From Polyangiales bacterium (GTDB lineage: Bacteria; Myxococcota_A; Polyangia; Polyangiales; JADJQN01): DNA of 64,000 nucleotides. The position numbers and the translations under genes were made by a program. Under the pieces are notes generated by a model. It was not told the DNA's origin, made no database searches, and saw only the letters and a program-made list of their open reading frames with translations. The stretch is from assembly GCA_964202905.1 (NCBI GenBank), contig CAXNJO010000013.1, positions 64,001 through 128,000 on the forward strand. Reading direction: 5' to 3'. Below, piece by piece: positions 1-64,000 of the stretch; position 1 is the stretch's first letter; each line of letters starts with the position of its first letter.

Positions 1-371
1 TCGCGCGTTCCGCTCGGGTACTCGAACTCCCAGTTCCACTTCTTGGCGCGGACCCGGACTTCGAGGGAATTCGCGGGCGCGACCGCAGCGAACACGTAGC
101 TCTTGAAGCCCCAGTGGAAGAGCGCCGCAAGGAGGAGGAGCGGCGAGAACGTCCAGAACAGCTCGAGAGCGAGGTGCTTGCCACCGGGAGCCCGCGGCTT
201 CTCGCCCGGCTTTGCCCGGTATTTGAAGACGAAGAGCAGCATCGTACCGACGATCAGCGCGAACATCACCACGCTGATCCAGAAGATGAACTGGAAGAGC
301 CAGTCCACCTGCGGGGCGAGCGTCGAGGCGGCCTTGGGCAGCTGTCCGAAGATATCCGGGATGTGATCCAT
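1..371 (-). CDS. coxB: Cytochrome c oxidase subunit II, N-terminal part (runs off window)
   Basis: Manual translation MDHIPDIFGQLPKAASTLAPQVDWLF...LELFWT...AKKWNWEFEYP: two TM helices and the WxWxFxYP motif; follows SCO gene. Confidence 0.9.
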   Translation of the reverse strand, partial: MDHIPDIFGQLPKAASTLAPQVDWLFQFIFWISVVMFALIVGTMLLFVFKYRAKPGEKPRAPGGKHLALELFWTFSPLLLLAALFHWGFKSYVFAAVAPANSLEVRVRAKKWNWEFEYPSGTR

Positions 372-403
372 GACTTCGATTCCCCGTGTGTCTGGGAGTG
401 GAC

Positions 404-1279
404 TCAGGCTTCCGCAGCGAGCCGTGACGAATCGCGCCGGCGGCGCTCGAACCGCCACCAAAGCGCCGCGATGAACACGACCAGTGAACCGAGCGTGAGC
501 GCGCCGCCGAGCTTCATGACGCGCGACGCGAGCAACACGTACTCGGACCCCTGCGGGTCGTAGTGATAGCAGTAGAGGATGAGTTGCTCGATGGTGTTGA
601 TCGAGCGGCCCTCCGACGCTTCGAAGAGACCGATACGCACGTCGTTGGGGGCGAACTCGAGGCCATACAAGTAGCGCGCGATGAGACCGCGCGGCGTGAG
701 CAAGATGATGGCCGCGGGGTGTCCAAACTGCCCCTGCGCCTCGTCGAAGAAGTACCGAAAACCCACCGCGCCAGCGACCTTGCGGATGTTGGCCTCGTCT
801 CCGACGAGAAAGTGCCAGCCATCTCGCGCGGCCGGACGATCGTATTTCGCCAGAATACGGGCGCGCGTACGCGCTGCATCCGCCGGGCGGTCACGCGGAT
901 CGATGCTGAGGGTCACGACGTCGTACTCGTCGCCAGCGCCCCACGGGATCTGCGCGATCGACTTCACGACCGCGTCCTGCACCATGCTGCACAGCTGCGG
1001 GCAGGAGTGATAGGCGAGGTTGAGGAGCACCGGCTTGCGGCCGCTCACGAGGTCCGAGAGTTTGACCCGCTTCCCCGTGTGATCGCGGAAGGTCGCGTCG
1101 AGCGGCACCTGCGCGCGGAGGTGCTCGTCGACGCCGATTTGCTGGAGTTCTGGTGGCGTGCCCGACGGGATGATCGGACCGTTGTCGCGGACTCGTCCGT
1201 AGTACTGCGCATGCACGCCGGTCACCGCGAAGTGCGGGGCGAAGACGGCGGCAGCGAGAAAAAGGACGAGGGGACGCAT
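404..1279 (-). CDS. SCO family copper chaperone
   Basis: CPQLC (CxxxC) and conserved His (FGHPA); between act operon and coxB. Confidence 0.9.
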   Translation of the reverse strand: MRPLVLFLAAAVFAPHFAVTGVHAQYYGRVRDNGPIIPSGTPPELQQIGVDEHLRAQVPLDATFRDHTGKRVKLSDLVSGRKPVLLNLAYHSCPQLCSMVQDAVVKSIAQIPWGAGDEYDVVTLSIDPRDRPADAARTRARILAKYDRPAARDGWHFLVGDEANIRKVAGAVGFRYFFDEAQGQFGHPAAIILLTPRGLIARYLYGLEFAPNDVRIGLFEASEGRSINTIEQLILYCYHYDPQGSEYVLLASRVMKLGGALTLGSLVVFIAALWWRFERRRRDSSRLAAEA

Positions 1280-1296
1280 GGTGGGCGGGGATCCGC

Positions 1297-1833
1297 TCAG
1301 GGGTGTGCGGCCGGGGCCACCGCGGGCGCCGGTGGGGCTGCAGGTACCGCGACCGGTGCGGCGGTGGGGTCGACCGGGACGGCGCCGGGGGCGCCGGTCG
1401 GGTCAGCCGGCGCTGGAACAGCTGCCGCAGCCGCGGCGGCTGCCACCGACGGGTCGACCGCGCCGCGGTTGGCCGTGTGGACGAAAGCCGGGAGCGCGCT
1501 CCAGCCCTTGATGGCGTCGACCGCCGTGGACGGCTGCGGCGCCACGAGCGCGGGCGCCGCTTGACGGCCACGCGCCAGCTGCGCGAACACGCGGTCCATC
1601 GGGACGCCGCGCTCCTCGAGCAGGACGCGCTCGCGGGCGTGGATGGCTTCGAGTTCGACGGCGGGCTGAGTGAGGACCTTCACGCTCGTCTCGCTGGTGA
1701 ACATCGACTCGTAATACGAGTCGAACAGCGGCTTCAGGAGGACAAGCGTCACCACGACGAGGGCGGTGTAGAAGGCGATGAGCCGGTTGCGGGGCTGCGT
1801 GTTGTCGGCGCGCAGATGGAGGGGCGTGGACAT
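1297..1833 (-). CDS. Single-TM protein in act operon (possibly ActG-like)
   Basis: MSTPLHLRADNTQPRNRLIAFY..., one hydrophobic helix, Ala/Pro tail; position between actF and SCO. Confidence 0.55.
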   Translation of the reverse strand: MSTPLHLRADNTQPRNRLIAFYTALVVVTLVLLKPLFDSYYESMFTSETSVKVLTQPAVELEAIHARERVLLEERGVPMDRVFAQLARGRQAAPALVAPQPSTAVDAIKGWSALPAFVHTANRGAVDPSVAAAAAAAAVPAPADPTGAPGAVPVDPTAAPVAVPAAPPAPAVAPAAHP

Positions 1834-1846
1834 GCGCAGACTTCCT

Positions 1847-3257
1847 TCAGGCGTTGTGGAAGCGCATCGCGCGACCGATGCGAGGGTCGCCGACGGCCAC
1901 CAGCGAGTGGCGGGACATCTGCCAGAAGACGACGGCGAGGAAGGTGCCGACGACACCGAACAGACAAGAGATATCCATCCAGTGCGGCGAGAACCCTTCG
2001 GCCGCGTAGGGGATGACGAGCCAGTACACGTCGACGACGTGCATGACGAGCATCCAGCCCGCCCCGAAACCGAGGATGGCGAGACGGCGCTTCGCATTGC
2101 GCGAGATCAGGAGGAAGAAGGGCACGATGAAGTGTCCCACGAGCAGGGCGAGCGACACACCGCGCCAGCCCGCCGCCTCCCAGCGCAGATGGAAGAAGGT
2201 CGTCTCCTCCGGGATGCTCGCGTACCAGATCAGGACGAACTGGGAGAACCCGATATACGTCCAGAACACGGTGAAGCCGAACAACATTTTGCCGAGATCG
2301 TGGAAGTGCTCGGTGGTCACGGCGTTGCCGAGATAGCCCTGCGAACGTAGGCCGAGCCCGACGACGATCACGAGCGCGTGGATGGTGACCACTGCGCCAG
2401 CGAAGAGATACACGCCGTAGATGGTCGAGTACCAAGTCGGCTCGAGGGCCATCACCCAGTCGAATCCCGAAAACGTCAGCGTGATCGCAAAGAGCGCGAT
2501 GGCGGCCGGCGCGAGGCCCTGGAGCTTGCGCGTGATGGCGATGTCGCGCGACTTGTCCTGCTGTGTCGACCACGAGAACAGACGCCAGGCGAGAAACACC
2601 CACGTCAGGAAGTAGAAGACCGCGCGGCCTGTGAAGAAGGGCAGGTTGAGATACCAGCCCTTGAACTCGAGGATCTCGGCGTGCTGCGCGTGGAGCGCGG
2701 CTTCGTTGCCCTCCCAGGCCGCAGCCTCCGGGATCGGCATGTGGTCCTCGCCGACGCGCACGACGCCGCCCTCCTCGTGGCCACCCTCGCCGTGCGGCGC
2801 AGCGTGGTCGCCGCCACCACCGTGGTCACCGCCCCCGTGTTCCGCGGACGCGTGCTCGCCATGCCCGGTGTGACCAATCCACGGGTAGAGCGTGTCGAGC
2901 GAGAGGGCGATGGGAATGAAGAGCACAGGGAGAGTGAACATCCCCGTCAGGAAGAATTCAGCGGTGCGCCGTACGGTCACGCTCCAGCCCGACGCCCGTC
3001 AGGAACTGCACGAGCACGAAGAACATCGCGCCCAAGCCGAGGGAGAGGGACGACCATGAAGGCGAAGAGCCAGCTGAACGCGAAGCGCTGCGCGGCGGCG
3101 ATCGAAAAGCCTGCGCCCGCGCCTGCGAGCCCGAGCACGGCGAAGACGGCCATGACCTTCCACGCCTGTTCGCCAAGCGCCCGTCGCCGGAATCCGGAAA
3201 GCGGTACTCCGCCTTCGACGACGTCGCGGTCGCCGCGGTGGGGGATGCGGTGCTCAC
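1847..3257 (-). CDS. actF: Alternative complex III membrane subunit ActF (frameshifted in 5' part)
   Basis: Polytopic membrane protein with FDWVMALEPTWYSTIYG and HFHDLGK..FGF motifs; N-terminus split over frames around 2980-3200. Confidence 0.8.
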
Positions 3258-3858
3258 GGTGTGCCTCCACGGGGACGTTGGCCTGGCTGATCTGCAGGGC
3301 GCGCACGTACGAGACGATCGCCCACCGGTCGTCGGTCGGGATCTGCGCGTAGTAACCCGGCATGTTGCGAACTCCGTTCGTGATGGTCGCGTAGAGCTGG
3401 CCATCGGGCATGTGACGGATTCGGTCTTGGTGATACGAGGGTGGGGCCAACATCCCGCGGGCGACGACGATGCCCTTCCCGTCACCGGTGCGGCCGTGAC
3501 AAGGGGTGCAGTAGATGTCGTACCGCTCCTGCCCGCGCAAAAGCATCGCCTCGTTGCCGCCGAAGCGGGCCGAGACCTCCTCGGGGGCGGTGAGCAGGTA
3601 GGTGAGGCCGTCCTCGAGCCGGCCCGTCTCGATGCGGGGGTCGGTTTCCATCTCGCGGGAGACCGCGCCGGCGACCTGCGGACGCATCATGCGCCCATCC
3701 GGGAAGAAGGCGCTGCGCCCTTGGTTCTCGTAGCGGGGCTGGTCGTGCATGTTGCGGATGCCGCCGATGGGCTCCTGCTTCGAGGTCGCGCCACGACAGC
3801 CGACCAGGGCCGTCGCGAGCAGGAAGACACTCGAAACGATGGCGATGCGCCTGCTCAC
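3254..3858 (-). CDS. actE: Alternative complex III monoheme cytochrome c lipoprotein ActE
   Basis: Lipobox LVGC, MHDQP motif, CTPCH heme motif; likely indel near 3270 moves the stop. Confidence 0.85.
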
Positions 3859-4461
3859 GACGGGTACTCCTCGACGAGCTCGAGGTGCGCGGGGGTCGTC
3901 CCCTCGAGCAGCAAGCGCGTCTTCTTGAGGTCGAACTTCGGATCCGAGGCGTCCACGGAAAGGAAGAATCGGTCGTCAGTGGCGCGCGCGAAGCGCTCCG
4001 ACTCGAAGACCGGGTGGTGGTGCCGCGGGAGCTGACAGAGACCGAACATCCCGAACACCGCACCGAACGCGGAGAGGAGGATGGTGAGCTCGAAGCATCA
4101 CCGGCACGCATCGACGGGAATCGCATCGGGGGGTTTTCCGCCGATGACGAGCGGATAATCGATGCCGTTCATCCAGGTCATCATCACGAAACCGGTGAGA
4201 CAGCCCGCGAGCCCGAGAACGAGGACGATCCAGCCGAGCGGCGTGTCGCGCAGCCCCATGGCCTTGTCCATCCCGTGCACCGGATACGGGGTGTGCGCAT
4301 CGAACTTCGTGTAGCCCGCGTCGCGGAGCTTCTCGGCCGCACTCGACGCAGGCGTCGGGGGTCTCGTACTCGGCGAGGTAGCAGCGCGGCGATCCGGTCC
4401 GCCGCAGACGGCCTCGCCGTCCGCGTTCGTCATGGCTTCTGTCGTCGACAGAGGTCGTCAT
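3855..4461 (-). CDS. actD: Alternative complex III subunit ActD (DUF3341), frameshifted
   Basis: Fragments in several frames: DAHTPYPVHGMD, DYPLVIGGKP, HPVFESERFARATDDRFFL. Confidence 0.8.
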
Positions 4462-4465
4462 GCTC

Positions 4466-5959
4466 TCACTCCGCCGGAACGGCCGCAGCCGAGCCGTCGT
4501 GACCGTGGTCGTCCGCGTCGTGGCGGGCGTGGCCCGCGTGGGGATGGGCGTTGGGCAGCGTGGCCTTGACCTCCGCGAGCGCGATCATCGGCAGCCACCG
4601 CAGGAAGAGCAGGAACAGCGAGAAGAAGAGCCCGAAGGTCCCGATGTAGATGCCCATGTCCCACATGGTCGGGCTGAACAGTAGCCCCACGACGCCGGGA
4701 GATAGTCGCGGTGCAGCGTCGTCACGATGATGACGAAGCGCTCGAACCACATGCCGATGTTGATAAGGATGGAGACGACGAACATCAGCGGGGATGCTCG
4801 TGCGCATGCGCTTGAACCAGAAGACCTGCGGGAAGATCACGTTGCACGCGATCATCGACCAGTAGGCCCACGCGTAAGGGCCCGTGGCGCGGTTGAGGAA
4901 GACGTACCGCTCGTACTGGTTGCCCGAGTAGTAGGCGACGAAGAACTCCATCGCGTACGCGTACCCGACGAGGCTTCCCGTCGTGAGCATGATTTTGTTC
5001 ATCAGCTCGAGGTGCTTCATCGTCACGACGTCCTTCATACCGAAGACCGCGCGGCAGATGAGCATCAGCGTGAGCACCATCGCGAAGCCGCTGAACACGG
5101 CGCCGGCGACGAAGTACGGCGGGAAGATCGTCGTGTGCCAGCCGGGCTCGACCGACGTGGCGAAGTCGAACGACACGATGGAGTGCACGGAGAGGACGAG
5201 CGGCGTCGAGAGCCCGGCGAGAATGAGATAGGCGCGCTCGTAGTGCTGCCAGTGACGGTTGCTTCCGCGCCAGCCCACGGAGAAGAAGCCGTACGCGAAG
5301 CGCCGGATCTTCTGCGGGAGCGCGTTGCCCGTCGAGCGGTCACGCAGCGTCGCGAGATCGGGGATGAGCCCGATGAACCAGAAGAGCGCCGAGACGGTGA
5401 AGTACGTGGAGACCGCGAAGATGTCCCACATGAGCGGGCTCTTGAACTGCGGCCACAGGACCATCTGGTTGGGGAGCGGGAACATGTAGTAGTCGAACCA
5501 AGGCCGACCGGTGTGCAGGCCCGGGAAGATACCCGCACACATGACCGCGAAGATCGTCATGGCTTCGGCGAAGCGGTTGATGCTCGTGCGCCACTTCTGC
5601 CGGAACAGGAAGAGGATCGCGCTGATGAGCGTGCCGGCGTGGCCGATACCAATCCACCAGACGAAGTTCGTGATGTCCCAGGCCCAACCGACTGGGCTGT
5701 TGTTGCCCCAGACGCCGACGCCCTTGAAGAGGAGCCACGCGACCGATGCGCCCAGAATGCCTGCCACCGACACGGCGAGACCGAACGCGATCCACCACGC
5801 GCGCGGGGTCTTGTTCTCCGTCGGCGCGCAGATGGTGTCAGTCAACTCCCGCATCGTGATCGTCGGCGGGAGAAGGTTGCGCTCCCCGAGATACTCGATC
5901 GGCGCCTCGGCGCCGTGCGCGAGCTCTTCCTCGACGGGGGTGAAATGCACGTCACTCAT
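4466..5959 (-). CDS. actC: Alternative complex III NrfD-like quinol oxidase subunit ActC
   Basis: [25 protein letters not shown] and HSIVSFDFA motifs; compensating indels near 4685-4790 ([10 protein letters not shown] out of frame). Confidence 0.92.
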
Positions 5960-8900
5960 GCCGACATCTCCGGGTTCGGATTGCGGACCTTGCCGAGGAA
6001 GGTCGTGCGCGGCTGCGCGCCGACCTCTGCCAAGAGCTTGTAGTGCCGCGAGATCTGGTTCGCGCGGGACACGCGGCTCGCCGCATCGTTCAGGTCACCG
6101 AAGACGATGGCCTGCGCCGGACAGGCCTGCGCGCAGGCGGGATTGATGTCGCCATCGCGGAGACCACGACCCGCGACCTTCGTCGCGATGCGCGCCATCT
6201 CGATGCGCTGCACGCAGTACGTGCACTTCTCCATCACGCCGCGCATGCGCACGGTGACGTTCGGGTTGAACTGCAGGCGCTTCGTCTCGGGGACCTCGCC
6301 CGATGCCTCATGGTTGGTGTGCCAGTTCAGGTAGTTGAAACGGCGCGCCTTGTACGGGCAATTGTTGGCGCAGTACCGCGTGCCGATGCAGCGGTTGTAC
6401 GCCATGTCGTTGAGGCCTTCCGGGGAGTGCGCGGTCGCCTCGACGGGACACACGTTCTCGCAGGGCGCCTCCTCACACTGCTGGCAGCCGAGCGGCTGGA
6501 ACGAGACCTCCGGTTGGTTCTCGTCCTCGCCCACGAAGTAGCGGTCGATGCGCAGCCAGTGCATCTCGCGGCCGCGCGCGACCATCTCCTTGCCGACGGT
6601 CGGGATGTTGTTCTCCGACTGGCACGCGATCACACACGTGTTGCAACCCGTGCATGCGCTGAGGTCGATGACGAGGCCCCACTTGTGACCGACGTACTCG
6701 ACCTCGCGCCAGAGCGGGAGCGCGCGCGGCATCGGCGAGCGCTGGATCGCGAACGTCGGATTCGCCTTGTATTCCTCGAGGGTCGCGTCGATCGCGATCG
6801 GGCGGCCCTCCATGGAGTTGTGATCCTGCGTCTGCGAGATGGGGTGTTTGCCGCCCGCCTTCTGAATCTCGACCGGTGCCGCGTGCAGCGCATCGGAGCG
6901 GCGAAGAGGGAAGACATCGAAGCCGACGTCGCGGCCATAGCGCCCCGTGTGCTTGCGCCCCCAGCCCATCAGCAACCCCACCGACTTCTCCGGCTGGCCG
7001 GGCAGTCGCCAAGCGGGGAGTTCGACCGTGGCGCCTTCGCGTGTGACGCGGATCAGATCGCCGTCGCGGACCCCCAGTTGCTCCGCGGACTTCGGCGCGA
7101 GGAGCGCGACGTTGTCCCAGGTGATGCGGGTCATCGGGTCCGGCAGTTCGAGGAGCCACGCGTTGTTCGCGTGACGCCCGTCGAGCAGCTTCGGATCGGC
7201 GAGGAACACCGCCTCAAATCCGTCAGCCGCCGCGGGCGCTGCGCCGAGCGCGGCGCCGATGCGCGAGCCCTCCACCGGAAGGAGCCGGGGCGACTCGGCC
7301 GTGCCCGGCACGAAGCCGCGGTGGAGCACACGGCGCCACTCTGCCTCGAAGCCCACGGTGCCGAAATTCGGGAGGGCGCGCAGCGTCTGGCGGACGAGGT
7401 AATAGCCGCGCCAGTTGCGCTCACCTGCGAGTTGCGCGAGCACCTCGACGTCGCTGCGGCCACCGAACATCGGCGAGATGAGCGGCTGCTGGATCGAGAT
7501 CGTCCCGTCGAGGCCGCGAAGGTCGCCCCACGACTCGAGTTCGTGACCGCGCGGCACATGCCACTTCGTCACGTGGCTGGTCTCGTCACGGAAGCCCGAG
7601 ACGTGGATGGACAGCTCGACGCGCGCGAGTTTGCCCGCGAGGTCGAGGTCGGCCGGCGCGTCGAACACAGGATTGCCGCCGAGGATGAGGGCGGTCTTCG
7701 CCGTCGCGAGGCCCTCCGCGAAGGCGCGGATGCTCGCGAGTTGGTCGCCCTCCCCTGGATCCGCGGGGCTCGTGAAGCTGATCGTCGTACCGTGGCTTGC
7801 CGAGCGCCGCGTTGAGGGCGTGCACGAGCGCGTGCACGGACGCGGGTTGCCGGCTGCCGGCCACGATGACGCCGCGACCGCGGGCGCCCGCGAGTTCCTG
7901 CGCGACCGTGGCAATCCACTTCGCGGGGATACCGTCCGCGTTCGCGCCCTGCACGCTCGCGCCGAGCGCGCCCAACTCCAGGCGGTGCGCGGTGGCGAGT
8001 TGCTTCGCCAACGCACGCACGTAGGCGGCGACCTTCGAAGGCGCGAGCGCGAGACGGTGGTCGGCGTTGGCTCCCGTGGTGGAGTGGGTCGACTCGACGA
8101 CGTAGAGGCGGCTCATCGTGTCGGTCGGCTGCGTGATCCGGCGCCCGTCGGCGAACCGACGCGTGGCGCGGATCGAGGCGCTCTCCGTCTGGAGGAAATC
8201 CGCGTCGACCGAGAGGATGACGCGCGCGCCCTGGTAGTCGTGATGGGCGACGAGCGGCTCACCGAAGGCGATGCGCGCGCCCTCGCGCGCGTTTGACTCG
8301 TTCACGGGCGTCCACGCGTGGAACTTCGCCTGCGGGAACTTCTGCATCATCGCGGTGCGCAAACGCAGGAACGAGGGCGAGATGGACGGCGCCGCGAGGA
8401 TTCGAAGCCCGGCGCCGGAGTCGACTGCATGCGTGCGCGCGACCTGCGCGAGCAGGGCATCGACGTCGGCGAAGGTCTTGTCCGTCTCGCCCTGCCGAGG
8501 GCCGTTGGAGCGGTCCGGATCGTAGAGGTCGAGTACCAGAGCCTGCGCGAGCAGGTCGGTTGCGCCCAAGCTCGCCGGATGGTCGGGGTTGCCCTCGATC
8601 TTGGTGGGCCGACCCTCGAAGGAGGTGACCAGCAGACCGAGCGCCTCACCGCGCCGCTCGACGGCGGTGGCGTAGTGCATCGGCACGCCCGGATTAAGGT
8701 ACTCGGGCGCCTGCGAGTAGGGCAGGATTTGCTCGGCGGGACGCCGCACGCAGCCTTCGATGCCGATCGCGGCGGCCGTGGCGGTCGCGACGGTCAGGAA
8801 GCCGCGGCGGGAGACCTGCCCCGCCTCCTCCGACCCGCCGACGCCGAGCGGAAACTCCGGCTCGGCGGCGCGGGCGTGGGCGGCAGGCGCGAGCTTCTCG

Positions 8901-8971
8901 TCGAGGCTCTTCCAGATGGATTTCGCCGCGGCGGGCGCGGCAGCGAAGGTGTATTTCTCACGCTTGCTCAT
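5956..8971 (-). CDS. actB: Alternative complex III subunit ActB (Tat, molybdopterin-like plus 4Fe-4S), one frameshift near 7795
   Basis: SRRGFL Tat motif, [52 protein letters not shown]. Confidence 0.92.
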
Positions 8972-9603
8972 CGGTGACACCCCGAGCAGTTCTCTGGCGG
9001 ATGGACATTCGCAGCGAGCGCCTGGACGGCTTGCTCGTCGGTGGTCTGCTCCCAGGCCATGTTCGTGATCTGGTCGCGCGGACGGAGGTGCGGTCCGGGG
9101 TTGCGGTGGCAGTCGAGGCACCAGCCCATGCTGAGCGGCTCTTGCACCGACACGACCTCCATCTGGTCGACGCGACCGTGGCAGCTCGTGCAACCCACAC
9201 CGGCATTGAGATGGGCCGAGTGGTTGAAGTAAGCGTGGTCTGCGACCTTGTGGACGCGGACCCACTCGACCGGGGCGCCGCTCTCCCAGCTGTCACGGAC
9301 CCGCTGCAGGCGCGGCGACTGCGCCTTCACGAGTGAGTGGCAACCCATGCAGGTCTGGGTCGGTGGGACCATCGCTTCCGCCGACCGCTCGACGTTCGCG
9401 TGGCAGTACCGGCAGTCCATGCCCAGTTGACCCGCGTGGAGGCGGTGGCTGTAGGGCACCGGCTGCTCGGGGGCGTAGCCGACCTGCAGGTTCTTCGGGG
9501 AGAGGTAGTACCAGACGATGCCGGTCACCGCGCCGCCGGCCACGAACGTGACGAGCGCCAGCGCGAGCGGAAGGATGTTGAGTGTTTTGGGGAAGATCTG
9601 CAT
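8968..9603 (-). CDS. actA: Alternative complex III pentaheme cytochrome c ActA
   Basis: Five CxxCH motifs (CRYCH, CMGCH, CTSCH, CLDCH, CSGCH), QPVPYSH, N-terminal TM. Confidence 0.92.
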   Translation of the reverse strand: MQIFPKTLNILPLALALVTFVAGGAVTGIVWYYLSPKNLQVGYAPEQPVPYSHRLHAGQLGMDCRYCHANVERSAEAMVPPTQTCMGCHSLVKAQSPRLQRVRDSWESGAPVEWVRVHKVADHAYFNHSAHLNAGVGCTSCHGRVDQMEVVSVQEPLSMGWCLDCHRNPGPHLRPRDQITNMAWEQTTDEQAVQALAANVHPPENCSGCHR

Positions 9604-9787
9604 GAGGCCTTCGCTCCGGTGGGGGGATGCGTAGGAGCTGCGCGGGGAATGCGCGGGGAGCCTTGGTTCGCGCGGATGGGAGACGAACTTCGCGAGCCCG
9701 CAGGGTGCTCGGAGGGGGTCGGCCGCTCGGGGCGCGGCGCCCTTATACGAGACCTCTTCGAGGCGCACAACCTCGAAGCGGGGAGTT

Positions 9788-10297
9788 TCAGTGGGGCCGG
9801 GCGCTGAGGAGGGCGCGGACCTCTGCGGCGTGCGTGGGGCAGTCCCTCGCAAGGATGCTGAGAGACACCGTTTGATCGGGCTTCTGCGAGCGGGAGGACA
9901 CCGAGGCGTCACGGACCTGGAGCGCGGGCCCGCGGGCGGCTGGGCTCGCATCCGGAACGATCGCGCGGATCGCGACGACGAGTCCCGCGTGCAGCTCGAA
10001 GCGAACTTCGCGTGGCGCGGAGGCACCGGGCGCACCGGGCATCGGCTCCCACGCGAGGGTGAGGTCTCCAGCGCCCGTCACGCCCGCCGCAGCGCGGAAG
10101 CGGCCTCCACCGGGGGGCTGGAAGGCCACGCGTAGCTGGCTCGCCGTCTGACCGAGCCGCGCGCCGTGAAGCGAGGCGGGCTCCCCAGCGGAATTGCCGA
10201 GGAGCAGGGACGCGACAGACCAGCCGCTTGCGCCCACGAGCGCAGTGGTGATCACGACTGCGACCGACGCCATCCGAGACACCGCCATGGCACCCAT
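9788..10297 (-). CDS. Hypothetical exported protein
   Basis: 169-aa ORF with N-terminal hydrophobic segment filling the gap between actA and the kinase. Confidence 0.5.
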   Translation of the reverse strand: MGAMAVSRMASVAVVITTALVGASGWSVASLLLGNSAGEPASLHGARLGQTASQLRVAFQPPGGGRFRAAAGVTGAGDLTLAWEPMPGAPGASAPREVRFELHAGLVVAIRAIVPDASPAARGPALQVRDASVSSRSQKPDQTVSLSILARDCPTHAAEVRALLSARPH

Positions 10298-10461
10298 CCT
10301 TGCCGGTGCGGAGACGGCGCACCTGCGCGGTCCGGCACGGCCTTTGGTCGACGAGGACGTCTATCCGCCGCGTGTGCGGGGCGGTCAAGCGTGGCGTCCC
10401 GCCCCGCGACGGCCCGCCGCGGCACTCGCGCGCCCCCCGCGAATCGTGGCACCCTCGGCCC

Positions 10462-12531
10462 GTGCGCAGCCTGCTCTCGCCTGACGCTCCCGCGCAGCAT
10501 GCCCGGTTCGATCGCTTTCAACTGCTCGAGCGGATCGCGGTGGGGGGCATGGCCGAGGTTTTCCGCGCGAGCGAGCTCGGGCCGGTGCGCGACGCGCCCT
10601 CTCGCACGGTGGTCATCAAGCGGATGCTCCCCGCGCTCACGGCGGACCGAGAGGCGCGCGCGATGTTCCTCGAGGAGCGGCGTATCGGCGCGTTCGTGCG
10701 CCACGAGAACGTCGTCGCGCAGTTCGGCGGAGGCGAGGCCGACGGGACGCCCTATCTCGTGCTCGAACTGGTCGCAGGACTGGATCTCGGGCGACTGACC
10801 CGATGGCTCACGCGCACCGGGCGGGCGCTCGATGTCTCGCTCGCGGTCTTCGTCGCACGGGAGTTCCTCGCCGGGCTCGCCGCGCTCCACGCCGCGCATG
10901 ACGACGAGGGCGTGCCGCTCGGCGTCGTGCACCGCGACGTGAGCCCCTCGAACGTGCTGCTCTCCCTGCACGGAGACGTGAAGCTCGCCGATCTCGGGAT
11001 CGCCTCGACGCGCGTCACGCGAAGCGCGGGCGACGCGGGGGGCGGGTCGCCGCGCGCCAAAGGCAAACTCGGCTACCTCGCGCCCGAGCAGGTGCGCGGG
11101 GAGCGGCTCGATCAGCGCGCGGACGTGTTCAGCGCCGCAGTCATCCTCGCGGAGTTGCTTCTCGGGCGTCCGCTCTTCGCCGGCGCGTCGGAGCTCGCCG
11201 TGCTGCTCGCGATCCGCGACGGCGACGTGCGCGCGTTCCGGGAACGTGCGCTCGTGCTGCCGGGCGGCCTCGGCGACGTGGTCCTCGCCGCGCTCGAGGG
11301 CGATCGCGAGCGGCGCACGGACTCCGCGGACGCGCTGCGAGACGCACTCGCGCCCTTCGCGCCGGTCGAGGCTTCCGTGATGCGCGCGGAGCTCGCGGCG
11401 CTCGTGCGGACGGCCGTCGCGATGCTCGATGCGGCGCCGCCCGGCCCCCTTCCCATCCCTGCAGCGCGCGATTCGGACACCCTCACGCCGCCGGTGAACG
11501 CATTGATCGGCGCGCACCGGGCCACGCCCGAGAGCATCCTCGACGACGACGCCCTCACCCCGATGGTCGATCCCGAGTCGCCGCCAACGGGCGAGCTCCC
11601 GGCGCTCGATTACGTCGTGCTCACGACGAGCGATGAACGGCGGGGCCCCTGGTCTTACGCGCGCATCGTCGAGGCGATCGCCACCGGACGCATCGACCCC
11701 CGCGATCGCGTGAGCGCGGGCGGGGCTGCGTTCCGCGCCGTGTCCGACGTGCACGGGCTCGCGCGCCATTTCCCGCGCGCGACCGTCGACGCCACGACGC
11801 GCGAGGTGGCGGCGCCCGTCGAGCCCGACGCGACCTATCGCATCGAGGACGGCGGCTTCGTCGTCGCGCTCGCCGGGATGATCGCCCGGGCCGACACGGG
11901 GCTGCTGCTCTGCGAGCAGGGTGGTGTCCGCAAAGAGGTCTACGTGCTTCGCGGCGCGCCGACGTACGTCCGCTCGAACCTTGCCAGCGAGTTGCTCGGT
12001 GAGTTCCTCGTCGCGCGCGGCGTGCTCTCGCGAGGCGAACTCGACATGGCGCTCGCGGTGCTGCCCCGCTTCGAGGGGCGCCTCGGCGACACGCTCACGG
12101 CGCTCGGGCTCGTCGAGCCGGTGAGTCTGTTCCGGCACATCGCCGCGCAGGTCCGCGAGAAATTGCTCGACCTCTTCGGATGGGTCGGTGGGCGCGCGAC
12201 GCTGTGGCGCGGCGCCGACGTCCCAGAGAGCGCCTTCCCCCTCGGGCTCGATGCGGGGTCGATCCTCGAAGACGGCGTCGCGCGCCGCCTCGCGCAGGGA
12301 CTCGACGAGGGCTTGCTCGGCGGCGGCCCCGACGTCTGCCTCTCACGCGTCGAGCCGGCGCCGGCGGGCCTCGACCCCGCGCGACTCCCGGTCAATGCAC
12401 GAGCCTGGCTCGCGCGCCTCGCGGTGCCCATCCCGATGCGCACGCTCGGTTCGGGAAACGGCGACCCGGCGGGCGACGCGCGGGTCGCGGCGATCCTGCT
12501 GGTGCGCCTCGGACTCGCCCGAATCGCTTGA
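10462..12531 (+). CDS. Ser/Thr protein kinase with C-terminal DUF4388/PatA-N-like domain
   Basis: GGMAEVF, VIKR, HRDVSPSN, DLG, YLAPE motifs; C-terminal ELLGEFLV/RLGDTL segments; start codon inferred. Confidence 0.88.
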   Translation: MRSLLSPDAPAQHARFDRFQLLERIAVGGMAEVFRASELGPVRDAPSRTVVIKRMLPALTADREARAMFLEERRIGAFVRHENVVAQFGGGEADGTPYLVLELVAGLDLGRLTRWLTRTGRALDVSLAVFVAREFLAGLAALHAAHDDEGVPLGVVHRDVSPSNVLLSLHGDVKLADLGIASTRVTRSAGDAGGGSPRAKGKLGYLAPEQVRGERLDQRADVFSAAVILAELLLGRPLFAGASELAVLLAIRDGDVRAFRERALVLPGGLGDVVLAALEGDRERRTDSADALRDALAPFAPVEASVMRAELAALVRTAVAMLDAAPPGPLPIPAARDSDTLTPPVNALIGAHRATPESILDDDALTPMVDPESPPTGELPALDYVVLTTSDERRGPWSYARIVEAIATGRIDPRDRVSAGGAAFRAVSDVHGLARHFPRATVDATTREVAAPVEPDATYRIEDGGFVVALAGMIARADTGLLLCEQGGVRKEVYVLRGAPTYVRSNLASELLGEFLVARGVLSRGELDMALAVLPRFEGRLGDTLTALGLVEPVSLFRHIAAQVREKLLDLFGWVGGRATLWRGADVPESAFPLGLDAGSILEDGVARRLAQGLDEGLLGGGPDVCLSRVEPAPAGLDPARLPVNARAWLARLAVPIPMRTLGSGNGDPAGDARVAAILLVRLGLARIA

Positions 12532-12566
12532 CCGCGGGCGCTCGCCGGTGCTACCCGCGCTCGGCT

Positions 12567-13874
12567 GTGAGCGACCCCCCGCGCCGCCGCCTCGCTCCGC
12601 TCGCTCCGCCCTCGGGGATGCGCGACCTGCTGCATCCTTCGAGCGCCGATCGCCGGGCGCTCAGTGCCCGGCTCCTGCGAACATTTTCGCTTCACGGTTA
12701 CGATCTGGTCACCACCCCCCCCTTCGAGCACGCCGAGGTGCTCGAACGCGGGCTCGCGACGGTCGATCGACGCGATTTGCTGCGCTTCGTCGAGCCCGAG
12801 ACGGGCGAGGTCGCGCTGCTGCGTCCGGACATCACCCCGCAGATCGCGCGCATCGTGGCGACGCGCCTCGCCGACCGGCCCGCGCCCTGGCGTCTCTGCT
12901 ACGACGGCACCGTGATCCGGCGGCGACGCGGCCGCGCCCGGCGTCAGCGTCAGATCGCGCAGTGCGGCGTCGAGTGCATCGGCGTCGACGGACCGGACGG
13001 CGACGCGGAGGTCATCGCGCTCGCAGCGGTCGCCTGCCGCGCGGTCGGCCTCGTCGACTTCCGGATCGAGCTCGGGCAGGTCGTGCCCGGGCGCGCCGCC
13101 CTCGATGCGGTTCCCGCGGGTGTGCGCGACGCGGCCGCCGACGCCCTCGCCCGCAAGGACGGCGCCGCCCTCGACGCGCTTCTCCGGGCGAATGGCGTCC
13201 GCGAGGATGCGCGCGCACGCCTCGACGCGCTGATCTACCTCGACGGCGCGGCCGCCCCGACGATCGCTCGCGCCCGTGCGATCTTCGCGGATGACGCGTC
13301 CCAGCGCGCGCTCAACGAGCTCGCGGCCGTCGCAGCGCGGCTCTCGCTCCTCGGACTCGGCGACGACCTCGTCGGTGTGGATCTCGGCGACGTCCGCGGC
13401 TCCGCGTACTACACGGGCGTTCGCTTCACGCTCCTCGCGGAGGGCCCGGGCGAGGCGGTCGGCGCAGGCGGTCGATATGACAACCTCCTTGCGCAGTTCG
13501 ACGCTCCCGCGCCTGCGACGGGCTTCGCGCTCGACCTCGATCACCTCGAGTGGGCGCTCGCCCACGCAGGGCGCCGTTTCGCCGCCGAGCGCCCCCTGCG
13601 GATCGCGCTCGCTGCCGCAGAGCCGGCCCGGCGCACCGCGATCGCCGACGCGCTCCGCGCGGCGGGGCTTTCCGTCGCGATCGCGCCGGGCCCCGGGGCG
13701 ACAGAGGCCCTCGCCTACGCCCGCGCCTGGGGCCACGACGCCGCGCTGCTCGCGGAGGGCACCGGGACCCACCTCCTGGCCGTCGCGGACGGCGCCGCGG
13801 TCGAGGTCGATCCGCTCGACGCGACGCGCGTCGAGGCGCTCGTCCGCCGTGCTATGAGCGGGCGCGAAACTTAA
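12567..13874 (+). CDS. hisZ: ATP phosphoribosyltransferase regulatory subunit
   Basis: PSGMRD, LRPDITPQIAR, YYTG, GGRYD motifs; directly upstream of purA. Confidence 0.88.
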   Translation: MSDPPRRRLAPLAPPSGMRDLLHPSSADRRALSARLLRTFSLHGYDLVTTPPFEHAEVLERGLATVDRRDLLRFVEPETGEVALLRPDITPQIARIVATRLADRPAPWRLCYDGTVIRRRRGRARRQRQIAQCGVECIGVDGPDGDAEVIALAAVACRAVGLVDFRIELGQVVPGRAALDAVPAGVRDAAADALARKDGAALDALLRANGVREDARARLDALIYLDGAAAPTIARARAIFADDASQRALNELAAVAARLSLLGLGDDLVGVDLGDVRGSAYYTGVRFTLLAEGPGEAVGAGGRYDNLLAQFDAPAPATGFALDLDHLEWALAHAGRRFAAERPLRIALAAAEPARRTAIADALRAAGLSVAIAPGPGATEALAYARAWGHDAALLAEGTGTHLLAVADGAAVEVDPLDATRVEALVRRAMSGRET

Positions 13875-13917
13875 GGTCTCCGGGGCAGCGCCCGCGGGCG
13901 CGAAGGACGGTCGAGCC

Positions 13918-15207
13918 ATGGCAGTCGTGGTGGTCGTGGGCGCCCAGTGGGGCGACGAAGGCAAAGGCAAGATCGTCGACCTCTACACGCAGGACGCCGA
14001 CGTCGTCGTGCGTTACGGGGGCGGCGCGAACGCGGGTCACACCCTCGTGGTCGGCGGCGAGAAGGTGGTGCTCCACCTCGTCCCATCCGGCGTGTTGCAC
14101 GCGCGCACGCGGTGCGTGCTGGCGCAGGGCACCGTCGTCGATCCCGCCGTGCTGCTCCGCGAGATGGACGAGATCGCGAGCCGCGGTCTTCTCGCGCCGG
14201 GCGCGGCGCAGGAGCGCCTCGCCATCAGCGATCGCGCGCACGTCGTGTTGCCGCACCATCCGATCATCGATCGCCTGCGCGAGGCCGAGGCGGGCGCGGG
14301 CGCGATCGGCACGACGAAGCGGGGCATCGGCCCGGCGTACGAAGACAAGGCCGCGCGCCGCGGCGTGCGCCTCGGGGATCTCCTAGACCGGGCCCGCTTC
14401 CAGCCGCGCCTCGAGGCCAACCTCGCGGCCTGGGCGCCCATCGCGCACGCGCTCGGCGGCACGCTGCCGACGGTGTCCGACGTGCTCGACGTCTACCTCG
14501 CCTACGGCGATCGGCTGCGGCCGTACGTGTGCGACACCGCTCGCATCGTCGCGGAGGCCGTCGGCCGCGGACAGAACGTCCTGCTGGAGGGCGCGCAGGG
14601 GACGATGCTCGACGTCGACCACGGCACGTATCCGTTCGTGACGAGTTCGAGCACGACGGCAGGCGGCGCCTGCGCAGGCGCTGGAATCGGGCCGACCGCG
14701 ATCACCCGCGTCATCGGCATCACCAAGGCGTACGCGACCCGCGTGGGCGGCGGCCCCTTCCCAACGGAGCTTCACGGTCCGGAGGGCGAGCGGCTTCGCG
14801 CGGTGGGGGGCGAGTTCGGCGCGACGACAGGGCGCCCGCGCCGCTGCGGCTGGCTCGACATCCCAGCGCTGCGCTACGCGGTGCGCATCAACGGCACCAG
14901 CGCCCTCGCCATGACGAAGCTCGACGTGCTCAGCGGGCTCGACGAGGTGCGCGTGTGCGTTGCCTACGAGCGCCGCGGCGAGACGCTCCACGATCTGCCG
15001 TACGACGATCTCGAGAGCCTCGTGCCGATCTACGAGACGCTCCCCGGATGGCGCGAGCCGCTCTCGCACTGCCGCTCGCTCGACGCACTCCCGCCCGCCG
15101 CGCGCGCGTACGTGCAGCGCATCGAAGCGCTCGCGGGCTGCCCGGTCGGACTCGTCTCGGTGGGCGCCGATCGCGCGGAGACAATCCAGCTCGTTCCGCC
15201 TTTCTGA
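13918..15207 (+). CDS. purA: Adenylosuccinate synthetase
   Basis: GAQWGDEGKGK, GGANAGHT, EGAQG, GATTGRPRRCGW. Confidence 0.98.
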   Translation: MAVVVVVGAQWGDEGKGKIVDLYTQDADVVVRYGGGANAGHTLVVGGEKVVLHLVPSGVLHARTRCVLAQGTVVDPAVLLREMDEIASRGLLAPGAAQERLAISDRAHVVLPHHPIIDRLREAEAGAGAIGTTKRGIGPAYEDKAARRGVRLGDLLDRARFQPRLEANLAAWAPIAHALGGTLPTVSDVLDVYLAYGDRLRPYVCDTARIVAEAVGRGQNVLLEGAQGTMLDVDHGTYPFVTSSSTTAGGACAGAGIGPTAITRVIGITKAYATRVGGGPFPTELHGPEGERLRAVGGEFGATTGRPRRCGWLDIPALRYAVRINGTSALAMTKLDVLSGLDEVRVCVAYERRGETLHDLPYDDLESLVPIYETLPGWREPLSHCRSLDALPPAARAYVQRIEALAGCPVGLVSVGADRAETIQLVPPF

Positions 15208-15342
15208 CGGGGCGCCCCGAGCGCCACCGGGCACGCAGACCTGTACGGGCGCCTCGCGGCGCCCGCGCAGGGTACGTCAGAACCGGTGAAGCCCAACAGG
15301 CGCCTCGACGTTGCGCGGCGCGCGCGGTGGGCAAGGACGCGC

Positions 15343-15537
15343 TCAGCGGAGCTCGAAGTCCTTGCAGAACACGAGCAGCGACGTGCGCTCATTGTGCGCG
15401 CGACGATGCTCGGCCGTTGGGAAGCCATGCGCGCAGCGCTCGTTCGCCTCGTCGAAGAGCGCGCAGTCCTCGCACGACCAGCGGAGGGCGTGTGCCTTCG
15501 CCTCCGCATCGAACGCGGCGTCGCGCGGGATCTTCAC
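15343..15537 (-). CDS. Small Cys-rich hypothetical protein
   Basis: CEDC...CAHG...FCKDFEL pattern downstream of fabF. Confidence 0.55.
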   Translation of the reverse strand: MKIPRDAAFDAEAKAHALRWSCEDCALFDEANERCAHGFPTAEHRRAHNERTSLLVFCKDFELR

Positions 15538-15607
15538 GCCCGGCCCCGCGCACACAGACGGCGTCGGCCCGGCTTCACGCTGCGCGCGCGGCGACGCCCA
15601 CGCAGGC

Positions 15608-16861
15608 TCACGTCGGCCGCGCGAAGGCGAGCGTGACGTTCGTCCCACCGAAGCCGAAGCTGTTCGAGAGCGCGACGTCGATCGCGTGATCACGCGCCGT
15701 GTGCGGGACGAGATCGAAGCCCGCGGCCTCAGCGTCCGGGTCGTCGAGGTTGATCGTGGGCGGGAGGACGCGGTCACGGATGGCCAACACCGAGAGCGCG
15801 GCCTCGAGCGCGCCCGCGGCGCCGAGCAGGTGGCCTGTCATGCTCTTGGTGCTCGACACGCAGAGCCCGCCGCCGATGGCCCGATCGCCGAACACGGCGC
15901 GGATCGCCTTGAGTTCGTTGATGTCGCCCGTCGGCGTACTCGTGCCGTGCGCGTTGATGTAGTCGACACGGTCCAGGTCGATGCCGGCGTCGCGAATCGC
16001 CATGCGCATCGCGCGCTGCGCCCCCTCGCCCTCGGGCGCGGGCTGCGTGAGGTGGTAGGCGTCCGCAGAGGTGCCATAGCCCACGATCTCCGCGAGGATC
16101 GTGGCGCCGCGGCGGAGCGCGTCCTCGCGATCCTCGAGGATGAGCATCGCGGCGCCCTCGCCCATCACGAACCCATCACGGCCCTTGTCGTAAGGACGAC
16201 TCGCGCGCTCCGGCTCGTCGTTGCGCGTGGACAGCGCACGCATCGCCGTGAACCCCGCGACGCCGAGCGGCGTGACGGTCGCCTCGGCCCCACCCGCGAC
16301 CGCAGCCCGCAGCGCCCCGCGTTGGATCCACTTGAAAGCCTCGCCGATGGAGTGTCCGCTCGAGGAGCAGGCGCTCGTCGTCGTGTAGCTCGGACCGCGC
16401 AAGTTCCAGCGCATGCTGATCTGGCCCGGAGCGAGGTTCGCGATCGTCGCAGGGATGAAATAGGGACTGATCTTCTTCGGGCCCTTCGCCGCGAGCGCGT
16501 GGACGTTGCGCTCCAACGTCTCGAGGCCGCAAAGCCCAACACCGACGAATGTTCCCGTCTCGTCGCGCAGCGCGTCGTCGGGGGCGAAACCGGCGTTCTC
16601 GATCGCCATCTGCGCCGCCGAAAGCGCGAGGTGAATGAACCGGTCCATCTCACGGACGCGCTTCTTCTCGACCCACTTCTCGGCGTCGAAGCCCTTGGCC
16701 TCACCCGCGATCCGGCAGGGATGCTCGCTTGCGTCGAAGAGCGTGATCGGCGCAATGCCGCTCCGCCCGGCGGTCACGTTCTCCCAGGTGGTCGCGGCGT
16801 CGAGCCCGCAGGGACTCGTGATGCCGACTCCGGTGATGACGACGCGACGGGACGTGGACAT
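15608..16861 (-). CDS. fabF: 3-oxoacyl-ACP synthase II
   Basis: SACSS, GFVMGEG, NAHGTST, KSMTGHLLGAAG, NSFGFGG. Confidence 0.97.
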   Translation of the reverse strand: MSTSRRVVITGVGITSPCGLDAATTWENVTAGRSGIAPITLFDASEHPCRIAGEAKGFDAEKWVEKKRVREMDRFIHLALSAAQMAIENAGFAPDDALRDETGTFVGVGLCGLETLERNVHALAAKGPKKISPYFIPATIANLAPGQISMRWNLRGPSYTTTSACSSSGHSIGEAFKWIQRGALRAAVAGGAEATVTPLGVAGFTAMRALSTRNDEPERASRPYDKGRDGFVMGEGAAMLILEDREDALRRGATILAEIVGYGTSADAYHLTQPAPEGEGAQRAMRMAIRDAGIDLDRVDYINAHGTSTPTGDINELKAIRAVFGDRAIGGGLCVSSTKSMTGHLLGAAGALEAALSVLAIRDRVLPPTINLDDPDAEAAGFDLVPHTARDHAIDVALSNSFGFGGTNVTLAFARPT

Positions 16862-17129
16862 GACTCGCCTCTCACGGTGAAACGACCGAAAGACACTCCG
16901 TCATCAACGACGCGCAAAGGCCCGCACGACGTGGGTGCCGGAAGCCTGTGCAGGTTGTTGGAGACGCGCATGAGCGAAAGGCACGGGCGCCCGCCATGCC
17001 GAGGGCACCCACGCCCAAGGAGGCCTGCGCCCATGCCCCGCTACAGCCAACCGCCTGTCCTCTGACCGCCACGCCACGACGCGCGGCGACGATCCTCCGG
17101 GTGTCGTACCTGCGCCTCCCGGCGTGGCG

Positions 17130-17369
17130 TCACTTGACCGTTGTGCGGCTCGAGATGTACGTCACCGCGTCGCCGACGGTGCGGATCTTCTCGGTGTCCT
17201 CGTCCGGGATGTCGATCTCGAACTGCTCCTCGAAGGCGAGCACGAGCTCGACGATCGCGAGGGAGTCGGCGCCGAGGTCATCGATGAAGGCGGAGCCTTC
17301 CTTGACCTCGTTCACGTCGACGTCGAGCTGCTGCGAGACGATCTCCTTGACCTTCTGTCCGATGTCCAT
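17130..17369 (-). CDS. acpP: Acyl carrier protein
   Basis: DLGADSL phosphopantetheine motif. Confidence 0.97.
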
Positions 17370-17410
17370 CCGAGTCTCTCCGGGGTAGGCGCCCACACCG
17401 CGCTCGCCGT

Positions 17411-18157
17411 TTAAACGTACATTCCGCCGTTCACGCGCAGGACCTGCCCCGTCACGTAGCTGGCCTCATCGCTCGCGAGGTACAGCACCGCCGCGGCGAC
17501 CTCTTCAGGACGCCCAGTGCGTCCTGCGGGGGTCTGCGCGAGGATCGACTTCTTCGCGTCGTCCGGCAAGCCCGCTGTCATATCCGTCTCGATGAAGCCG
17601 GGCGCGACGACGTTGACCGTCACGCCGCGCGAGGCGTACTCCCGCGCGAGGGTCTTCGTCAACCCGATGAGCGCGGCTTTCGAAGCGGCGTATACCGCCT
17701 GCCCGGGGTTGCCCGACTCGGCGACGACGCTCGAGAGGTGGATGATGCGCCCGGTCTTCTGCCGCATCATGAAACGCATCGCGCTCTTCGCGCACCAGAT
17801 CGCGCCGGAGACGTTGGTCGCGAAGGTCCGCTCGACCTCCTCGGGCTTCACGCGAATCAGCAACTGGTCGAGCGCGATGCCGGCGTTGCTCACGAGGATG
17901 TCGAGGCGCCCGAGGCGCTTCTGCACTTCGGTAATCGCTGCATCGACGGCCGCCGCGTCGGCGACGTCGAACTGCTTCGCCTCGGCCCGACCGCCGGCCT
18001 CGATGATCGCGGCGACCACCGCCTGCGCGGCGGCTTCGTTGCCCGCGTAGTTCACCACGACGTGCGCGCCGGCGCGCGCGAGCGTCTCGGAAACTGCGCG
18101 GCCGATGCCGCGCGAGCCCCCGGTGACGATCGCGACCTTGCCGCGGAGATCGAACAT
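17411..18157 (-). CDS. fabG: 3-oxoacyl-ACP reductase
   Basis: [27 protein letters not shown]. Confidence 0.96.
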
Positions 18158-18186
18158 GCGCGACGCCTCGGCCACTGGCGCGGCGC

Positions 18187-18387
18187 TCAGCTCTCGGAGG
18201 CGCCGGCGGTGGCCTTCTTGGTCACGGCGCGGCCCTTGTAGTGGCCGCACGCCGGACACACGCGGTGCGAGACCATCACCTCGCCGCAGTTCGGGCAGGG
18301 GATAAGATTCGGCGCGACCACTTTGTCATGGTTGGCGCGGCGCATGTTGCGCTTGCTGCGGGTCGTTCTGCGCTTGGGTACCGCCAC
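18187..18387 (-). CDS. rpmF: 50S ribosomal protein L32
   Basis: (M)[16 protein letters not shown]...CPNCG...[10 protein letters not shown]. Confidence 0.96.
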
Positions 18388-18415
18388 GGGGACACTCCTT
18401 CTTACTGACTTCGGC

Positions 18416-19063
18416 TTACTTCTTCGTCTCGAGCTTCGTGAGGGCGGCACGAAGCGCACCTCCCCCCGACTCTTCTTCGCCAAAATTCGCGGGGCCGCGA
18501 ATGTGCTCCGGGATCGCGATCCCAGGACAGTCCTCGCGGCAGAGCGGCTGCATCGGGACCTCGAGGATGACGTGTTCGCGCACCAGGGCGTCAAGCACGA
18601 TCGCGTCCCCGACGAACATCTCGCGCTCGAGTTCGTCCGACGCGAGGTCGTCGGCGTCGTCGTCCTCGGGCGGGGACGGGTGTTTGCCTTTGCCGGGCGC
18701 GCGCGCCGGCCGGCCGACCGCGTCGGCTCGCCCGCCCCCCTCGGAGCGTCCACCCGTCTCCACGCGTGCAGGGCTCGCGGGCGCACACAGCGCAGTCAGC
18801 GAAGCCTCGACGGGACAGACGACGTCTTCGAGGCAGCGGTAACAGTCGGAGACGAGCGTCGCACGCACGCGACCACGCACGAGATACTCACTGCCCGACC
18901 GCTGGGCGTGGACCTCGAGGAGGCCGTCGGCCACGCCGGGCGGGGGCGGTCGCACGCCGGGGCAGCCCTCGAGCTCATGCGCGAGCCACGACGCCCTCAC
19001 GGGGAAGGAGTAGTCCTTCCCCAGGTCGTCGAGATCATTCACATCGAGACTGAACTCAGCCAT
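18416..19063 (-). CDS. yceD: DUF177/YceD family protein
   Basis: CYRCL and [13 protein letters not shown] motifs, upstream of rpmF. Confidence 0.9.
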
Positions 19064-19099
19064 GGCGCGTTCCCCGGCCCGAGGGCTCGAAGGGCGCGA

Positions 19100-19127
19100 A
19101 CTATAGAAGAGCGGGTCAGGGAGTCAA
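19100..19127 (-). promoter_or_regulatory. Putative sigma70 promoter of yceD-rpmF-fab operon
   Basis: Minus strand TTGACT-16 nt-TATAGT, ending about 37 nt before the yceD start. Confidence 0.6.
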
Positions 19128-19195
19128 GGCACGAGTCTGCCCTGTTTTCCACGGTTTTTCGGGGTACCGACTCGCCATAAGTGCGCTGCGCCACG

Positions 19196-20143
19196 TCAAG
19201 GTCGGGCCGACTCGGTCGCGGCGGTGAGTCCGGTGGGGCCGAGCGTCAGCCAGAGCGCCCCCGTTCCTGCGCGGCCGCCCTCCGACGTCCGCGCAGCGAA
19301 GCCCGCGAGCGGCGGCACGACGCGGCGGAGTCCGGCACCGGGGAGCGCACGACCAGCCTGCTCGCGCGGCCACGCGGCTACGGCGTCCCGTGCCCCGATG
19401 CGCGACGCGAAGCGCGCGAGGCCCGCGTCCCCGGCCTCCGCGCCATCGACGCCGGCAGCGGGTGCAGCCGCCGCCCAACTGACGAGCACGCGCCGCGCCG
19501 TGTTGCCCGCTTCACCGAGCGCTGCCGCCCGCTCGTCGAGGTCCGCCGCGACATGTCCGCACGCGTCGGCGCTCCGTGCGTAGCGCCCACCCGGAGCGCC
19601 TGCGATCGGCACGAGTTCCGCCTCGCCGAACGCCACGCGCTCGAGCGAGGAGACGTCGAGCACGCGGTCGCGCGCATCCGGATCGAGCGCAGCGAGCGCG
19701 GCCGCGACCACGTCCGGGGCGTCGCGACCGCCCGCGAGAAAGAGCGCGAGTCGCCCGGTGTCTGCGAGCGCGCGGGCCATGTGCTCGGCTGACGCGCGAT
19801 CGTCGCCGAGGCCGCCGAGCACGAGGAGCACGTCCGCATGGCCCGCGACGAGCGCGCGCAGCGCGGGAGACGTGTCCCGCACCACCGGCGCGGGGCCCGT
19901 GAAGGCCGCAATCCGCAAGGTCCCGCGGGACGCGCGCAGCGTGAGCGAGCGGCCGCGGAGGTCGAGTGAGAGGTCGCCGACCGCCCACGCGCGAGACTCG
20001 GGCGCGGGCAGTGCGAGACAGCGGACGAACCCTGTCGCGCCGCCGACGCGCAGCGCATCGGGCACCCCGGTTTCACACCCGAACGCAGCGAGCAGCGCGG
20101 CGACGCCGAGCGCGGAGGCCAGGTTCCGTGGCGGGCGACGCAT
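19196..20143 (-). CDS. Lipoprotein, degenerate metallophosphoesterase-like
   Basis: Lipobox AFGC; DVLLVLGGLG and LAGGRD resemble degenerate calcineurin-like motifs. Confidence 0.5.
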   Translation of the reverse strand: MRRPPRNLASALGVAALLAAFGCETGVPDALRVGGATGFVRCLALPAPESRAWAVGDLSLDLRGRSLTLRASRGTLRIAAFTGPAPVVRDTSPALRALVAGHADVLLVLGGLGDDRASAEHMARALADTGRLALFLAGGRDAPDVVAAALAALDPDARDRVLDVSSLERVAFGEAELVPIAGAPGGRYARSADACGHVAADLDERAAALGEAGNTARRVLVSWAAAAPAAGVDGAEAGDAGLARFASRIGARDAVAAWPREQAGRALPGAGLRRVVPPLAGFAARTSEGGRAGTGALWLTLGPTGLTAATESARP

Positions 20144-20344
20144 CGCGGAGCGCGAGGGTAGCAGATCGCGCCCGCACGGCGCCGTCCTCGACGCCCGGCG
20201 CGCCCCCACGCGCGGTCGGTTCCGCCGCGTGCGCCCTCCCCCCGCGGTGTTAGAGTCGAGGCGCTCGCCGCGCGGGCGTCCGGCCCGACGCGTGCCACAG
20301 CGGGCGCCCCGAGCGCGACACCCGAACGATCACGAGACCCGCGC

Positions 20345-21184
20345 ATGAGCCAGTTCCAGCGCTTCCAGGGCACCGAGAGCTACCTGACCAGCGAGGCCCT
20401 CGAGTCGGCCGTCAACTGCGCGCTCGTCCTCGAGCGCCCCCTGCTCGTGAAGGGCGAGCCCGGCACCGGCAAGACGCTCCTCGCGGAGTCGCTCGCGGCC
20501 GCGCTGGGCGCGCGGCTGCTGCGCTGGCACGTGAAGTCGACGACCCGCGCGCAGGATGGCCTGTACGTGTACGACACCGTGCAGCGGCTCTACGATTCGC
20601 GCTTCGGCGACGGCGACGTGAAGGACATCCGCCGCTACATCCGCCTCGGGCCACTCGGCGAGGCGATGGCGAGCCCCGAGCGCGTCGTGCTGCTCATCGA
20701 CGAGGTCGACAAGGCGGACATCGAGTTCCCAAACGACCTCCTGCACGAGCTCGATCGCATGCGCTTCGTCATCCCGGAGACGGGCGACGAGGTCGTCGCG
20801 AAGCAGCGGCCCGTCGTCGTCATCACGAGCAACAACGAGAAGGAGCTGCCGGACGCGTTTCTCCGGCGCTGCGTGTTCCACTTCATCGACTTCCCCGACG
20901 CCGATCTGATGCGGCGCATCGTGGCCGTGCACCATCCGCGGCTCGACGAGGCGCTGCTCGAGCAGGCGCTCGCCGCGTTTTACGAGTTGCGGGAGATGAA
21001 GCGCCTGCGCAAACGCCCGAGCACGAGCGAGCTCATCGACTGGATCGCGGTTTTGAAGGCCGCAGGGCTCACCGCGGTGAAGCTCGAGGGGGCGGTGCCC
21101 TTCCTCGGCACGCTGCTGAAGAAGGAGCAGGATCTCGCCTCCCTCGCGGACCAGCTCTCAGGCGGCCGCCGATACCGCAGCTGA
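20345..21184 (+). CDS. MoxR family AAA+ ATPase
   Basis: GEPGTGKT, LLIDEVDKAD, ELPDAFLRRC. Confidence 0.93.
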   Translation: MSQFQRFQGTESYLTSEALESAVNCALVLERPLLVKGEPGTGKTLLAESLAAALGARLLRWHVKSTTRAQDGLYVYDTVQRLYDSRFGDGDVKDIRRYIRLGPLGEAMASPERVVLLIDEVDKADIEFPNDLLHELDRMRFVIPETGDEVVAKQRPVVVITSNNEKELPDAFLRRCVFHFIDFPDADLMRRIVAVHHPRLDEALLEQALAAFYELREMKRLRKRPSTSELIDWIAVLKAAGLTAVKLEGAVPFLGTLLKKEQDLASLADQLSGGRRYRS

Positions 21185-21238
21185 GGCGGCGTGTCCGCGC
21201 GCATCCGCGGCGACGGGAGGCGTAGTACGCTCGATGCC

Positions 21239-22201
21239 ATGAAGGGCTCCTTCTCCCTCCGGGTCGCGCGCGCGGTCCTGTGCGTCGCGCTCACCCTGCC
21301 CCCGCTCGGCTGCGCAGCGGGCAGCGACACTCCGCTCGACCTCGGCCGCGACGCGCGGATTCCCGCATCGCCCGACCTCGGCGCAGCGGACCTCGGCGCA
21401 GCGGACTTCGGCGCGGGCGACGCAGGCCCGGGCGACCTCGGCGCAGCGGACCTCGGTGCGGCAGACCTCGGCGCCAACGACGCCGGCCCGGACGACCTCG
21501 GCGCGGCAGACCTCGGCGCGGAGGACGCGGGCCTGCGCGATCTCGGCGCGGCCGATGCGGGCGCGATCGACCTCGGCGCTCGGGATTTGGGCGCGGCGTC
21601 CGGCTATCGGCACACCATCGCCATCGATGGTGTCGACGACTTCGACCCGGCCGACCGGTTCGCGACGACGACGACGGGCTACGGCGCGCGCTTGAGCTGG
21701 GACGCGACGTCGCTCTACGTCGGGATGTCGGGGCCCGACATCGGCTCCGGGAGCGCGACGCGGTGGCTCGTCGTGTACCTCGACACGAACGGCGTGCTCG
21801 GCGGGACGCGGACGGGCGTCACGTACAACACGCAGACCCCGCTGCTCCCCGCCGGTTTCCTGGCCGACTACGCCTTCCGCTGGAAGGCGGACAACAGCTT
21901 CCAGAGCGTGCAGCGCTGGAGCGGCAGCGCGTGGGAAGAGGCCGCGATCACGCCTTCGACGTTCCAGTCGGGGACGTTCGTGGAGACGCGCATCTCGTTC
22001 TCCGACCTCGGCACGCCTGCGGTCGTCGGCGTCTCGATGCTCATGCTCAACGAGGCCGCGGGCGGCGAGTTCACCTACGCCGGCGCACCCGCTGGCACCT
22101 TCTCCGATGGCTACTACGGAACGATCCCGGTGACGCGCTGGATCGCCGCGGACCGCGCCCTCTCCGCGCCGCCCAACGACGCGAGCCGCGTGCGCCCCTG
22201 A
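21239..22201 (+). CDS. Lipoprotein with DLGAA-repeat linker and possible carbohydrate-binding (CBM9/DOMON-like) domain
   Basis: Lipobox LGC, DLGAA repeats, IAIDG..DF and LSWDATSLYVG segments. Confidence 0.6.
   Translation: MKGSFSLRVARAVLCVALTLPPLGCAAGSDTPLDLGRDARIPASPDLGAADLGAADFGAGDAGPGDLGAADLGAADLGANDAGPDDLGAADLGAEDAGLRDLGAADAGAIDLGARDLGAASGYRHTIAIDGVDDFDPADRFATTTTGYGARLSWDATSLYVGMSGPDIGSGSATRWLVVYLDTNGVLGGTRTGVTYNTQTPLLPAGFLADYAFRWKADNSFQSVQRWSGSAWEEAAITPSTFQSGTFVETRISFSDLGTPAVVGVSMLMLNEAAGGEFTYAGAPAGTFSDGYYGTIPVTRWIAADRALSAPPNDASRVRP
21374..21598 (+). repeat. Degenerate 15-bp coding tandem repeat (DLGAA/DAGPx)
   Basis: Repeated GACCTCGGCGCRGCR units. Confidence 0.85.
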
Positions 22202-22323
22202 GCCCCTGAGCCCGCTGGCGCGCGCACCGAGCGCGCGTCGCCGGCCGTTCGTCCCAGCGCGCGCCGCGGCCTTCCGATCACGCACCGATGGGCGCCGTAC
22301 TGTGCGGCGCCTACGTGCAGCGC

Positions 22324-24312
22324 ATGGCGGTTTTCGACCGGGACTCCGAGCGCAGGGAGATGGTCCGTGTGCAGCTCGTCGGGCGCGGGATCGCCGACGA
22401 CGCCGTCCTCGCCGCGATGCGCGAGGTGCCGCGCGAGGTGTTCGTGCCCCCGGCGCTCGCGGCGCGCGCGTACGAGGACGGGCCGCTGCCGATCGCAGCC
22501 GGACAGACCATCTCCCAGCCGTTCATCGTGGCCGCGATGGTGGAGGCGGCCCGCGTCACCCGCGACAGCCGCGTGCTCGAGATCGGCGCGGGCTCGGGCT
22601 ACGCGGCGGCCGTCCTCTCGCGCATCGCGGCCGAGGTGTTCGCGATCGAGCGACACGAGGTCCTCGCCGAGGCGGCCACAGCGCGCCTTGCCGGACTCGG
22701 ATACGACAACACCCTCCTCCGCTGCGCGGACGGCACGCGTGGGTGGCCGGAGCACGCCCCCTTCGACGCGATCATCGTCTCGGCCGGAGGCCCGACGGTG
22801 CCGACGGCCCTGATGGAGCAACTCGCGGTGAGCGGGCGCATTGTCATCGCCGTCGGCCCGACGCGCGACGAACAGCGACTCGTGCGCGTGGTGAAGCTCG
22901 GTCCCGGGCAACACGCGCAGGAGGACCTCGGCGCGGTGCATTTCGTGCCGCTCATCGGCGTCGGCGGCTGGCCCGCGTCCCTCGCGCCGGGCGGCGAGCG
23001 GCCTGCGGCGCAGCGCGGCGTCGCGCAGCTGATCCGCGAAAGCGCCGAGCCGCTCGACGACATCGACGAGGCCTCGCTCGGCGCGCTGCTCTCACGCATC
23101 GGAGACGCGCGCGTCGTGCTGCTCGGCGAGGCGACGCACGGGACCTCCGAGTTCTACCGGATGCGCGCGCGGATCACGCGCGAGCTGATCCTGCGGCGTG
23201 GCTTCCGGATCGTCGCGGTCGAGGCGGACTGGCCTGACGCGGCGGTGGTCGCTCGGCACGTGCGTCAGCTCCCGAGCGCGCCGCGCAGCTGGTCGGCGTT
23301 CAGCCGGTTTCCCACTTGGATGTGGCGAAACGCAGAGACGCGCGAGCTGATCACATGGATTCGAGAATACAATTATGAACACAAGACATCGAGTGAAAGA
23401 GTCGGATTCTACGGCCTCGATCTCTACAGTCTCTACACCTCGATCTCCGAGGTCGTCGGCTGGCTCGACCGCGTCGATCCCGCTGCAGCGCGGCGCGCGC
23501 GCGAGCGCTACGGCTGCCTCGCGACCTGGGCCGAGGACCCGGCAGCCTACGGGCAGGCCGCACGCTCGCGGTTCGCGCGGATCTGCGAGCGGGAGGTCAC
23601 GCAGATGCTGCGCGACCTGCTCGAGCGGCGCGTCGCGTGGGCGGGCGCGAACGGCGACGCCTTCCTCGACGCGCTCCAGAACGCGCGCCTCGTCGCCGAC
23701 GCCGAGCGCTACTACCGCGTGATGAACGAGGGGGCCACGGCGTCGTGGAACCTCCGCGATCAGCACATGTTCGACACGCTCGAGGCGGTGCTCGCCTTCC
23801 GCGGGCCGGGCGCGCGCGCCGTCGTGTGGGAGCACAACTCGCACGTCGGCGACGCCACGGCGACGGACATGGGCGCACGCGGCGAGCACAACGTCGGGAG
23901 CCTCCGCCGGGCGCGCTTCGGCGAGGACGTCTACATCCTCGGCTTCGGCACGGATCGCGGCACGGTCGCGGCGGCGTCGGGCTGGGACCAGCCGGTGGAG
24001 ATCATGCGCGTGCGGCCCGCGCGCGACGACAGCTACGAGGGCCTCTTCCACCGCGCCGGGCTCACCGCGGGCCTGCTGCATCTGCGCCGACCGCGGCGCG
24101 CGTCGGTGCGTGACGAGCTGCTCGTGCCGCGGCTCGAGCGCGCGATCGGCGTCGTCTTCCGGCCCGAGACCGAGCGCGCGAGCCACTGCTTCCAGGCGGT
24201 GTTGCCGCTGCAATTCGACGAGTACGCGTTCTTCGACGAGACGCACGCCGTCACACCGCTCCCCGCGGAGCAGCCGCACGGGATGCCTGACACCTGGCCG
24301 TTCGGGCTCTAG
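22324..24312 (+). CDS. Protein-L-isoaspartate O-methyltransferase / erythromycin esterase-family fusion
   Basis: GQTISQP, VLEIGAGSGY; then LLGEATHGT, VEADWPD, WNLRD, WEHNSH. Confidence 0.9.
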   Translation: MAVFDRDSERREMVRVQLVGRGIADDAVLAAMREVPREVFVPPALAARAYEDGPLPIAAGQTISQPFIVAAMVEAARVTRDSRVLEIGAGSGYAAAVLSRIAAEVFAIERHEVLAEAATARLAGLGYDNTLLRCADGTRGWPEHAPFDAIIVSAGGPTVPTALMEQLAVSGRIVIAVGPTRDEQRLVRVVKLGPGQHAQEDLGAVHFVPLIGVGGWPASLAPGGERPAAQRGVAQLIRESAEPLDDIDEASLGALLSRIGDARVVLLGEATHGTSEFYRMRARITRELILRRGFRIVAVEADWPDAAVVARHVRQLPSAPRSWSAFSRFPTWMWRNAETRELITWIREYNYEHKTSSERVGFYGLDLYSLYTSISEVVGWLDRVDPAAARRARERYGCLATWAEDPAAYGQAARSRFARICEREVTQMLRDLLERRVAWAGANGDAFLDALQNARLVADAERYYRVMNEGATASWNLRDQHMFDTLEAVLAFRGPGARAVVWEHNSHVGDATATDMGARGEHNVGSLRRARFGEDVYILGFGTDRGTVAAASGWDQPVEIMRVRPARDDSYEGLFHRAGLTAGLLHLRRPRRASVRDELLVPRLERAIGVVFRPETERASHCFQAVLPLQFDEYAFFDETHAVTPLPAEQPHGMPDTWPFGL

Positions 24313-24339
24313 GCCGGCGCCCACCGAGGAGCTGCGCGC

Positions 24340-25512
24340 ATGACCAGCCACACCCGGCTCTGCTTCGGCGACGACGCGCGGGCGCGCGTGCTGACGGGCG
24401 CGACGGCCCTCGCCGATGCGATCCGCATCACGCTCGGCCCGCGCTCACGCAGCGTCCTCATCGGCGCGCGTTGGGGGACGCCGACTGTGTGCGACGACGG
24501 CGTGACCATCGCGCGGCAGCTGCACCTGAAGGAGCCCGAGGAGGACCTCGGCGTGCAGATGCTGCGCCAGGCCGCCGTCCGCACGGACGACGCGGTGGGC
24601 GACGCGGTGGGCGACGGCACGAGCACGTCGGCGGTGCTGGCGCACGCGCTCTTCGCCGACGGGCTCCGCAACGTGGTCGCGGGCGCGAGCGCGACGGAGC
24701 TGCGGCGCGGGATGACGCTCGCGTCGGCGGCCGTGAGCGACGCGCTCCGAGGCATGGCGCGCCCGGTGTCGTCGCGGAGCGAGAAGGTGCAGGTCGCGAC
24801 CGTGTCCGCGCACGGCGACGCCACGCTCGGCGAGCTCGTGGGCGACGCGGTGCATCGTGTCGGCGGCGACGGAGTCGTCACCGTCGAAGAAGCGCGGGCG
24901 ACCGAGACGAACATCGAGATCGTCGAGGGGATGCGCTTCGATCGGGGCTGTTTGTCGCCCTATTTCGTGACGTCGACCGAGCGCATGGAGTGCTCGCTCG
25001 ACCACCCCTACGTGCTCGTGACCGACCGCCGCGTCGGCGCGCCGTCCGAGCGCGAGCTCAAGCAGCGCAAGGAGGCCGTCGAGGACGCGATCCGCTCGAC
25101 GCAGGCCGCCGTCGCGGAGGGCATCGTGCCGGGCGGCGGCGGCGCGCTCGCACGCGCGGGGGCGGCGGTGATCGAGGTCGAACGCGGGCTCGAGGGTGAT
25201 CGGCTCACGGGCGCGCGGATCCTGAGGACCGCCCTCGTCGCGCCGCTGCGGCAGATCGCGACGAACTCCGGGGCCGATCCCGGCGTCGTCCTCGAGCACG
25301 TGCTCGCGGGGAGCGGGGCCTTCGGCTTCGACGCGGCGACCGGGCGCTACGGCGACCTCATCGAGGCGGGCATCGTCGATCCGGTGCAGGTCGTGCGGAT
25401 CGCCCCCGAAAATGCGGTGTCCGTCGCCGGCACGCTGCTCCTCGCGGAGGCGACCATGACCGAGCGCGAGGACGACGCGGAGAACCCCGCCGCCCCCGAC
25501 GGAGAGACCTGA
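24340..25512 (+). pseudogene. groEL: GroEL paralog with in-frame loss of most of the apical domain
   Basis: TLGP, DGVTIA, GDGTST, EGMRFDRG, EGIVPGGG, GIVDP present; only 390 aa; YVLVTDRR joined directly to VGAPSE. Confidence 0.8.
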
Positions 25513-25572
25513 GCGTCCGGATCGAACGCGTCGCTTCCGCGGCGCGGCGGCCGGCCCACGAGGAGACAACGC

Positions 25573-25992
25573 ATGCGAGCCGACGAGATCATGACCGACG
25601 AGGTGATCACCATCCGCGCGACCCAGACGGTCGCGGACGCGCTCGACGTGTTCTCCGAGCGGCGCGTGCGTCATCTGCCGGTGCTCGGCGACGCGGGCCA
25701 GCTCGTCGGCATGCTGAGCGACCGCGACGTGCGCTCGCTCGGCGTGACGCATCCCCTCGACGAGCGCAGCCTCCAGCGGCTGCACGAGCGGCTGCGCGCG
25801 AGCGTGTCGAGCGCGATGCAGGGTGACGTCGCGACGGTCGGTCCCGACACGGAGCTGCGCGAGCTCATCGACACGATGCTCGAGGCGGGCGTCGGCGCGC
25901 TGCCCGTCGTCGACGAGGACACGGACTCGCTCGTCGGCATCGTGAGTTACGTGGACGTGCTGCGCGCGGTCTCCTCGGCGCCCGAGGCCTGA
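25573..25992 (+). CDS. CBS domain pair protein
   Basis: VRHLPV...LVGMLSDRD and ALPVVD...LVGIVSYVD. Confidence 0.9.
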   Translation: MRADEIMTDEVITIRATQTVADALDVFSERRVRHLPVLGDAGQLVGMLSDRDVRSLGVTHPLDERSLQRLHERLRASVSSAMQGDVATVGPDTELRELIDTMLEAGVGALPVVDEDTDSLVGIVSYVDVLRAVSSAPEA

Positions 25993-26038
25993 CGGGCCGA
26001 GTCCGTCGCGGGCGGCGCGGGCTGCTACCCTCGCGCAC

Positions 26039-27238
26039 ATGTTCGTCGCGTTTCTCTACGAGCTGCGCAAGCGCAAGGTCCCCGTCGGCACCACCGAGGC
26101 CGTGCAGCTCGCCCGCGCGCTCGGCGCGGGGCTGCACGGCTCGTCGCTCGACGGTTTCTACCACGTCGCGCGCGCCATCCTCGTGCACTCCGAGGCGCAC
26201 CTCGACGCGTTCGACGAGGCGTTCGCCGCGCACTTTCGCGGGGTCGCGGCGGATGCCCTGAAGGTGCACGAGGAGCTGCTCGAGTGGCTCCGCGAGGCCC
26301 AGAAGCTCGAGCGGCCGCTCACCGAGGAGGAGGCCGCGCTCGGCGAGGCGCTCGACCTCGAGGAGTTGCGCCGCCTGTTCGAGGAGCGTCTCCGCGAGCA
26401 GAAGGAGCGCCACGACGGCGGCAACAAGTGGATCGGCACGGGCGGCACCTCGCCGTTCGGGCACTCGGGGCGCGCGCATCAGCCGGGCGTGCGCGTCGGC
26501 GGGCCGGGCGGCGGCCGCAGCGCCGTGCAGATCGCCGACGCCCGCAAGTATCGACCGTACCGCAGCGATCTCTCGCTCGACGTGCGGCAGATGCAGGTCG
26601 CGCTCCGCAAGCTGCGCGCCTTCGAGCGCGAAGGCGGCGAGCAGGAGCTCGACCTCGAGGGTACCATCGACGCGACGGCGAAGAACGCCGGCGAGCTCGA
26701 CGTCGTGACGCGCCCACCTCGGCGCCCGAGCACGCGCGTCGTGCTGCTGATGGACGTCGGCGGCTCGATGGACCCGTACATCCACACGGTGTCGCGCCTC
26801 TTCAGCGCTGCGAGCAAAGCCTCGCATTTCAAGGATTTTCGCGCGTACTACTTCCACAACTGCGTGTACGGACGCGTCTACCGCACCGACCGCTTCGACG
26901 ACCCGGTGCTCGTGCGCGACCTGCTCGCCGAGTGCGGCAAGCACTACAAGCTCATCGTGGTGGGCGACGCGCTCATGGCCCCCTACGAGTTGATGTCGCC
27001 GGGCGGCACGATCGACCCGAGCGAGGGCGAGCGCCTCGAGGGGATCCGCTGGCTCCAGCGCCTCGCCGATCACTTCGAGAAGAGCGCCTGGCTCAACCCG
27101 GAGGCGCCGCACTACTGGGCGGGCAACACGATCGAGGTCATCCGTCAGGTGTTCCCGATGTTCCCGCTCACGCTCGAGGGCCTCGGCGAGGCGGTCACGC
27201 ACCTCGTTCGCGGCCGGGGCGCGCGGCGCGCAGCGTGA
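26039..27238 (+). CDS. VWA domain protein (CoxE-like MoxR partner)
   Basis: HDGGNKWIGTGGTSPFG, DVGGSM MIDAS, YFHNCVY, WLNP. Confidence 0.9.
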   Translation: MFVAFLYELRKRKVPVGTTEAVQLARALGAGLHGSSLDGFYHVARAILVHSEAHLDAFDEAFAAHFRGVAADALKVHEELLEWLREAQKLERPLTEEEAALGEALDLEELRRLFEERLREQKERHDGGNKWIGTGGTSPFGHSGRAHQPGVRVGGPGGGRSAVQIADARKYRPYRSDLSLDVRQMQVALRKLRAFEREGGEQELDLEGTIDATAKNAGELDVVTRPPRRPSTRVVLLMDVGGSMDPYIHTVSRLFSAASKASHFKDFRAYYFHNCVYGRVYRTDRFDDPVLVRDLLAECGKHYKLIVVGDALMAPYELMSPGGTIDPSEGERLEGIRWLQRLADHFEKSAWLNPEAPHYWAGNTIEVIRQVFPMFPLTLEGLGEAVTHLVRGRGARRAA

Positions 27239-27318
27239 GCACGGCGCCGCGCCGAGGACATCCGGCGCGAAGGGCGTGAGCCGCGCATCGCGTGTGCGGT
27301 GCGGGCGCGCCCCCTCAC

Positions 27319-27343
27319 GCGCTGAATGGCGATTCAGTACGCG
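27319..27343 (-). repeat. 25-bp palindromic repeat, copy 1
   Basis: Reverse complement CGCGTACTGAATCGCCATTCAGCGC, 3 mismatches to the copy at 31027. Confidence 0.7.
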
Positions 27344-27933
27344 CTGAGCAGCGCCTCGGTCGAGGCCGAGAGGCACACGCGCGTCGAGACGATGCCCGTC
27401 GGCGCGCGCACGTAGGCGAGCTCGCAGGCGAGCCCCGCGGGGCAGGACTCGTCACTCGTGCAGAGGTCCACGCAGAGGCCGAGCGAGCGCTCGCAGAACT
27501 GGCTGTTGCAGTCGCCGTTCTGCGTGCAGGCGGCGCCCGCCTGCCGGTTGTGCAGGCCCGCGCCCGTGTCCTGGAGACACACGGGGACCGTCTCGATGGC
27601 GGTCATCCCGGTGATGGCCGCCGGCGAGCCGGCGCCGAAGGTGCCCACGGTGAGCGCGTTGCCGCGCAGCGAGCAGTGCGTGCCGCTCGGGCACTGGCTG
27701 TTGAGGGCGCACGGCTGCGCGCACACGCCGCTCACGCAGCTCTGCGTGCCCCAGCGGCACGCGGGCGTGCCGGTCGCCGAGCACGCCGAGCCCGTCGCCG
27801 CCGTGCCGTTGTCGTCGAGCGCGCAGCGGGCATACATCGCGGGCGAGGTCCCGGTGATGCGGAGGATCTCGCAGACCGTGCCCGTCGCGCAGCTCCCGTT
27901 ATCGCCAGGCGCGTGGTGCGAGCAGAAGTCCAC
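27334..27933 (-). CDS. Cys-rich extracellular protein, possibly a 5'-truncated remnant
   Basis: Many myxobacterial-type Cys repeats; no signal peptide or clear start. Confidence 0.55.
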   Translation of the reverse strand: MDFCSHHAPGDNGSCATGTVCEILRITGTSPAMYARCALDDNGTAATGSACSATGTPACRWGTQSCVSGVCAQPCALNSQCPSGTHCSLRGNALTVGTFGAGSPAAITGMTAIETVPVCLQDTGAGLHNRQAGAACTQNGDCNSQFCERSLGLCVDLCTSDESCPAGLACELAYVRAPTGIVSTRVCLSASTEALLSAY

Positions 27934-28053
27934 GCGAAACGTGGCAGCGCGAACGCAGCGCGCCGGGCGACGCGCACGCGTGACGCTCGCCCGAGTTCCT
28001 CGCGATTTCAGGGAGATCGACGACGCCCCGCGGCGCGCTCGCCCGCCGAGGCG

Positions 28054-28935
28054 TCAGGGCGCGCGGAGGTTGTTCCCGCAGAGGTCGGTGTCGGGGTCCG
28101 CGTCGCACACGGGGTCCGTGCACGTCGGCGTGCCGAAGCAGCCCGCGCCGCCGCACGACTGGCAGCAGCGCGTGCCGCCCCCGCAGCGCGCGGGACCCTC
28201 GCACGACTCGCCGCGCGTGCGCTCGACGCAGCGACGTCCGACCACGCAGCCGCGCACCGGGTCGAAGATCTCGAGCGGGCCGCAGGTGCAGGCCATCGCC
28301 GCGCAGTCGAGCTCGCACGCCACGCCGCACACCGAGTTGCAGCAGGTGGCCGCCCACGTGCCGTCCGTCCGCGCGCAGAGCAGCTCGGGCGGGAGCGGAT
28401 CCACGACGGCGCACATCGGATCGGCGACGCAACCCGCGTCGGCGTCGTAGTTGCGACCGCTGCCGCAGTTGCAGGCGGGGGCGCCGACCAGACAGACCTG
28501 CGGAGGCGGGAGGCCGCAGCGGTAGTCGCCGCATTCCTCCGCCCACCACGCCCACTCTCCGCCCGTCGCGCGGCAGCGCTGCGGTTTGCACGCGGCGTGC
28601 GCCGCCTCGCACGCAGCGAGGCTGTTGGCCCCGGTGGTCGCGCAGTCCGCGCCGACACACGCCCCGCAGTCGATCTCGGCGCACGCCTCGCCGTCCCAGT
28701 GCCAGCGCGAAGGGCCGTCACACAGCGCCACGGGACACGGATCGCGGCGCGCGTCCTCGGGATCGCAGAGGTCCCGCGGCCCGGCATCGAGGACGTCGCC
28801 GTCGACCGGGGCGGCATCGGGCAGCGCCGCATCGGGCAGCGCGGCGTTGGGTGCGGTGTGCGTCGCGCTGCATGCCGCAGCGCCGAGCGCGAGCAGCAGG
28901 GACGTCGTGCGTGCCAGGGTGTGCCGAGTCGTCAT
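28054..28935 (-). CDS. Cys-rich lipoprotein
   Basis: Lipobox AAAC, PDAAL linker, many Cys. Confidence 0.75.
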   Translation of the reverse strand: MTTRHTLARTTSLLLALGAAACSATHTAPNAALPDAALPDAAPVDGDVLDAGPRDLCDPEDARRDPCPVALCDGPSRWHWDGEACAEIDCGACVGADCATTGANSLAACEAAHAACKPQRCRATGGEWAWWAEECGDYRCGLPPPQVCLVGAPACNCGSGRNYDADAGCVADPMCAVVDPLPPELLCARTDGTWAATCCNSVCGVACELDCAAMACTCGPLEIFDPVRGCVVGRRCVERTRGESCEGPARCGGGTRCCQSCGGAGCFGTPTCTDPVCDADPDTDLCGNNLRAP

Positions 28936-29041
28936 GATCGCAGGAGCGATGCACGCGGCGTGCCCGCCTGCGCGACCTGCGCGATCGGCGCGACCCGGTC
29001 GTCCTTGACGCTGCGGTGCCGTCCCGGTCTGATGCGGCGCG

Positions 29042-31036
29042 ATGACGACCCCCCGGGAGAACGTGCGCCGCAGCGGCGAAGACGGCGATGCGCGCGACGC
29101 TTCCGGCGAAACCGAAGAGGCCCTGCGCGCGCGGATCGCGCACCTCGAGCGCGAGCTCGCCGCGACGCGCGCGGAGCGCGACTTCCTCTACGCCGCGCTC
29201 GAACACGTCCCGGTCGGCCTCGAGCTCTACGACCACGAGGGAGTCGCGCTCTGGCTCAACCGCGCGATGGTGGAGTTCACGGGGCTGCCCTCCGCCGAGA
29301 TCGCGGTGGGGCGCTTCAACATCCTCACGGATCCGTTCTCCGTCGTGACGGGCATGGTGGACCTCTTCCGCCGCGCCTACGCCGGAGAGGTCGTCCACAC
29401 GCGCGAGTTCGCGATCGACCTGCAGCTCGCCGCCATCGACTGGGGCGCATCCGGCAAGCAGATCCGCTTTCGCATGGTGCTCTGCCCGCAGCGCGACGAG
29501 GCGGGGCGCGTGCTGCGCGTCCTCGCCGTGATGTTCGAGGTCACGCAGCACCACGTCGCGCGGCGCGTCGCCGAGCGGCTGCTCGCGACCGCGAGCGACG
29601 AGGAGGCCTCGCAGCTCGTCGTCCAAGAACTCGCCGGGGAGCTCGACATCGTCGGCGCGCGCGTCTGGCGCACGACGAACGCCACCGGCCCGGGCCTCGC
29701 GCTCGTCGCGCAACACGAACGTCACCGCGACGAGGGCGCACCGGCGCCGCCCGCGGACTTCGCGGAGCGCACGCGCGACGCGGCGCGCACGCAGGCCGTG
29801 CTGCGCGACGAGGGCGACGCGACGCGCTGGGAGGTCGCGCTCGGTGCGGCGGGGGCCCACGCCGACGCGCTCGGCGTGCACGCCCTCGTCGCGGCGCCCA
29901 TCGCGGCGCCGCACGGCGTCATCGGCGTCATCGAGGTGGGCACCTCCTCGCGCTACCTCGCGACACAGGCGCTGCCCGCGATGGTCGAGCGGCTCGCGGA
30001 GCTCTACGCGGAGTTCGTCGAGCGCTCGCGCGCGCAGCGTCGCTTCGAGGCGCTGTTCGAGCGCTCGCCCGATCCCACGCTCGTCATCGACGCGGACGGC
30101 GCGGTGCGCGCGGCGAACGAGCGCGCGCGGGCCCTCCTCGGCGCGACGCCGACCTCGCTCACGACGACCTTCGAGGGATTCGCGGGGCTCGACCCGCGAC
30201 ACGCGGCGGTCTTCGACGGAGACGAGGCCGCGGGGGCGCCAGCCACCTGGATCGAGCGGACGATCGTCGATGCCCGCGGCGAGGCGATCCCCACGGAGAC
30301 GGCCGTCTCCCTGCTCGACGCCGACCTCCACGGCGGCACGAAGACGGCGCTCCTCGTGCTGCGCGATCTGCGCGAGCGCCTGCGCCTCGAGGCGGCGCTG
30401 CGCGGCTCGCTCGCCGAGAAGGACACGCTCCTCCGTGAGGTCCACCACCGCGTGAAGAACAACCTGCAGATCGTCTCGAGCCTCGTGAACATGCAGGCCG
30501 ATCGGCTCACGGACACCGCCGCGCGCGAGGCGCTCGTCGAGTGTTCGGACCGCGTCCGCGCGATGTCGCTCGTGCACCAGGTGCTCTACGGCGGCGACGA
30601 GCTCGGCAGCGTCCCGCTCGACGCGTACACGCGCTCGCTCGCGCATCATCTGCAGGGCTCGCTCGATCCGCACTGCGCGATCACGTTCCGGCTCGCGCCG
30701 GTGCGCGTGTCGCTCGAGGACGCGGTGCCCTGCGGGCTCATCCTGAACGAGCTGGTCACGAACGCGATCAAGCACGGGCGGTCGCCCGATGGCGGCTGCG
30801 CCCTCGAGATCGCGCTCACGCTGCGCGACGAGGGCTTCGAGCTGTGCGTCCTCGACGACGGCCCCGGCTTCACCCTCCCCGTCCCGCGCGGCTCACTCGG
30901 CGTGCAGCTGATCCACGCGCTCGCGCGGCAGCTCGGCGGCGCGCTCACGACCTCCCCGCGGACGGACGCAGAGCGCGCCTCGGCACGCGTGAGCGTCCGC
31001 CGGCGCTTGCACGACGACGCGACGCCCGCGCACTGA
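29042..31036 (+). CDS. PAS/GAF sensor histidine kinase (HisKA_2 type)
   Basis: LLREVHHRVKNNLQ, ELVTNAIKHG, DDGPG, SLG. Confidence 0.92.
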   Translation: MTTPRENVRRSGEDGDARDASGETEEALRARIAHLERELAATRAERDFLYAALEHVPVGLELYDHEGVALWLNRAMVEFTGLPSAEIAVGRFNILTDPFSVVTGMVDLFRRAYAGEVVHTREFAIDLQLAAIDWGASGKQIRFRMVLCPQRDEAGRVLRVLAVMFEVTQHHVARRVAERLLATASDEEASQLVVQELAGELDIVGARVWRTTNATGPGLALVAQHERHRDEGAPAPPADFAERTRDAARTQAVLRDEGDATRWEVALGAAGAHADALGVHALVAAPIAAPHGVIGVIEVGTSSRYLATQALPAMVERLAELYAEFVERSRAQRRFEALFERSPDPTLVIDADGAVRAANERARALLGATPTSLTTTFEGFAGLDPRHAAVFDGDEAAGAPATWIERTIVDARGEAIPTETAVSLLDADLHGGTKTALLVLRDLRERLRLEAALRGSLAEKDTLLREVHHRVKNNLQIVSSLVNMQADRLTDTAAREALVECSDRVRAMSLVHQVLYGGDELGSVPLDAYTRSLAHHLQGSLDPHCAITFRLAPVRVSLEDAVPCGLILNELVTNAIKHGRSPDGGCALEIALTLRDEGFELCVLDDGPGFTLPVPRGSLGVQLIHALARQLGGALTTSPRTDAERASARVSVRRRLHDDATPAH

Positions 31037-31051
31037 ACCGCGATTCAGCGC
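31027..31051 (+). repeat. 25-bp palindromic repeat, copy 2
   Basis: CGCGCACTGAACCGCGATTCAGCGC; contains the stop codons of both convergent genes. Confidence 0.8.
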
Positions 31052-32445
31052 TCGTCCGCGCCGAGGTCCGGGGCCCCGTCGTCGCGCGGGTCCCCGTCGA
31101 GATCGCGCGTCGCCTCCGCGACGGGGACCCCCTGATCGATGGCCGCGGACGCCGAGGCGGCCAGGTGGAGATCCCCGCCCGCCGCGTCGACGAAGAGCGA
31201 GGGGTCGATCGACTCGAGGTTGTGGTCCGCCGTCGACGTGCCGCTCCGCACCGTGATCCGCCGCGCGAGGTTGTTCCGCACGGTCGTGATCGCGTTGTCG
31301 AAGCGCGTGTCGATGGACGAGAAAGAGCCCGTCGCCCCCGGCAGCTCGAGGATGGTGTTGTGGACGACGACCGCGCCGCGCGCCTGCGCGAGCTCGATGC
31401 CGGTGTCGTACCAGGGCACGTCCGCGACGATCACGTTGTTGCGGATGACCCCGCCGTAGTGGCCGACGAAGAGCCCCGGCGCGGGGTCGTCGGGGTACGC
31501 GCGCGAGGGTCCGGATTCGACGAGCCCGAAGCCGACGCCGCGCGCGCAGTCGACGATGCGGTTGCGCTCGACGACGGTGTCGCGCGAGCCGATCCAGAAG
31601 TGGATCGCGTGCTCCGCGAGGCCCTCGCCCGCGCAGTACAGGCCGCGGAAGTCGTTGTCGCGGACCTGCCACCCGCGCGCCGCGTGCACGTCGATGCCGC
31701 CCGTGTAGCAGCCGCCGGGCGAGCGCTCGATGTACGGACGGCCCGCGTCCGTGAGCTCGAAGTCCGAGCAGCTCACGGTGCCCTCGTCGACGAAGGCGCT
31801 GCGCGCCGTGTTCGGATTCACCTTGAGGAACTGCTCGCCGCAGTCGCGCAGCCGCACGCCGTGCATCGTGAAGCCGCGCACGTCGGCGCCGCCGTCAGGC
31901 GGGGTCACGTGCACGCAGTGGTCGACCGCGTGCGTGATCGTGAGCTCCGCGACCGTGACGCGCGACGCGACCACGGAGAGGACCTCGAACGTCGTGTATT
32001 CGCCGTCGATCACGACGGCAGCGGCGTCGCCCGAGGCCGATCGGAGCGTGACGCCGTCGGCGCGCACGACGATGCGCCGCTCCGACTCGCCGCCCGTCAT
32101 GCGGTAGACGCCGTCCGCGAGCAGGAACGTGGTGTCCGGGGCGGCGTCCCGCACGAGCGCCGGGAGCGACGCCGCCATGCCCGGATCGACGCGCACGATC
32201 GCGCCCGCGGGGGCGGGCAGCGGCGCGCACGCGGCGACAGGCCCGGGCGGGGGGCCGCCCCCGTCGGTCGCAGGGACCGCGGCGTCCGCGGGGCCCGCAT
32301 CGCCGGTCGGCGTCGCGCCATCGGTGGGCGGCGCCGCATCGCGGAGGGCCGCGTCGGGGTCGGCTGCGTCGCCGCAGCCGGCGAGTGCGAGGAGCACGAG
32401 GTGCGGGAGGATTCCGCGCAGCGTCGGACCGGAAACACGCGTCAT
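31045..32445 (-). CDS. Right-handed parallel beta-helix lipoprotein
   Basis: Lipobox LAGC, pectin-lyase-like repeats, C-terminal DLHL...AIDQG...DLDG..R...PDLGADE. Confidence 0.8.
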   Translation of the reverse strand: MTRVSGPTLRGILPHLVLLALAGCGDAADPDAALRDAAPPTDGATPTGDAGPADAAVPATDGGGPPPGPVAACAPLPAPAGAIVRVDPGMAASLPALVRDAAPDTTFLLADGVYRMTGGESERRIVVRADGVTLRSASGDAAAVVIDGEYTTFEVLSVVASRVTVAELTITHAVDHCVHVTPPDGGADVRGFTMHGVRLRDCGEQFLKVNPNTARSAFVDEGTVSCSDFELTDAGRPYIERSPGGCYTGGIDVHAARGWQVRDNDFRGLYCAGEGLAEHAIHFWIGSRDTVVERNRIVDCARGVGFGLVESGPSRAYPDDPAPGLFVGHYGGVIRNNVIVADVPWYDTGIELAQARGAVVVHNTILELPGATGSFSSIDTRFDNAITTVRNNLARRITVRSGTSTADHNLESIDPSLFVDAAGGDLHLAASASAAIDQGVPVAEATRDLDGDPRDDGAPDLGADER

Positions 32446-32590
32446 CGTCGGTCGCCTTTCGTGAGAGGGGGCCGAGGCGAGACGTTGCACGCCCAGCCCG
32501 CCGGACACCAGCGGGATCGGGCGACCAGCGGGACCGCTGGGCTGCCGCGCGACCCGCGTGGCACGCAAGGCCGCGTCACCGCGGGCGCGG

Positions 32591-32615
32591 CGCGCACTGA
32601 ACCACGATTCAGCGC
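32591..32615 (+). repeat. 25-bp palindromic repeat, copy 3
   Basis: CGCGCACTGAACCACGATTCAGCGC, 1 mismatch to copy 2. Confidence 0.8.
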
Positions 32616-32672
32616 CGTGCGGAGCGCGGCGGGAACTGGACCCGCGCGGCTGCGGCGTGCGACACGCCCCCC

Positions 32673-33383
32673 ATGGCGGCACGCAAGCGAGCTTCGGCCC
32701 CAACGCTGGGCGACGCGATCGCGCAGGCGGCGCGCGCGGCGCACGAGGGCGACGTCGTCGTCGGCGATCGGGCCAAGCGGCTGCATCGCGTGACGCTTCG
32801 CCTCGGCCGCATCGTCGGCGTGCAGATCGCGGGGCGATTCGACCCGCTGCTCGACCACCTGCGGCGCGCAGGCGCGCTCGACGAGGCCGGCTCGTACGCG
32901 GTGCTCGAGGCGCTCGCCCGCTCGGGGCGGCGCGTCGGCGAGCTCGCGGAGGAGGTCGCCGGGATCTCCCGCGAGGCCGTGCGCGCAGCGATCCACGCGC
33001 AGCTGCGCGGACGCCTCACGCAGCTGCTCGCGCTCGCCGCACGCGAGGGCAGCGCGCCGCGCCTCGAGGCCCGTGAGGTCGAGCCGAACGAGCGCCACGG
33101 CGAGCTCCCCTGGCGCGAGGCGCTGCACGGCGCGCCGCGCGCACGCGACCTCAACGACGCCGAGCGCCCCGCGCCCGTCCGCGCGCTGAAGGGGCGCGGC
33201 AGCGCCGAGGCGCTCGCCGAGCGCAGCGCGGTGCACGCGGTCGCGAGCCGCGAGGAGTTGAGGCGCCTCGCGCTGCAGTGTCACCCCGATCTCACGCGGC
33301 ACCTCCCGCCTGCGGAGCAGGACGCGCGCGCCGCGCTCCTCGCCCGCGCGACGGCCGCATTTCACGGCCTTCGCCAGCCCTAA
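32673..33383 (+). CDS. Hypothetical protein with C-terminal J-domain-like segment
   Basis: LRRLALQCHPD motif; N-terminal RRVGEL segment. Confidence 0.6.
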   Translation: MAARKRASAPTLGDAIAQAARAAHEGDVVVGDRAKRLHRVTLRLGRIVGVQIAGRFDPLLDHLRRAGALDEAGSYAVLEALARSGRRVGELAEEVAGISREAVRAAIHAQLRGRLTQLLALAAREGSAPRLEAREVEPNERHGELPWREALHGAPRARDLNDAERPAPVRALKGRGSAEALAERSAVHAVASREELRRLALQCHPDLTRHLPPAEQDARAALLARATAAFHGLRQP

Positions 33384-33458
33384 CCCACGCTTGCGCCCCC
33401 CGGGGGCAACGTGTATGCAGCGACCGCCCTCGGGCCCCACACCCGGGCGCAGGGGATC

Positions 33459-34745
33459 ATGACACTGCTGCAGGCCGTCAAGGGGATGAACGATCTGCTG
33501 CCCGCGGAATTCGGCCGCTGGCAGCGCCTCGAGCGACGTTTCCGCGAGGTCACGGCGCGCTACGGCTACCGCGAGGTGCGCACGCCCATCGTCGAGCCGA
33601 CGCAGCTCTTCGTGCGCTCGATCGGCGAGGCCACCGACGTCGTCGAGAAGGAGATGTACACCTTCGTCGACAAGGGCGACGACTCGCTCACGTTGCGCCC
33701 CGAGGGCACCGCGGGCGCCGTGCGTGCGTACCTCGAGCACGCGGTGTACGGACAGGAGCCCGTCACGAAGTGGATCTACGTCGGCCCGATGTACCGCCGC
33801 GAGCGCCCCGCGAAGGGCCGCTACCGGCAGTTTCATCAGGCCGGCGCCGAGCTCTACGGCGATGCGGGGCCGTACGTGGACGCCGAGATGATCGACATGC
33901 TCGCGACCTTCCTGCGCGAGGTGGGCGTGCTCGACGTCGAGGTGCTCGTGAACTCGCTCGGCGGCCCCGCGACGCGCGTGCGCTACCGCGAGGCGCTCGT
34001 CGCGCACTTCACGCCCCTGCGCGAGCAGCTCAGCGAGGAGAGCCGCCGCCGCCTCGAGACGAACCCGCTCCGCATCCTCGACAGCAAGGCCGAGGCCGAC
34101 AAGGCCGCCTCGCTCGGGGCGCCGAGCCTCCTCGACTACCTCGACGACGCCGACCGCGCGCACTTCGACGGGCTGCGGCGCACGCTCGATGCGCTCGGCA
34201 CCGCGTACCGCGTCGAGCCGCGCCTCGTGCGCGGGCTGGACTACTACACGCGGACGCTCTTCGAGATCCAGGGGCGCGGCGGCGGGCTCGGCGCACAGAG
34301 CACCATCTGCGGCGGCGGCCGCTACGACAACCTCGTCCAGCAGCTCGGCGGGCCGGCGACGCCCGCCATCGGCTTCGCCTTCGGCATCGAGCGCGTGTTG
34401 CTCGCCGGGCAGGAGGAGCCGGAGGCCCCGCGCTGCGACGTCCTCGTCGTCGCCGCCTCGCCCGCGGAGCTCGGCGAGGCCGTGCTCGCGGCGCGCGATC
34501 TGCGGGCGCGCGGGCTCGTGGTCGAGGCCGACCTCCGCGGCCAATCGCTGAAGAACCAGCTGCGCCGCGCCGACAAGCTCGGCGCGCGCCTCGCGGTGCT
34601 GATCGGCGGCGCCGAGTTCGAGCGCGGCGTCGTGCAGCTCAAGGACCTCGCTGCCCGCGCACAGCGCGAGGTGCCGCGCGGCGAGCTCGTCGCGAGCGTC
34701 CTCGCGCAGCTCGCCGCCCTCCCCCCGGCGGGCTTGCCCGGATGA
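33459..34745 (+). CDS. hisS: Histidine--tRNA ligase
   Basis: KGMND, LRPEGTA, RERPAKGRYRQFHQ, LVRGLDYY, GGGRYD, FGIER. Confidence 0.98.
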   Translation: MTLLQAVKGMNDLLPAEFGRWQRLERRFREVTARYGYREVRTPIVEPTQLFVRSIGEATDVVEKEMYTFVDKGDDSLTLRPEGTAGAVRAYLEHAVYGQEPVTKWIYVGPMYRRERPAKGRYRQFHQAGAELYGDAGPYVDAEMIDMLATFLREVGVLDVEVLVNSLGGPATRVRYREALVAHFTPLREQLSEESRRRLETNPLRILDSKAEADKAASLGAPSLLDYLDDADRAHFDGLRRTLDALGTAYRVEPRLVRGLDYYTRTLFEIQGRGGGLGAQSTICGGGRYDNLVQQLGGPATPAIGFAFGIERVLLAGQEEPEAPRCDVLVVAASPAELGEAVLAARDLRARGLVVEADLRGQSLKNQLRRADKLGARLAVLIGGAEFERGVVQLKDLAARAQREVPRGELVASVLAQLAALPPAGLPG

Positions 34746-36595
34746 CCCGCGCCGCACGCCTCGCGATCGCGATCGCCCTCGTGTTCGCCACGATCGGCGC
34801 CACCCACACCGTCGCCGCGCAGGTCCGCGAGGTCGCGCCCACCGGGGCCTCGGACGAGGCGGCCGACGAGGACGCCGACGGCGAGGCAAACGCAACCGGT
34901 GATGCAGGTGCAACCGGTGATGCAGGTGCAACCGGTGATGCAGATGCAACCGGTGATGCAGATGCAACCGGTGATGCAGATGCAACCGGTGATGCAGATG
35001 CAACCGGTGATGCAGATGCAACCGGTGATGCAGATGCAACCGGTGATGCAGGTGCGAACGGTGACGAGGCGGGCGACCCCGCGGCCGCCGCCGAGGAGCC
35101 CGCCCCGGGGGACGTCGACGACGCGCCCCGCAGCGTGACCGTCCCCTACACGTTGGGGCTCCCCGATCCGCGCGACACGTACCGCCTCGTGCTGCCGCCG
35201 CTGCTGATCGAGCGGCGCGGCGACGTGCGCACGATCGCCGTCTTCCCCTTCGTCTACGACCGCCGCACGCCCGACGACCACCAGCTGCTCGCGGGCCCGT
35301 ACTACCGGCGCCGAGGACGCGAGGGCGCCGCGGACGTCGTCTTCCCGTTCTTCTGGTCGTTCCGCGGGGCGACGAGCGCCTCGTGGGCGGTGCCCCCCGT
35401 GTACTACCGCAGCGCCTCGGACGGCTTCGACTTCGGCGTCGCGCCGCTCGTGTTCACGGGGCGGAGCGGGCACAAGGTCTACACCGTCCTACCGCCGCTG
35501 CTCACGGTCTCGTTCGCGGACGCCGAGCACGCGCACACGTTCGCCGGTCCGTTCTGGCGCATCCGGTCGGGGGAGGACGTCGACTGGGGCATCTTCCCGC
35601 TCGCGTGGTTCTTCGACAGCGCCGCGCGGACGACCAGCCTCGTGCCGCCCTTCTTCTTCCGCGTCGAGGACCACGAGGCGGGCAGCGCGCTCACGGTCGT
35701 GCCGCCGGTCTACCACCACAGCACCGCGGACTCCGAGTACTGGGGCGTCGCGGGGCTCCTGCACCACCACCACGACGCGGACGGGAGCGCGCTCACGATC
35801 CCGCCGCTCGCGTTCCACTACGCGCGCGAGACGGACGGCGACGTGCGCCTGATCACGCCGCTCGGCGGCTACTCGGACGTCGACGGCCAGCAGACGCTCG
35901 TCACGCCCGTCTACCAACGGCATCGCGGCGAGACGTGGTTCGACTCCGTCGCGCCCCTCTTCTTCGCGTGGGGCGACGAGCGCCAGCAGAGTTTCAACCT
36001 GCTCATCCCGCCCCTCGTGTTTCACCGTCGCACGCCCGGCTCCACCGCAACGGCCGTCCTGCCCTTCTACGCGCACATCGGGGAGCGCGGGCGCTTCGAC
36101 ACCTGGCTGACGCCCGTCTTCGGGCACTGGCGGAGCCACACGCGCGACGCGTCCAACACCTGGATCTTCCCCACGATCCAGTTCGGACACGACGAGGTCT
36201 CGTCGACATTCAACATCCACCCGCTCGTGTACTCGCGGCGCGGCCGCAGCGGGCGACACCTCGTGATCGCGCCGCTCTACTGGGACTTCGAGGACGCGAA
36301 CGCGGGCACCCGCGCGACCGTCGGGTTTCCGCTCTACTGGCGCTTTCGCACCAAGAACAGCGTCAGCCAGGTGGCGCTCAACACGTACTGGCACGAGCGC
36401 CGCGAGCGCGGCGTGCGCGCCTGGGAGTTCCACTTCTTCCCGCTGTTCGCGTTCGGCTCCAGCGCGCCCGGGGATCACTGGTGGAACGTGCTCTACGGGC
36501 TCGTCGGCTACGCGCGCACGGGAAGCTACGCCCGCGCGCAGGTGTTGTGGGCGCCCTTCCAGGTGGACGGACCGGCAGTCGCCCCCGCCCGCTGA
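34742..36595 (+). CDS. Exported protein with acidic VNTR and aromatic beta-rich repeats (xFPxY/W)
   Basis: Signal peptide, ATGDAx repeat, repeated VFPF/PPVY/PLYW strands; overlaps the hisS stop. Confidence 0.75.
   Translation: MTRAARLAIAIALVFATIGATHTVAAQVREVAPTGASDEAADEDADGEANATGDAGATGDAGATGDADATGDADATGDADATGDADATGDADATGDADATGDAGANGDEAGDPAAAAEEPAPGDVDDAPRSVTVPYTLGLPDPRDTYRLVLPPLLIERRGDVRTIAVFPFVYDRRTPDDHQLLAGPYYRRRGREGAADVVFPFFWSFRGATSASWAVPPVYYRSASDGFDFGVAPLVFTGRSGHKVYTVLPPLLTVSFADAEHAHTFAGPFWRIRSGEDVDWGIFPLAWFFDSAARTTSLVPPFFFRVEDHEAGSALTVVPPVYHHSTADSEYWGVAGLLHHHHDADGSALTIPPLAFHYARETDGDVRLITPLGGYSDVDGQQTLVTPVYQRHRGETWFDSVAPLFFAWGDERQQSFNLLIPPLVFHRRTPGSTATAVLPFYAHIGERGRFDTWLTPVFGHWRSHTRDASNTWIFPTIQFGHDEVSSTFNIHPLVYSRRGRSGRHLVIAPLYWDFEDANAGTRATVGFPLYWRFRTKNSVSQVALNTYWHERRERGVRAWEFHFFPLFAFGSSAPGDHWWNVLYGLVGYARTGSYARAQVLWAPFQVDGPAVAPAR
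34892..35053 (+). repeat. 18-bp tandem repeat x9 (GCAACCGGTGATGCAGRT)
   Basis: Nine units encoding ATGDAG/ATGDAD. Confidence 0.97.
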
Positions 36596-36658
36596 CGCGC
36601 GGAGGTGCACGGCGCACGGGCCGCGGGCGCGTGGCGCGACGGCGGAACGCGACGCCTA
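36172..36658 (+). repeat. Left copy of 487-bp diverged direct repeat
   Basis: Colinear with 63103-63589 (gene 3' end plus downstream sequence). Confidence 0.92.
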
Positions 36659-36704
36659 ATCGGCGCGGCGTAGCATGGGCCGCGCAGCGCCGTCGCCTGC
36701 GGCG

Positions 36705-38417
36705 TTAGCCTCGGCGCGTCCTCCGTCGCAACAGCACGCCGAGCAGCAGCGCCAGCGCCGCGAACGCGCTGTTCGGCGTAGTATCGCGCGCGCCCGGCAC
36801 CGCGCAGCCGCAACCGTCGTCGCGCTCCGGCATGGGCATGGCCGCGCCCGCATCCGCGCTCCCCGCATCGATGTCGGGCAGTCCCGCATCGCCGGGAACA
36901 CCCGCGTCCATCGGCTCCACGCACGTCGTCGGCCCCGCGGCAGCCGACACGCGCCGCTCCGTCCAGCCCTTCGGCTGGAAATACGCGGGATCGTCCGGCG
37001 CGCTCTCGTCGTACCCGATCTGCGCGACCGCGAGCACCTGCACGTCCGTGCCCGCGTCGAGCGTCACGCACGCCTCGAGCGTCGCGCCCGTGCCCCGCGC
37101 GACCTCGACGCCATCGACGAAGAGCGCGAGCGCGCTGAGCGCACGCCCGTCCGGATCCGTCGCGCGCACCGTCACGCGCCGGGCGCCCGCGATCGTGTCG
37201 CCGGCCTCGAGCCCCTCGATCGTGACCACCGGGCGCGTGGCGTAGGGCGCCGTGATCGGATCGCCGAGCACGAGATTCTTCCAATACGTGAAGGGAAGTC
37301 GCCGGAAATACGCCTCTGCGAGCGTCGATCCCTCCGCGTAGTCGGTCACGAAATACCGCGAAGGAAAGCAGTTGCTGAGCGGTTCCTCGACGGTGCCGTG
37401 CACGCCCGCGACGCCCTGCGCGACCCAGCGCGCGATCGACACCTGCGTCTCGCCCATCGGCTCGAAGTTCAGAGGCACCGCGCCGTAGCTCGTGAGGTTG
37501 TCGACGATCGCGCCGGGCACGAAGGTGTTGCCCTCGATCGTGCGCCCGATGGCCGCCGTGCCCGTGATGAAGGCCGCGAGCGTCAGCCCCTCGATATTCG
37601 CGTCGAAGGGCACGCGCGCTGTGTCGCTCACGCCGACGGTGCCGAGCCGCCGGATCACCCCGTCATACTCGCGATCGAGCGAGCCGCGCGCGGGATCCGC
37701 GCCGTTCATGAAGAGGAAGCGCCCGCCCCCCGTGCGGCCCGCGCGATCGCCCTCGAGCCCGCTCGTCACGAGCCGCATCGCGTCCGCGTCGCTGCGCCCG
37801 TGCAGCATCGTCACGAGCAGCGGCCGCCAGCGCACGCCGAGCAGCGTCTCGTCGAAGCCCGCCGCAAACACGCGCCGCCGCTCGACGGGATTGCTCCAGC
37901 GCGCTGCACGACACGGCGTGCCTCCGCAATCGGCCACCCGTCCGGGCGGTTGACCGAGCAGCGGCGCGCCCTCGAACTCGGAACGCCAGACCGAGAGCGC
38001 AGCGGCGAGCGAGATCGGCTCGTCGACGCCGTCGCCCGGCACGATCACGCGGAGCGGCACGCCGCGCGTGAGCACGACGGCCTCGATCCGCTCGAGGACG
38101 CCCGCGCGCGTCAGGCACTCCGCGAGCGGTGCCTCGACCATCGCGCGGTATTCCGCGAGCGAGAGATCGATCTGCACGGGCAGCGCGAGCCGGCAGATCT
38201 GCCGCTCGGGAATCGCGCGACCCCGCGCATACGCCTCCGCGAGCGCCACGCTGCCAGGAACGTTCGCATTCGCGACGACGGCCACCGAGTCGGGCCCGGG
38301 TACCGCGCGCGCGGCCGTCGGACCGTGCAACGCCGCGACCGTGAGCGCGGCGACGACGAGGCGCGAGACGCGGCGAGTCCCCGCCGAGGCGGAGGTGGAG
38401 TGTGCGGCAGACGACAT
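36705..38417 (-). CDS. TIGR03790-like exported protein with MYXO-CTERM sorting signal
   Basis: VAVVANAN...S.ALAEAYA..R.IP, GAIVDNLTSYG, GTVEEP; C-terminal GCGCAVPG...LLGVLLRRR. Confidence 0.8.
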   Translation of the reverse strand: MSSAAHSTSASAGTRRVSRLVVAALTVAALHGPTAARAVPGPDSVAVVANANVPGSVALAEAYARGRAIPERQICRLALPVQIDLSLAEYRAMVEAPLAECLTRAGVLERIEAVVLTRGVPLRVIVPGDGVDEPISLAAALSVWRSEFEGAPLLGQPPGRVADCGGTPCRAARWSNPVERRRVFAAGFDETLLGVRWRPLLVTMLHGRSDADAMRLVTSGLEGDRAGRTGGGRFLFMNGADPARGSLDREYDGVIRRLGTVGVSDTARVPFDANIEGLTLAAFITGTAAIGRTIEGNTFVPGAIVDNLTSYGAVPLNFEPMGETQVSIARWVAQGVAGVHGTVEEPLSNCFPSRYFVTDYAEGSTLAEAYFRRLPFTYWKNLVLGDPITAPYATRPVVTIEGLEAGDTIAGARRVTVRATDPDGRALSALALFVDGVEVARGTGATLEACVTLDAGTDVQVLAVAQIGYDESAPDDPAYFQPKGWTERRVSAAAGPTTCVEPMDAGVPGDAGLPDIDAGSADAGAAMPMPERDDGCGCAVPGARDTTPNSAFAALALLLGVLLRRRTRRG

Positions 38418-38541
38418 GCGTCCGAACCTATCAAACAGCCAGGCGGCTGGCTGTCTGCGTCGCGCATCGCCCAAAAAAGCGAGAGGCCCGGGGCATCGCT
38501 GCGCCGGGCCTCGCGGTATCGATCAATCCGGCGCGCAGGCT

Positions 38542-38754
38542 TCAGATGCAGTCGGGGTGGTATCGGCCGAGGTCGCGGATGACCTCGGGGTCCTCACGGA
38601 AGAGCTCGGACCAGCGGACCCAGATGTCGGGGATCGCGAAGTCGCGGAGGTTGGCGATGGCCGCCGGAGCGTCGTCGTTCAGGTCGACGCGCGAGCCGAC
38701 GACGTCACGCTCGACGACCTCGCGGGGCTGCACAGGCTCCGTCGGCGTCGTCGT
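38542..38754 (-). pseudogene. 3' fragment of unknown gene cut at the first element end
   Basis: Frame stays open from the junction (TLTTTPTEPVQPREVV...) to the stop at 38542. Confidence 0.5.
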
Positions 38755-40185
38755 GAGGGTAACCGATCCAAGCCACCTTTGCTGAAACGGCGTTTGCTCC
38801 GGGGTTTGCGAGTCGGCGAGGCAGAGAAGGTCGCGCTGTTCGCGCCGGAGCTGCTGGGGGCAGAACTGGGCGTTTTCCCGCGCGAAAGACAGAGCGGTGC
38901 AGCAGGACGCGCCGAGGAGCGGTCCGTGGAGTCAACGAGGGGTGTGCGGCTGCGGTGGGCTACGCGGCGTAGTCGTCGGCGGGGTCTCGGGCCTTGGCGA
39001 GCGGCGGCGCCTCGGCGGGTCTGCCGAGGTGACGTAGGAAGCGCCGGACTTGAACTTGGTCGCGGAGCACAGCCATGAGGCGCAGGCGACCGTGGCACTT
39101 GGGGCAGTCGAGCACGTCGATATCGTGGCTGCGGCGGAGCAGGTGGGCCCAGCTCGCGGTGGGTCGGGTCATCAGGAGGGCGCCGTCGAGGAGCCTGCGG
39201 AGGTGCTCGTCGGTGAGGATGTACGGTGAGCAGAGCGCGGAGGGTGGAGGCTCGTCCGGCGCCGCGGTGTCGGCGGCGTAGAGCAGGTCGATGTCGCGGA
39301 CATCATCGTCGCTCGGCGCGATGTACGCAGCGGGTGCGATGCCGCCGATGTCGTGCTCGTGATGCGCGCAGCCTGGCGATGGCTCTCCGTCGCGCTCACC
39401 GCACTCAGGCTCGTTCGGTACGCGCGCGGTGATGCGTACGAGCTTCGCGCGGAGCCGACGAGGCTTGGGCACCACGAGCCTTCGCCACGAGTAGCCGGGG
39501 GCGAAGACTCCGTGATAGCGGAGCAGCGGATGGCGCGGACTCGGCACCAGCGCAGCGATGCGCGCCATGAGCTCGGAGCCCGTCATCACGCGATGGGTCC
39601 GAGCGCCGCGGCCGTACTTGGTGCGGTAGCTGTAGCGGCCGTCGGCGAGCTTCTCGAGGCGCTCGAGCGCGATCGCTGGCCTCGCGCAGTAGCGAATCAA
39701 ACGCTCGCGACCGATATCGTCGCCGGCTGCGATGAACACGCGCGCGTCCAAGTCGAAGCCGTCCTCGGTGCAGAAGTGCTTGGAGTGGATGGCCTTGCGC
39801 TCGAAGCGCCGCTCGCCCTCGGTGCTCTGCGACTGCGACTCCGACTCCGAGGGCAGAGCGACGAGCTGCCCGTATTTCAGCGCGAGCTGCTGGCAGCTTC
39901 GTAGGCTGTCGAGCGCGTCGTCTTGCTCGGGCGACGGCTCACGCTCGCCCAGATATCCGTGACGGCGCAGCCAGCGAAGGATGCTCTTGCGCGCGCGCAG
40001 CACGACGCGCTCGACCTCTGCGCGCGTCGGTGGCGGGAGCGGGATGAAGCGAACGCCTCGTTCGGCGGGGACGAACACCCCGTCTGTCGCGACGACGTGT
40101 GGGTGCACGTTGAGGTTGAGCGAGCCGCCGAAATTCTGCACGAACGTGAGCGCTCCCGGCTCGCTGCCGGGCACGCCGCTGCGAT
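38755..40185 (-). mobile_element. IS91/ISCR-like element unit J1: putative oriIS end plus longest transposase fragment
   Basis: Starts GAGGGTAACCGATCCAAGCC; about 205 nt noncoding, then HUH transposase 3' part; right boundary approximate. Confidence 0.88.
38960..40185 (-). pseudogene. IS91/ISCR family rolling-circle transposase, 5'-truncated
   Basis: QNFGGSLNLNVHPH (HUH), ERLIRYCARP (single Tyr as in ISCR), LRYHGVFAP, WAHLLRR, CPKCHG; lacks N-terminal Zn domain. Confidence 0.9.
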
Positions 40186-41329
40186 GCACGAGGCTCGTAC
40201 CCGATCGGCGAGCGCTTCGACGACGAGGGCTACAGCGGCGCGACCATCGAACGCCCCAGCCTGGAGAGGCTCATCGCGCGCATCCAGGACGGCGACATCC
40301 AGCGCGTCATCGTCTACCGGCTCGATCGCCTCACGCGGAAGCTCACCGACTGGGCGTTGCTCGTGCGGGTGTTCGAGCGGTTCAACGTCGGCCTCACGGT
40401 CGTGCACGGCGCCATCGACGCCGAGGCCGGCTCCCTCGCGCGGCTGCAGCTCAACCTGCTCGCGACCTTCGCCGAGCTGGAGCGCGACATGATCGGCGAG
40501 CGTCTGGCCGACGCCCGCGCCACGAAGAAGGCCCGCGGAGAACGCGCCGCAGGTCGCGTGCCTCTTGGCTACGCCGCGGATCCGAAGACGAAGCAGCTCG
40601 TCATCGTCGAGTCGGAGGCGACCGTCGTGCGCTGGTTCTTCACGGAGGCCGGGAGCGGCAAGTCGACCGCCGAGCTTGTCGCGCGAGCGAACGCTCTCCG
40701 GCTCATCGCGAAGAACGGCAAGCGGGGCGAGTGGTCAGCGCGCTCCGTTCTGCGCCTCCTGCAGAACCCCGTGTACGCCGGTCGTCGCCCCGATGGCGCG
40801 GCCGCAGTGCACACCGCGCTCTTGCCTGTGGTCCTCTACGAGCGCGTGCAGGCAGCGATCGTCGCACGCAAGACGAGAGCCACCACGACGCGATCGAAGG
40901 TCGACGAGCGCGACGATCCTTTCCTCCTTCGCGGCCTGCTGGTCTGCGAAGGGTGCGGCCGCACGATGACGACCTCGATGAGCACCGCGCTCACCAAGAA
41001 GACCGCCCCGAAAGCGCCGCGCTACTACCGAGGCCGCACCGACGGCTGCGACGGCGGTCAGATCGCGGCCAGCGCTGTCGAAGGCATGGTCCTCGATGCG
41101 CTTCGCCGGCCCCAGTGGAACTGGCCCGACTCGGCAAAGGAGCGACTCGGCAAAGGAGCGACTCGCGCTGCTCGCCTCGACGTGGGACGTGCTCTGGCCG
41201 CAGAACCGGCGCCGCGCGCTCGCCGACGTGTTCGAGACGATGACGTGGCGTTCGCGAACGAACCGGCTGCTGGTGCGACTCCGCGTGGCGGCGAGCCACC
41301 CCGGCACGGACGAGACCGCCACCGGCTGA
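40186..41329 (+). pseudogene. Large serine recombinase fragment (no catalytic N-terminus, frameshifted)
   Basis: DDEGYSG..IERP, YRLDRLTR, FAELER, PLGY, NPVYAG, LRGLLVCEGCG; 16-bp duplication at 41128-41159. Confidence 0.85.
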
Positions 41330-41464
41330 GGCTCCGGCACCGCGCCGGCGTAGGCCGCAAGGGCCCTGGCGCTCGGGAAGCGGGCGCGCGGTCGATCGCG
41401 CGCAGGCCGTTGCCGGGCTCCTGGACGCGCCGTCACAGCGTCGCGCGTTGACCGCGCACGGATC

Positions 41465-41944
41465 TCAGCCGTGGCTGAACCCATAGACGGCGAGCAGGCC
41501 GTAGGCCACAGCCATGAAGGCGCCTGCGAAGCGCAGCACGCCCAGCGTCGTGCGAACCTGTGACGGAAGGTGCTGCTGCTGGCAGAACTCGGCGCGGCCC
41601 GCGTGGCTCAAGGTGTGATTGAGGGCCACGAAGATCGCGTGCGCTGCGACGCCGCCCGAGAGCACCGACAGCAGCTTCAGGTTACCCGCACTGAAATAGG
41701 TCATCGAGCCCACCAGCACCGCGATACCCAGGCCGAAGCTCGCCTCCATGCGGTGAAAGATCATGCCAATGCTCGTCCAGCGGAGCGTGTCCTCCGACGG
41801 AGAGTTCGCGAGGACGGCCCGCAGCGGATAGCGGAAGAGAAAGCGGAGCGCCCAGTCGTTGAAGGAAAAGAACGCGCCGAACATCACGAGGTAGTTCAGC
41901 GCGAAGAAGTACAAGGCATAGGTGAGGACGGTCTCGAACGGCAT
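41465..41944 (-). CDS. Hypothetical membrane protein
   Basis: MPFETVLTYALYFF..., several hydrophobic helices. Confidence 0.65.
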   Translation of the reverse strand: MPFETVLTYALYFFALNYLVMFGAFFSFNDWALRFLFRYPLRAVLANSPSEDTLRWTSIGMIFHRMEASFGLGIAVLVGSMTYFSAGNLKLLSVLSGGVAAHAIFVALNHTLSHAGRAEFCQQQHLPSQVRTTLGVLRFAGAFMAVAYGLLAVYGFSHG

Positions 41945-42024
41945 GGGTCGTGGCTCCTGGTCTCTTACGTCGCGCGGTGGTTGAGGTGTGCGGTCGCGTG
42001 GTCGTGGGGCCTCGGAGGGCGCGC

Positions 42025-42489
42025 TCAGCTCGCAGCGGTCTTCGGCCCGCGCACGACGCGCTCCTCGAGTCCCCGAAGGACGATGAGGAACAGTCCGCCC
42101 ATCATCCGGGACATCATCGTCTTGCCCATCAACCAGCCGATGGGCCCGAACTTCACCTCGAAGTCCATGCTCATCTTCGCGCACGACCGCCCCGCATCGA
42201 CGGGCTCCTTGCTGAGAGTGGCGATGGCCTTGTTGAGGGGAAGCGAGAACTCCGAGAGCTCGGTCCGGTAGAATCGACCGTCTTGCCAGTCGATGACCTT
42301 CTCGACCATCGAGGTTCCGTCCTGGAGGTGGCAACGCCTGCACGCGCCGACGCCCGCGGTGGCGTCGCTGAGCACGCCCATCTTGCTGCCGCGGGGATGG
42401 AAGTCGTCGATGTGCATGAAGCGCCCGAGGACTGCCCAGACCCGGTCAGCGGACGCCTCGATGTCGATGCTGCGTTCGGTCGTGATCAC
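42025..42489 (-). CDS. SRPBCC / polyketide cyclase-like protein
   Basis: SIDIEASADRVWAVL...HP pattern. Confidence 0.8.
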   Translation of the reverse strand: MITTERSIDIEASADRVWAVLGRFMHIDDFHPRGSKMGVLSDATAGVGACRRCHLQDGTSMVEKVIDWQDGRFYRTELSEFSLPLNKAIATLSKEPVDAGRSCAKMSMDFEVKFGPIGWLMGKTMMSRMMGGLFLIVLRGLEERVVRGPKTAAS

Positions 42490-42513
42490 GTGGACGTGTC
42501 CATGGTTGCCGCG

Positions 42514-42535
42514 AATCTAACCGATCAGTTAGATT
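42514..42535. promoter_or_regulatory. Putative TetR operator
   Basis: Near-perfect palindrome AATCTAACCGATCAGTTAGATT between divergent SRPBCC and TetR genes. Confidence 0.65.
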
Positions 42536-42599
42536 GGCGTCAAGCGGGCCGACATCGACGTCGGGCGTGTAAGGTCCAGTCAGGAACGAGAGGAACCGC

Positions 42600-43202
42600 G
42601 TGGGACGAAAGAAGGGCTACGAACCAGGAGACCTCGTCGAATCCGCGATGGCGCTGTTCCACGCGCACGGCTTCGCCGGCACCTCGACGCAGATGCTGGT
42701 GGAGAAGCTCGGCGTGAACCGCAACAGCATGTACGCGGAGTTCGGCAGCAAGCAGGCGCTCTTCGACGCGGCTCTGCGGCGGTACGAGCAGCAGTTCATG
42801 AACGACGTCTTCGGCCAGCTCGAAGCCGCCGACGCTGGCCTCGACTCGATCGCCGCGCTGTTCGAGCGCTTCGGCAAGGATGCCGCGGGCCCCGCCTCGG
42901 GACTTGGCTGCCTCCTCTGCAATACGGCGGTAGAGCTCGCGGGCGACGATTCCAGCGGGGAACCCTTCGTCCAGCGATACTTCGGGCGCGTTCAGGCCGC
43001 CTTCCAGAATGCCTTGGCCAACGCCCGACGAGCGGGAGACCTCCAGCTTGGCGTCGTGGCCGTGGACGAAGCGCGTTTCCTGACGGCAACCGCCCTGGGC
43101 ATCTTCGTCATGGTGCGTGCGCGCACGGCGCCCATCGTCGTACAAGGCTCGGCTCGGGTGGTGAAGCGCCATCTCGACGGCCTGCGGGCCAAGAAACCGT
43201 GA
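42600..43202 (+). CDS. TetR/AcrR family regulator
   Basis: MGRKK...AMALFHAHGFAGTS...SMYAEFGSKQALF; GCL..NT. Confidence 0.92.
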   Translation: MGRKKGYEPGDLVESAMALFHAHGFAGTSTQMLVEKLGVNRNSMYAEFGSKQALFDAALRRYEQQFMNDVFGQLEAADAGLDSIAALFERFGKDAAGPASGLGCLLCNTAVELAGDDSSGEPFVQRYFGRVQAAFQNALANARRAGDLQLGVVAVDEARFLTATALGIFVMVRARTAPIVVQGSARVVKRHLDGLRAKKP

Positions 43203-43333
43203 GAGGGCGACGGGCAGGTGAGTCGGCCCGGCCAGCGTGCGAGGCGCGGTCACGAGGTTGGGCGCGGCGTGATCGGCAGCAGCGCGCTGGCCAGTTAAAC
43301 GTCAGCGGCTCCGTCCCAGAAAAACGGGCTCCG

Positions 43334-43341
43334 GAGGGTAA
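43334..43341 (-). mobile_element. Element end J2 (8-nt remnant GAGGGTAA, cut by ISAzo13)
   Basis: Same octamer and same ISAzo13 insertion point as at 55527-55534. Confidence 0.6.
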
Positions 43342-44634
43342 GGCGGCTGATCACAACAAGTTGATCAAGTTCATCGGGGTCGGATCTCATAGTTCCATTC
43401 GCCGTGGAAGTTGTTCCTGTGAAGAGCCACCTGATTCATTTCGGCCTTCGTGATGACGATCCCGGTGGGATAGCGGCCCTTGTCGAGCTTGGCTTTGACG
43501 CGGAGTCCGGCAGACGTTCGCGTGTGACCGATGAGCTCGACTACCGTTTCGAAGGTGCGCAGCGGCTTCCCGCGCCAGTTCTGCGTGATGTGGCAGAAGA
43601 GGCGGTGTTCGATCTTGTTCCACTTGCTGGTGCCCGGAGGAAAGTGGGAGACACAAACACGGACGCCGAACTCGCTGGCGAAGTTCTGCAGCTCGAACTT
43701 CCATGCGCGAAGCCGATAGCCGTTGCTGCCGCCCGCATCGGCGGTGATGAAGATCTCGTGTGCATCGGGATACGCGCGCAGGCCCATCGTTCTCCACCAC
43801 TGGCGGATCGATGCGACGGCAAACGCCGGCGTGTCGTGGTCGCGGCCGACGCTGACGTACGCCTCATTGCGCGCCATGTCGTAGACGCCGTAGGGGATGG
43901 CTTTGCCCAGCGCGTCGTCAGGGAAGTCGTGCACCAGCACCTTCTCCGGCGTGCCCTGAGGCTGCCACTCCTTTCCCGCGTTCTTGAAGTCGCCGACGAG
44001 TTCCTTCTTCTTCGTGTCCACGGAGATCACCGGCTGTCGCCGCCCGAGGAAGTTCTCGGCCGTGGCGTTGATGTGCTCGAACTGAGCATTGCGATCGGGA
44101 TGCACCGCGCCCTCGGTGCTTTTGCGCGCCGACTGGAGGCTGTAGCCAAGCTCGTGCAGCAAGCGACCCACTGTCGTGGAGCTCACCCTCCAGCCACCCT
44201 TCACCATCGCGGCGGCGAGCTGTGCGCGGCTCTTGCACGTCCAGCGAAGTGGCGACATCGGGTCGCCGCGCGTCAACGGATCTACCAACGCTTCGAGTGC
44301 CGCCTTGAGCCCCGGCTGGATCTGCTCGAGTCGCGGACGCCCGCCGCCAGGGCCACGCACTCGTCCAGTCAGTGCGACCCCCAACTCCAATTCCCGACGG
44401 CCATTGCGAATCGTCTGCCTCGCAAGGCCAGTCGCTGCCGACACCAAGGCATCGCCACCGTACCCGATCGCCCGAGACTCCGAAGCCGCCCAGAGACGCC
44501 GGGCCCGCTCGTCGAACAACCCGCTGACCGCCACGTACTTGGCCACGATGGTCTCTTCGATCGCTGTGTTGCGGCGCATCTCCACCTTAGATCACCACTC
44601 GCTCAAGATGGCAAGCTAGATCTGGCCGGGTTCC
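43342..44634 (-). mobile_element. ISAzo13 family IS, copy 1 (1293 bp)
   Basis: Inverted copy of 55535-56827; GG termini. Confidence 0.92.
43371..44585 (-). CDS. ISAzo13 family DDE transposase
   Basis: TRGDPMSPLRWT, HPDRNAQF, ISVDTKKKE, DAGGSNG, PPGTSKWNKIEHRLF, GEWNY. Confidence 0.95.
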   Translation of the reverse strand: MEMRRNTAIEETIVAKYVAVSGLFDERARRLWAASESRAIGYGGDALVSAATGLARQTIRNGRRELELGVALTGRVRGPGGGRPRLEQIQPGLKAALEALVDPLTRGDPMSPLRWTCKSRAQLAAAMVKGGWRVSSTTVGRLLHELGYSLQSARKSTEGAVHPDRNAQFEHINATAENFLGRRQPVISVDTKKKELVGDFKNAGKEWQPQGTPEKVLVHDFPDDALGKAIPYGVYDMARNEAYVSVGRDHDTPAFAVASIRQWWRTMGLRAYPDAHEIFITADAGGSNGYRLRAWKFELQNFASEFGVRVCVSHFPPGTSKWNKIEHRLFCHITQNWRGKPLRTFETVVELIGHTRTSAGLRVKAKLDKGRYPTGIVITKAEMNQVALHRNNFHGEWNYEIRPR

Positions 44635-44741
44635 TTAGAGTCACGCAAGACCCTTCCACGGACAGAATGGACCGTCCAGACGAGGCTTACCGAACCTCGG
44701 CGCGGCACAACGTTTGGAGCTCGTGCCCCGACTCGGCCGGG

Positions 44742-45005
44742 CTACCCCGTCGTCTTCTGGGCTTCGTCGGAATGGGTTGTTTCCGCAGGGGGGAACAAGT
44801 GACTCATTGGAACCTTGTAGGCAAGAGCAGTTGCAACCAAGGAAGCAATGGTCACGTTTGTCTTGCCGTTCTCGACACGCTGTAAACTGGTCCAGTGGAT
44901 GCCGATGAGCTCGGCTGCTGCTTCACGCGACAGACCCCGAGCCTTGCGAAGCTCACGAAGACGAGCTGCCAGGCCGCGCCCGCTCTCGCTCGATCGCAGC
45001 AACAA
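44742..45005 (-). CDS. XRE family helix-turn-helix regulator
   Basis: RLRELRKARGLSREAAAELIGIHWTSLQRVENGKTN; TTG start inferred. Confidence 0.8.
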   Translation of the reverse strand: MLLRSSESGRGLAARLRELRKARGLSREAAAELIGIHWTSLQRVENGKTNVTIASLVATALAYKVPMSHLFPPAETTHSDEAQKTTG

Positions 45006-45054
45006 CCTCGGGACGCTCCCAGACCTCTGAACGGTCGTGATCGTTGGGGGGCGT

Positions 45055-45989
45055 GAGGGTAACCGATCCAAGCCACCTTTGCTGAAACGGCGTTTGCTCC
45101 GGGGTTTGCGAGTCGGCGAGGCAGAGAAGGTCGCGCTGTTCGCGCCGGAGCTGCTGGGGGCAGAACTGGGCGTTTTCCCGCGCGAAAGACAGAGCGGTGC
45201 AGCAGGACGCGCCGAGGAGCGGTCCGTGGAGTCAACGAGGGGTGTGCGGCTGCGGTGGGCTACGCGGCGTAGTCGTCGGCGGGGTCTCGGGCCTTGGCGA
45301 GCGGCGGCGCCTCGGCGGGTCTGCCGAGGTGACGTAGGAAGCGCCGGACTTGAACTTGGTCGCGGAGCACAGCCATGAGGCGCAGGCGACCGTGGCACTT
45401 GGGGCAGTCGAGCACGTCGATATCGTGGCTGCGGCGGAGCAGGTGGGCCCAGCTCGCGGTGGGTCGGGTCATCAGGAGGGCGCCGTCGAGGAGCCTGCGG
45501 AGGTGCTCGTCGGTGAGGATGTACGGTGAGCAGAGCGCGGAGGGTGGAGGCTCGTCCGGCGCCGCGGTGTCGGCGGCGTAGAGCAGGTCGATGTCGCGGA
45601 CATCATCGTCGCTCGGCGCGATGTACGCAGCGGGTGCGATGCCGCCGATGTCGTGCTCGTGATGCGCGCAGCCTGGCGATGGCTCTCCGTCGCGCTCACC
45701 GCACTCAGGCTCGTTCGGTACGCGCGCGGTGATGCGTACGAGCTTCGCGCGGAGCCGACGAGGCTTGGGCACCACGAGCCTTCGCCACGAGTGGCCGGGG
45801 GCGAAGACTCCGTGATAGCGGAGCAGCGGATGGCGCGGACTCGGCACCAGCGCAGCGATGCGCGCCATGAGCTCGGAGCCCGTCATCACGCGATGGGTCC
45901 GAGCGCCGCGGCCGTACTTGGTGCGGTAGCTGTAGCGGCCGTCGGCGAGCTTCTCGAGGCGCTCGAGCGCGATCGCTGGCCTCGCGCAG
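45055..45989 (-). mobile_element. IS91/ISCR-like unit J3: end plus transposase 3' fragment
   Basis: Near-identical to 38755-39689; breaks after CTCGCGCAG. Confidence 0.92.
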
Positions 45990-45993
45990 GCGG

Positions 45994-46554
45994 ATGAGTC
46001 AGACTCTGAGAAGCCGTCCACCGGGCACCATGAAGCTGACAAAGCTCCAAGACTATCTGCGATGCGAGCGTCAGGTTCACGTCGCACTGCGTTCCAGTCC
46101 GAAGTCAGTCGGCGCAGCCCCCATCGACGATGTCACGGTGTCCGTGTCGGACGATGGAATCATGAGAATCGCGGATGGGCGCTCAGGACGAAACTCGTTT
46201 CGAGTGTTTTTTGCGGGGCGCGTCGAGGACATCGATGGAATCCCAACATTTGTGGGACACTCTGCAATCGCACCGGAGGTAGATTGGATACAGTGGTTGT
46301 TCGCCGTGCCCTTCGTTCTTGCAACGATCGCGATTGTCTTCGCGCGTGCGACGGGCGAATCGGAAAGCGACCATTCCCCGCTGTGGACTTGGGTTGTCTA
46401 CGCCGGACTTGGAGTGGTTCCCATTCTCGTGCGAGTGGCCGCTTGGATAGCTTCGTCAGAAAGCCACGAATACGTCGTGAGCGCTTTGCCAGCGCTGCTT
46501 CGCAAGCAGCTGTTCGCGGCCGGGAGGGTAACCGATCCAAGCCACCTTTGCTGA
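45994..46554 (+). CDS. Hypothetical 2-TM protein, lower GC, stop supplied by the next element end
   Basis: 186-aa ORF with two hydrophobic helices; last codons RVTDPSHLC come from J4. Confidence 0.6.
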   Translation: MSQTLRSRPPGTMKLTKLQDYLRCERQVHVALRSSPKSVGAAPIDDVTVSVSDDGIMRIADGRSGRNSFRVFFAGRVEDIDGIPTFVGHSAIAPEVDWIQWLFAVPFVLATIAIVFARATGESESDHSPLWTWVVYAGLGVVPILVRVAAWIASSESHEYVVSALPALLRKQLFAAGRVTDPSHLC

Positions 46555-46783
46555 AACGGCGTTTGCTCCGGGGTTTGCGAGTCGGCGAGGCAGAGAAGGT
46601 CGCGCTGTTCGCGCCGGAGCTGCTGGGGGCAGAACTGGGCGTTTTCCCGCGCGAAAGACAGAGCGGTGCAGCAGGACGCGCCGAGGAGCGGTCCGTGGAG
46701 TCAACGAGGGGTGTGCGGCTGCGGTGGGCTACGCGGCGTAGTCGTCGGCGGGGTCTCGGGCCTTGGCGAGCGGCGGCGCCTCG
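46524..46783 (-). mobile_element. IS91/ISCR-like unit J4: end plus about 55 nt of transposase
   Basis: Matches the first 260 nt of J1. Confidence 0.92.
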
Positions 46784-47547
46784 CCGGGCTCGCCGAACAG
46801 GGCGGGGTCATCGGTGCGCTTCCGTCCCTGCGCGTGCAGCAGCTCGTGCCGGTCAACGAGCGTGAAGCGGTGACGTCGATGCTCGCCGGCCTTGAGCGCG
46901 CCGCGGTCGAACACGTTGCTGTACACCGCTCGCGCTCGCGGCGGAGGCTCGGCGCGGTGGGCTGGCTGGCGCGAGGCCGCAGCTCGTGTGGTCGCAGTTC
47001 GACATCCCTGGAGCGCCGAGCACCGCGGCCGTCGCTCGACGTCTCTTCGGCGAGGCCGAGCACACCGTGGTGCTGTGCCACGTACTCGATCGGCCACTGG
47101 GCGGACGGCGATGAGCCCCCGCAGAACCCCGTCCTCGTCCCTCTCGCCGAGCGCATGGAGGCGGTGCCCGCCCTGAAGGTCCGCCTCTTCTTGAACGTTG
47201 CCCGCCGCAAGGCGCTCGAGGGCGCCCCGTCCACCGAGGTCGTGCAGGACTTCCGCCGGCGTTTCCTCACGTACGTCTGGCCGGCTGGCGCTCGCCTCCC
47301 GGCGATCTACTACGACCCGCGCAGCCTCGAGCGCAGCGACGCCGTGCTCCACGCCAAGTGCATCGTCGTCGACGATGCGAAGGCGCTCATCACGTCGGCC
47401 AACCTTGCGGAAGCCGCGCAGGAGAACATCGAGGCCGGCGTGCTGCTCGAGGACCCCGTGTTCGCGAAGGCGCTGCGACAGCAGTTCGACTCGCTGATCG
47501 ACGCCGGGTTGGTGCGCCTGCTGCCCGACCTGCGGGGCTCCACGTGA
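46784..47547 (+). pseudogene. drmC: DISARM DrmC-like phospholipase D domain protein, 5'-truncated and frameshifted
   Basis: QLVWS...TAAVARRLFGEAE (alternate frame), YYDPRS, LHAKCIVVD...ITSANL...NIEAG (HKD motif). Confidence 0.7.
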
Positions 47548-48498
47548 CGCAGCCCTCCGACCACTCACTCAGCCAGGAAGTCCTCGCAGCGTACGAACGC
47601 TGCATCGCCACGCCTCAACACGAGAGCGAGCGGGGTCTTGTCGAGGCGCTCGCGACGTTCTTCGAGTTCGCCGGCTCGATGCCCGCGCCGCTGCGAGACA
47701 CCGGTTCCATCACCAGACCTCGCCGCAGCAGCTCGGTGCGACCCCGGCGCGGCGCTCTGGACGCTGGCCGTCGAGGCGACATCGTGGGCCCGCGTGTACC
47801 TGTACACGAACGTCTACCGAGCGACGCAACTGGCGGGCGTGCTGGTGACCAGCCTGAACGGACGCGAGTACATCGCCTCCGCGTTCGCGGCGCGAGCGCT
47901 CTTGGAGAACGCGGCACTGTTCCGCCTCCAGTCGCCCGGCGTACAGACGGCGCTGGATGCCCTTGCCAAGGTGCCGCGTGCTCACCTCAAGCACCCGGCT
48001 CGCGAAGATCCGACCGCGGTCCACGCAGCAACGACGGCCGCTCTCGAACTCATTCGCGCTGCGCGGATCACCGCATCCAAGGGGCGGTTCAACTGGACCG
48101 CGGGCTATCGTGGCAAGCTCCTCGATGAGTACTCCGACAAGCACCTCCCGGAGCAGAACCGCCAGGACCATGTCCTCAAGGCGATCGACAAGATGAAGGT
48201 GGTCGGGGCACATCGCGCTGGGGAGACGATTCGTTTCCACTACGAGAAGGTGTGCGACTTCGTGCATCCCAACATGAGTTCGTCGATGGCGTTCCTCGAG
48301 ATCGCTGACCCGCTTGTCGACAACTTGGGCCGCCATGTGTACGCGCGGCGACCTGGGGCATCCGACCTGCTCGATGCGTTCCTCCCGGCGGTGATCGTCC
48401 CGACGCGCGAAGCCCTGACGCAGTTCACTCCGCTCGCCACGCGGATGTTCGGCACGTTGTCGGACTTGAAGTACCTCCGGTCGGGAACCGAACGGTAG
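47544..48498 (+). CDS. Hypothetical helical protein (DUF5677/HEPN-like), one frameshift near 47710
   Basis: ARALLE and YEKVCDFVHPN motifs; GTG start overlaps the drmC stop. Confidence 0.45.
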
Positions 48499-48518
48499 CG
48501 GCGAGACGCCAGTCTCCA

Positions 48519-49253
48519 TCACGGCCGGGCCCGCTCGACTCGGTCGGGACAGCGAAGTTCGAGCATCGGCTGCCCCGTTTCGTCGATCACCTCGAGCGCC
48601 CCGTCCAACCGCTCCACGCGGGCCTGCCCGTTGTAGAAAGGCTCGACCATCGCGAAACGACGCTCGTACGCCGATCGGCCATCACGACCGACGTGGTGCC
48701 AGCCATCGGCGTCACGGGCACGGGCGTAGCCCTTGTGGAAGAGGTCGAGGTCGTCGAGCCAGTGCTCGTGGATCGCTCGACCGCGCCCGTCGACGTGCGT
48801 AGAGCGGCCGTCGTCGGCCTGCACGACGGCGATCCCCTCGCGAAAGTCGCCGACGTACTTCCATGTCTCGGCGTAGACGCGGGCCCCGCCCGCAGTGATG
48901 TGGAAGTAGCGCCCGTCGCGGGCACGCACGGCGCAGCGACCGTCCTGGTAGTTGCCGCACCAGGCGTAGCGAGCGTCGGTGAGCTCGAGCCCGTGGGCCA
49001 GGATGTGGTGCCACCCGTCGATCGCGATGACCGCGGCTCGGCCCTCGTAGAAGCCGAAGGTGCGGACGAACCGGTCTCTGTACGCTGCGCGTCCGTCCGG
49101 ATGGATGTGCCACGCCTCGCTGCCGCGCCGCACCGCAGCGACCCCCGGTGCTTGGAACGGCAGCACGTCGTCGAACCGCTCGCTGTACGCGGGGTGGTCG
49201 TCACGGATGTGGTGCGTCCCGTCGCGGGACACCGAGAGCGTCGACCAGCTCAC
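48519..49253 (-). CDS. WG-repeat-like protein
   Basis: Repeats FYEGRAAV, YQDGRCAV, FREGIAVV, FHKGYARA, FYNGQARV. Confidence 0.75.
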   Translation of the reverse strand: MSWSTLSVSRDGTHHIRDDHPAYSERFDDVLPFQAPGVAAVRRGSEAWHIHPDGRAAYRDRFVRTFGFYEGRAAVIAIDGWHHILAHGLELTDARYAWCGNYQDGRCAVRARDGRYFHITAGGARVYAETWKYVGDFREGIAVVQADDGRSTHVDGRGRAIHEHWLDDLDLFHKGYARARDADGWHHVGRDGRSAYERRFAMVEPFYNGQARVERLDGALEVIDETGQPMLELRCPDRVERARP

Positions 49254-51600
49254 GACGGAACTCCGGCCGGCCGGCGCATGTTGCAGCCGACGCACAGCGA
49301 CCGCGTCCGGTACGATCGAACGAGCGACCCGTAGGTGTCGCCGCGCCAGACCTCCATCAGCGGGAACTCGTGCAGGTTGCCGAGCTCGCCGAGCGTTCTG
49401 CGCTGGGCGTCCGGTGCGCAGCACGGATCGAAGCGGCCTTCGGCGCTCACCCACGCCTCCTGCCCGAGGAACGGGCACGCGCCACCCGGGGCGATGTCGG
49501 CTGGCGCGTTCTCGTCGAGCAAGAAGATGTTCTCTACCGAGACGGTACGGCCGCTCGCGAGGGGATGCTCGTCCACCGCCCGGCGAGCGTCCAGCACGGC
49601 GGCGTTCCAGCGGCGCACCGCCTCCGGGCTCCGACGCATGGAGAGGTGCTCGATCTCCGCGAAGTGCGCCCAGAGGTGGTGGCCCTTCACCCGGTCGACG
49701 CCCAGGGACGCCGCGAGCCGGACGATGTCCGCGAGCTCGGAAACGTTCGTCTCGAGGAACGTGAGCTGGAACGTGACGCGGCACCGATTGCTCCCCGCCG
49801 CGGCGTGAGCGTCGCGGACGCCGATGAACGTCCGCACGTTCTCGAGAACGGTCTCCCAGCGCGTGCCGACCATGATCTTCTCGTGGGTCTCGGCCGTCGC
49901 GCCGTTCCACGAGATCTTCACGTCCGACGTGACGGGCACGATGAGCTCGGCAGCCCCGAGCACCGAGGCGCGGGAAGGTCCCGTTCGTCGTCAGGTTCAG
50001 CTTCACGTCGTACTCGCGGACGAGCGCAACGATCTCCTCGAAGTCGTCGTAGAGGAGCGGCTCGCCCATCGTCGAGGGGATGACCTCGCGCAGGCCGTGC
50101 GGGGCCGCGTCCGCGATCACCTTCCGGACGAGCTCGATAGGCATCACACGGCGCGGCTTCCCTGCTTCCTTGCGGCGGACCTGGAGCAGCGAGTGGTCCG
50201 AGTGCTCCTCGCACATGACGCACTTGAGGTTGCAGGTGTCCGGGTTGGTGTCGAAGGTCACGCGCCACGGGCCAGGCAGCGACGAGATGCGGGCGGAGTT
50301 CCGACGCGAGAGCGCGCCCGTGTAGACGCGCTCGATCGCGGTGGCGTGCGCGCCGATGTCGATGACGTCGCCGCTCATCGACGCCAGATAGCCCCGCGCA
50401 CCGAGCTGCACCGCCATCATGGGCTCGCTCGCCATGCGGCCCATCTGTCGAGCGAGCGAGGCGGGATCTCGGAAGTCGAAGAGGAGGCCATTCGCCCCGT
50501 GCTGCACGAGCTCGGCCATGCCGCCGACGTTCGCCGTGATGACCGGAACGCGAGCCTGGAGCGCCTCGTGGATCACGAGCGGCGAGTTCTCCACCCAGAT
50601 GGACGGGACGACGATCGCGTCCACGCGCTCGAGGACGTCGCGAACGACGTGCTCGTTCTCGTACTCCGGCAGCCACTCCACCCGATCTCCGGCGCGGTGC
50701 GGGAGGCGATCAGCCAACGCTCGGAGCGCGTCCGTTTCCTGTCCGCGAGGTCGACCCCAGATCCGCAGCCGTGCGTCGGAGTCGATGCGCCCGAACGCCT
50801 CCAGCAAGAGCTGCACGCCCTTCGCGGGGATGTGCGTGCCGATGTAGCCGAACGTGAACGGCTCGCCTGGTCGCCGCCGTCGGCCCGCGAGCCGAGCTCG
50901 GTCGAAGCCGTAGTCCATGTGCACGAGCTTGGCGGGCGAGGGCGCGGCCGCAGCTCGGTGAGCGTGCCGGCCGGTGCTCGTAGCCGGGCGACGAAGGCGT
51001 CGACGAGCTCGGCCATCTCGCGGACGTGCTGCATCCGCCGGGCGACCCAGCCCTTCCAGTGATCGACGTCCGCGGAGAGCTCGGCGTGGGCGCCCGAGAA
51101 GTAGCGGGCGTAGCACCGGCGGGCGCATCTCGCACGAGAACTGATCGCGTGCACGAGCGAACGGGCTCATCCGTCGTCGGCGTGCATCTGCATGACACCG
51201 GTTGACCGCACACAATCCAGCGTCGCAGAACGTCGAGACGGATCGGCGAATCACGTGCCGACGCCTCGCGGACGAGCGAGGTCGAGAGGTGGTTGAGGTG
51301 CCCGACGTGAACGACGTCGGGGTGCACGCGGTCGAGGAGCTCCGCGAAGCGCTGGTCGACGCCGGCATGACGGTAGCGGTCGCGTGATCGGGCGACGTTC
51401 ACGACGTGGAGCGCGACGCGAGGATCTCCTGCGTCGGCTTCGGTCCTGACCGCGAAGTCGGGCCGGAAGGGGTCTTCCTCGCGCGTGAAGACGTGGACCT
51501 CATGCCGTCGTGCGAGCGCACGGCAGAGGTTCTGCGTGTAGACCTCCGATCCCGCGTTGTAGCGGGGCGGATAGCCGTGGATGACGTGGACGAGGCGCAT
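49250..51600 (-). CDS. GT4 glycosyltransferase - radical SAM (SPASM/twitch) fusion, several frameshifts
   Basis: HGYPPRYNAGSE, VPSIWVENSPLVIHEA joined in frame to CNLKCVMC, MGEPL, TTNG; C-terminal CPFL..PCC..CVGC. Confidence 0.78.
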
Positions 51601-51661
51601 GGGGCGGCGATGCCGCGGGGCCGATCCGAAGACCGACCCCGCGGCGTTCGTTCCGCGACCT

Positions 51662-51868
51662 TCAGTCGTTGTTGCCCAGCGGCCCGAACTGCTCGAAGTC
51701 GTCGCCGACGTTGCCGACGCTGCCCGTGACGGTGCCGATGGGCTCCTTCGGCTGCGGCTCCCCGCGCGAGGCCCGGTAGACCGGGTCGTGCGGGTTCAGC
51801 TGCCTCGACCTGTTGTCGAGTTCAGCCTGCTTCGGGGTGGAGGGCTTCGATGCGTTGCGATGGCTCAT
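51662..51868 (-). CDS. Small hypothetical protein (NRSRQLNP motif)
   Basis: MSHRNASK...LDNRSRQLNPHDPVY; GGAG RBS upstream. Confidence 0.6.
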   Translation of the reverse strand: MSHRNASKPSTPKQAELDNRSRQLNPHDPVYRASRGEPQPKEPIGTVTGSVGNVGDDFEQFGPLGNND

Positions 51869-52167
51869 GGTGCTGTCTCCGGTGGGTTGCCGTGGAGCAC
51901 TCGCGAATCCGATCACCTCGGGGCCGCCGGACCAATGGCGCACAGGCTCGCGCCTGTGGAACGGATCGTTGAGGAGTCGAGGGTTGAGCTGGCCCGACGC
52001 GGTACGTTCCCAACGTGCACGGCTGCGAAACCGTGAACGCCCCCGGCGACTCCTCGGGGTGAAGGGAGGTAACGCGTCGATGGAAACGATCGGCTGAACC
52101 CCGGCCGACCGTCAAGAGGGGCGCCGCGACAGAGGGCGCCGCGACACGGAGATGGATGCCTCCGCGC

Positions 52168-53280
52168 CTACGCGCCCTCGCCCTCTGGCGGGGCACCAGA
52201 GGCCAGCGGCGCGAAGAGATCCATCAGCTGCACGAGGCGCTTCCGGACAGCAGCCACCACCGCGGGCTTCTCCTCACCGACGGGGACATCGATTGCGACA
52301 GCCGGGAAGTCCATCCAGCCGCTCGCCAGTTGGCATCCCTGGGCCTCGAGAGGCCGCGCGATGGACCATGCGATTTCCCGCCTGCTCACGAAGTCCGAAC
52401 CGCGGGAGCCGTGATGAGGGTCGTACCAGATCGGGAAGGAACCCGACTGCACCCATCGGTTGACATCCAAGCGCAGCGATCCGCTCCAGCCTCGCTCCGT
52501 CTTGCAGTACCGGAGGTAGTAGCCCTTGCCCGCGGTGAGCCGCGTTCCCTTCTGGAGCAGGAGCCGGTCCGCCACCAGCTGCTCGATGACGGCGTCGACC
52601 AGATCCGAGAACTCGAGGACGCGCCGGTAGACTGGCGACGAGAGCTCCGACCGGGTGACGGGGAGGAACGCCTCGGTGTCCATCCGCTCGCAGAGCCCGT
52701 CGAGCTGGGCGAGGTCGGCGACGCGGTCACGCTCCCCGGTGGCCTCAAGCTCGGCCCGAACGCTCGCGAGGAGCCGACGCCAGGAGATCAGGACGAGTTC
52801 GGGCCCACCGGAGGCGCCCCCGACCCAGAGCCCGGGCTCCGCCGCGCGAGGGTCGCGCAGTGTGTGACCCACGGCCGCGCAACGCTCGCGCAGCTCGCGC
52901 CAGAGGACATCGCCACGAATCTCAGGTGCGACGAACGCGAGGAGACCGCCAACGGCGAGCCGGCCAAGGTAGGTCGCTGGTTGGTTGTCCGTGAGCGCCG
53001 CCCAGAACTTGGCCTCGACGACGACGCGCTCTGAACCGGCCACGTCGATGCCGACGAGGTCCGGACGCTCGCCGTCCTTCCCCGTGCTCTGGGATACGAA
53101 CCGAAGCTCAGGGAGCTCGACCGCCGCGGGTCGGAACGCCGCCGCGAAACCCCGGCGCGCCGCTGGCGAGACGCTGAGGAGGAACAGCAACGCTTCGGTA
53201 GCCAGGTTCTCGGGCGACTCAGCAAACCGCAGCGCGAGGTGCCCGAAGAGGGTCGTCGTGCCCGCAGCAGGTACCGTCAT
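52168..53280 (-). CDS. PD-(D/E)XK nuclease family protein
   Basis: ENLATEAL, RPDL...VVVEAKFWA..TDNQP..Y. Confidence 0.75.
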   Translation of the reverse strand: MTVPAAGTTTLFGHLALRFAESPENLATEALLFLLSVSPAARRGFAAAFRPAAVELPELRFVSQSTGKDGERPDLVGIDVAGSERVVVEAKFWAALTDNQPATYLGRLAVGGLLAFVAPEIRGDVLWRELRERCAAVGHTLRDPRAAEPGLWVGGASGGPELVLISWRRLLASVRAELEATGERDRVADLAQLDGLCERMDTEAFLPVTRSELSSPVYRRVLEFSDLVDAVIEQLVADRLLLQKGTRLTAGKGYYLRYCKTERGWSGSLRLDVNRWVQSGSFPIWYDPHHGSRGSDFVSRREIAWSIARPLEAQGCQLASGWMDFPAVAIDVPVGEEKPAVVAAVRKRLVQLMDLFAPLASGAPPEGEGA

Positions 53281-53417
53281 GATCCAATCCTATGCGATCG
53301 GCCGCGTACCGTGAGGACGCATGCGCACGACGGGACGAGGGCGCGCAAGAACCGCCCACGCTCCTCCTATCAGGAGGGTGAGGCGGACCCGCCTCGTTCA
53401 CCCCAAGGAGGTTCCAC

Positions 53418-53744
53418 ATGACCGCAGCAGCCCAGGCCGCGGAGCGCACCGCTCCGTCCATCACCCCGTCGTCCCCGCTTCGCCCTCGCCGAGACCAGCA
53501 CGAGCGCTGGATCGCGCACACCCACCCGATCGACTTCGAGGAAGCCGCCCAGCTCGTGCTCGACGCCCACGCCGAGGACGGCGTGCGTGACGACGTTGTC
53601 GCCCACGACGTCCGGACCTGGGCCTTCGGCAACGCCGAGGGCTCGATGGCCATCGCGCCGGTCCCGCTCCCCGGCCGTGAGCCGATGCAGCCGATGCCGC
53701 TGCGGGAGCTCGCGTTCTCGCAGCTCTGCCAGCGCAGAGGGTAA
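53418..53744 (+). pseudogene. N-terminal fragment of a DUF932-like mobile-element protein, cut at J5
   Basis: AAGGAGG RBS; ends LRELAFSQLCQR at the junction, stop inside the element end. Confidence 0.5.
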
Positions 53745-54685
53745 CCGATCCAAGCCACCTTTGCTGAAACGGCGTTTGCTCCGGGGTTTGCGAGTCGGCG
53801 AGGCAGAGAAGGTCGCGCTGTTCGCGCCGGAGCTGCTGGGGGCAGAACTGGGCGTTTTCCCGCGCGAAAGACAGAGCGGTGCAGCAGGACGCGCCGAGGA
53901 GCGGTCCGCGGAGTCAACGAGGGGTGTGCGGCTGCGGTGGGCTACGCGGCGTAGTCGTCGGCGGGGTCTCGGGCCTTGGCGAGCGGCGGCGCCTCGGCGG
54001 GTCTGCCGAGGTGACGTAGGAAGCGCCGGACTTGAACTTGGTCGCGGAGCACAGCCATGAGGCGCAGGCGACCGTGGCACTTGGGGCAGTCGAGCACGTC
54101 GATATCGTGGCTGCGGCGGAGCAGGTGGGCCCAGCTCGCGGTGGGTCGGGTCATCAGGAGGGCGCCGTCGAGGAGCCTGCGGAGGTGCTCGTCGGTGAGG
54201 ATGTACGGTGAGCAGAGCGCGGAGGGTGGAGGCTCGTCCGGCGCCGCGGTGTCGGCGGCGTAGAGCAGGTCGATGTCGCGGACATCATCGTCGCTCGGCG
54301 CGATGTACGCAGCGGGTGCGATGCCGCCGATGTCGTGCTCGTGATGCGCGCAGCCTGGCGATGGCTCTCCGTCGCGCTCACCGCACTCAGGCTCGTTCGG
54401 TACGCGCGCGGTGATGCGTACGAGCTTCGCGCGGAGCCGACGAGGCTTGGGCACCACGAGCCTTCGCCACGAGTGGCCGGGGGCGAAGACTCCGTGATAG
54501 CGGAGCAGCGGATGGCGCGGACTCGGCACCAGCGCAGCGATGCGCGCCATGAGCTCGGAGCCCGTCATCACGCGATGGGTCCGAGCGCCGCGGCCGTACT
54601 TGGTGCGGTAGCTGTAGCGGCCGTCGGCGAGCTTCTCGAGGCACTCGAGCGCGATCGCTGGCCTCGCGCAGTAGCGAATCAAACG
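53737..54685 (-). mobile_element. IS91/ISCR-like unit J5: end plus transposase 3' fragment
   Basis: Near-identical to 38755-39703. Confidence 0.92.
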
Positions 54686-54812
54686 GAAAGGCTGTCCACG
54701 CGGTCGAAGGATTCACGCCCCCCGACGCCTCGCAACGCAGGCGCCTCGCGCGGTGAGCCGGCGCGCTCGATTGCAGGATGTGCGACGCGGTCGATGTGGC
54801 TACTATGCGGCG

Positions 54813-55271
54813 ATGCTCACCAGCCGGTACTTCGGATCGATCGCCGCCGACCACGCGAAGACGCAGATCGCGCGCGGCGACGCGCAGCTACGCGTGGACA
54901 TCAACCTCGCAGATCCGTCGGCATGTACCCAGGCGGCGATCGATGCCGTCGATCGCGCGATCGACGAGCTCGATTCTCGCGAGGCCGCCGCACGTGCGGC
55001 GATCACTGCGGTGATGGGCGATGACGAGCGACAGCCGGCGCAGTTCTGGCAGTTCTATCGCGACGAAGTCGACGGATTCGGCGACCTCGCACGGGACGCC
55101 TTCGTCTCGACTCTGGTGCTCGTCCGGGTCGGCTTCTACCCCGACGAAGTGTCCGACACCGCATCGCACATCGTGCTTGATTTTGCGGTCCGTGGGCCCA
55201 ACACGGATCAGCTCCTCGTGGCGAAGTTCCACGCCGACGGCTCGCTCGGGGAGATTGCCTGGGAGAGCTGA
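54813..55271 (+). CDS. DUF2004-like protein
   Basis: YFG N-terminus, VGFYP...LDF...TDQLLV...IAWES C-terminus. Confidence 0.6.
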   Translation: MLTSRYFGSIAADHAKTQIARGDAQLRVDINLADPSACTQAAIDAVDRAIDELDSREAAARAAITAVMGDDERQPAQFWQFYRDEVDGFGDLARDAFVSTLVLVRVGFYPDEVSDTASHIVLDFAVRGPNTDQLLVAKFHADGSLGEIAWES

Positions 55272-55300
55272 CTCGGTCCTCTGTAGGCGTCAACCGACCT

Positions 55301-55526
55301 TCAGTCGTCGGTCTGCAGAAGAGTGCGCATCTGGGCGAGCACCCCCGGGATTCCTAGGAGCGGAGCCCACACCCACCACCAGAATTGCGAGACGAGCATG
55401 CAGACGGCGGACGCACCAAGGCCGATCAACAGCGCCGAACCCACCCACCGTGCGATGGACTTCTGAGTTCGCGGTTGACCATAGAACTCTACCCCCTTGA
55501 GCACTACCGGCGCGCCGAGGAATAGA
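55301..55526 (-). pseudogene. 3' fragment of a membrane protein gene cut at J6
   Basis: Frame open from the junction (SLFLGAPVVLKGVEF...) with two hydrophobic stretches. Confidence 0.45.
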
Positions 55527-55534
55527 GAGGGTAA

Positions 55535-56827
55535 GGAACCCGGCCAGATCTAGCTTGCCATCTTGAGCGAGTGGTGATCTAAGGTGGAGATGCGCCGCAA
55601 CACAGCGATCGAAGAGACCATCGTGGCCAAGTACGTGGCGGTCAGCGGGTTGTTCGACGAGCGGGCCCGGCGTCTCTGGGCGGCTTCGGAGTCTCGGGCG
55701 ATCGGGTACGGTGGCGATGCCTTGGTGTCGGCAGCGACTGGCCTTGCGAGGCAGACGATTCGCAATGGCCGTCGGGAATTGGAGTTGGGGGTCGCACTGA
55801 CTGGACGAGTGCGTGGCCCTGGCGGCGGGCGTCCGCGACTCGAGCAGATCCAGCCGGGGCTCAAGGCGGCACTCGAAGCGTTGGTAGATCCGTTGACGCG
55901 CGGCGACCCGATGTCGCCACTTCGCTGGACGTGCAAGAGCCGCGCACAGCTCGCCGCCGCGATGGTGAAGGGTGGCTGGAGGGTGAGCTCCACGACAGTG
56001 GGTCGCTTGCTGCACGAGCTTGGCTACAGCCTCCAGTCGGCGCGCAAAAGCACCGAGGGCGCGGTGCATCCCGATCGCAATGCTCAGTTCGAGCACATCA
56101 ACGCCACGGCCGAGAACTTCCTCGGGCGGCGACAGCCGGTGATCTCCGTGGACACGAAGAAGAAGGAACTCGTCGGCGACTTCAAGAACGCGGGAAAGGA
56201 GTGGCAGCCTCAGGGCACGCCGGAGAAGGTGCTGGTGCACGACTTCCCTGACGACGCGCTGGGCAAAGCCATCCCCTACGGCGTCTACGACATGGCGCGC
56301 AATGAGGCGTACGTCAGCGTCGGCCGCGACCACGACACGCCGGCGTTTGCCGTCGCATCGATCCGCCAGTGGTGGAGAACGATGGGCCTGCGCGCGTATC
56401 CCGATGCACACGAGATCTTCATCACCGCCGATGCGGGCGGCAGCAACGGCTATCGGCTTCGCGCATGGAAGTTCGAGCTGCAGAACTTCGCCAGCGAGTT
56501 CGGCGTCCGTGTTTGTGTCTCCCACTTTCCTCCGGGCACCAGCAAGTGGAACAAGATCGAACACCGCCTCTTCTGCCACATCACGCAGAACTGGCGCGGG
56601 AAGCCGCTGCGCACCTTCGAAACGGTAGTCGAGCTCATCGGTCACACGCGAACGTCTGCCGGACTCCGCGTCAAAGCCAAGCTCGACAAGGGCCGCTATC
56701 CCACCGGGATCGTCATCACGAAGGCCGAAATGAATCAGGTGGCTCTTCACAGGAACAACTTCCACGGCGAATGGAACTATGAGATCCGACCCCGATGAAC
56801 TTGATCAACTTGTTGTGATCAGCCGCC
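55535..56827 (+). mobile_element. ISAzo13 family IS, copy 2, with TAA target duplication
   Basis: Flanked by TAA at 55532-55534 and 56828-56830. Confidence 0.93.
55584..56798 (+). CDS. ISAzo13 family DDE transposase
   Basis: Same 404-aa translation as 43371-44585. Confidence 0.95.
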   Translation: MEMRRNTAIEETIVAKYVAVSGLFDERARRLWAASESRAIGYGGDALVSAATGLARQTIRNGRRELELGVALTGRVRGPGGGRPRLEQIQPGLKAALEALVDPLTRGDPMSPLRWTCKSRAQLAAAMVKGGWRVSSTTVGRLLHELGYSLQSARKSTEGAVHPDRNAQFEHINATAENFLGRRQPVISVDTKKKELVGDFKNAGKEWQPQGTPEKVLVHDFPDDALGKAIPYGVYDMARNEAYVSVGRDHDTPAFAVASIRQWWRTMGLRAYPDAHEIFITADAGGSNGYRLRAWKFELQNFASEFGVRVCVSHFPPGTSKWNKIEHRLFCHITQNWRGKPLRTFETVVELIGHTRTSAGLRVKAKLDKGRYPTGIVITKAEMNQVALHRNNFHGEWNYEIRPR

Positions 56828-57786
56828 TAACCGATCCAAGCCACCTTTGCTGAAACGGCGTTTGCTCCGGGGTTTGCGAGTCGGCGAGGCAGAGAAGGTC
56901 GCGCTGTTCGCGCCGGAGCTGCTGGGGGCAGAACTGGGCGTTTTCCCGCGCGAAAGACAGAGCGGTGCAGCAGGACGCGCCGAGGAGCGGTCCGTGGAGT
57001 CAACGAGGGGTGTGCGGCTGCGGTGGGCTACGCGGCGTAGTCGTCGGCGGGGTCTCGGGCCTTGGCGAGCGGCGGCGCCTCGGCGGGTCTGCCGAGGTGA
57101 CGTAGGAAGCGCCGGACTTGAACTTGGTCGCGGAGCACAGCCATGAGGCGCAGGCGACCGTGGCACTTGGGGCAGTCGAGCACGTCGATATCGTGGCTGC
57201 GGCGGAGCAGGTGGGCCCAGCTCGCGGTGGGTCGGGTCATCAGGAGGGCGCCGTCGAGGAGCCTGCGGAGGTGCTCGTCGGTGAGGATGTACGGTGAGCA
57301 GAGCGCGGAGGGTGGAGGCTCGTCGGGCGCCGCGGTGTCGGCGGCGTAGAGCAGGTCGATGTCGCGGACATCATCGTCGCTCGGCGCGATGTACGCAGCG
57401 GGTGCGATGCCGCCGATGTCGTGCTCGTGATGCGCGCAGCCTGGCGATGGCTCTCCGTCGCGCTCACCGCACTCAGGCTCGTTCGGTACGCGCGCGGTGA
57501 TGCGTACGAGCTTCGCGCGGAGCCGACGAGGCTTGGGCACCACGAGCCTTCGCCACGAGTGGCCGGGGGCGAAGACTCCGTGATAGCGGAGCAGCGGATG
57601 GCGCGGACTCGGCACCAGCGCAGCGATGCGCGCCATGAGCTCGGAGCCCGTCATCACGCGATGGGTCCGAGCGCCGCGGCCGTACTTGGTGCGGTAGCTG
57701 TAGCGGCCGTCGGCGAGCTTCTCGAGGCACTCGAGCGCGATCGCTGGCCTCGCGCAGCCATCTTCGTGGTCCGGTCAGAGCGCCCG

Positions 57787-57806
57787 ATGTGCTACGAGTA
57801 GCACAT
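57787..57806. promoter_or_regulatory. Putative TA operator
   Basis: Perfect inverted repeat ATGTGCTAC-GA-GTAGCACAT overlapping the antitoxin start. Confidence 0.7.
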
Positions 57807-58080
57807 GAAGTCAGTCGGCGTGCGGGAGCTGCGGCAGCGGGCGAGTGAACTGCTCCGGCGGGTCGAGGCGGGCGAGTCGATCGAGGTGACGGATCGAGGG
57901 CGGGCGGTCGCGGTGCTCGCGCCGCTCGCGACTCGTTCCGCGCTCGAGCGTCTGCGCGCAGCGGGTGAGACCAGCGGCAAGAGCCGAGGCATGGCGGGGA
58001 TCGGTAAGCCGCTCGACGTCGCGCCGGGGCAAGAGTCGGCGTCGAGCGTCCTCGCGCGTCTGCGCAAGAGCGAGCGCTGA
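57805..58080 (+). CDS. Phd/YefM family antitoxin
   Basis: VGVRELRQRASELLRRVEAGESIEVTDRGRAVA. Confidence 0.92.
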   Translation: MKSVGVRELRQRASELLRRVEAGESIEVTDRGRAVAVLAPLATRSALERLRAAGETSGKSRGMAGIGKPLDVAPGQESASSVLARLRKSER

Positions 58081-58081
58081 G

Positions 58082-58471
58082 TTGGCGCTCGCGTATCTGG
58101 ACTCGTCCGCGCTGGTGAAGCTGGCGGTGCGTGAGCCGGAATCGGCGGCGCTCGTCCGCTTTCTGCGGGGCAAGACCGAGCTGGTGTCGAGCGCGCTCGC
58201 GCGGACCGAGGTCGCGCGAGCGCTGCTGCCGCTCGGCGCGGCGGCCTCAGCGCGTGGTCGCGAAGTGCTCGATCGCGTCGAGCTCGTCCGCGTGAACGAC
58301 CGTGTGCTCGCGCTCGCCGGCACGCTCTTGCCGCTCGAGCTGCGCTCGCTCGACGCGATCCATCTCGCCACCGCCGAGCTCGTCGGCCGCGTGCGCGTCA
58401 TCGTGACCTACGACGAGCGGATGGCCGCAGCGGCACGCGCGATGAAGTGGAAGGTGGCGGCTCCGGCGTAG
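58082..58471 (+). CDS. vapC: PIN-domain toxin
   Basis: YLDSSALVKL, TEV, LRSLDAIHLATA, TYDER. Confidence 0.92.
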   Translation: MALAYLDSSALVKLAVREPESAALVRFLRGKTELVSSALARTEVARALLPLGAAASARGREVLDRVELVRVNDRVLALAGTLLPLELRSLDAIHLATAELVGRVRVIVTYDERMAAAARAMKWKVAAPA

Positions 58472-58604
58472 GTTGGGAAGGCATCGCGCAGACCGTCGCG
58501 CGTCGCGGGCTGCGCGTGTGCAAGCTGACGCCGCGGGGAAACCGCCGCGGATGACCCAATACGCACGCCGCCGCGGATCGCCCCGTGAGCGCGCCGCTTG
58601 GGGA

Positions 58605-59066
58605 TCACTCTCGGCAGTACGTCTCGATGGTGCCGCGGATGCGCACCAGCTGCGCCTGCACCTCGTCGAACCGGCGTCGCAGCGCGTCGGGATACGCGGT
58701 CCAGGACTCGTCGCCCTCCGGCGTCTCCACGTAGATGTTTGGGCAGACCGGCATCTCCGGGGGGATGGTACCGAGCACGCTCGTCGTGGCGTCGACGAGC
58801 GCGCTTGCGCTGCGAACCTGCGCCTTGCATTGCGCAACGAGGAGGCGGGGGACGGGGTCGCGGTGGGCGAAGAGCTGCCGCACTTGTTCACGCCGCTCCA
58901 CCTCATCGCGATACTCCTGCAAGATTTGGGCGTCCGGGGTGTTCTTGAGTAGTTCCGGGAACGCCTCGCGAAACACCGCGCACGCGCCGTGACGCGCGTC
59001 GTCGCGGCCGCCGCCGCAGCCACCGAGGAGAACGAGGAGACACAAGATCATGCTGGTCCGTTTCAT
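58605..59066 (-). CDS. Hypothetical lipoprotein
   Basis: MKRTSMILCLLVLLGGC lipobox. Confidence 0.65.
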   Translation of the reverse strand: MKRTSMILCLLVLLGGCGGGRDDARHGACAVFREAFPELLKNTPDAQILQEYRDEVERREQVRQLFAHRDPVPRLLVAQCKAQVRSASALVDATTSVLGTIPPEMPVCPNIYVETPEGDESWTAYPDALRRRFDEVQAQLVRIRGTIETYCRE

Positions 59067-59215
59067 CGCCGGCCTCCGACGTGCAGGCGTAGCGTACATT
59101 CATCGTTGCCGTCGAGTCTCGCGCGCGACACCAGTCCGCGCACAACCCTCGATCGCCTCGCGCGCTCGACACCGCCGGGTGGTGAATAGCAAGCCCGAGC
59201 ACGCGTCCGACCGCC

Positions 59216-59848
59216 GTGTCCCCGACTGCCACTCTGCTCTGCGCGTATGTCATCCTCGCGTTCTCGATGCCTGCGGCGGCGCAATCGCTGCGGCCGTGGC
59301 AGGAGCGCCCCGAGCGGCGCGAGCTTCGCTATCGCGAGCAGCGCGCCTTTCGCTCCGTGTCGATCGGCCGCTCTGGTCTCTTCGAGATCGGAGATGCCTG
59401 CCGGTCCACCTTTGACGGGGCGGAGCGGGAACAGCTCTGCGTCGCGACGGTCGTCGCGGCTCGCGTGCGCTACTCCCCGGCGCCGCTCATCCGCGCGTGC
59501 GCAAGCGCCTTCTCCGGCGACGACGCCGAGATGGCCTGCGTCCAGACCGCGCTCGTCTCCCACGCCGAGCCCTCCGCGAGCGTCGCCGCCTGCGATCGCG
59601 CGTTCGTCGGTGACGAGAACGCGCTCCGCTGCATCGAGCGCGTCGCCGCCACCGCCTCCCGTGGTGGGGCCGTCGGCATCGAAGCGATCATCGCATGCGA
59701 CCGCGCGTTCTCTGGCGACGACAACGCCCTCGCATGCCTCGAAGCGCTGCCGTGCGGGCCGTACGATCCCGCAGAGTTCGTCGCCTACTGCGACCAGCAG
59801 AGCGCGGGCGACCTCGCCGCGCTGAGCTGCCTGCAGAGCTTTCGCTGA
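59216..59848 (+). CDS. Secreted Cys-repeat protein
   Basis: Signal peptide; repeats ACxxAFxGD.xxxxC. Confidence 0.65.
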   Translation: MSPTATLLCAYVILAFSMPAAAQSLRPWQERPERRELRYREQRAFRSVSIGRSGLFEIGDACRSTFDGAEREQLCVATVVAARVRYSPAPLIRACASAFSGDDAEMACVQTALVSHAEPSASVAACDRAFVGDENALRCIERVAATASRGGAVGIEAIIACDRAFSGDDNALACLEALPCGPYDPAEFVAYCDQQSAGDLAALSCLQSFR

Positions 59849-59890
59849 CGCGTTCGGAGCGGGGTACGGCGACACACGACGCCGCCGCCA

Positions 59891-60229
59891 TCACCGCCCA
59901 GTCTGTACCTCGTTGTCGAGCACGCGGACGCCGCGCGCGCGCTTGGCCTCTTCCGTGGCCGCGCGCAGCTTCTCGTAGAGCGCCATCACGTCGGTCTTGA
60001 GGCCTTCGATGCGCACATCGGGAGTCGAGCGGTCCATCGCCGTGAGCACGATGTTGCCAGTCCCCGCGAGGCGCTGCGCGAACGGGCGCTCGACGACGAA
60101 GTCGTTGATTCGATAGATGTCGATCTGATCCATGCGCTTCGAGAAGAGGCCCGTCTCGACCACCACGCGCTGCGTGGTGAGCCGGTACTTCACGCTGCGC
60201 GCGCGGAACCAGTAGTAGATGAAGCCGCA
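59891..60229 (-). pseudogene. Bacterial PH (bPH_2) domain protein, 5'-truncated at J7
   Basis: YRLTTQRVVVETGLFS...QRLAGTGNI; frame open to the junction. Confidence 0.75.
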
Positions 60230-60271
60230 GAGGGTAACCGATCCAAGCCACCTTTGCTGAAACGGCGTTTG
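60230..60271 (-). mobile_element. Element end J7 (42 nt, cut by IS21)
   Basis: GAGGGTAACCGATCCAAGCCACCTTTGCTGAAACGGCGTTTG. Confidence 0.9.
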
Positions 60272-60277
60272 TGCCAG

Positions 60278-60428
60278 TTTTCACCTTGAAGGGACCACCT
60301 TCGGGCTGAGATTTTCAGCCTGAAGGGACCACCTGATTTTCAGGGTGAAGGGACCATCCCTCGCGGGGGCGTGGCTCTGGATTTTCAGGGTCATGGGACC
60401 ACCCGATTTTCAGGGTCATGGGACCACC
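60278..60428 (+). repeat. Five subterminal repeats (TTTTCAnnnTSAWGGGACCA) of the IS21 left end
   Basis: Directly visible; multiple end repeats are typical of IS21. Confidence 0.85.
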
Positions 60429-60515
60429 CCGTGTCCGAGGTCCGAGGTCGTCGCGATCGAACGCCAACCAGAGGAGCCTGCTGCCGCCGACGAGGGCGTC
60501 GCACAGGAGGTCCCA

Positions 60516-61824
60516 TTGAGCTTTCGGGAGCTGACCATGATCGAAGTGAAGGAAGTGGCGCGGCGCTGTCAGGCACGGCAGGGGCTGCGTGAGATCGCGC
60601 GGGAGACGGGACTCGATCGGAAGACGGTGCGTAGGTACGCCGAGGCGCTCAAGGCGCTGGAGGTCGGCGCGGACGCGGTGCTCGACGACGCGCTGGTGCA
60701 CGCGATCGCGCAGTGCGTGCAGGCGCGGCCGGGGACGGAGCTGAGCCCAGAGCGGGCGACGCTCGGCGCGCATCGCGAGCGCATCGTCGCGTGGCTCAGC
60801 GAGAAGCGGCCGCTGCGGCTGACGAAGATCGCGACGCTGCTCGCGCGCGATCACGGCGTCGAGGTGAGCTACGCGACGCTGCGTCGGTACGCGATGGACG
60901 AGCTCGGCTTCGGCCAGATGAAGCCGACGGTGCGTATCGTGGACGCGCCGCCGGGCGAAGAGGCGCAGGTGGACTTCGGTCTGATGGGCGAGCTGATCGA
61001 CGCCGAGACGGGCGAGGTGCGCAAGCTGCACGTGCTCGTCGTCACGCTGAACTTCAGCCGATACCAGTTCGTGTGGCCGACGTACGCGCAGACGACGGAG
61101 GCGGTGTGCGAGGGGCTCGACGAGGCGTGGCGCTTCTTCGGCGGCGTGCTCCAGCGCATCCTGCCCGACAACGCGTCGTCGATGGTGCAGAAGGCCGACC
61201 CGCTCGAGCCGCTGATCGTGCCGGCCTTCGCCGACTACGTCCAAGCGCGCGGGCTCTTCGTCGATGCAGCGCGCGTGCGACGGCCGAAGGACAAGGGGCG
61301 CGTCGAGAATCAGGTCGCGTACGTGCGCGAGAGCTGGTGGGCGGGAGAGCGCTTCGGCTCGCTCGAGGAGGCGCGCGCGAGCGCGATCCACTGGTGTCGC
61401 GAGATCGCCGGCCTGCGTGTGCACGGCACGACGCGCGCGCGACCGCGGGAGCTCTTCGAGCAGCAGGAGCTCGCGCTCTTGTCGCCCGCGCCGACCGCGC
61501 GCTTCGACGTGCCGCACTGGGGCAAAGCGAAGGTGCATCCCGATCACCACCTCCAGGTGCTCAAGTCGCTCTACTCGGTGCCGACGAAGTACATCGGCCG
61601 CGAAGTACGCGTGCGCGCTGATCGTCGCATCATGCTCGTCTACCTGGGCACCGAGCTCATCAAGACGCATCCGCGCGTCGCCGTCGGCAAGCGCTCGACG
61701 GATCCGAACGACTATCCGAGCGGCGTCGCGCCGTACGCGATGCGCAGCGTGGACAAGCTGCTCGCGCGAGCGCAGAAGCGCGGCGAGCACGTCGGGCGCT
61801 ACGCGACGCGCCTGCTCGGCGGTC
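60516..61824 (+). pseudogene. istA: IS21 transposase, 3'-truncated by IS3
   Basis: DRKTVRRY HTH, PGEEAQVDFG, PDN, KDKGRVE, YSVP; AGGAGG RBS before TTG. Confidence 0.9.
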
Positions 61825-61855
61825 TGAGCTTGCCCCGGTTCAGTAGACAGGTTGC

Positions 61856-62725
61856 CTAGCTCGCTGCTGCCTGCTTCGCGGACATGCGCTCGAAGCGCGC
61901 GGGGCTCATGTTGCCCAGCGCCGAGTGCCTGCGCTCCTGGTTGTAGAAGACCTCGATGTAATCGAACAACTTCGTCTTCGCGTCCGCGTGCGAGTCGAAG
62001 CGTTCGCCGAGCTCGAACTTCACGGTGGAGAAGAAGCTCTCCATCACCGCGTTGTCGTAGCAGTTCCCACGGCGACTCATGCTGCACGTCAGCCCGTTGT
62101 GGCGCAGCAGTCGTTGATAATCGCCGCTGGCGTACGGGCTTCCCTGGTCGCTGTGGTGCAGCAGGCCGCCGTGCAGCCGTCGATGCTGCAGCGCCGCACG
62201 AAGCGCCCTCATCACGAGGTGACGGTCGTTCACCGCGCTCGTCGCCCAACCGACGACGAGGCGCGAATGAAGGTCGAGCAGCGCAGCGAGGAAGAGTCTG
62301 CCGCCCGGTGTCGTCAGCTCGGTCGTGTCCCCGACCCACCGCTGGTTCGGCGCGTCGGCCTCGAACTCGCAGGCGAGAACGTTCGCGGCCACGGGCTGCT
62401 CGTTCTCCGGGACGACGTGGACGCGGTAGCGCTTGCGCTGCCGTGCCACGAGGCCTTGCTCGCGCATGAGCCGAGCGACGCGCTTGCGGCTGACGCGCTC
62501 GCCGCCCTCGACCAGCTCCGCGAAGACTCGAGGGCTCCCGTAGGTGCGTCGGCTCTTCACGTGCGCCGCCTGCACCAGCACCCGCAGCTGCGCGTCGCGC
62601 TTGGCGCGCTCCGACTCCGGGCGCGCCTGCCACGCGTAGTAGCCGGCTCGCGAGACGTTCACGGCGCGGCACAGCATGGTGACCGCGTGGGTCTCCTTCT
62701 CCGCCTCGACGAACGCGAACCTCAC
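61856..62725 (-). CDS. IS3 OrfB DDE transposase
   Basis: YGSPR, WVGDTT, HSDQGS, CYDNAVMESFF, YNQERRHS. Confidence 0.95.
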   Translation of the reverse strand: MRFAFVEAEKETHAVTMLCRAVNVSRAGYYAWQARPESERAKRDAQLRVLVQAAHVKSRRTYGSPRVFAELVEGGERVSRKRVARLMREQGLVARQRKRYRVHVVPENEQPVAANVLACEFEADAPNQRWVGDTTELTTPGGRLFLAALLDLHSRLVVGWATSAVNDRHLVMRALRAALQHRRLHGGLLHHSDQGSPYASGDYQRLLRHNGLTCSMSRRGNCYDNAVMESFFSTVKFELGERFDSHADAKTKLFDYIEVFYNQERRHSALGNMSPARFERMSAKQAAAS

Positions 62726-63057
62726 GTCCGTTCCTTGGCGAAGAAGGCCGCGGCTTTTTTTAAGATCTCGCGCTCCTCGCGGAGAACACGGTTCTCGCGT
62801 CGGAGGCGCGTGAGTTCCTCGCGCTCGTCGCTCGTCAGCACGCCGGGCTTGCCCTTGCCGGCGTCGGCTCGCGTCCGCTCCACCCAGCCTCGCAGCGCCG
62901 AGTCCGTGAGGTCGAGATTCTTCGCGACCTGCGTGACGGTGCCGCCTTCCTTGAGCACCAGGGCGACCGCCCCGGCCTTGAACTCGTCGCTGAAACTACG
63001 CCGCGCGCGACGTGCCTTGCCCGACTTCCCTGACCCGCTCTCTGCCATCTTCGCCAT
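62722..63057 (-). CDS. IS3 OrfA
   Basis: RRSFSDEFKAGAV HTH, EREILKKAAAFF; A7G slippery site at about 62754-62762. Confidence 0.92.
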   Translation of the reverse strand: MAKMAESGSGKSGKARRARRSFSDEFKAGAVALVLKEGGTVTQVAKNLDLTDSALRGWVERTRADAGKGKPGVLTSDEREELTRLRRENRVLREEREILKKAAAFFAKERT

Positions 63058-63102
63058 CGTGCCCACCTCTTCCGAGATGTCCACCGAAGCGGGGCAAGCT
63101 CA

Positions 63103-63589
63103 CAACATCCAGATCTCGCACGACGAGGTCTCCTCGACGTTCAACCTCCACCCGCTCGTCTACGCGACGCGAAGCCGCACGCGGCGTCACCTCGTCGTCG
63201 CGCCGCTGGTCTGGGACTTCGAGGACATGCAGGCCGGCACGCGCGCGACCGTCGCGTTCCCGCTCTACTGGCGCTTTCGCACCAAGAACACCGTGAGCCA
63301 GGTGGCGCTCAACACGTACTGGCACGAGCGTCGCGAGCGCGGCGTGCGCGCCTGGGAGTTCCACTTCTTCCCGCTGTTCGCGTTCGGCTCGAGCGCGCCC
63401 GGGGATCACTGGTGGAACGTGCTCTACGGGCTCGTCGGCTACGCCCGCACCGGAAGCTACGCCCGCGCGCAGGTGTTGTGGGCGCCCTTCCAGGTGGACG
63501 GACCGGCCGTCGCCCCCGCCCGCTGACGCGCGCAGGTGCACGGCGCATGGGCCGCGGGCGCGTGGCGCGACGGCGGAACGCGACGCCTA
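63103..63589 (+). pseudogene. Right copy of 487-bp repeat: orphan 3' end of a homolog of 34742-36595
   Basis: NIQISHDEVSSTFNLHPLVY...VDGPAVAPAR* (stop 63526) plus the same downstream sequence. Confidence 0.9.
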
Positions 63590-64000
63590 CTGCGGGACGC
63601 GGCGCCCGCCGCCATCGACCGAGGGCGGACGCTCCGGATCGACGAACGTACGCGGCCCGGACGCGACCGGCGCGGGGGCCGGCGACGCGGACACGGTGCC
63701 CAGCCTGCCCCGCTGCGGGCGCCGGGGGACGCGGAAGCCACTGGCCCGCGGGGAACTCGACGAAGACGAACGCGTAGCCGTCGGCGCCGACCTCGAGGCT
63801 GACGACCGGGGTCACGTCCGCACGGAGGTCGAAGACGAAGGCCGCGTCGTTCCGGCCGCGTCGTTCGAGACGCGCACCCGTGACCGGCGTCTCGAAGAAG
63901 CGCGTGTCGAGCGCGCGCCCCGTCTGCCGGTCGGGGATGCGCACGCCGCGCAGGGTCACGACGAAGCGGCCGCGTTCGGCGCGCGCCTCGTAGGTCACGC
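63587..64000 (-). CDS. AMIN-like domain protein, C-terminal part (enters from window end)
   Basis: FVVTLRGVRI...LDTRFFETPV...FDLR beta-rich segment; C-terminal frame uncertain. Confidence 0.5.

Follow-up and report, generated by a model that had tools for sequence, protein, structure and literature searches.

The window, a stretch of 64,000 nucleotides from a Polyangiales bacterium (genome G000), carries a 27-kb block that was inserted into a locus which three relatives also conserve. The block is bordered by two copies of the 3' end of a conserved gene (gene X) found downstream of hisS, which are 91.4% identical (36176..36670 against 63107-63604). A comparison of this locus across relatives had been proposed in an earlier note made from the letters of this DNA. 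In the relatives G001, G002 and G004 gene X directly adjoins the DNA found after 63604, both outer flanks match this empty site, and the DNA at 36671..38754 is missing from it. Between the borders lie the origin (ori) ends of a transposon, here labelled E1 to E6 with one further remnant, and the intervening DNA, here called cargo:

36176..36670, + strand: left copy of the gene X 3' end, a 495-bp duplication and the left island border
36671..38754, - strand: island DNA left of E1, with a TIGR03790-family MYXO-CTERM gene (36705-38474) and an ORF that reaches E1 without a start
38755..40192, - strand: E1, ori end with the longest transposase fragment (aa 163-568 of the 574-aa relative P0001; the zinc-binding N-terminus is absent)
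40192..43333: cargo 1, a 5'-truncated large serine recombinase, a membrane protein, a polyketide-cyclase-like protein, TetR and a 51-nt end motif
43334..43341, - strand: remnant ori end of 8 nt, followed by ISAzo13 copy A
43342..44634, - strand: ISAzo13 copy A, opposite in orientation to copy B, flanks TAA/TTA
44635..45054, - strand: cargo 1b, an XRE-type helix-turn-helix gene
45055..45989, - strand: E2, ori end with transposase fragment, ending at offset 935
45989..46523, + strand: cargo 2, an ORF without a family match; lake contigs diverge from the window exactly at 45989
46524..46783, - strand: E3, ori end with 55 nt from the 3' end of the transposase gene, its junction placed to within about 15 nt
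46784..53736: cargo 3, a DrmC-like phospholipase D piece, a glycosyltransferase/radical SAM operon with frameshifts, unknown ORFs and a 3'-truncated DUF932-family gene
53737..54685, - strand: E4, ori end with transposase fragment, ending at offset 949
54685..55526, + strand: cargo 4, an ORF without a family match
55527..57757, - strand: E5, ori end split after 8 nt by ISAzo13 copy B, resuming at 56828 and ending at offset 935 like E2
55535-56827, + strand: ISAzo13 copy B, complete, with a TAA duplication
57757..60229: cargo 5, a Phd/PIN toxin-antitoxin pair, two unknown ORFs and a 5'-truncated bPH_2 gene
60230..60271, - strand: E6, the first 42 nt of the ori end, cut by IS21
60272..63102: IS21 (istA on the + strand), truncated by a complete IS3-family element (61821-63102)
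63107..63604, + strand: right copy of the gene X 3' end, running on into the native locus

The earlier note had described seven ends in one orientation, and exact matches to GAGGGTAA bear this out: they occur at 38755, 43334, 45055, 46524, 53737, 55527 and 60230, all on the + strand and none on the - strand. The background expectation is 0.02 per 21.5 kb on one strand, and the whole genome holds 18 matches. Five ends (E1, E2, E3, E4 and E5) continue, as claimed, through a 205-nt noncoding stretch into a 5'-truncated HUH transposase gene (Y2_Tnp), and the sizes given for the intervening segments (about 3.1, 0.4, 0.5, 7.0, 0.8 and 2.5 kb) agree with ours. The junction form needs one amendment, for ISAzo13, which had gone unnamed, shaped two of the seven ends (43334 and 55527); IS21 sits in a third (60230). 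Six origin ends are certain and the 8-nt remnant at 43334 is weaker. It is taken as a real end for two reasons: similarity to a paralogue on contig C2 of the same genome breaks off exactly at 43333, and a lake contig terminates at this point, its final 5 letters being different. The unequal flanks of ISAzo13 copy A suggest a later adjacent deletion. The flank pattern does not agree with an inversion between the two ISAzo13 copies, and that reading was rejected.

The ori edge is fixed. Every copy starts with the same first base, 205 nt beyond the stop codon, against seven different flanks; sibling subfamilies in the same genome align at the identical base, and a contig from run X1 has a different flank at exactly 38755. 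The copies are 99.7-100% identical (1-3 substitutions per ~935 nt) and are confined to this one locus of the assembly. One substitution, SNP 907, separates E1/E2 from E4/E5, and E2 and E5 share an end point. Runs X5-X16 share few words with the window and were left aside in naming a habitat; contigs from X5 show many differences from it.

The proposed assignment of these ends to the IS91/ISCR type holds, with a Y2_Tnp transposase and a fixed oriIS downstream of it. The transposase fragment matches PF04986 above the cut-off (E 1e-19). Full-length relatives contain PF14319 and PF04986 only, save one fusion with PF01609, and no helicase domain. The best NCBIfam model is ISCR clade Ia, which scores below its curated cut-off for the fragment and for P0001 alike. 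As far as is known, ISCR enzymes have a single tyrosine. One invariant tyrosine is present here (Y328 of P0001), with an arginine four residues earlier, rather than the two active-site tyrosines described for IS91 proper (IS91, IS801 and IS1294; PMC4778049). The oriIS has no terminal inverted repeats and creates no target duplication. IS91, IS801 and IS1294 are reported to have a tetranucleotide target beside oriIS (CTTG, GTTC and GTCC; PMC13181058); the four bases before the seven window ends (TCGT, TCCG, GCGT, CCGG, CGCA, TAGA and CGCA) include no conserved tetranucleotide. In a look for subterminal palindromes of the oriIS, its first 100 nt fold no better than shuffled sequences (z 0.31 in the window, 0.13 in G002), and no significant hairpin was found at the ori, at three truncation points or at two G002 sites (best z -1.66). 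No sigma-70-type promoter or terminator was found in 38600-40300, and an outward promoter is therefore unsupported.

The window had been said to lack a complete transposase. This is so, and it extends to the whole assembly (19 contigs, 94.5% complete), where a search for the full-length element, suggested as a check, located no cognate copy. A full-length parent appears instead among lake metagenome contigs, seen as 30-nt loose ends, one of which, at 40192 in run X2, shows the full-length continuation. A single-sequence search of genome contigs for relatives of the element gave 48 pattern matches, none of which was confirmed, and the exact 20-nt ori pattern had no match in metagenome contigs.

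The DNA between the ends is unrelated from segment to segment and often broken mid-gene at the junctions. At E1, E4 and E6 a gene is cut on one side with no continuation on the other, and the flanks of E2 are also non-contiguous: one lake contig extends 1034 nt beyond the left edge of cargo 2 into DNA unlike the window stretch. The claim of unrelated segments, as opposed to one ancestral region with simple insertions, is upheld by these cases. Paralogues in the same genome were found for only three of the six inter-end segments (83-95%). In cargo 1 the recombinase is 95% identical to C2:515571-516640 and the end motif 90% to C2:519256-519307; in cargo 3 the DUF932-family gene, interrupted at E4, is 93% identical to C6:225812-225438; and in cargo 5 the bPH_2 gene, severed at E6, is 83% identical to C2:419645-419340 and 78% to G001. 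Relatives of the window pieces are scattered over C2 (two loci), C6 and C13, and no exact donor was found in this genome (best 83-95%). We also searched 301 genomes of the order with 45990-53736 (cargo 2 to 3), taking the best two candidates per genome. Matches came from 30 genomes, only to the glycosyltransferase/radical SAM operon, the DUF932-family piece and the element, and among these candidates none spanned E3 or linked cargo 2 with cargo 3.

Exact donors were found in a sister array. The same-family genome G002 carries an equivalent array of 150-163-nt origin minis, with 33 ori-mini matches in co-oriented clusters, one opposite copy on its contig C1 and apparent solo copies. Four of the 16 intervals between minis reproduce remote segments of its contigs C1, C3 and C15 at 98-100% identity and end exactly at mini junctions. 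Two of the four donors lie inside intact pstA and nuoD, and no mini seed was found in the fetched donor regions of the four. For the other 12 intervals no exact donor was present among the 40 candidates scored per search, in searches that did not take in C1:345000-364999, C4:35001-55000 and C12. Of 18 junctions, 13 have G as the 5' base of the cargo in a place that the long element fills with C or A, and the remaining five are compatible with the same rule; the 3' ends of the minis vary (150-163 nt) while this base stays G. At the window junctions the element itself would continue with G, so that they are uninformative on this rule. The G002 array shows real capture from remote loci.

Similar layouts occur elsewhere. 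Among 40 surveyed loci of at least 15 kb, 16 have an extra ori-side copy (21 copies in the same orientation, 2 opposite) and five a ter-side copy (6 same, 0 opposite). In G061 one 5.2-kb unit stands at two sites 590 kb apart with an identical cargo-to-ori junction, and 6 of the 29 element matches in the regions examined include opposite ori. A donor search for the inter-element DNA of G061 returned nothing besides repeats and the duplicated unit.

On balance we lean towards the view that the window holds a train of ori ends of one IS91/ISCR-type transposon, built unit by unit through terminator-less rolling-circle transposition that returns to resident ori copies. A full-length element elsewhere would supply the transposase, and an early stop of copying from the ori would leave ori-plus-fragment minis inserted before G, a step shown for IS801. 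In the next round, as shown for IS91, IS801 and IS1294, copying would read through 0.2-7 kb of neighbouring DNA, because the mini has no terminator, and join the cargo end to the ori. The unit may then be integrated where an ori copy already sits, either through homologous recombination or because the transposase attacks that ori, and such entry would give head-to-tail, co-oriented units. The fixed ori edge, the ragged far edge, the truncated cargo bounded by junctions and the exact remote donors in G002 are all observed. Precedents are described for minis (PMC3189936), for circles and read-through (PMC13181058) and for a circle followed by recombination (PMC7707992). Against this account, exact donors are lacking for all of the window cargo, for 12 of the 16 G002 intervals and for the inter-element DNA of G061; no circle appeared among the assembled contigs; the two steps predict a mini at the donor site, which is present at none of the four G002 donors; opposite-orientation copies exist (G002 C1, G061); and most IS801 fragments are judged to be products of rearrangements in PMC3189936. 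A single crossover in gene X probably brought in the 27-kb array as one circle, and the ISAzo13, IS21 and IS3 insertions would have followed its arrival. Mobilisation of the array now would need a transposase from outside the assembled genome.

An unlikely alternative, to our reading, is that independent insertions struck a dispensable island, in one direction through strand bias, and that deletions through direct repeats or mediated by IS left the segments as leftovers. IS801 deletions through recombination between copies and one-ended transposition are described (PMC6354349), the region was struck by ISAzo13, IS21 and IS3, most of the window cargo is accessory DNA without a donor, and, from recombinase to end motif, cargo 1 follows the order of a single C2 element. 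However, this history fails to account for the G002 copies of pstA, nuoD and two further remote segments, which are exact and end at the junctions, and both the scatter of relatives and the 301-genome result at E3 weigh against it.

We regard it as quite unlikely that ISCR-type ori ends form a self-targeting acquisition locus, at which the transposase directly copies G-starting fragments of intact remote genes or incoming DNA and adds them to a growing array, each with a fresh ori repeat. Such addition would resemble that of CRISPR spacers, with no integrase and no donor insertion, and would provide bacteria with a widespread equivalent of fragment capture by Helitrons. A related reading is direct or coupled capture, in which the transposase bound at an array ori nicks a distant chromosomal site before G, a fresh mini is joined to that strand and the piece is sealed to the old ori; this would double the repeat and add a spacer-like fragment while leaving no stable insertion at the donor. 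This we hold to be quite doubtful. The four exact donors are intact and element-free, mini 3' ends vary while the cargo begins with G, and the element is restricted to one locus in G000, all of which favour such capture. Yet no biochemical precedent was found in the literature searched, the two-step scheme would in any case lose donor insertions that are lethal, the split at SNP 907 set against the common end point of E2 and E5 misfits simple copying from the right-hand neighbour, and G002 has apparent solo copies. Misassembly through the 0.3-1.4-kb repeat is very improbable. No short-read contig of other samples spans the array, and only one contig runs across 38755, sharing 30 nt with the element; but the copies differ in length and diagnostic substitutions, the outer flanks on either side agree with the empty site, breaks in lake contigs fall on the same junctions and other genomes share the layout.

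Unit-by-unit growth at resident ori ends, the account we favour, has relatives among known systems. IS801 minis likewise keep the ori end, have recurring stops inside the transposase gene, work with transposase in trans and can drag neighbouring DNA (PMC3189936, PMC6354349). Those minis end and insert at tetranucleotides such as GAAC and CAAG, whereas the ends studied here conserve no tetranucleotide and have G as the first base on the cargo side; the IS801 fragments described are dispersed, and ours form head-to-tail trains with different cargo. In the Toleman model of ISCR1 complex class 1 integrons a circle with captured DNA enters by homologous recombination to give tandem co-oriented units (PMC7707992). 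That model involves a complete element, homology in the integron 3' segment and a cargo of selected resistance genes that is often repeated. Our array has no integron; its homology would lie in the ori fragment itself, and each cargo is different and mostly broken. The ISCR28 "sandwich" (remnant oriIS, gene, ISCR28) also has a gene between sequential oriIS copies, one a remnant (PMC12772301), but holds one gene between two ends as against 6-10 consecutive units of arbitrary fragments.

The earlier note had likened the array to integrons or to Helitrons. On the account we favour, the process resembles capture by Helitrons and ISCR1. Helitrons are HUH rolling-circle elements in which truncation and read-through make new ends and move host gene fragments (PMC4778049); they are eukaryotic, with a RepHel protein with helicase and a hairpin terminator, whereas our scan of the window revealed no helicase domain, and each fragment is preceded by its own copy of the origin. 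Integrons share variable DNA between repeats in a tandem array, but here the repeats are transposon ends and cargo boundaries disregard gene boundaries, with cuts inside genes rather than whole-gene cassettes. No tyrosine integrase was found among 31 ORFs scanned with Pfam, the sole recombinase being the 5'-truncated serine recombinase of cargo 1. The integron likeness is dropped because the cargo consists of random fragments, not gene cassettes.

The ingredients of the mechanism are known; the self-stacking fragment archive would be a new form of them. Evidence for transduction of chromosomal genes by IS91/ISCR elements was called circumstantial in 2016 (PMC4778049), and only four family members are listed as shown to transpose (PMC13181058). 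In G002 donor and product can be compared within a single genome; the borders are exact to the base and the pieces bear no sign of usefulness, which makes the capture step directly testable. It is likely that ori ends pick up random DNA and likely that they stack the pieces at one place. If they also serve as landing sites, this would explain one-direction ISCR remnants in variable islands and show a way for such elements to pile up genes for resistance or defence with no integron involved. The window likely shows the last stage, in which a completed array has been transferred as one block to a new chromosome. Were the acquisition-locus reading true, the system would archive and reshuffle DNA.

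The window contains seven instances of the octamer GAGGGTAA, on the + strand only, exactly where the earlier note had placed seven same-direction junctions (38755, 43334, 45055, 46524, 53737, 55527 and 60230). Eleven more matches are dispersed across the 5.68-Mb assembly, and 0.02 are expected in the array stretch; the feature is real. Comparison of the window with itself resolves one element in six copies, five of them long (260-1438 nt) and the sixth only 42 nt, with 1-3 substitutions per ~935 nt. The rest of the assembly is without a further copy. The element ORF lies on the - strand and encodes an HUH transposase (Y2_Tnp), with its stop 205 nt from the fixed edge, in agreement with the noncoding end of about 205 nt leading into a 5'-truncated transposase described earlier. 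On alignment evidence, the true ori edge is the first G of the octamer, because the ends of two other IS91-like subfamilies in the assembly align there base for base and a contig of lake metagenome run X1 carries another flank at 38755 (202 differing letters to its left).

Three ends have been altered by later insertions.

Insertions in the ori ends
55535-56827: complete ISAzo13 in the ori at 55527 after 8 nt; TAA duplicated, ori resuming at 56828
43342-44634: second ISAzo13, same ori position as at 55527, opposite direction; remainder of that ori element absent
60230, after 42 nt of ori: IS21, itself interrupted by an IS3 element

The end at 43334 is an 8-nt remnant because ISAzo13 lies after 8 nt and the rest of the element is missing. 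Its identity as a seventh ori end is supported by a paralogue on contig C2 and a lake contig, both of which diverge from the window at 43333; the unequal flanks of this ISAzo13 suggest an adjacent deletion. The assembly has no ISAzo13 copies other than these two, and both occupy the same ori TAA, one in each direction; this suggests that the site is favoured as a target.

The transposase fragment at 38755 corresponds to residues 163-568 of a full-length relative (P0001, 574 aa, 82% identical), and those at 45055, 53737 and 55527 to about residues 325-568. The named relatives are Myxococcales or Polyangiaceae proteins, which would fit a myxobacterial host. Within the IS91 family, broadly taken, the element resembles the ISCR branch: it has a single catalytic Tyr, no tetranucleotide target was found at the seven ends, and the best profile is ISCR clade Ia, with a score below the cut-off. 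No cognate full-length transposase gene is present in the assembly, and the other subfamilies there, two open frames of 520 codons (C6, C15) among them, are only 30-48% identical. In contigs of lake runs X1 and X2 the element extends beyond 40192, and by comparison with P0001 the loose end in X2 appears to be the missing N-terminal part. These continuations indicate that a parent element exists in a related population. Depth in the lake contigs is greater for the element than for most cargo.

Cargo genes for which a longer relative is available are cut at the junctions. At 38755 a serine recombinase is missing its 5' part (95% to a longer C2 relative), at 53737 a DUF932-family gene its 3' part (93% to a C6 relative) and at 60230 a bPH_2 gene its 5' part (83% to C2, 78% to genome G001). 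Comparison with the longer relatives found no continuation of these three genes on the far side of the element, as would be seen had the cargo once been contiguous around IS insertions. The match of an X1 contig to cargo 2 covers 46208 to 45989, beyond which the contig has 1034 more letters unlike the window, so this cargo exists element-free elsewhere with the same edge. In the assembly, paralogues were found for three of the six inter-end segments and an exact copy for none; the fragments were therefore probably derived from related strains or species. About 2 kb past the serine recombinase gene lies a 51-nt motif (43283-43333) that is found again in genome G003 and downstream of the C2 paralogue; it may mark the end of a serine-recombinase element. 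A glycosyltransferase / radical SAM-SPASM / WG-repeat operon (48519-51600) is frameshifted in the window; 22 further genomes in the order carry it, ~70% conserved. Other cargo includes a DrmC-like phospholipase D piece (46786-47547) and a Phd/PIN toxin-antitoxin pair (57805-58471); the latter could stabilise the island.

The locus was compared across relatives, as had been proposed, and is island-free in G001, G002 and G004, where hisS and gene X, the conserved gene at the island border, are joined directly to DNA equivalent to that after 63604. In the window's genome the last 495 bp around the gene X end are present twice, 91% identical, with a 27-kb insert between the copies. If a circle bearing a foreign gene X fragment had joined the chromosome by a single crossover, this arrangement would result; after outgroup comparison both copies remain candidates for the native one. 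A short tandem repeat in gene X (34879-35064) encodes a GDADAT-rich linker.

The decisive evidence for remote capture, at the level of sequence, comes from G002, of the same family. A 160-nt ori mini (ori end plus short element fragment) from a related element matches this genome 33 times, and some of the matches are halves separated by an ISNCY insertion. The matches form clusters on C16, C17, C4, C5 and C1, and all but one, on C1, point the same way. Sixteen inter-mini intervals were compared with the G002 genome; four of them reproduce remote segments at 98-100% identity.

Remote donors of G002 intervals
C16:29309-30499: donor on C1
C16:44694-45915: donor on C15
205-nt piece: donor on C3
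454-nt piece: donor on C15

Each copy begins at a mini end and ends at the next ori. Two correspond to interior stretches of pstA and nuoD, genes that are themselves intact, and one takes in the start of an ABC-F gene. No mini seed was found in the fetched donor regions. For the other 12 intervals no exact donor was found among the best 40 candidates per search; some have 77-88% paralogues, a few terminating at the junction. With contig overlaps removed, 18 distinct mini-to-cargo junctions are left: 13 show G in place of the C or A of the long element, and at the remaining five a G would fit once 1-2 shared bases are passed. The same units stand in differing order on C5 and C16, through either shuffling at minis or an assembly effect. 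At several loci (C1, C2, C3, C5, C16) ISNCY is nested at position 88-93 of the mini, as if the two had moved as one unit. A second repeat family on C4, C12 and C16 (100-151 nt, ~17 copies, mixed orientation) matches one IS110 end and is a possible IS110-end array; one 2.9-kb segment (77% paralogue on C15) terminates at such a repeat.

The array layout is reproduced by a scheme, somewhat more likely than not, in which a mini would insert, capture neighbouring DNA by read-through and enter at a resident ori. This would give a fixed ori edge, a ragged far edge, a single direction and differing cargo. Published accounts report ori-bearing minis from 26% of IS801 events, with neighbouring DNA sometimes carried (PMC3189936), single-stranded IS91 circles with a terminator often read through (PMC13181058), and ISCR1 units thought to enter as circles via homologous recombination (PMC7707992). 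Independent insertions and deletions are a doubtful source for the window alone; IS801 produces such deletions (PMC6354349), but the exact G002 copies are left unexplained. The main difficulty for the three-step scheme is the four donors without a mini, which call either for an insertion since lost from the donor or for capture in a sibling cell, or else for a coupled reaction by which no mini is ever left at the donor. Such a reaction agrees with these donors and is still more doubtful. Misassembly of the array is very unlikely; none of the lake contigs checked crosses the whole of it.

Alignment identified 80 loci, of which 40 with at least 15 kb of sequence were used. An extra ori-side copy lies nearby in 16 (21 same, 2 opposite orientation) and an extra ter-side copy in 5 (6 same, 0 opposite), in rows that are interdependent, some coming from one genome and several apparently being the same element. 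In two more places the window's genome has IS91-like ends of other subfamilies clustered in one orientation, four at C3:295000-306500 and three at C17:5400-29200. The contig ends C17:1-5936 and C18:2-5937 match in reverse orientation at 99.98% identity and probably reflect an overlap in the assembly. In another genome, G061, G follows many truncated element copies, several copies are inverted, and one 5.2-kb unit occurs at two sites 590 kb apart; a search with the remaining inter-element DNA found no donor.

The main idea of the earlier note is largely right. Its comparison with integrons is the exception, as the array is not one; the capture mode resembles that of ISCR1 and ISCR28 and the fragment transduction of Helitrons. 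Full-text searches, which covered few subscription papers, found no description of trains of ori minis with exact copies of housekeeping-gene fragments. Each chemical step has a precedent; what is new is an organised, self-stacking array with demonstrable remote donors.
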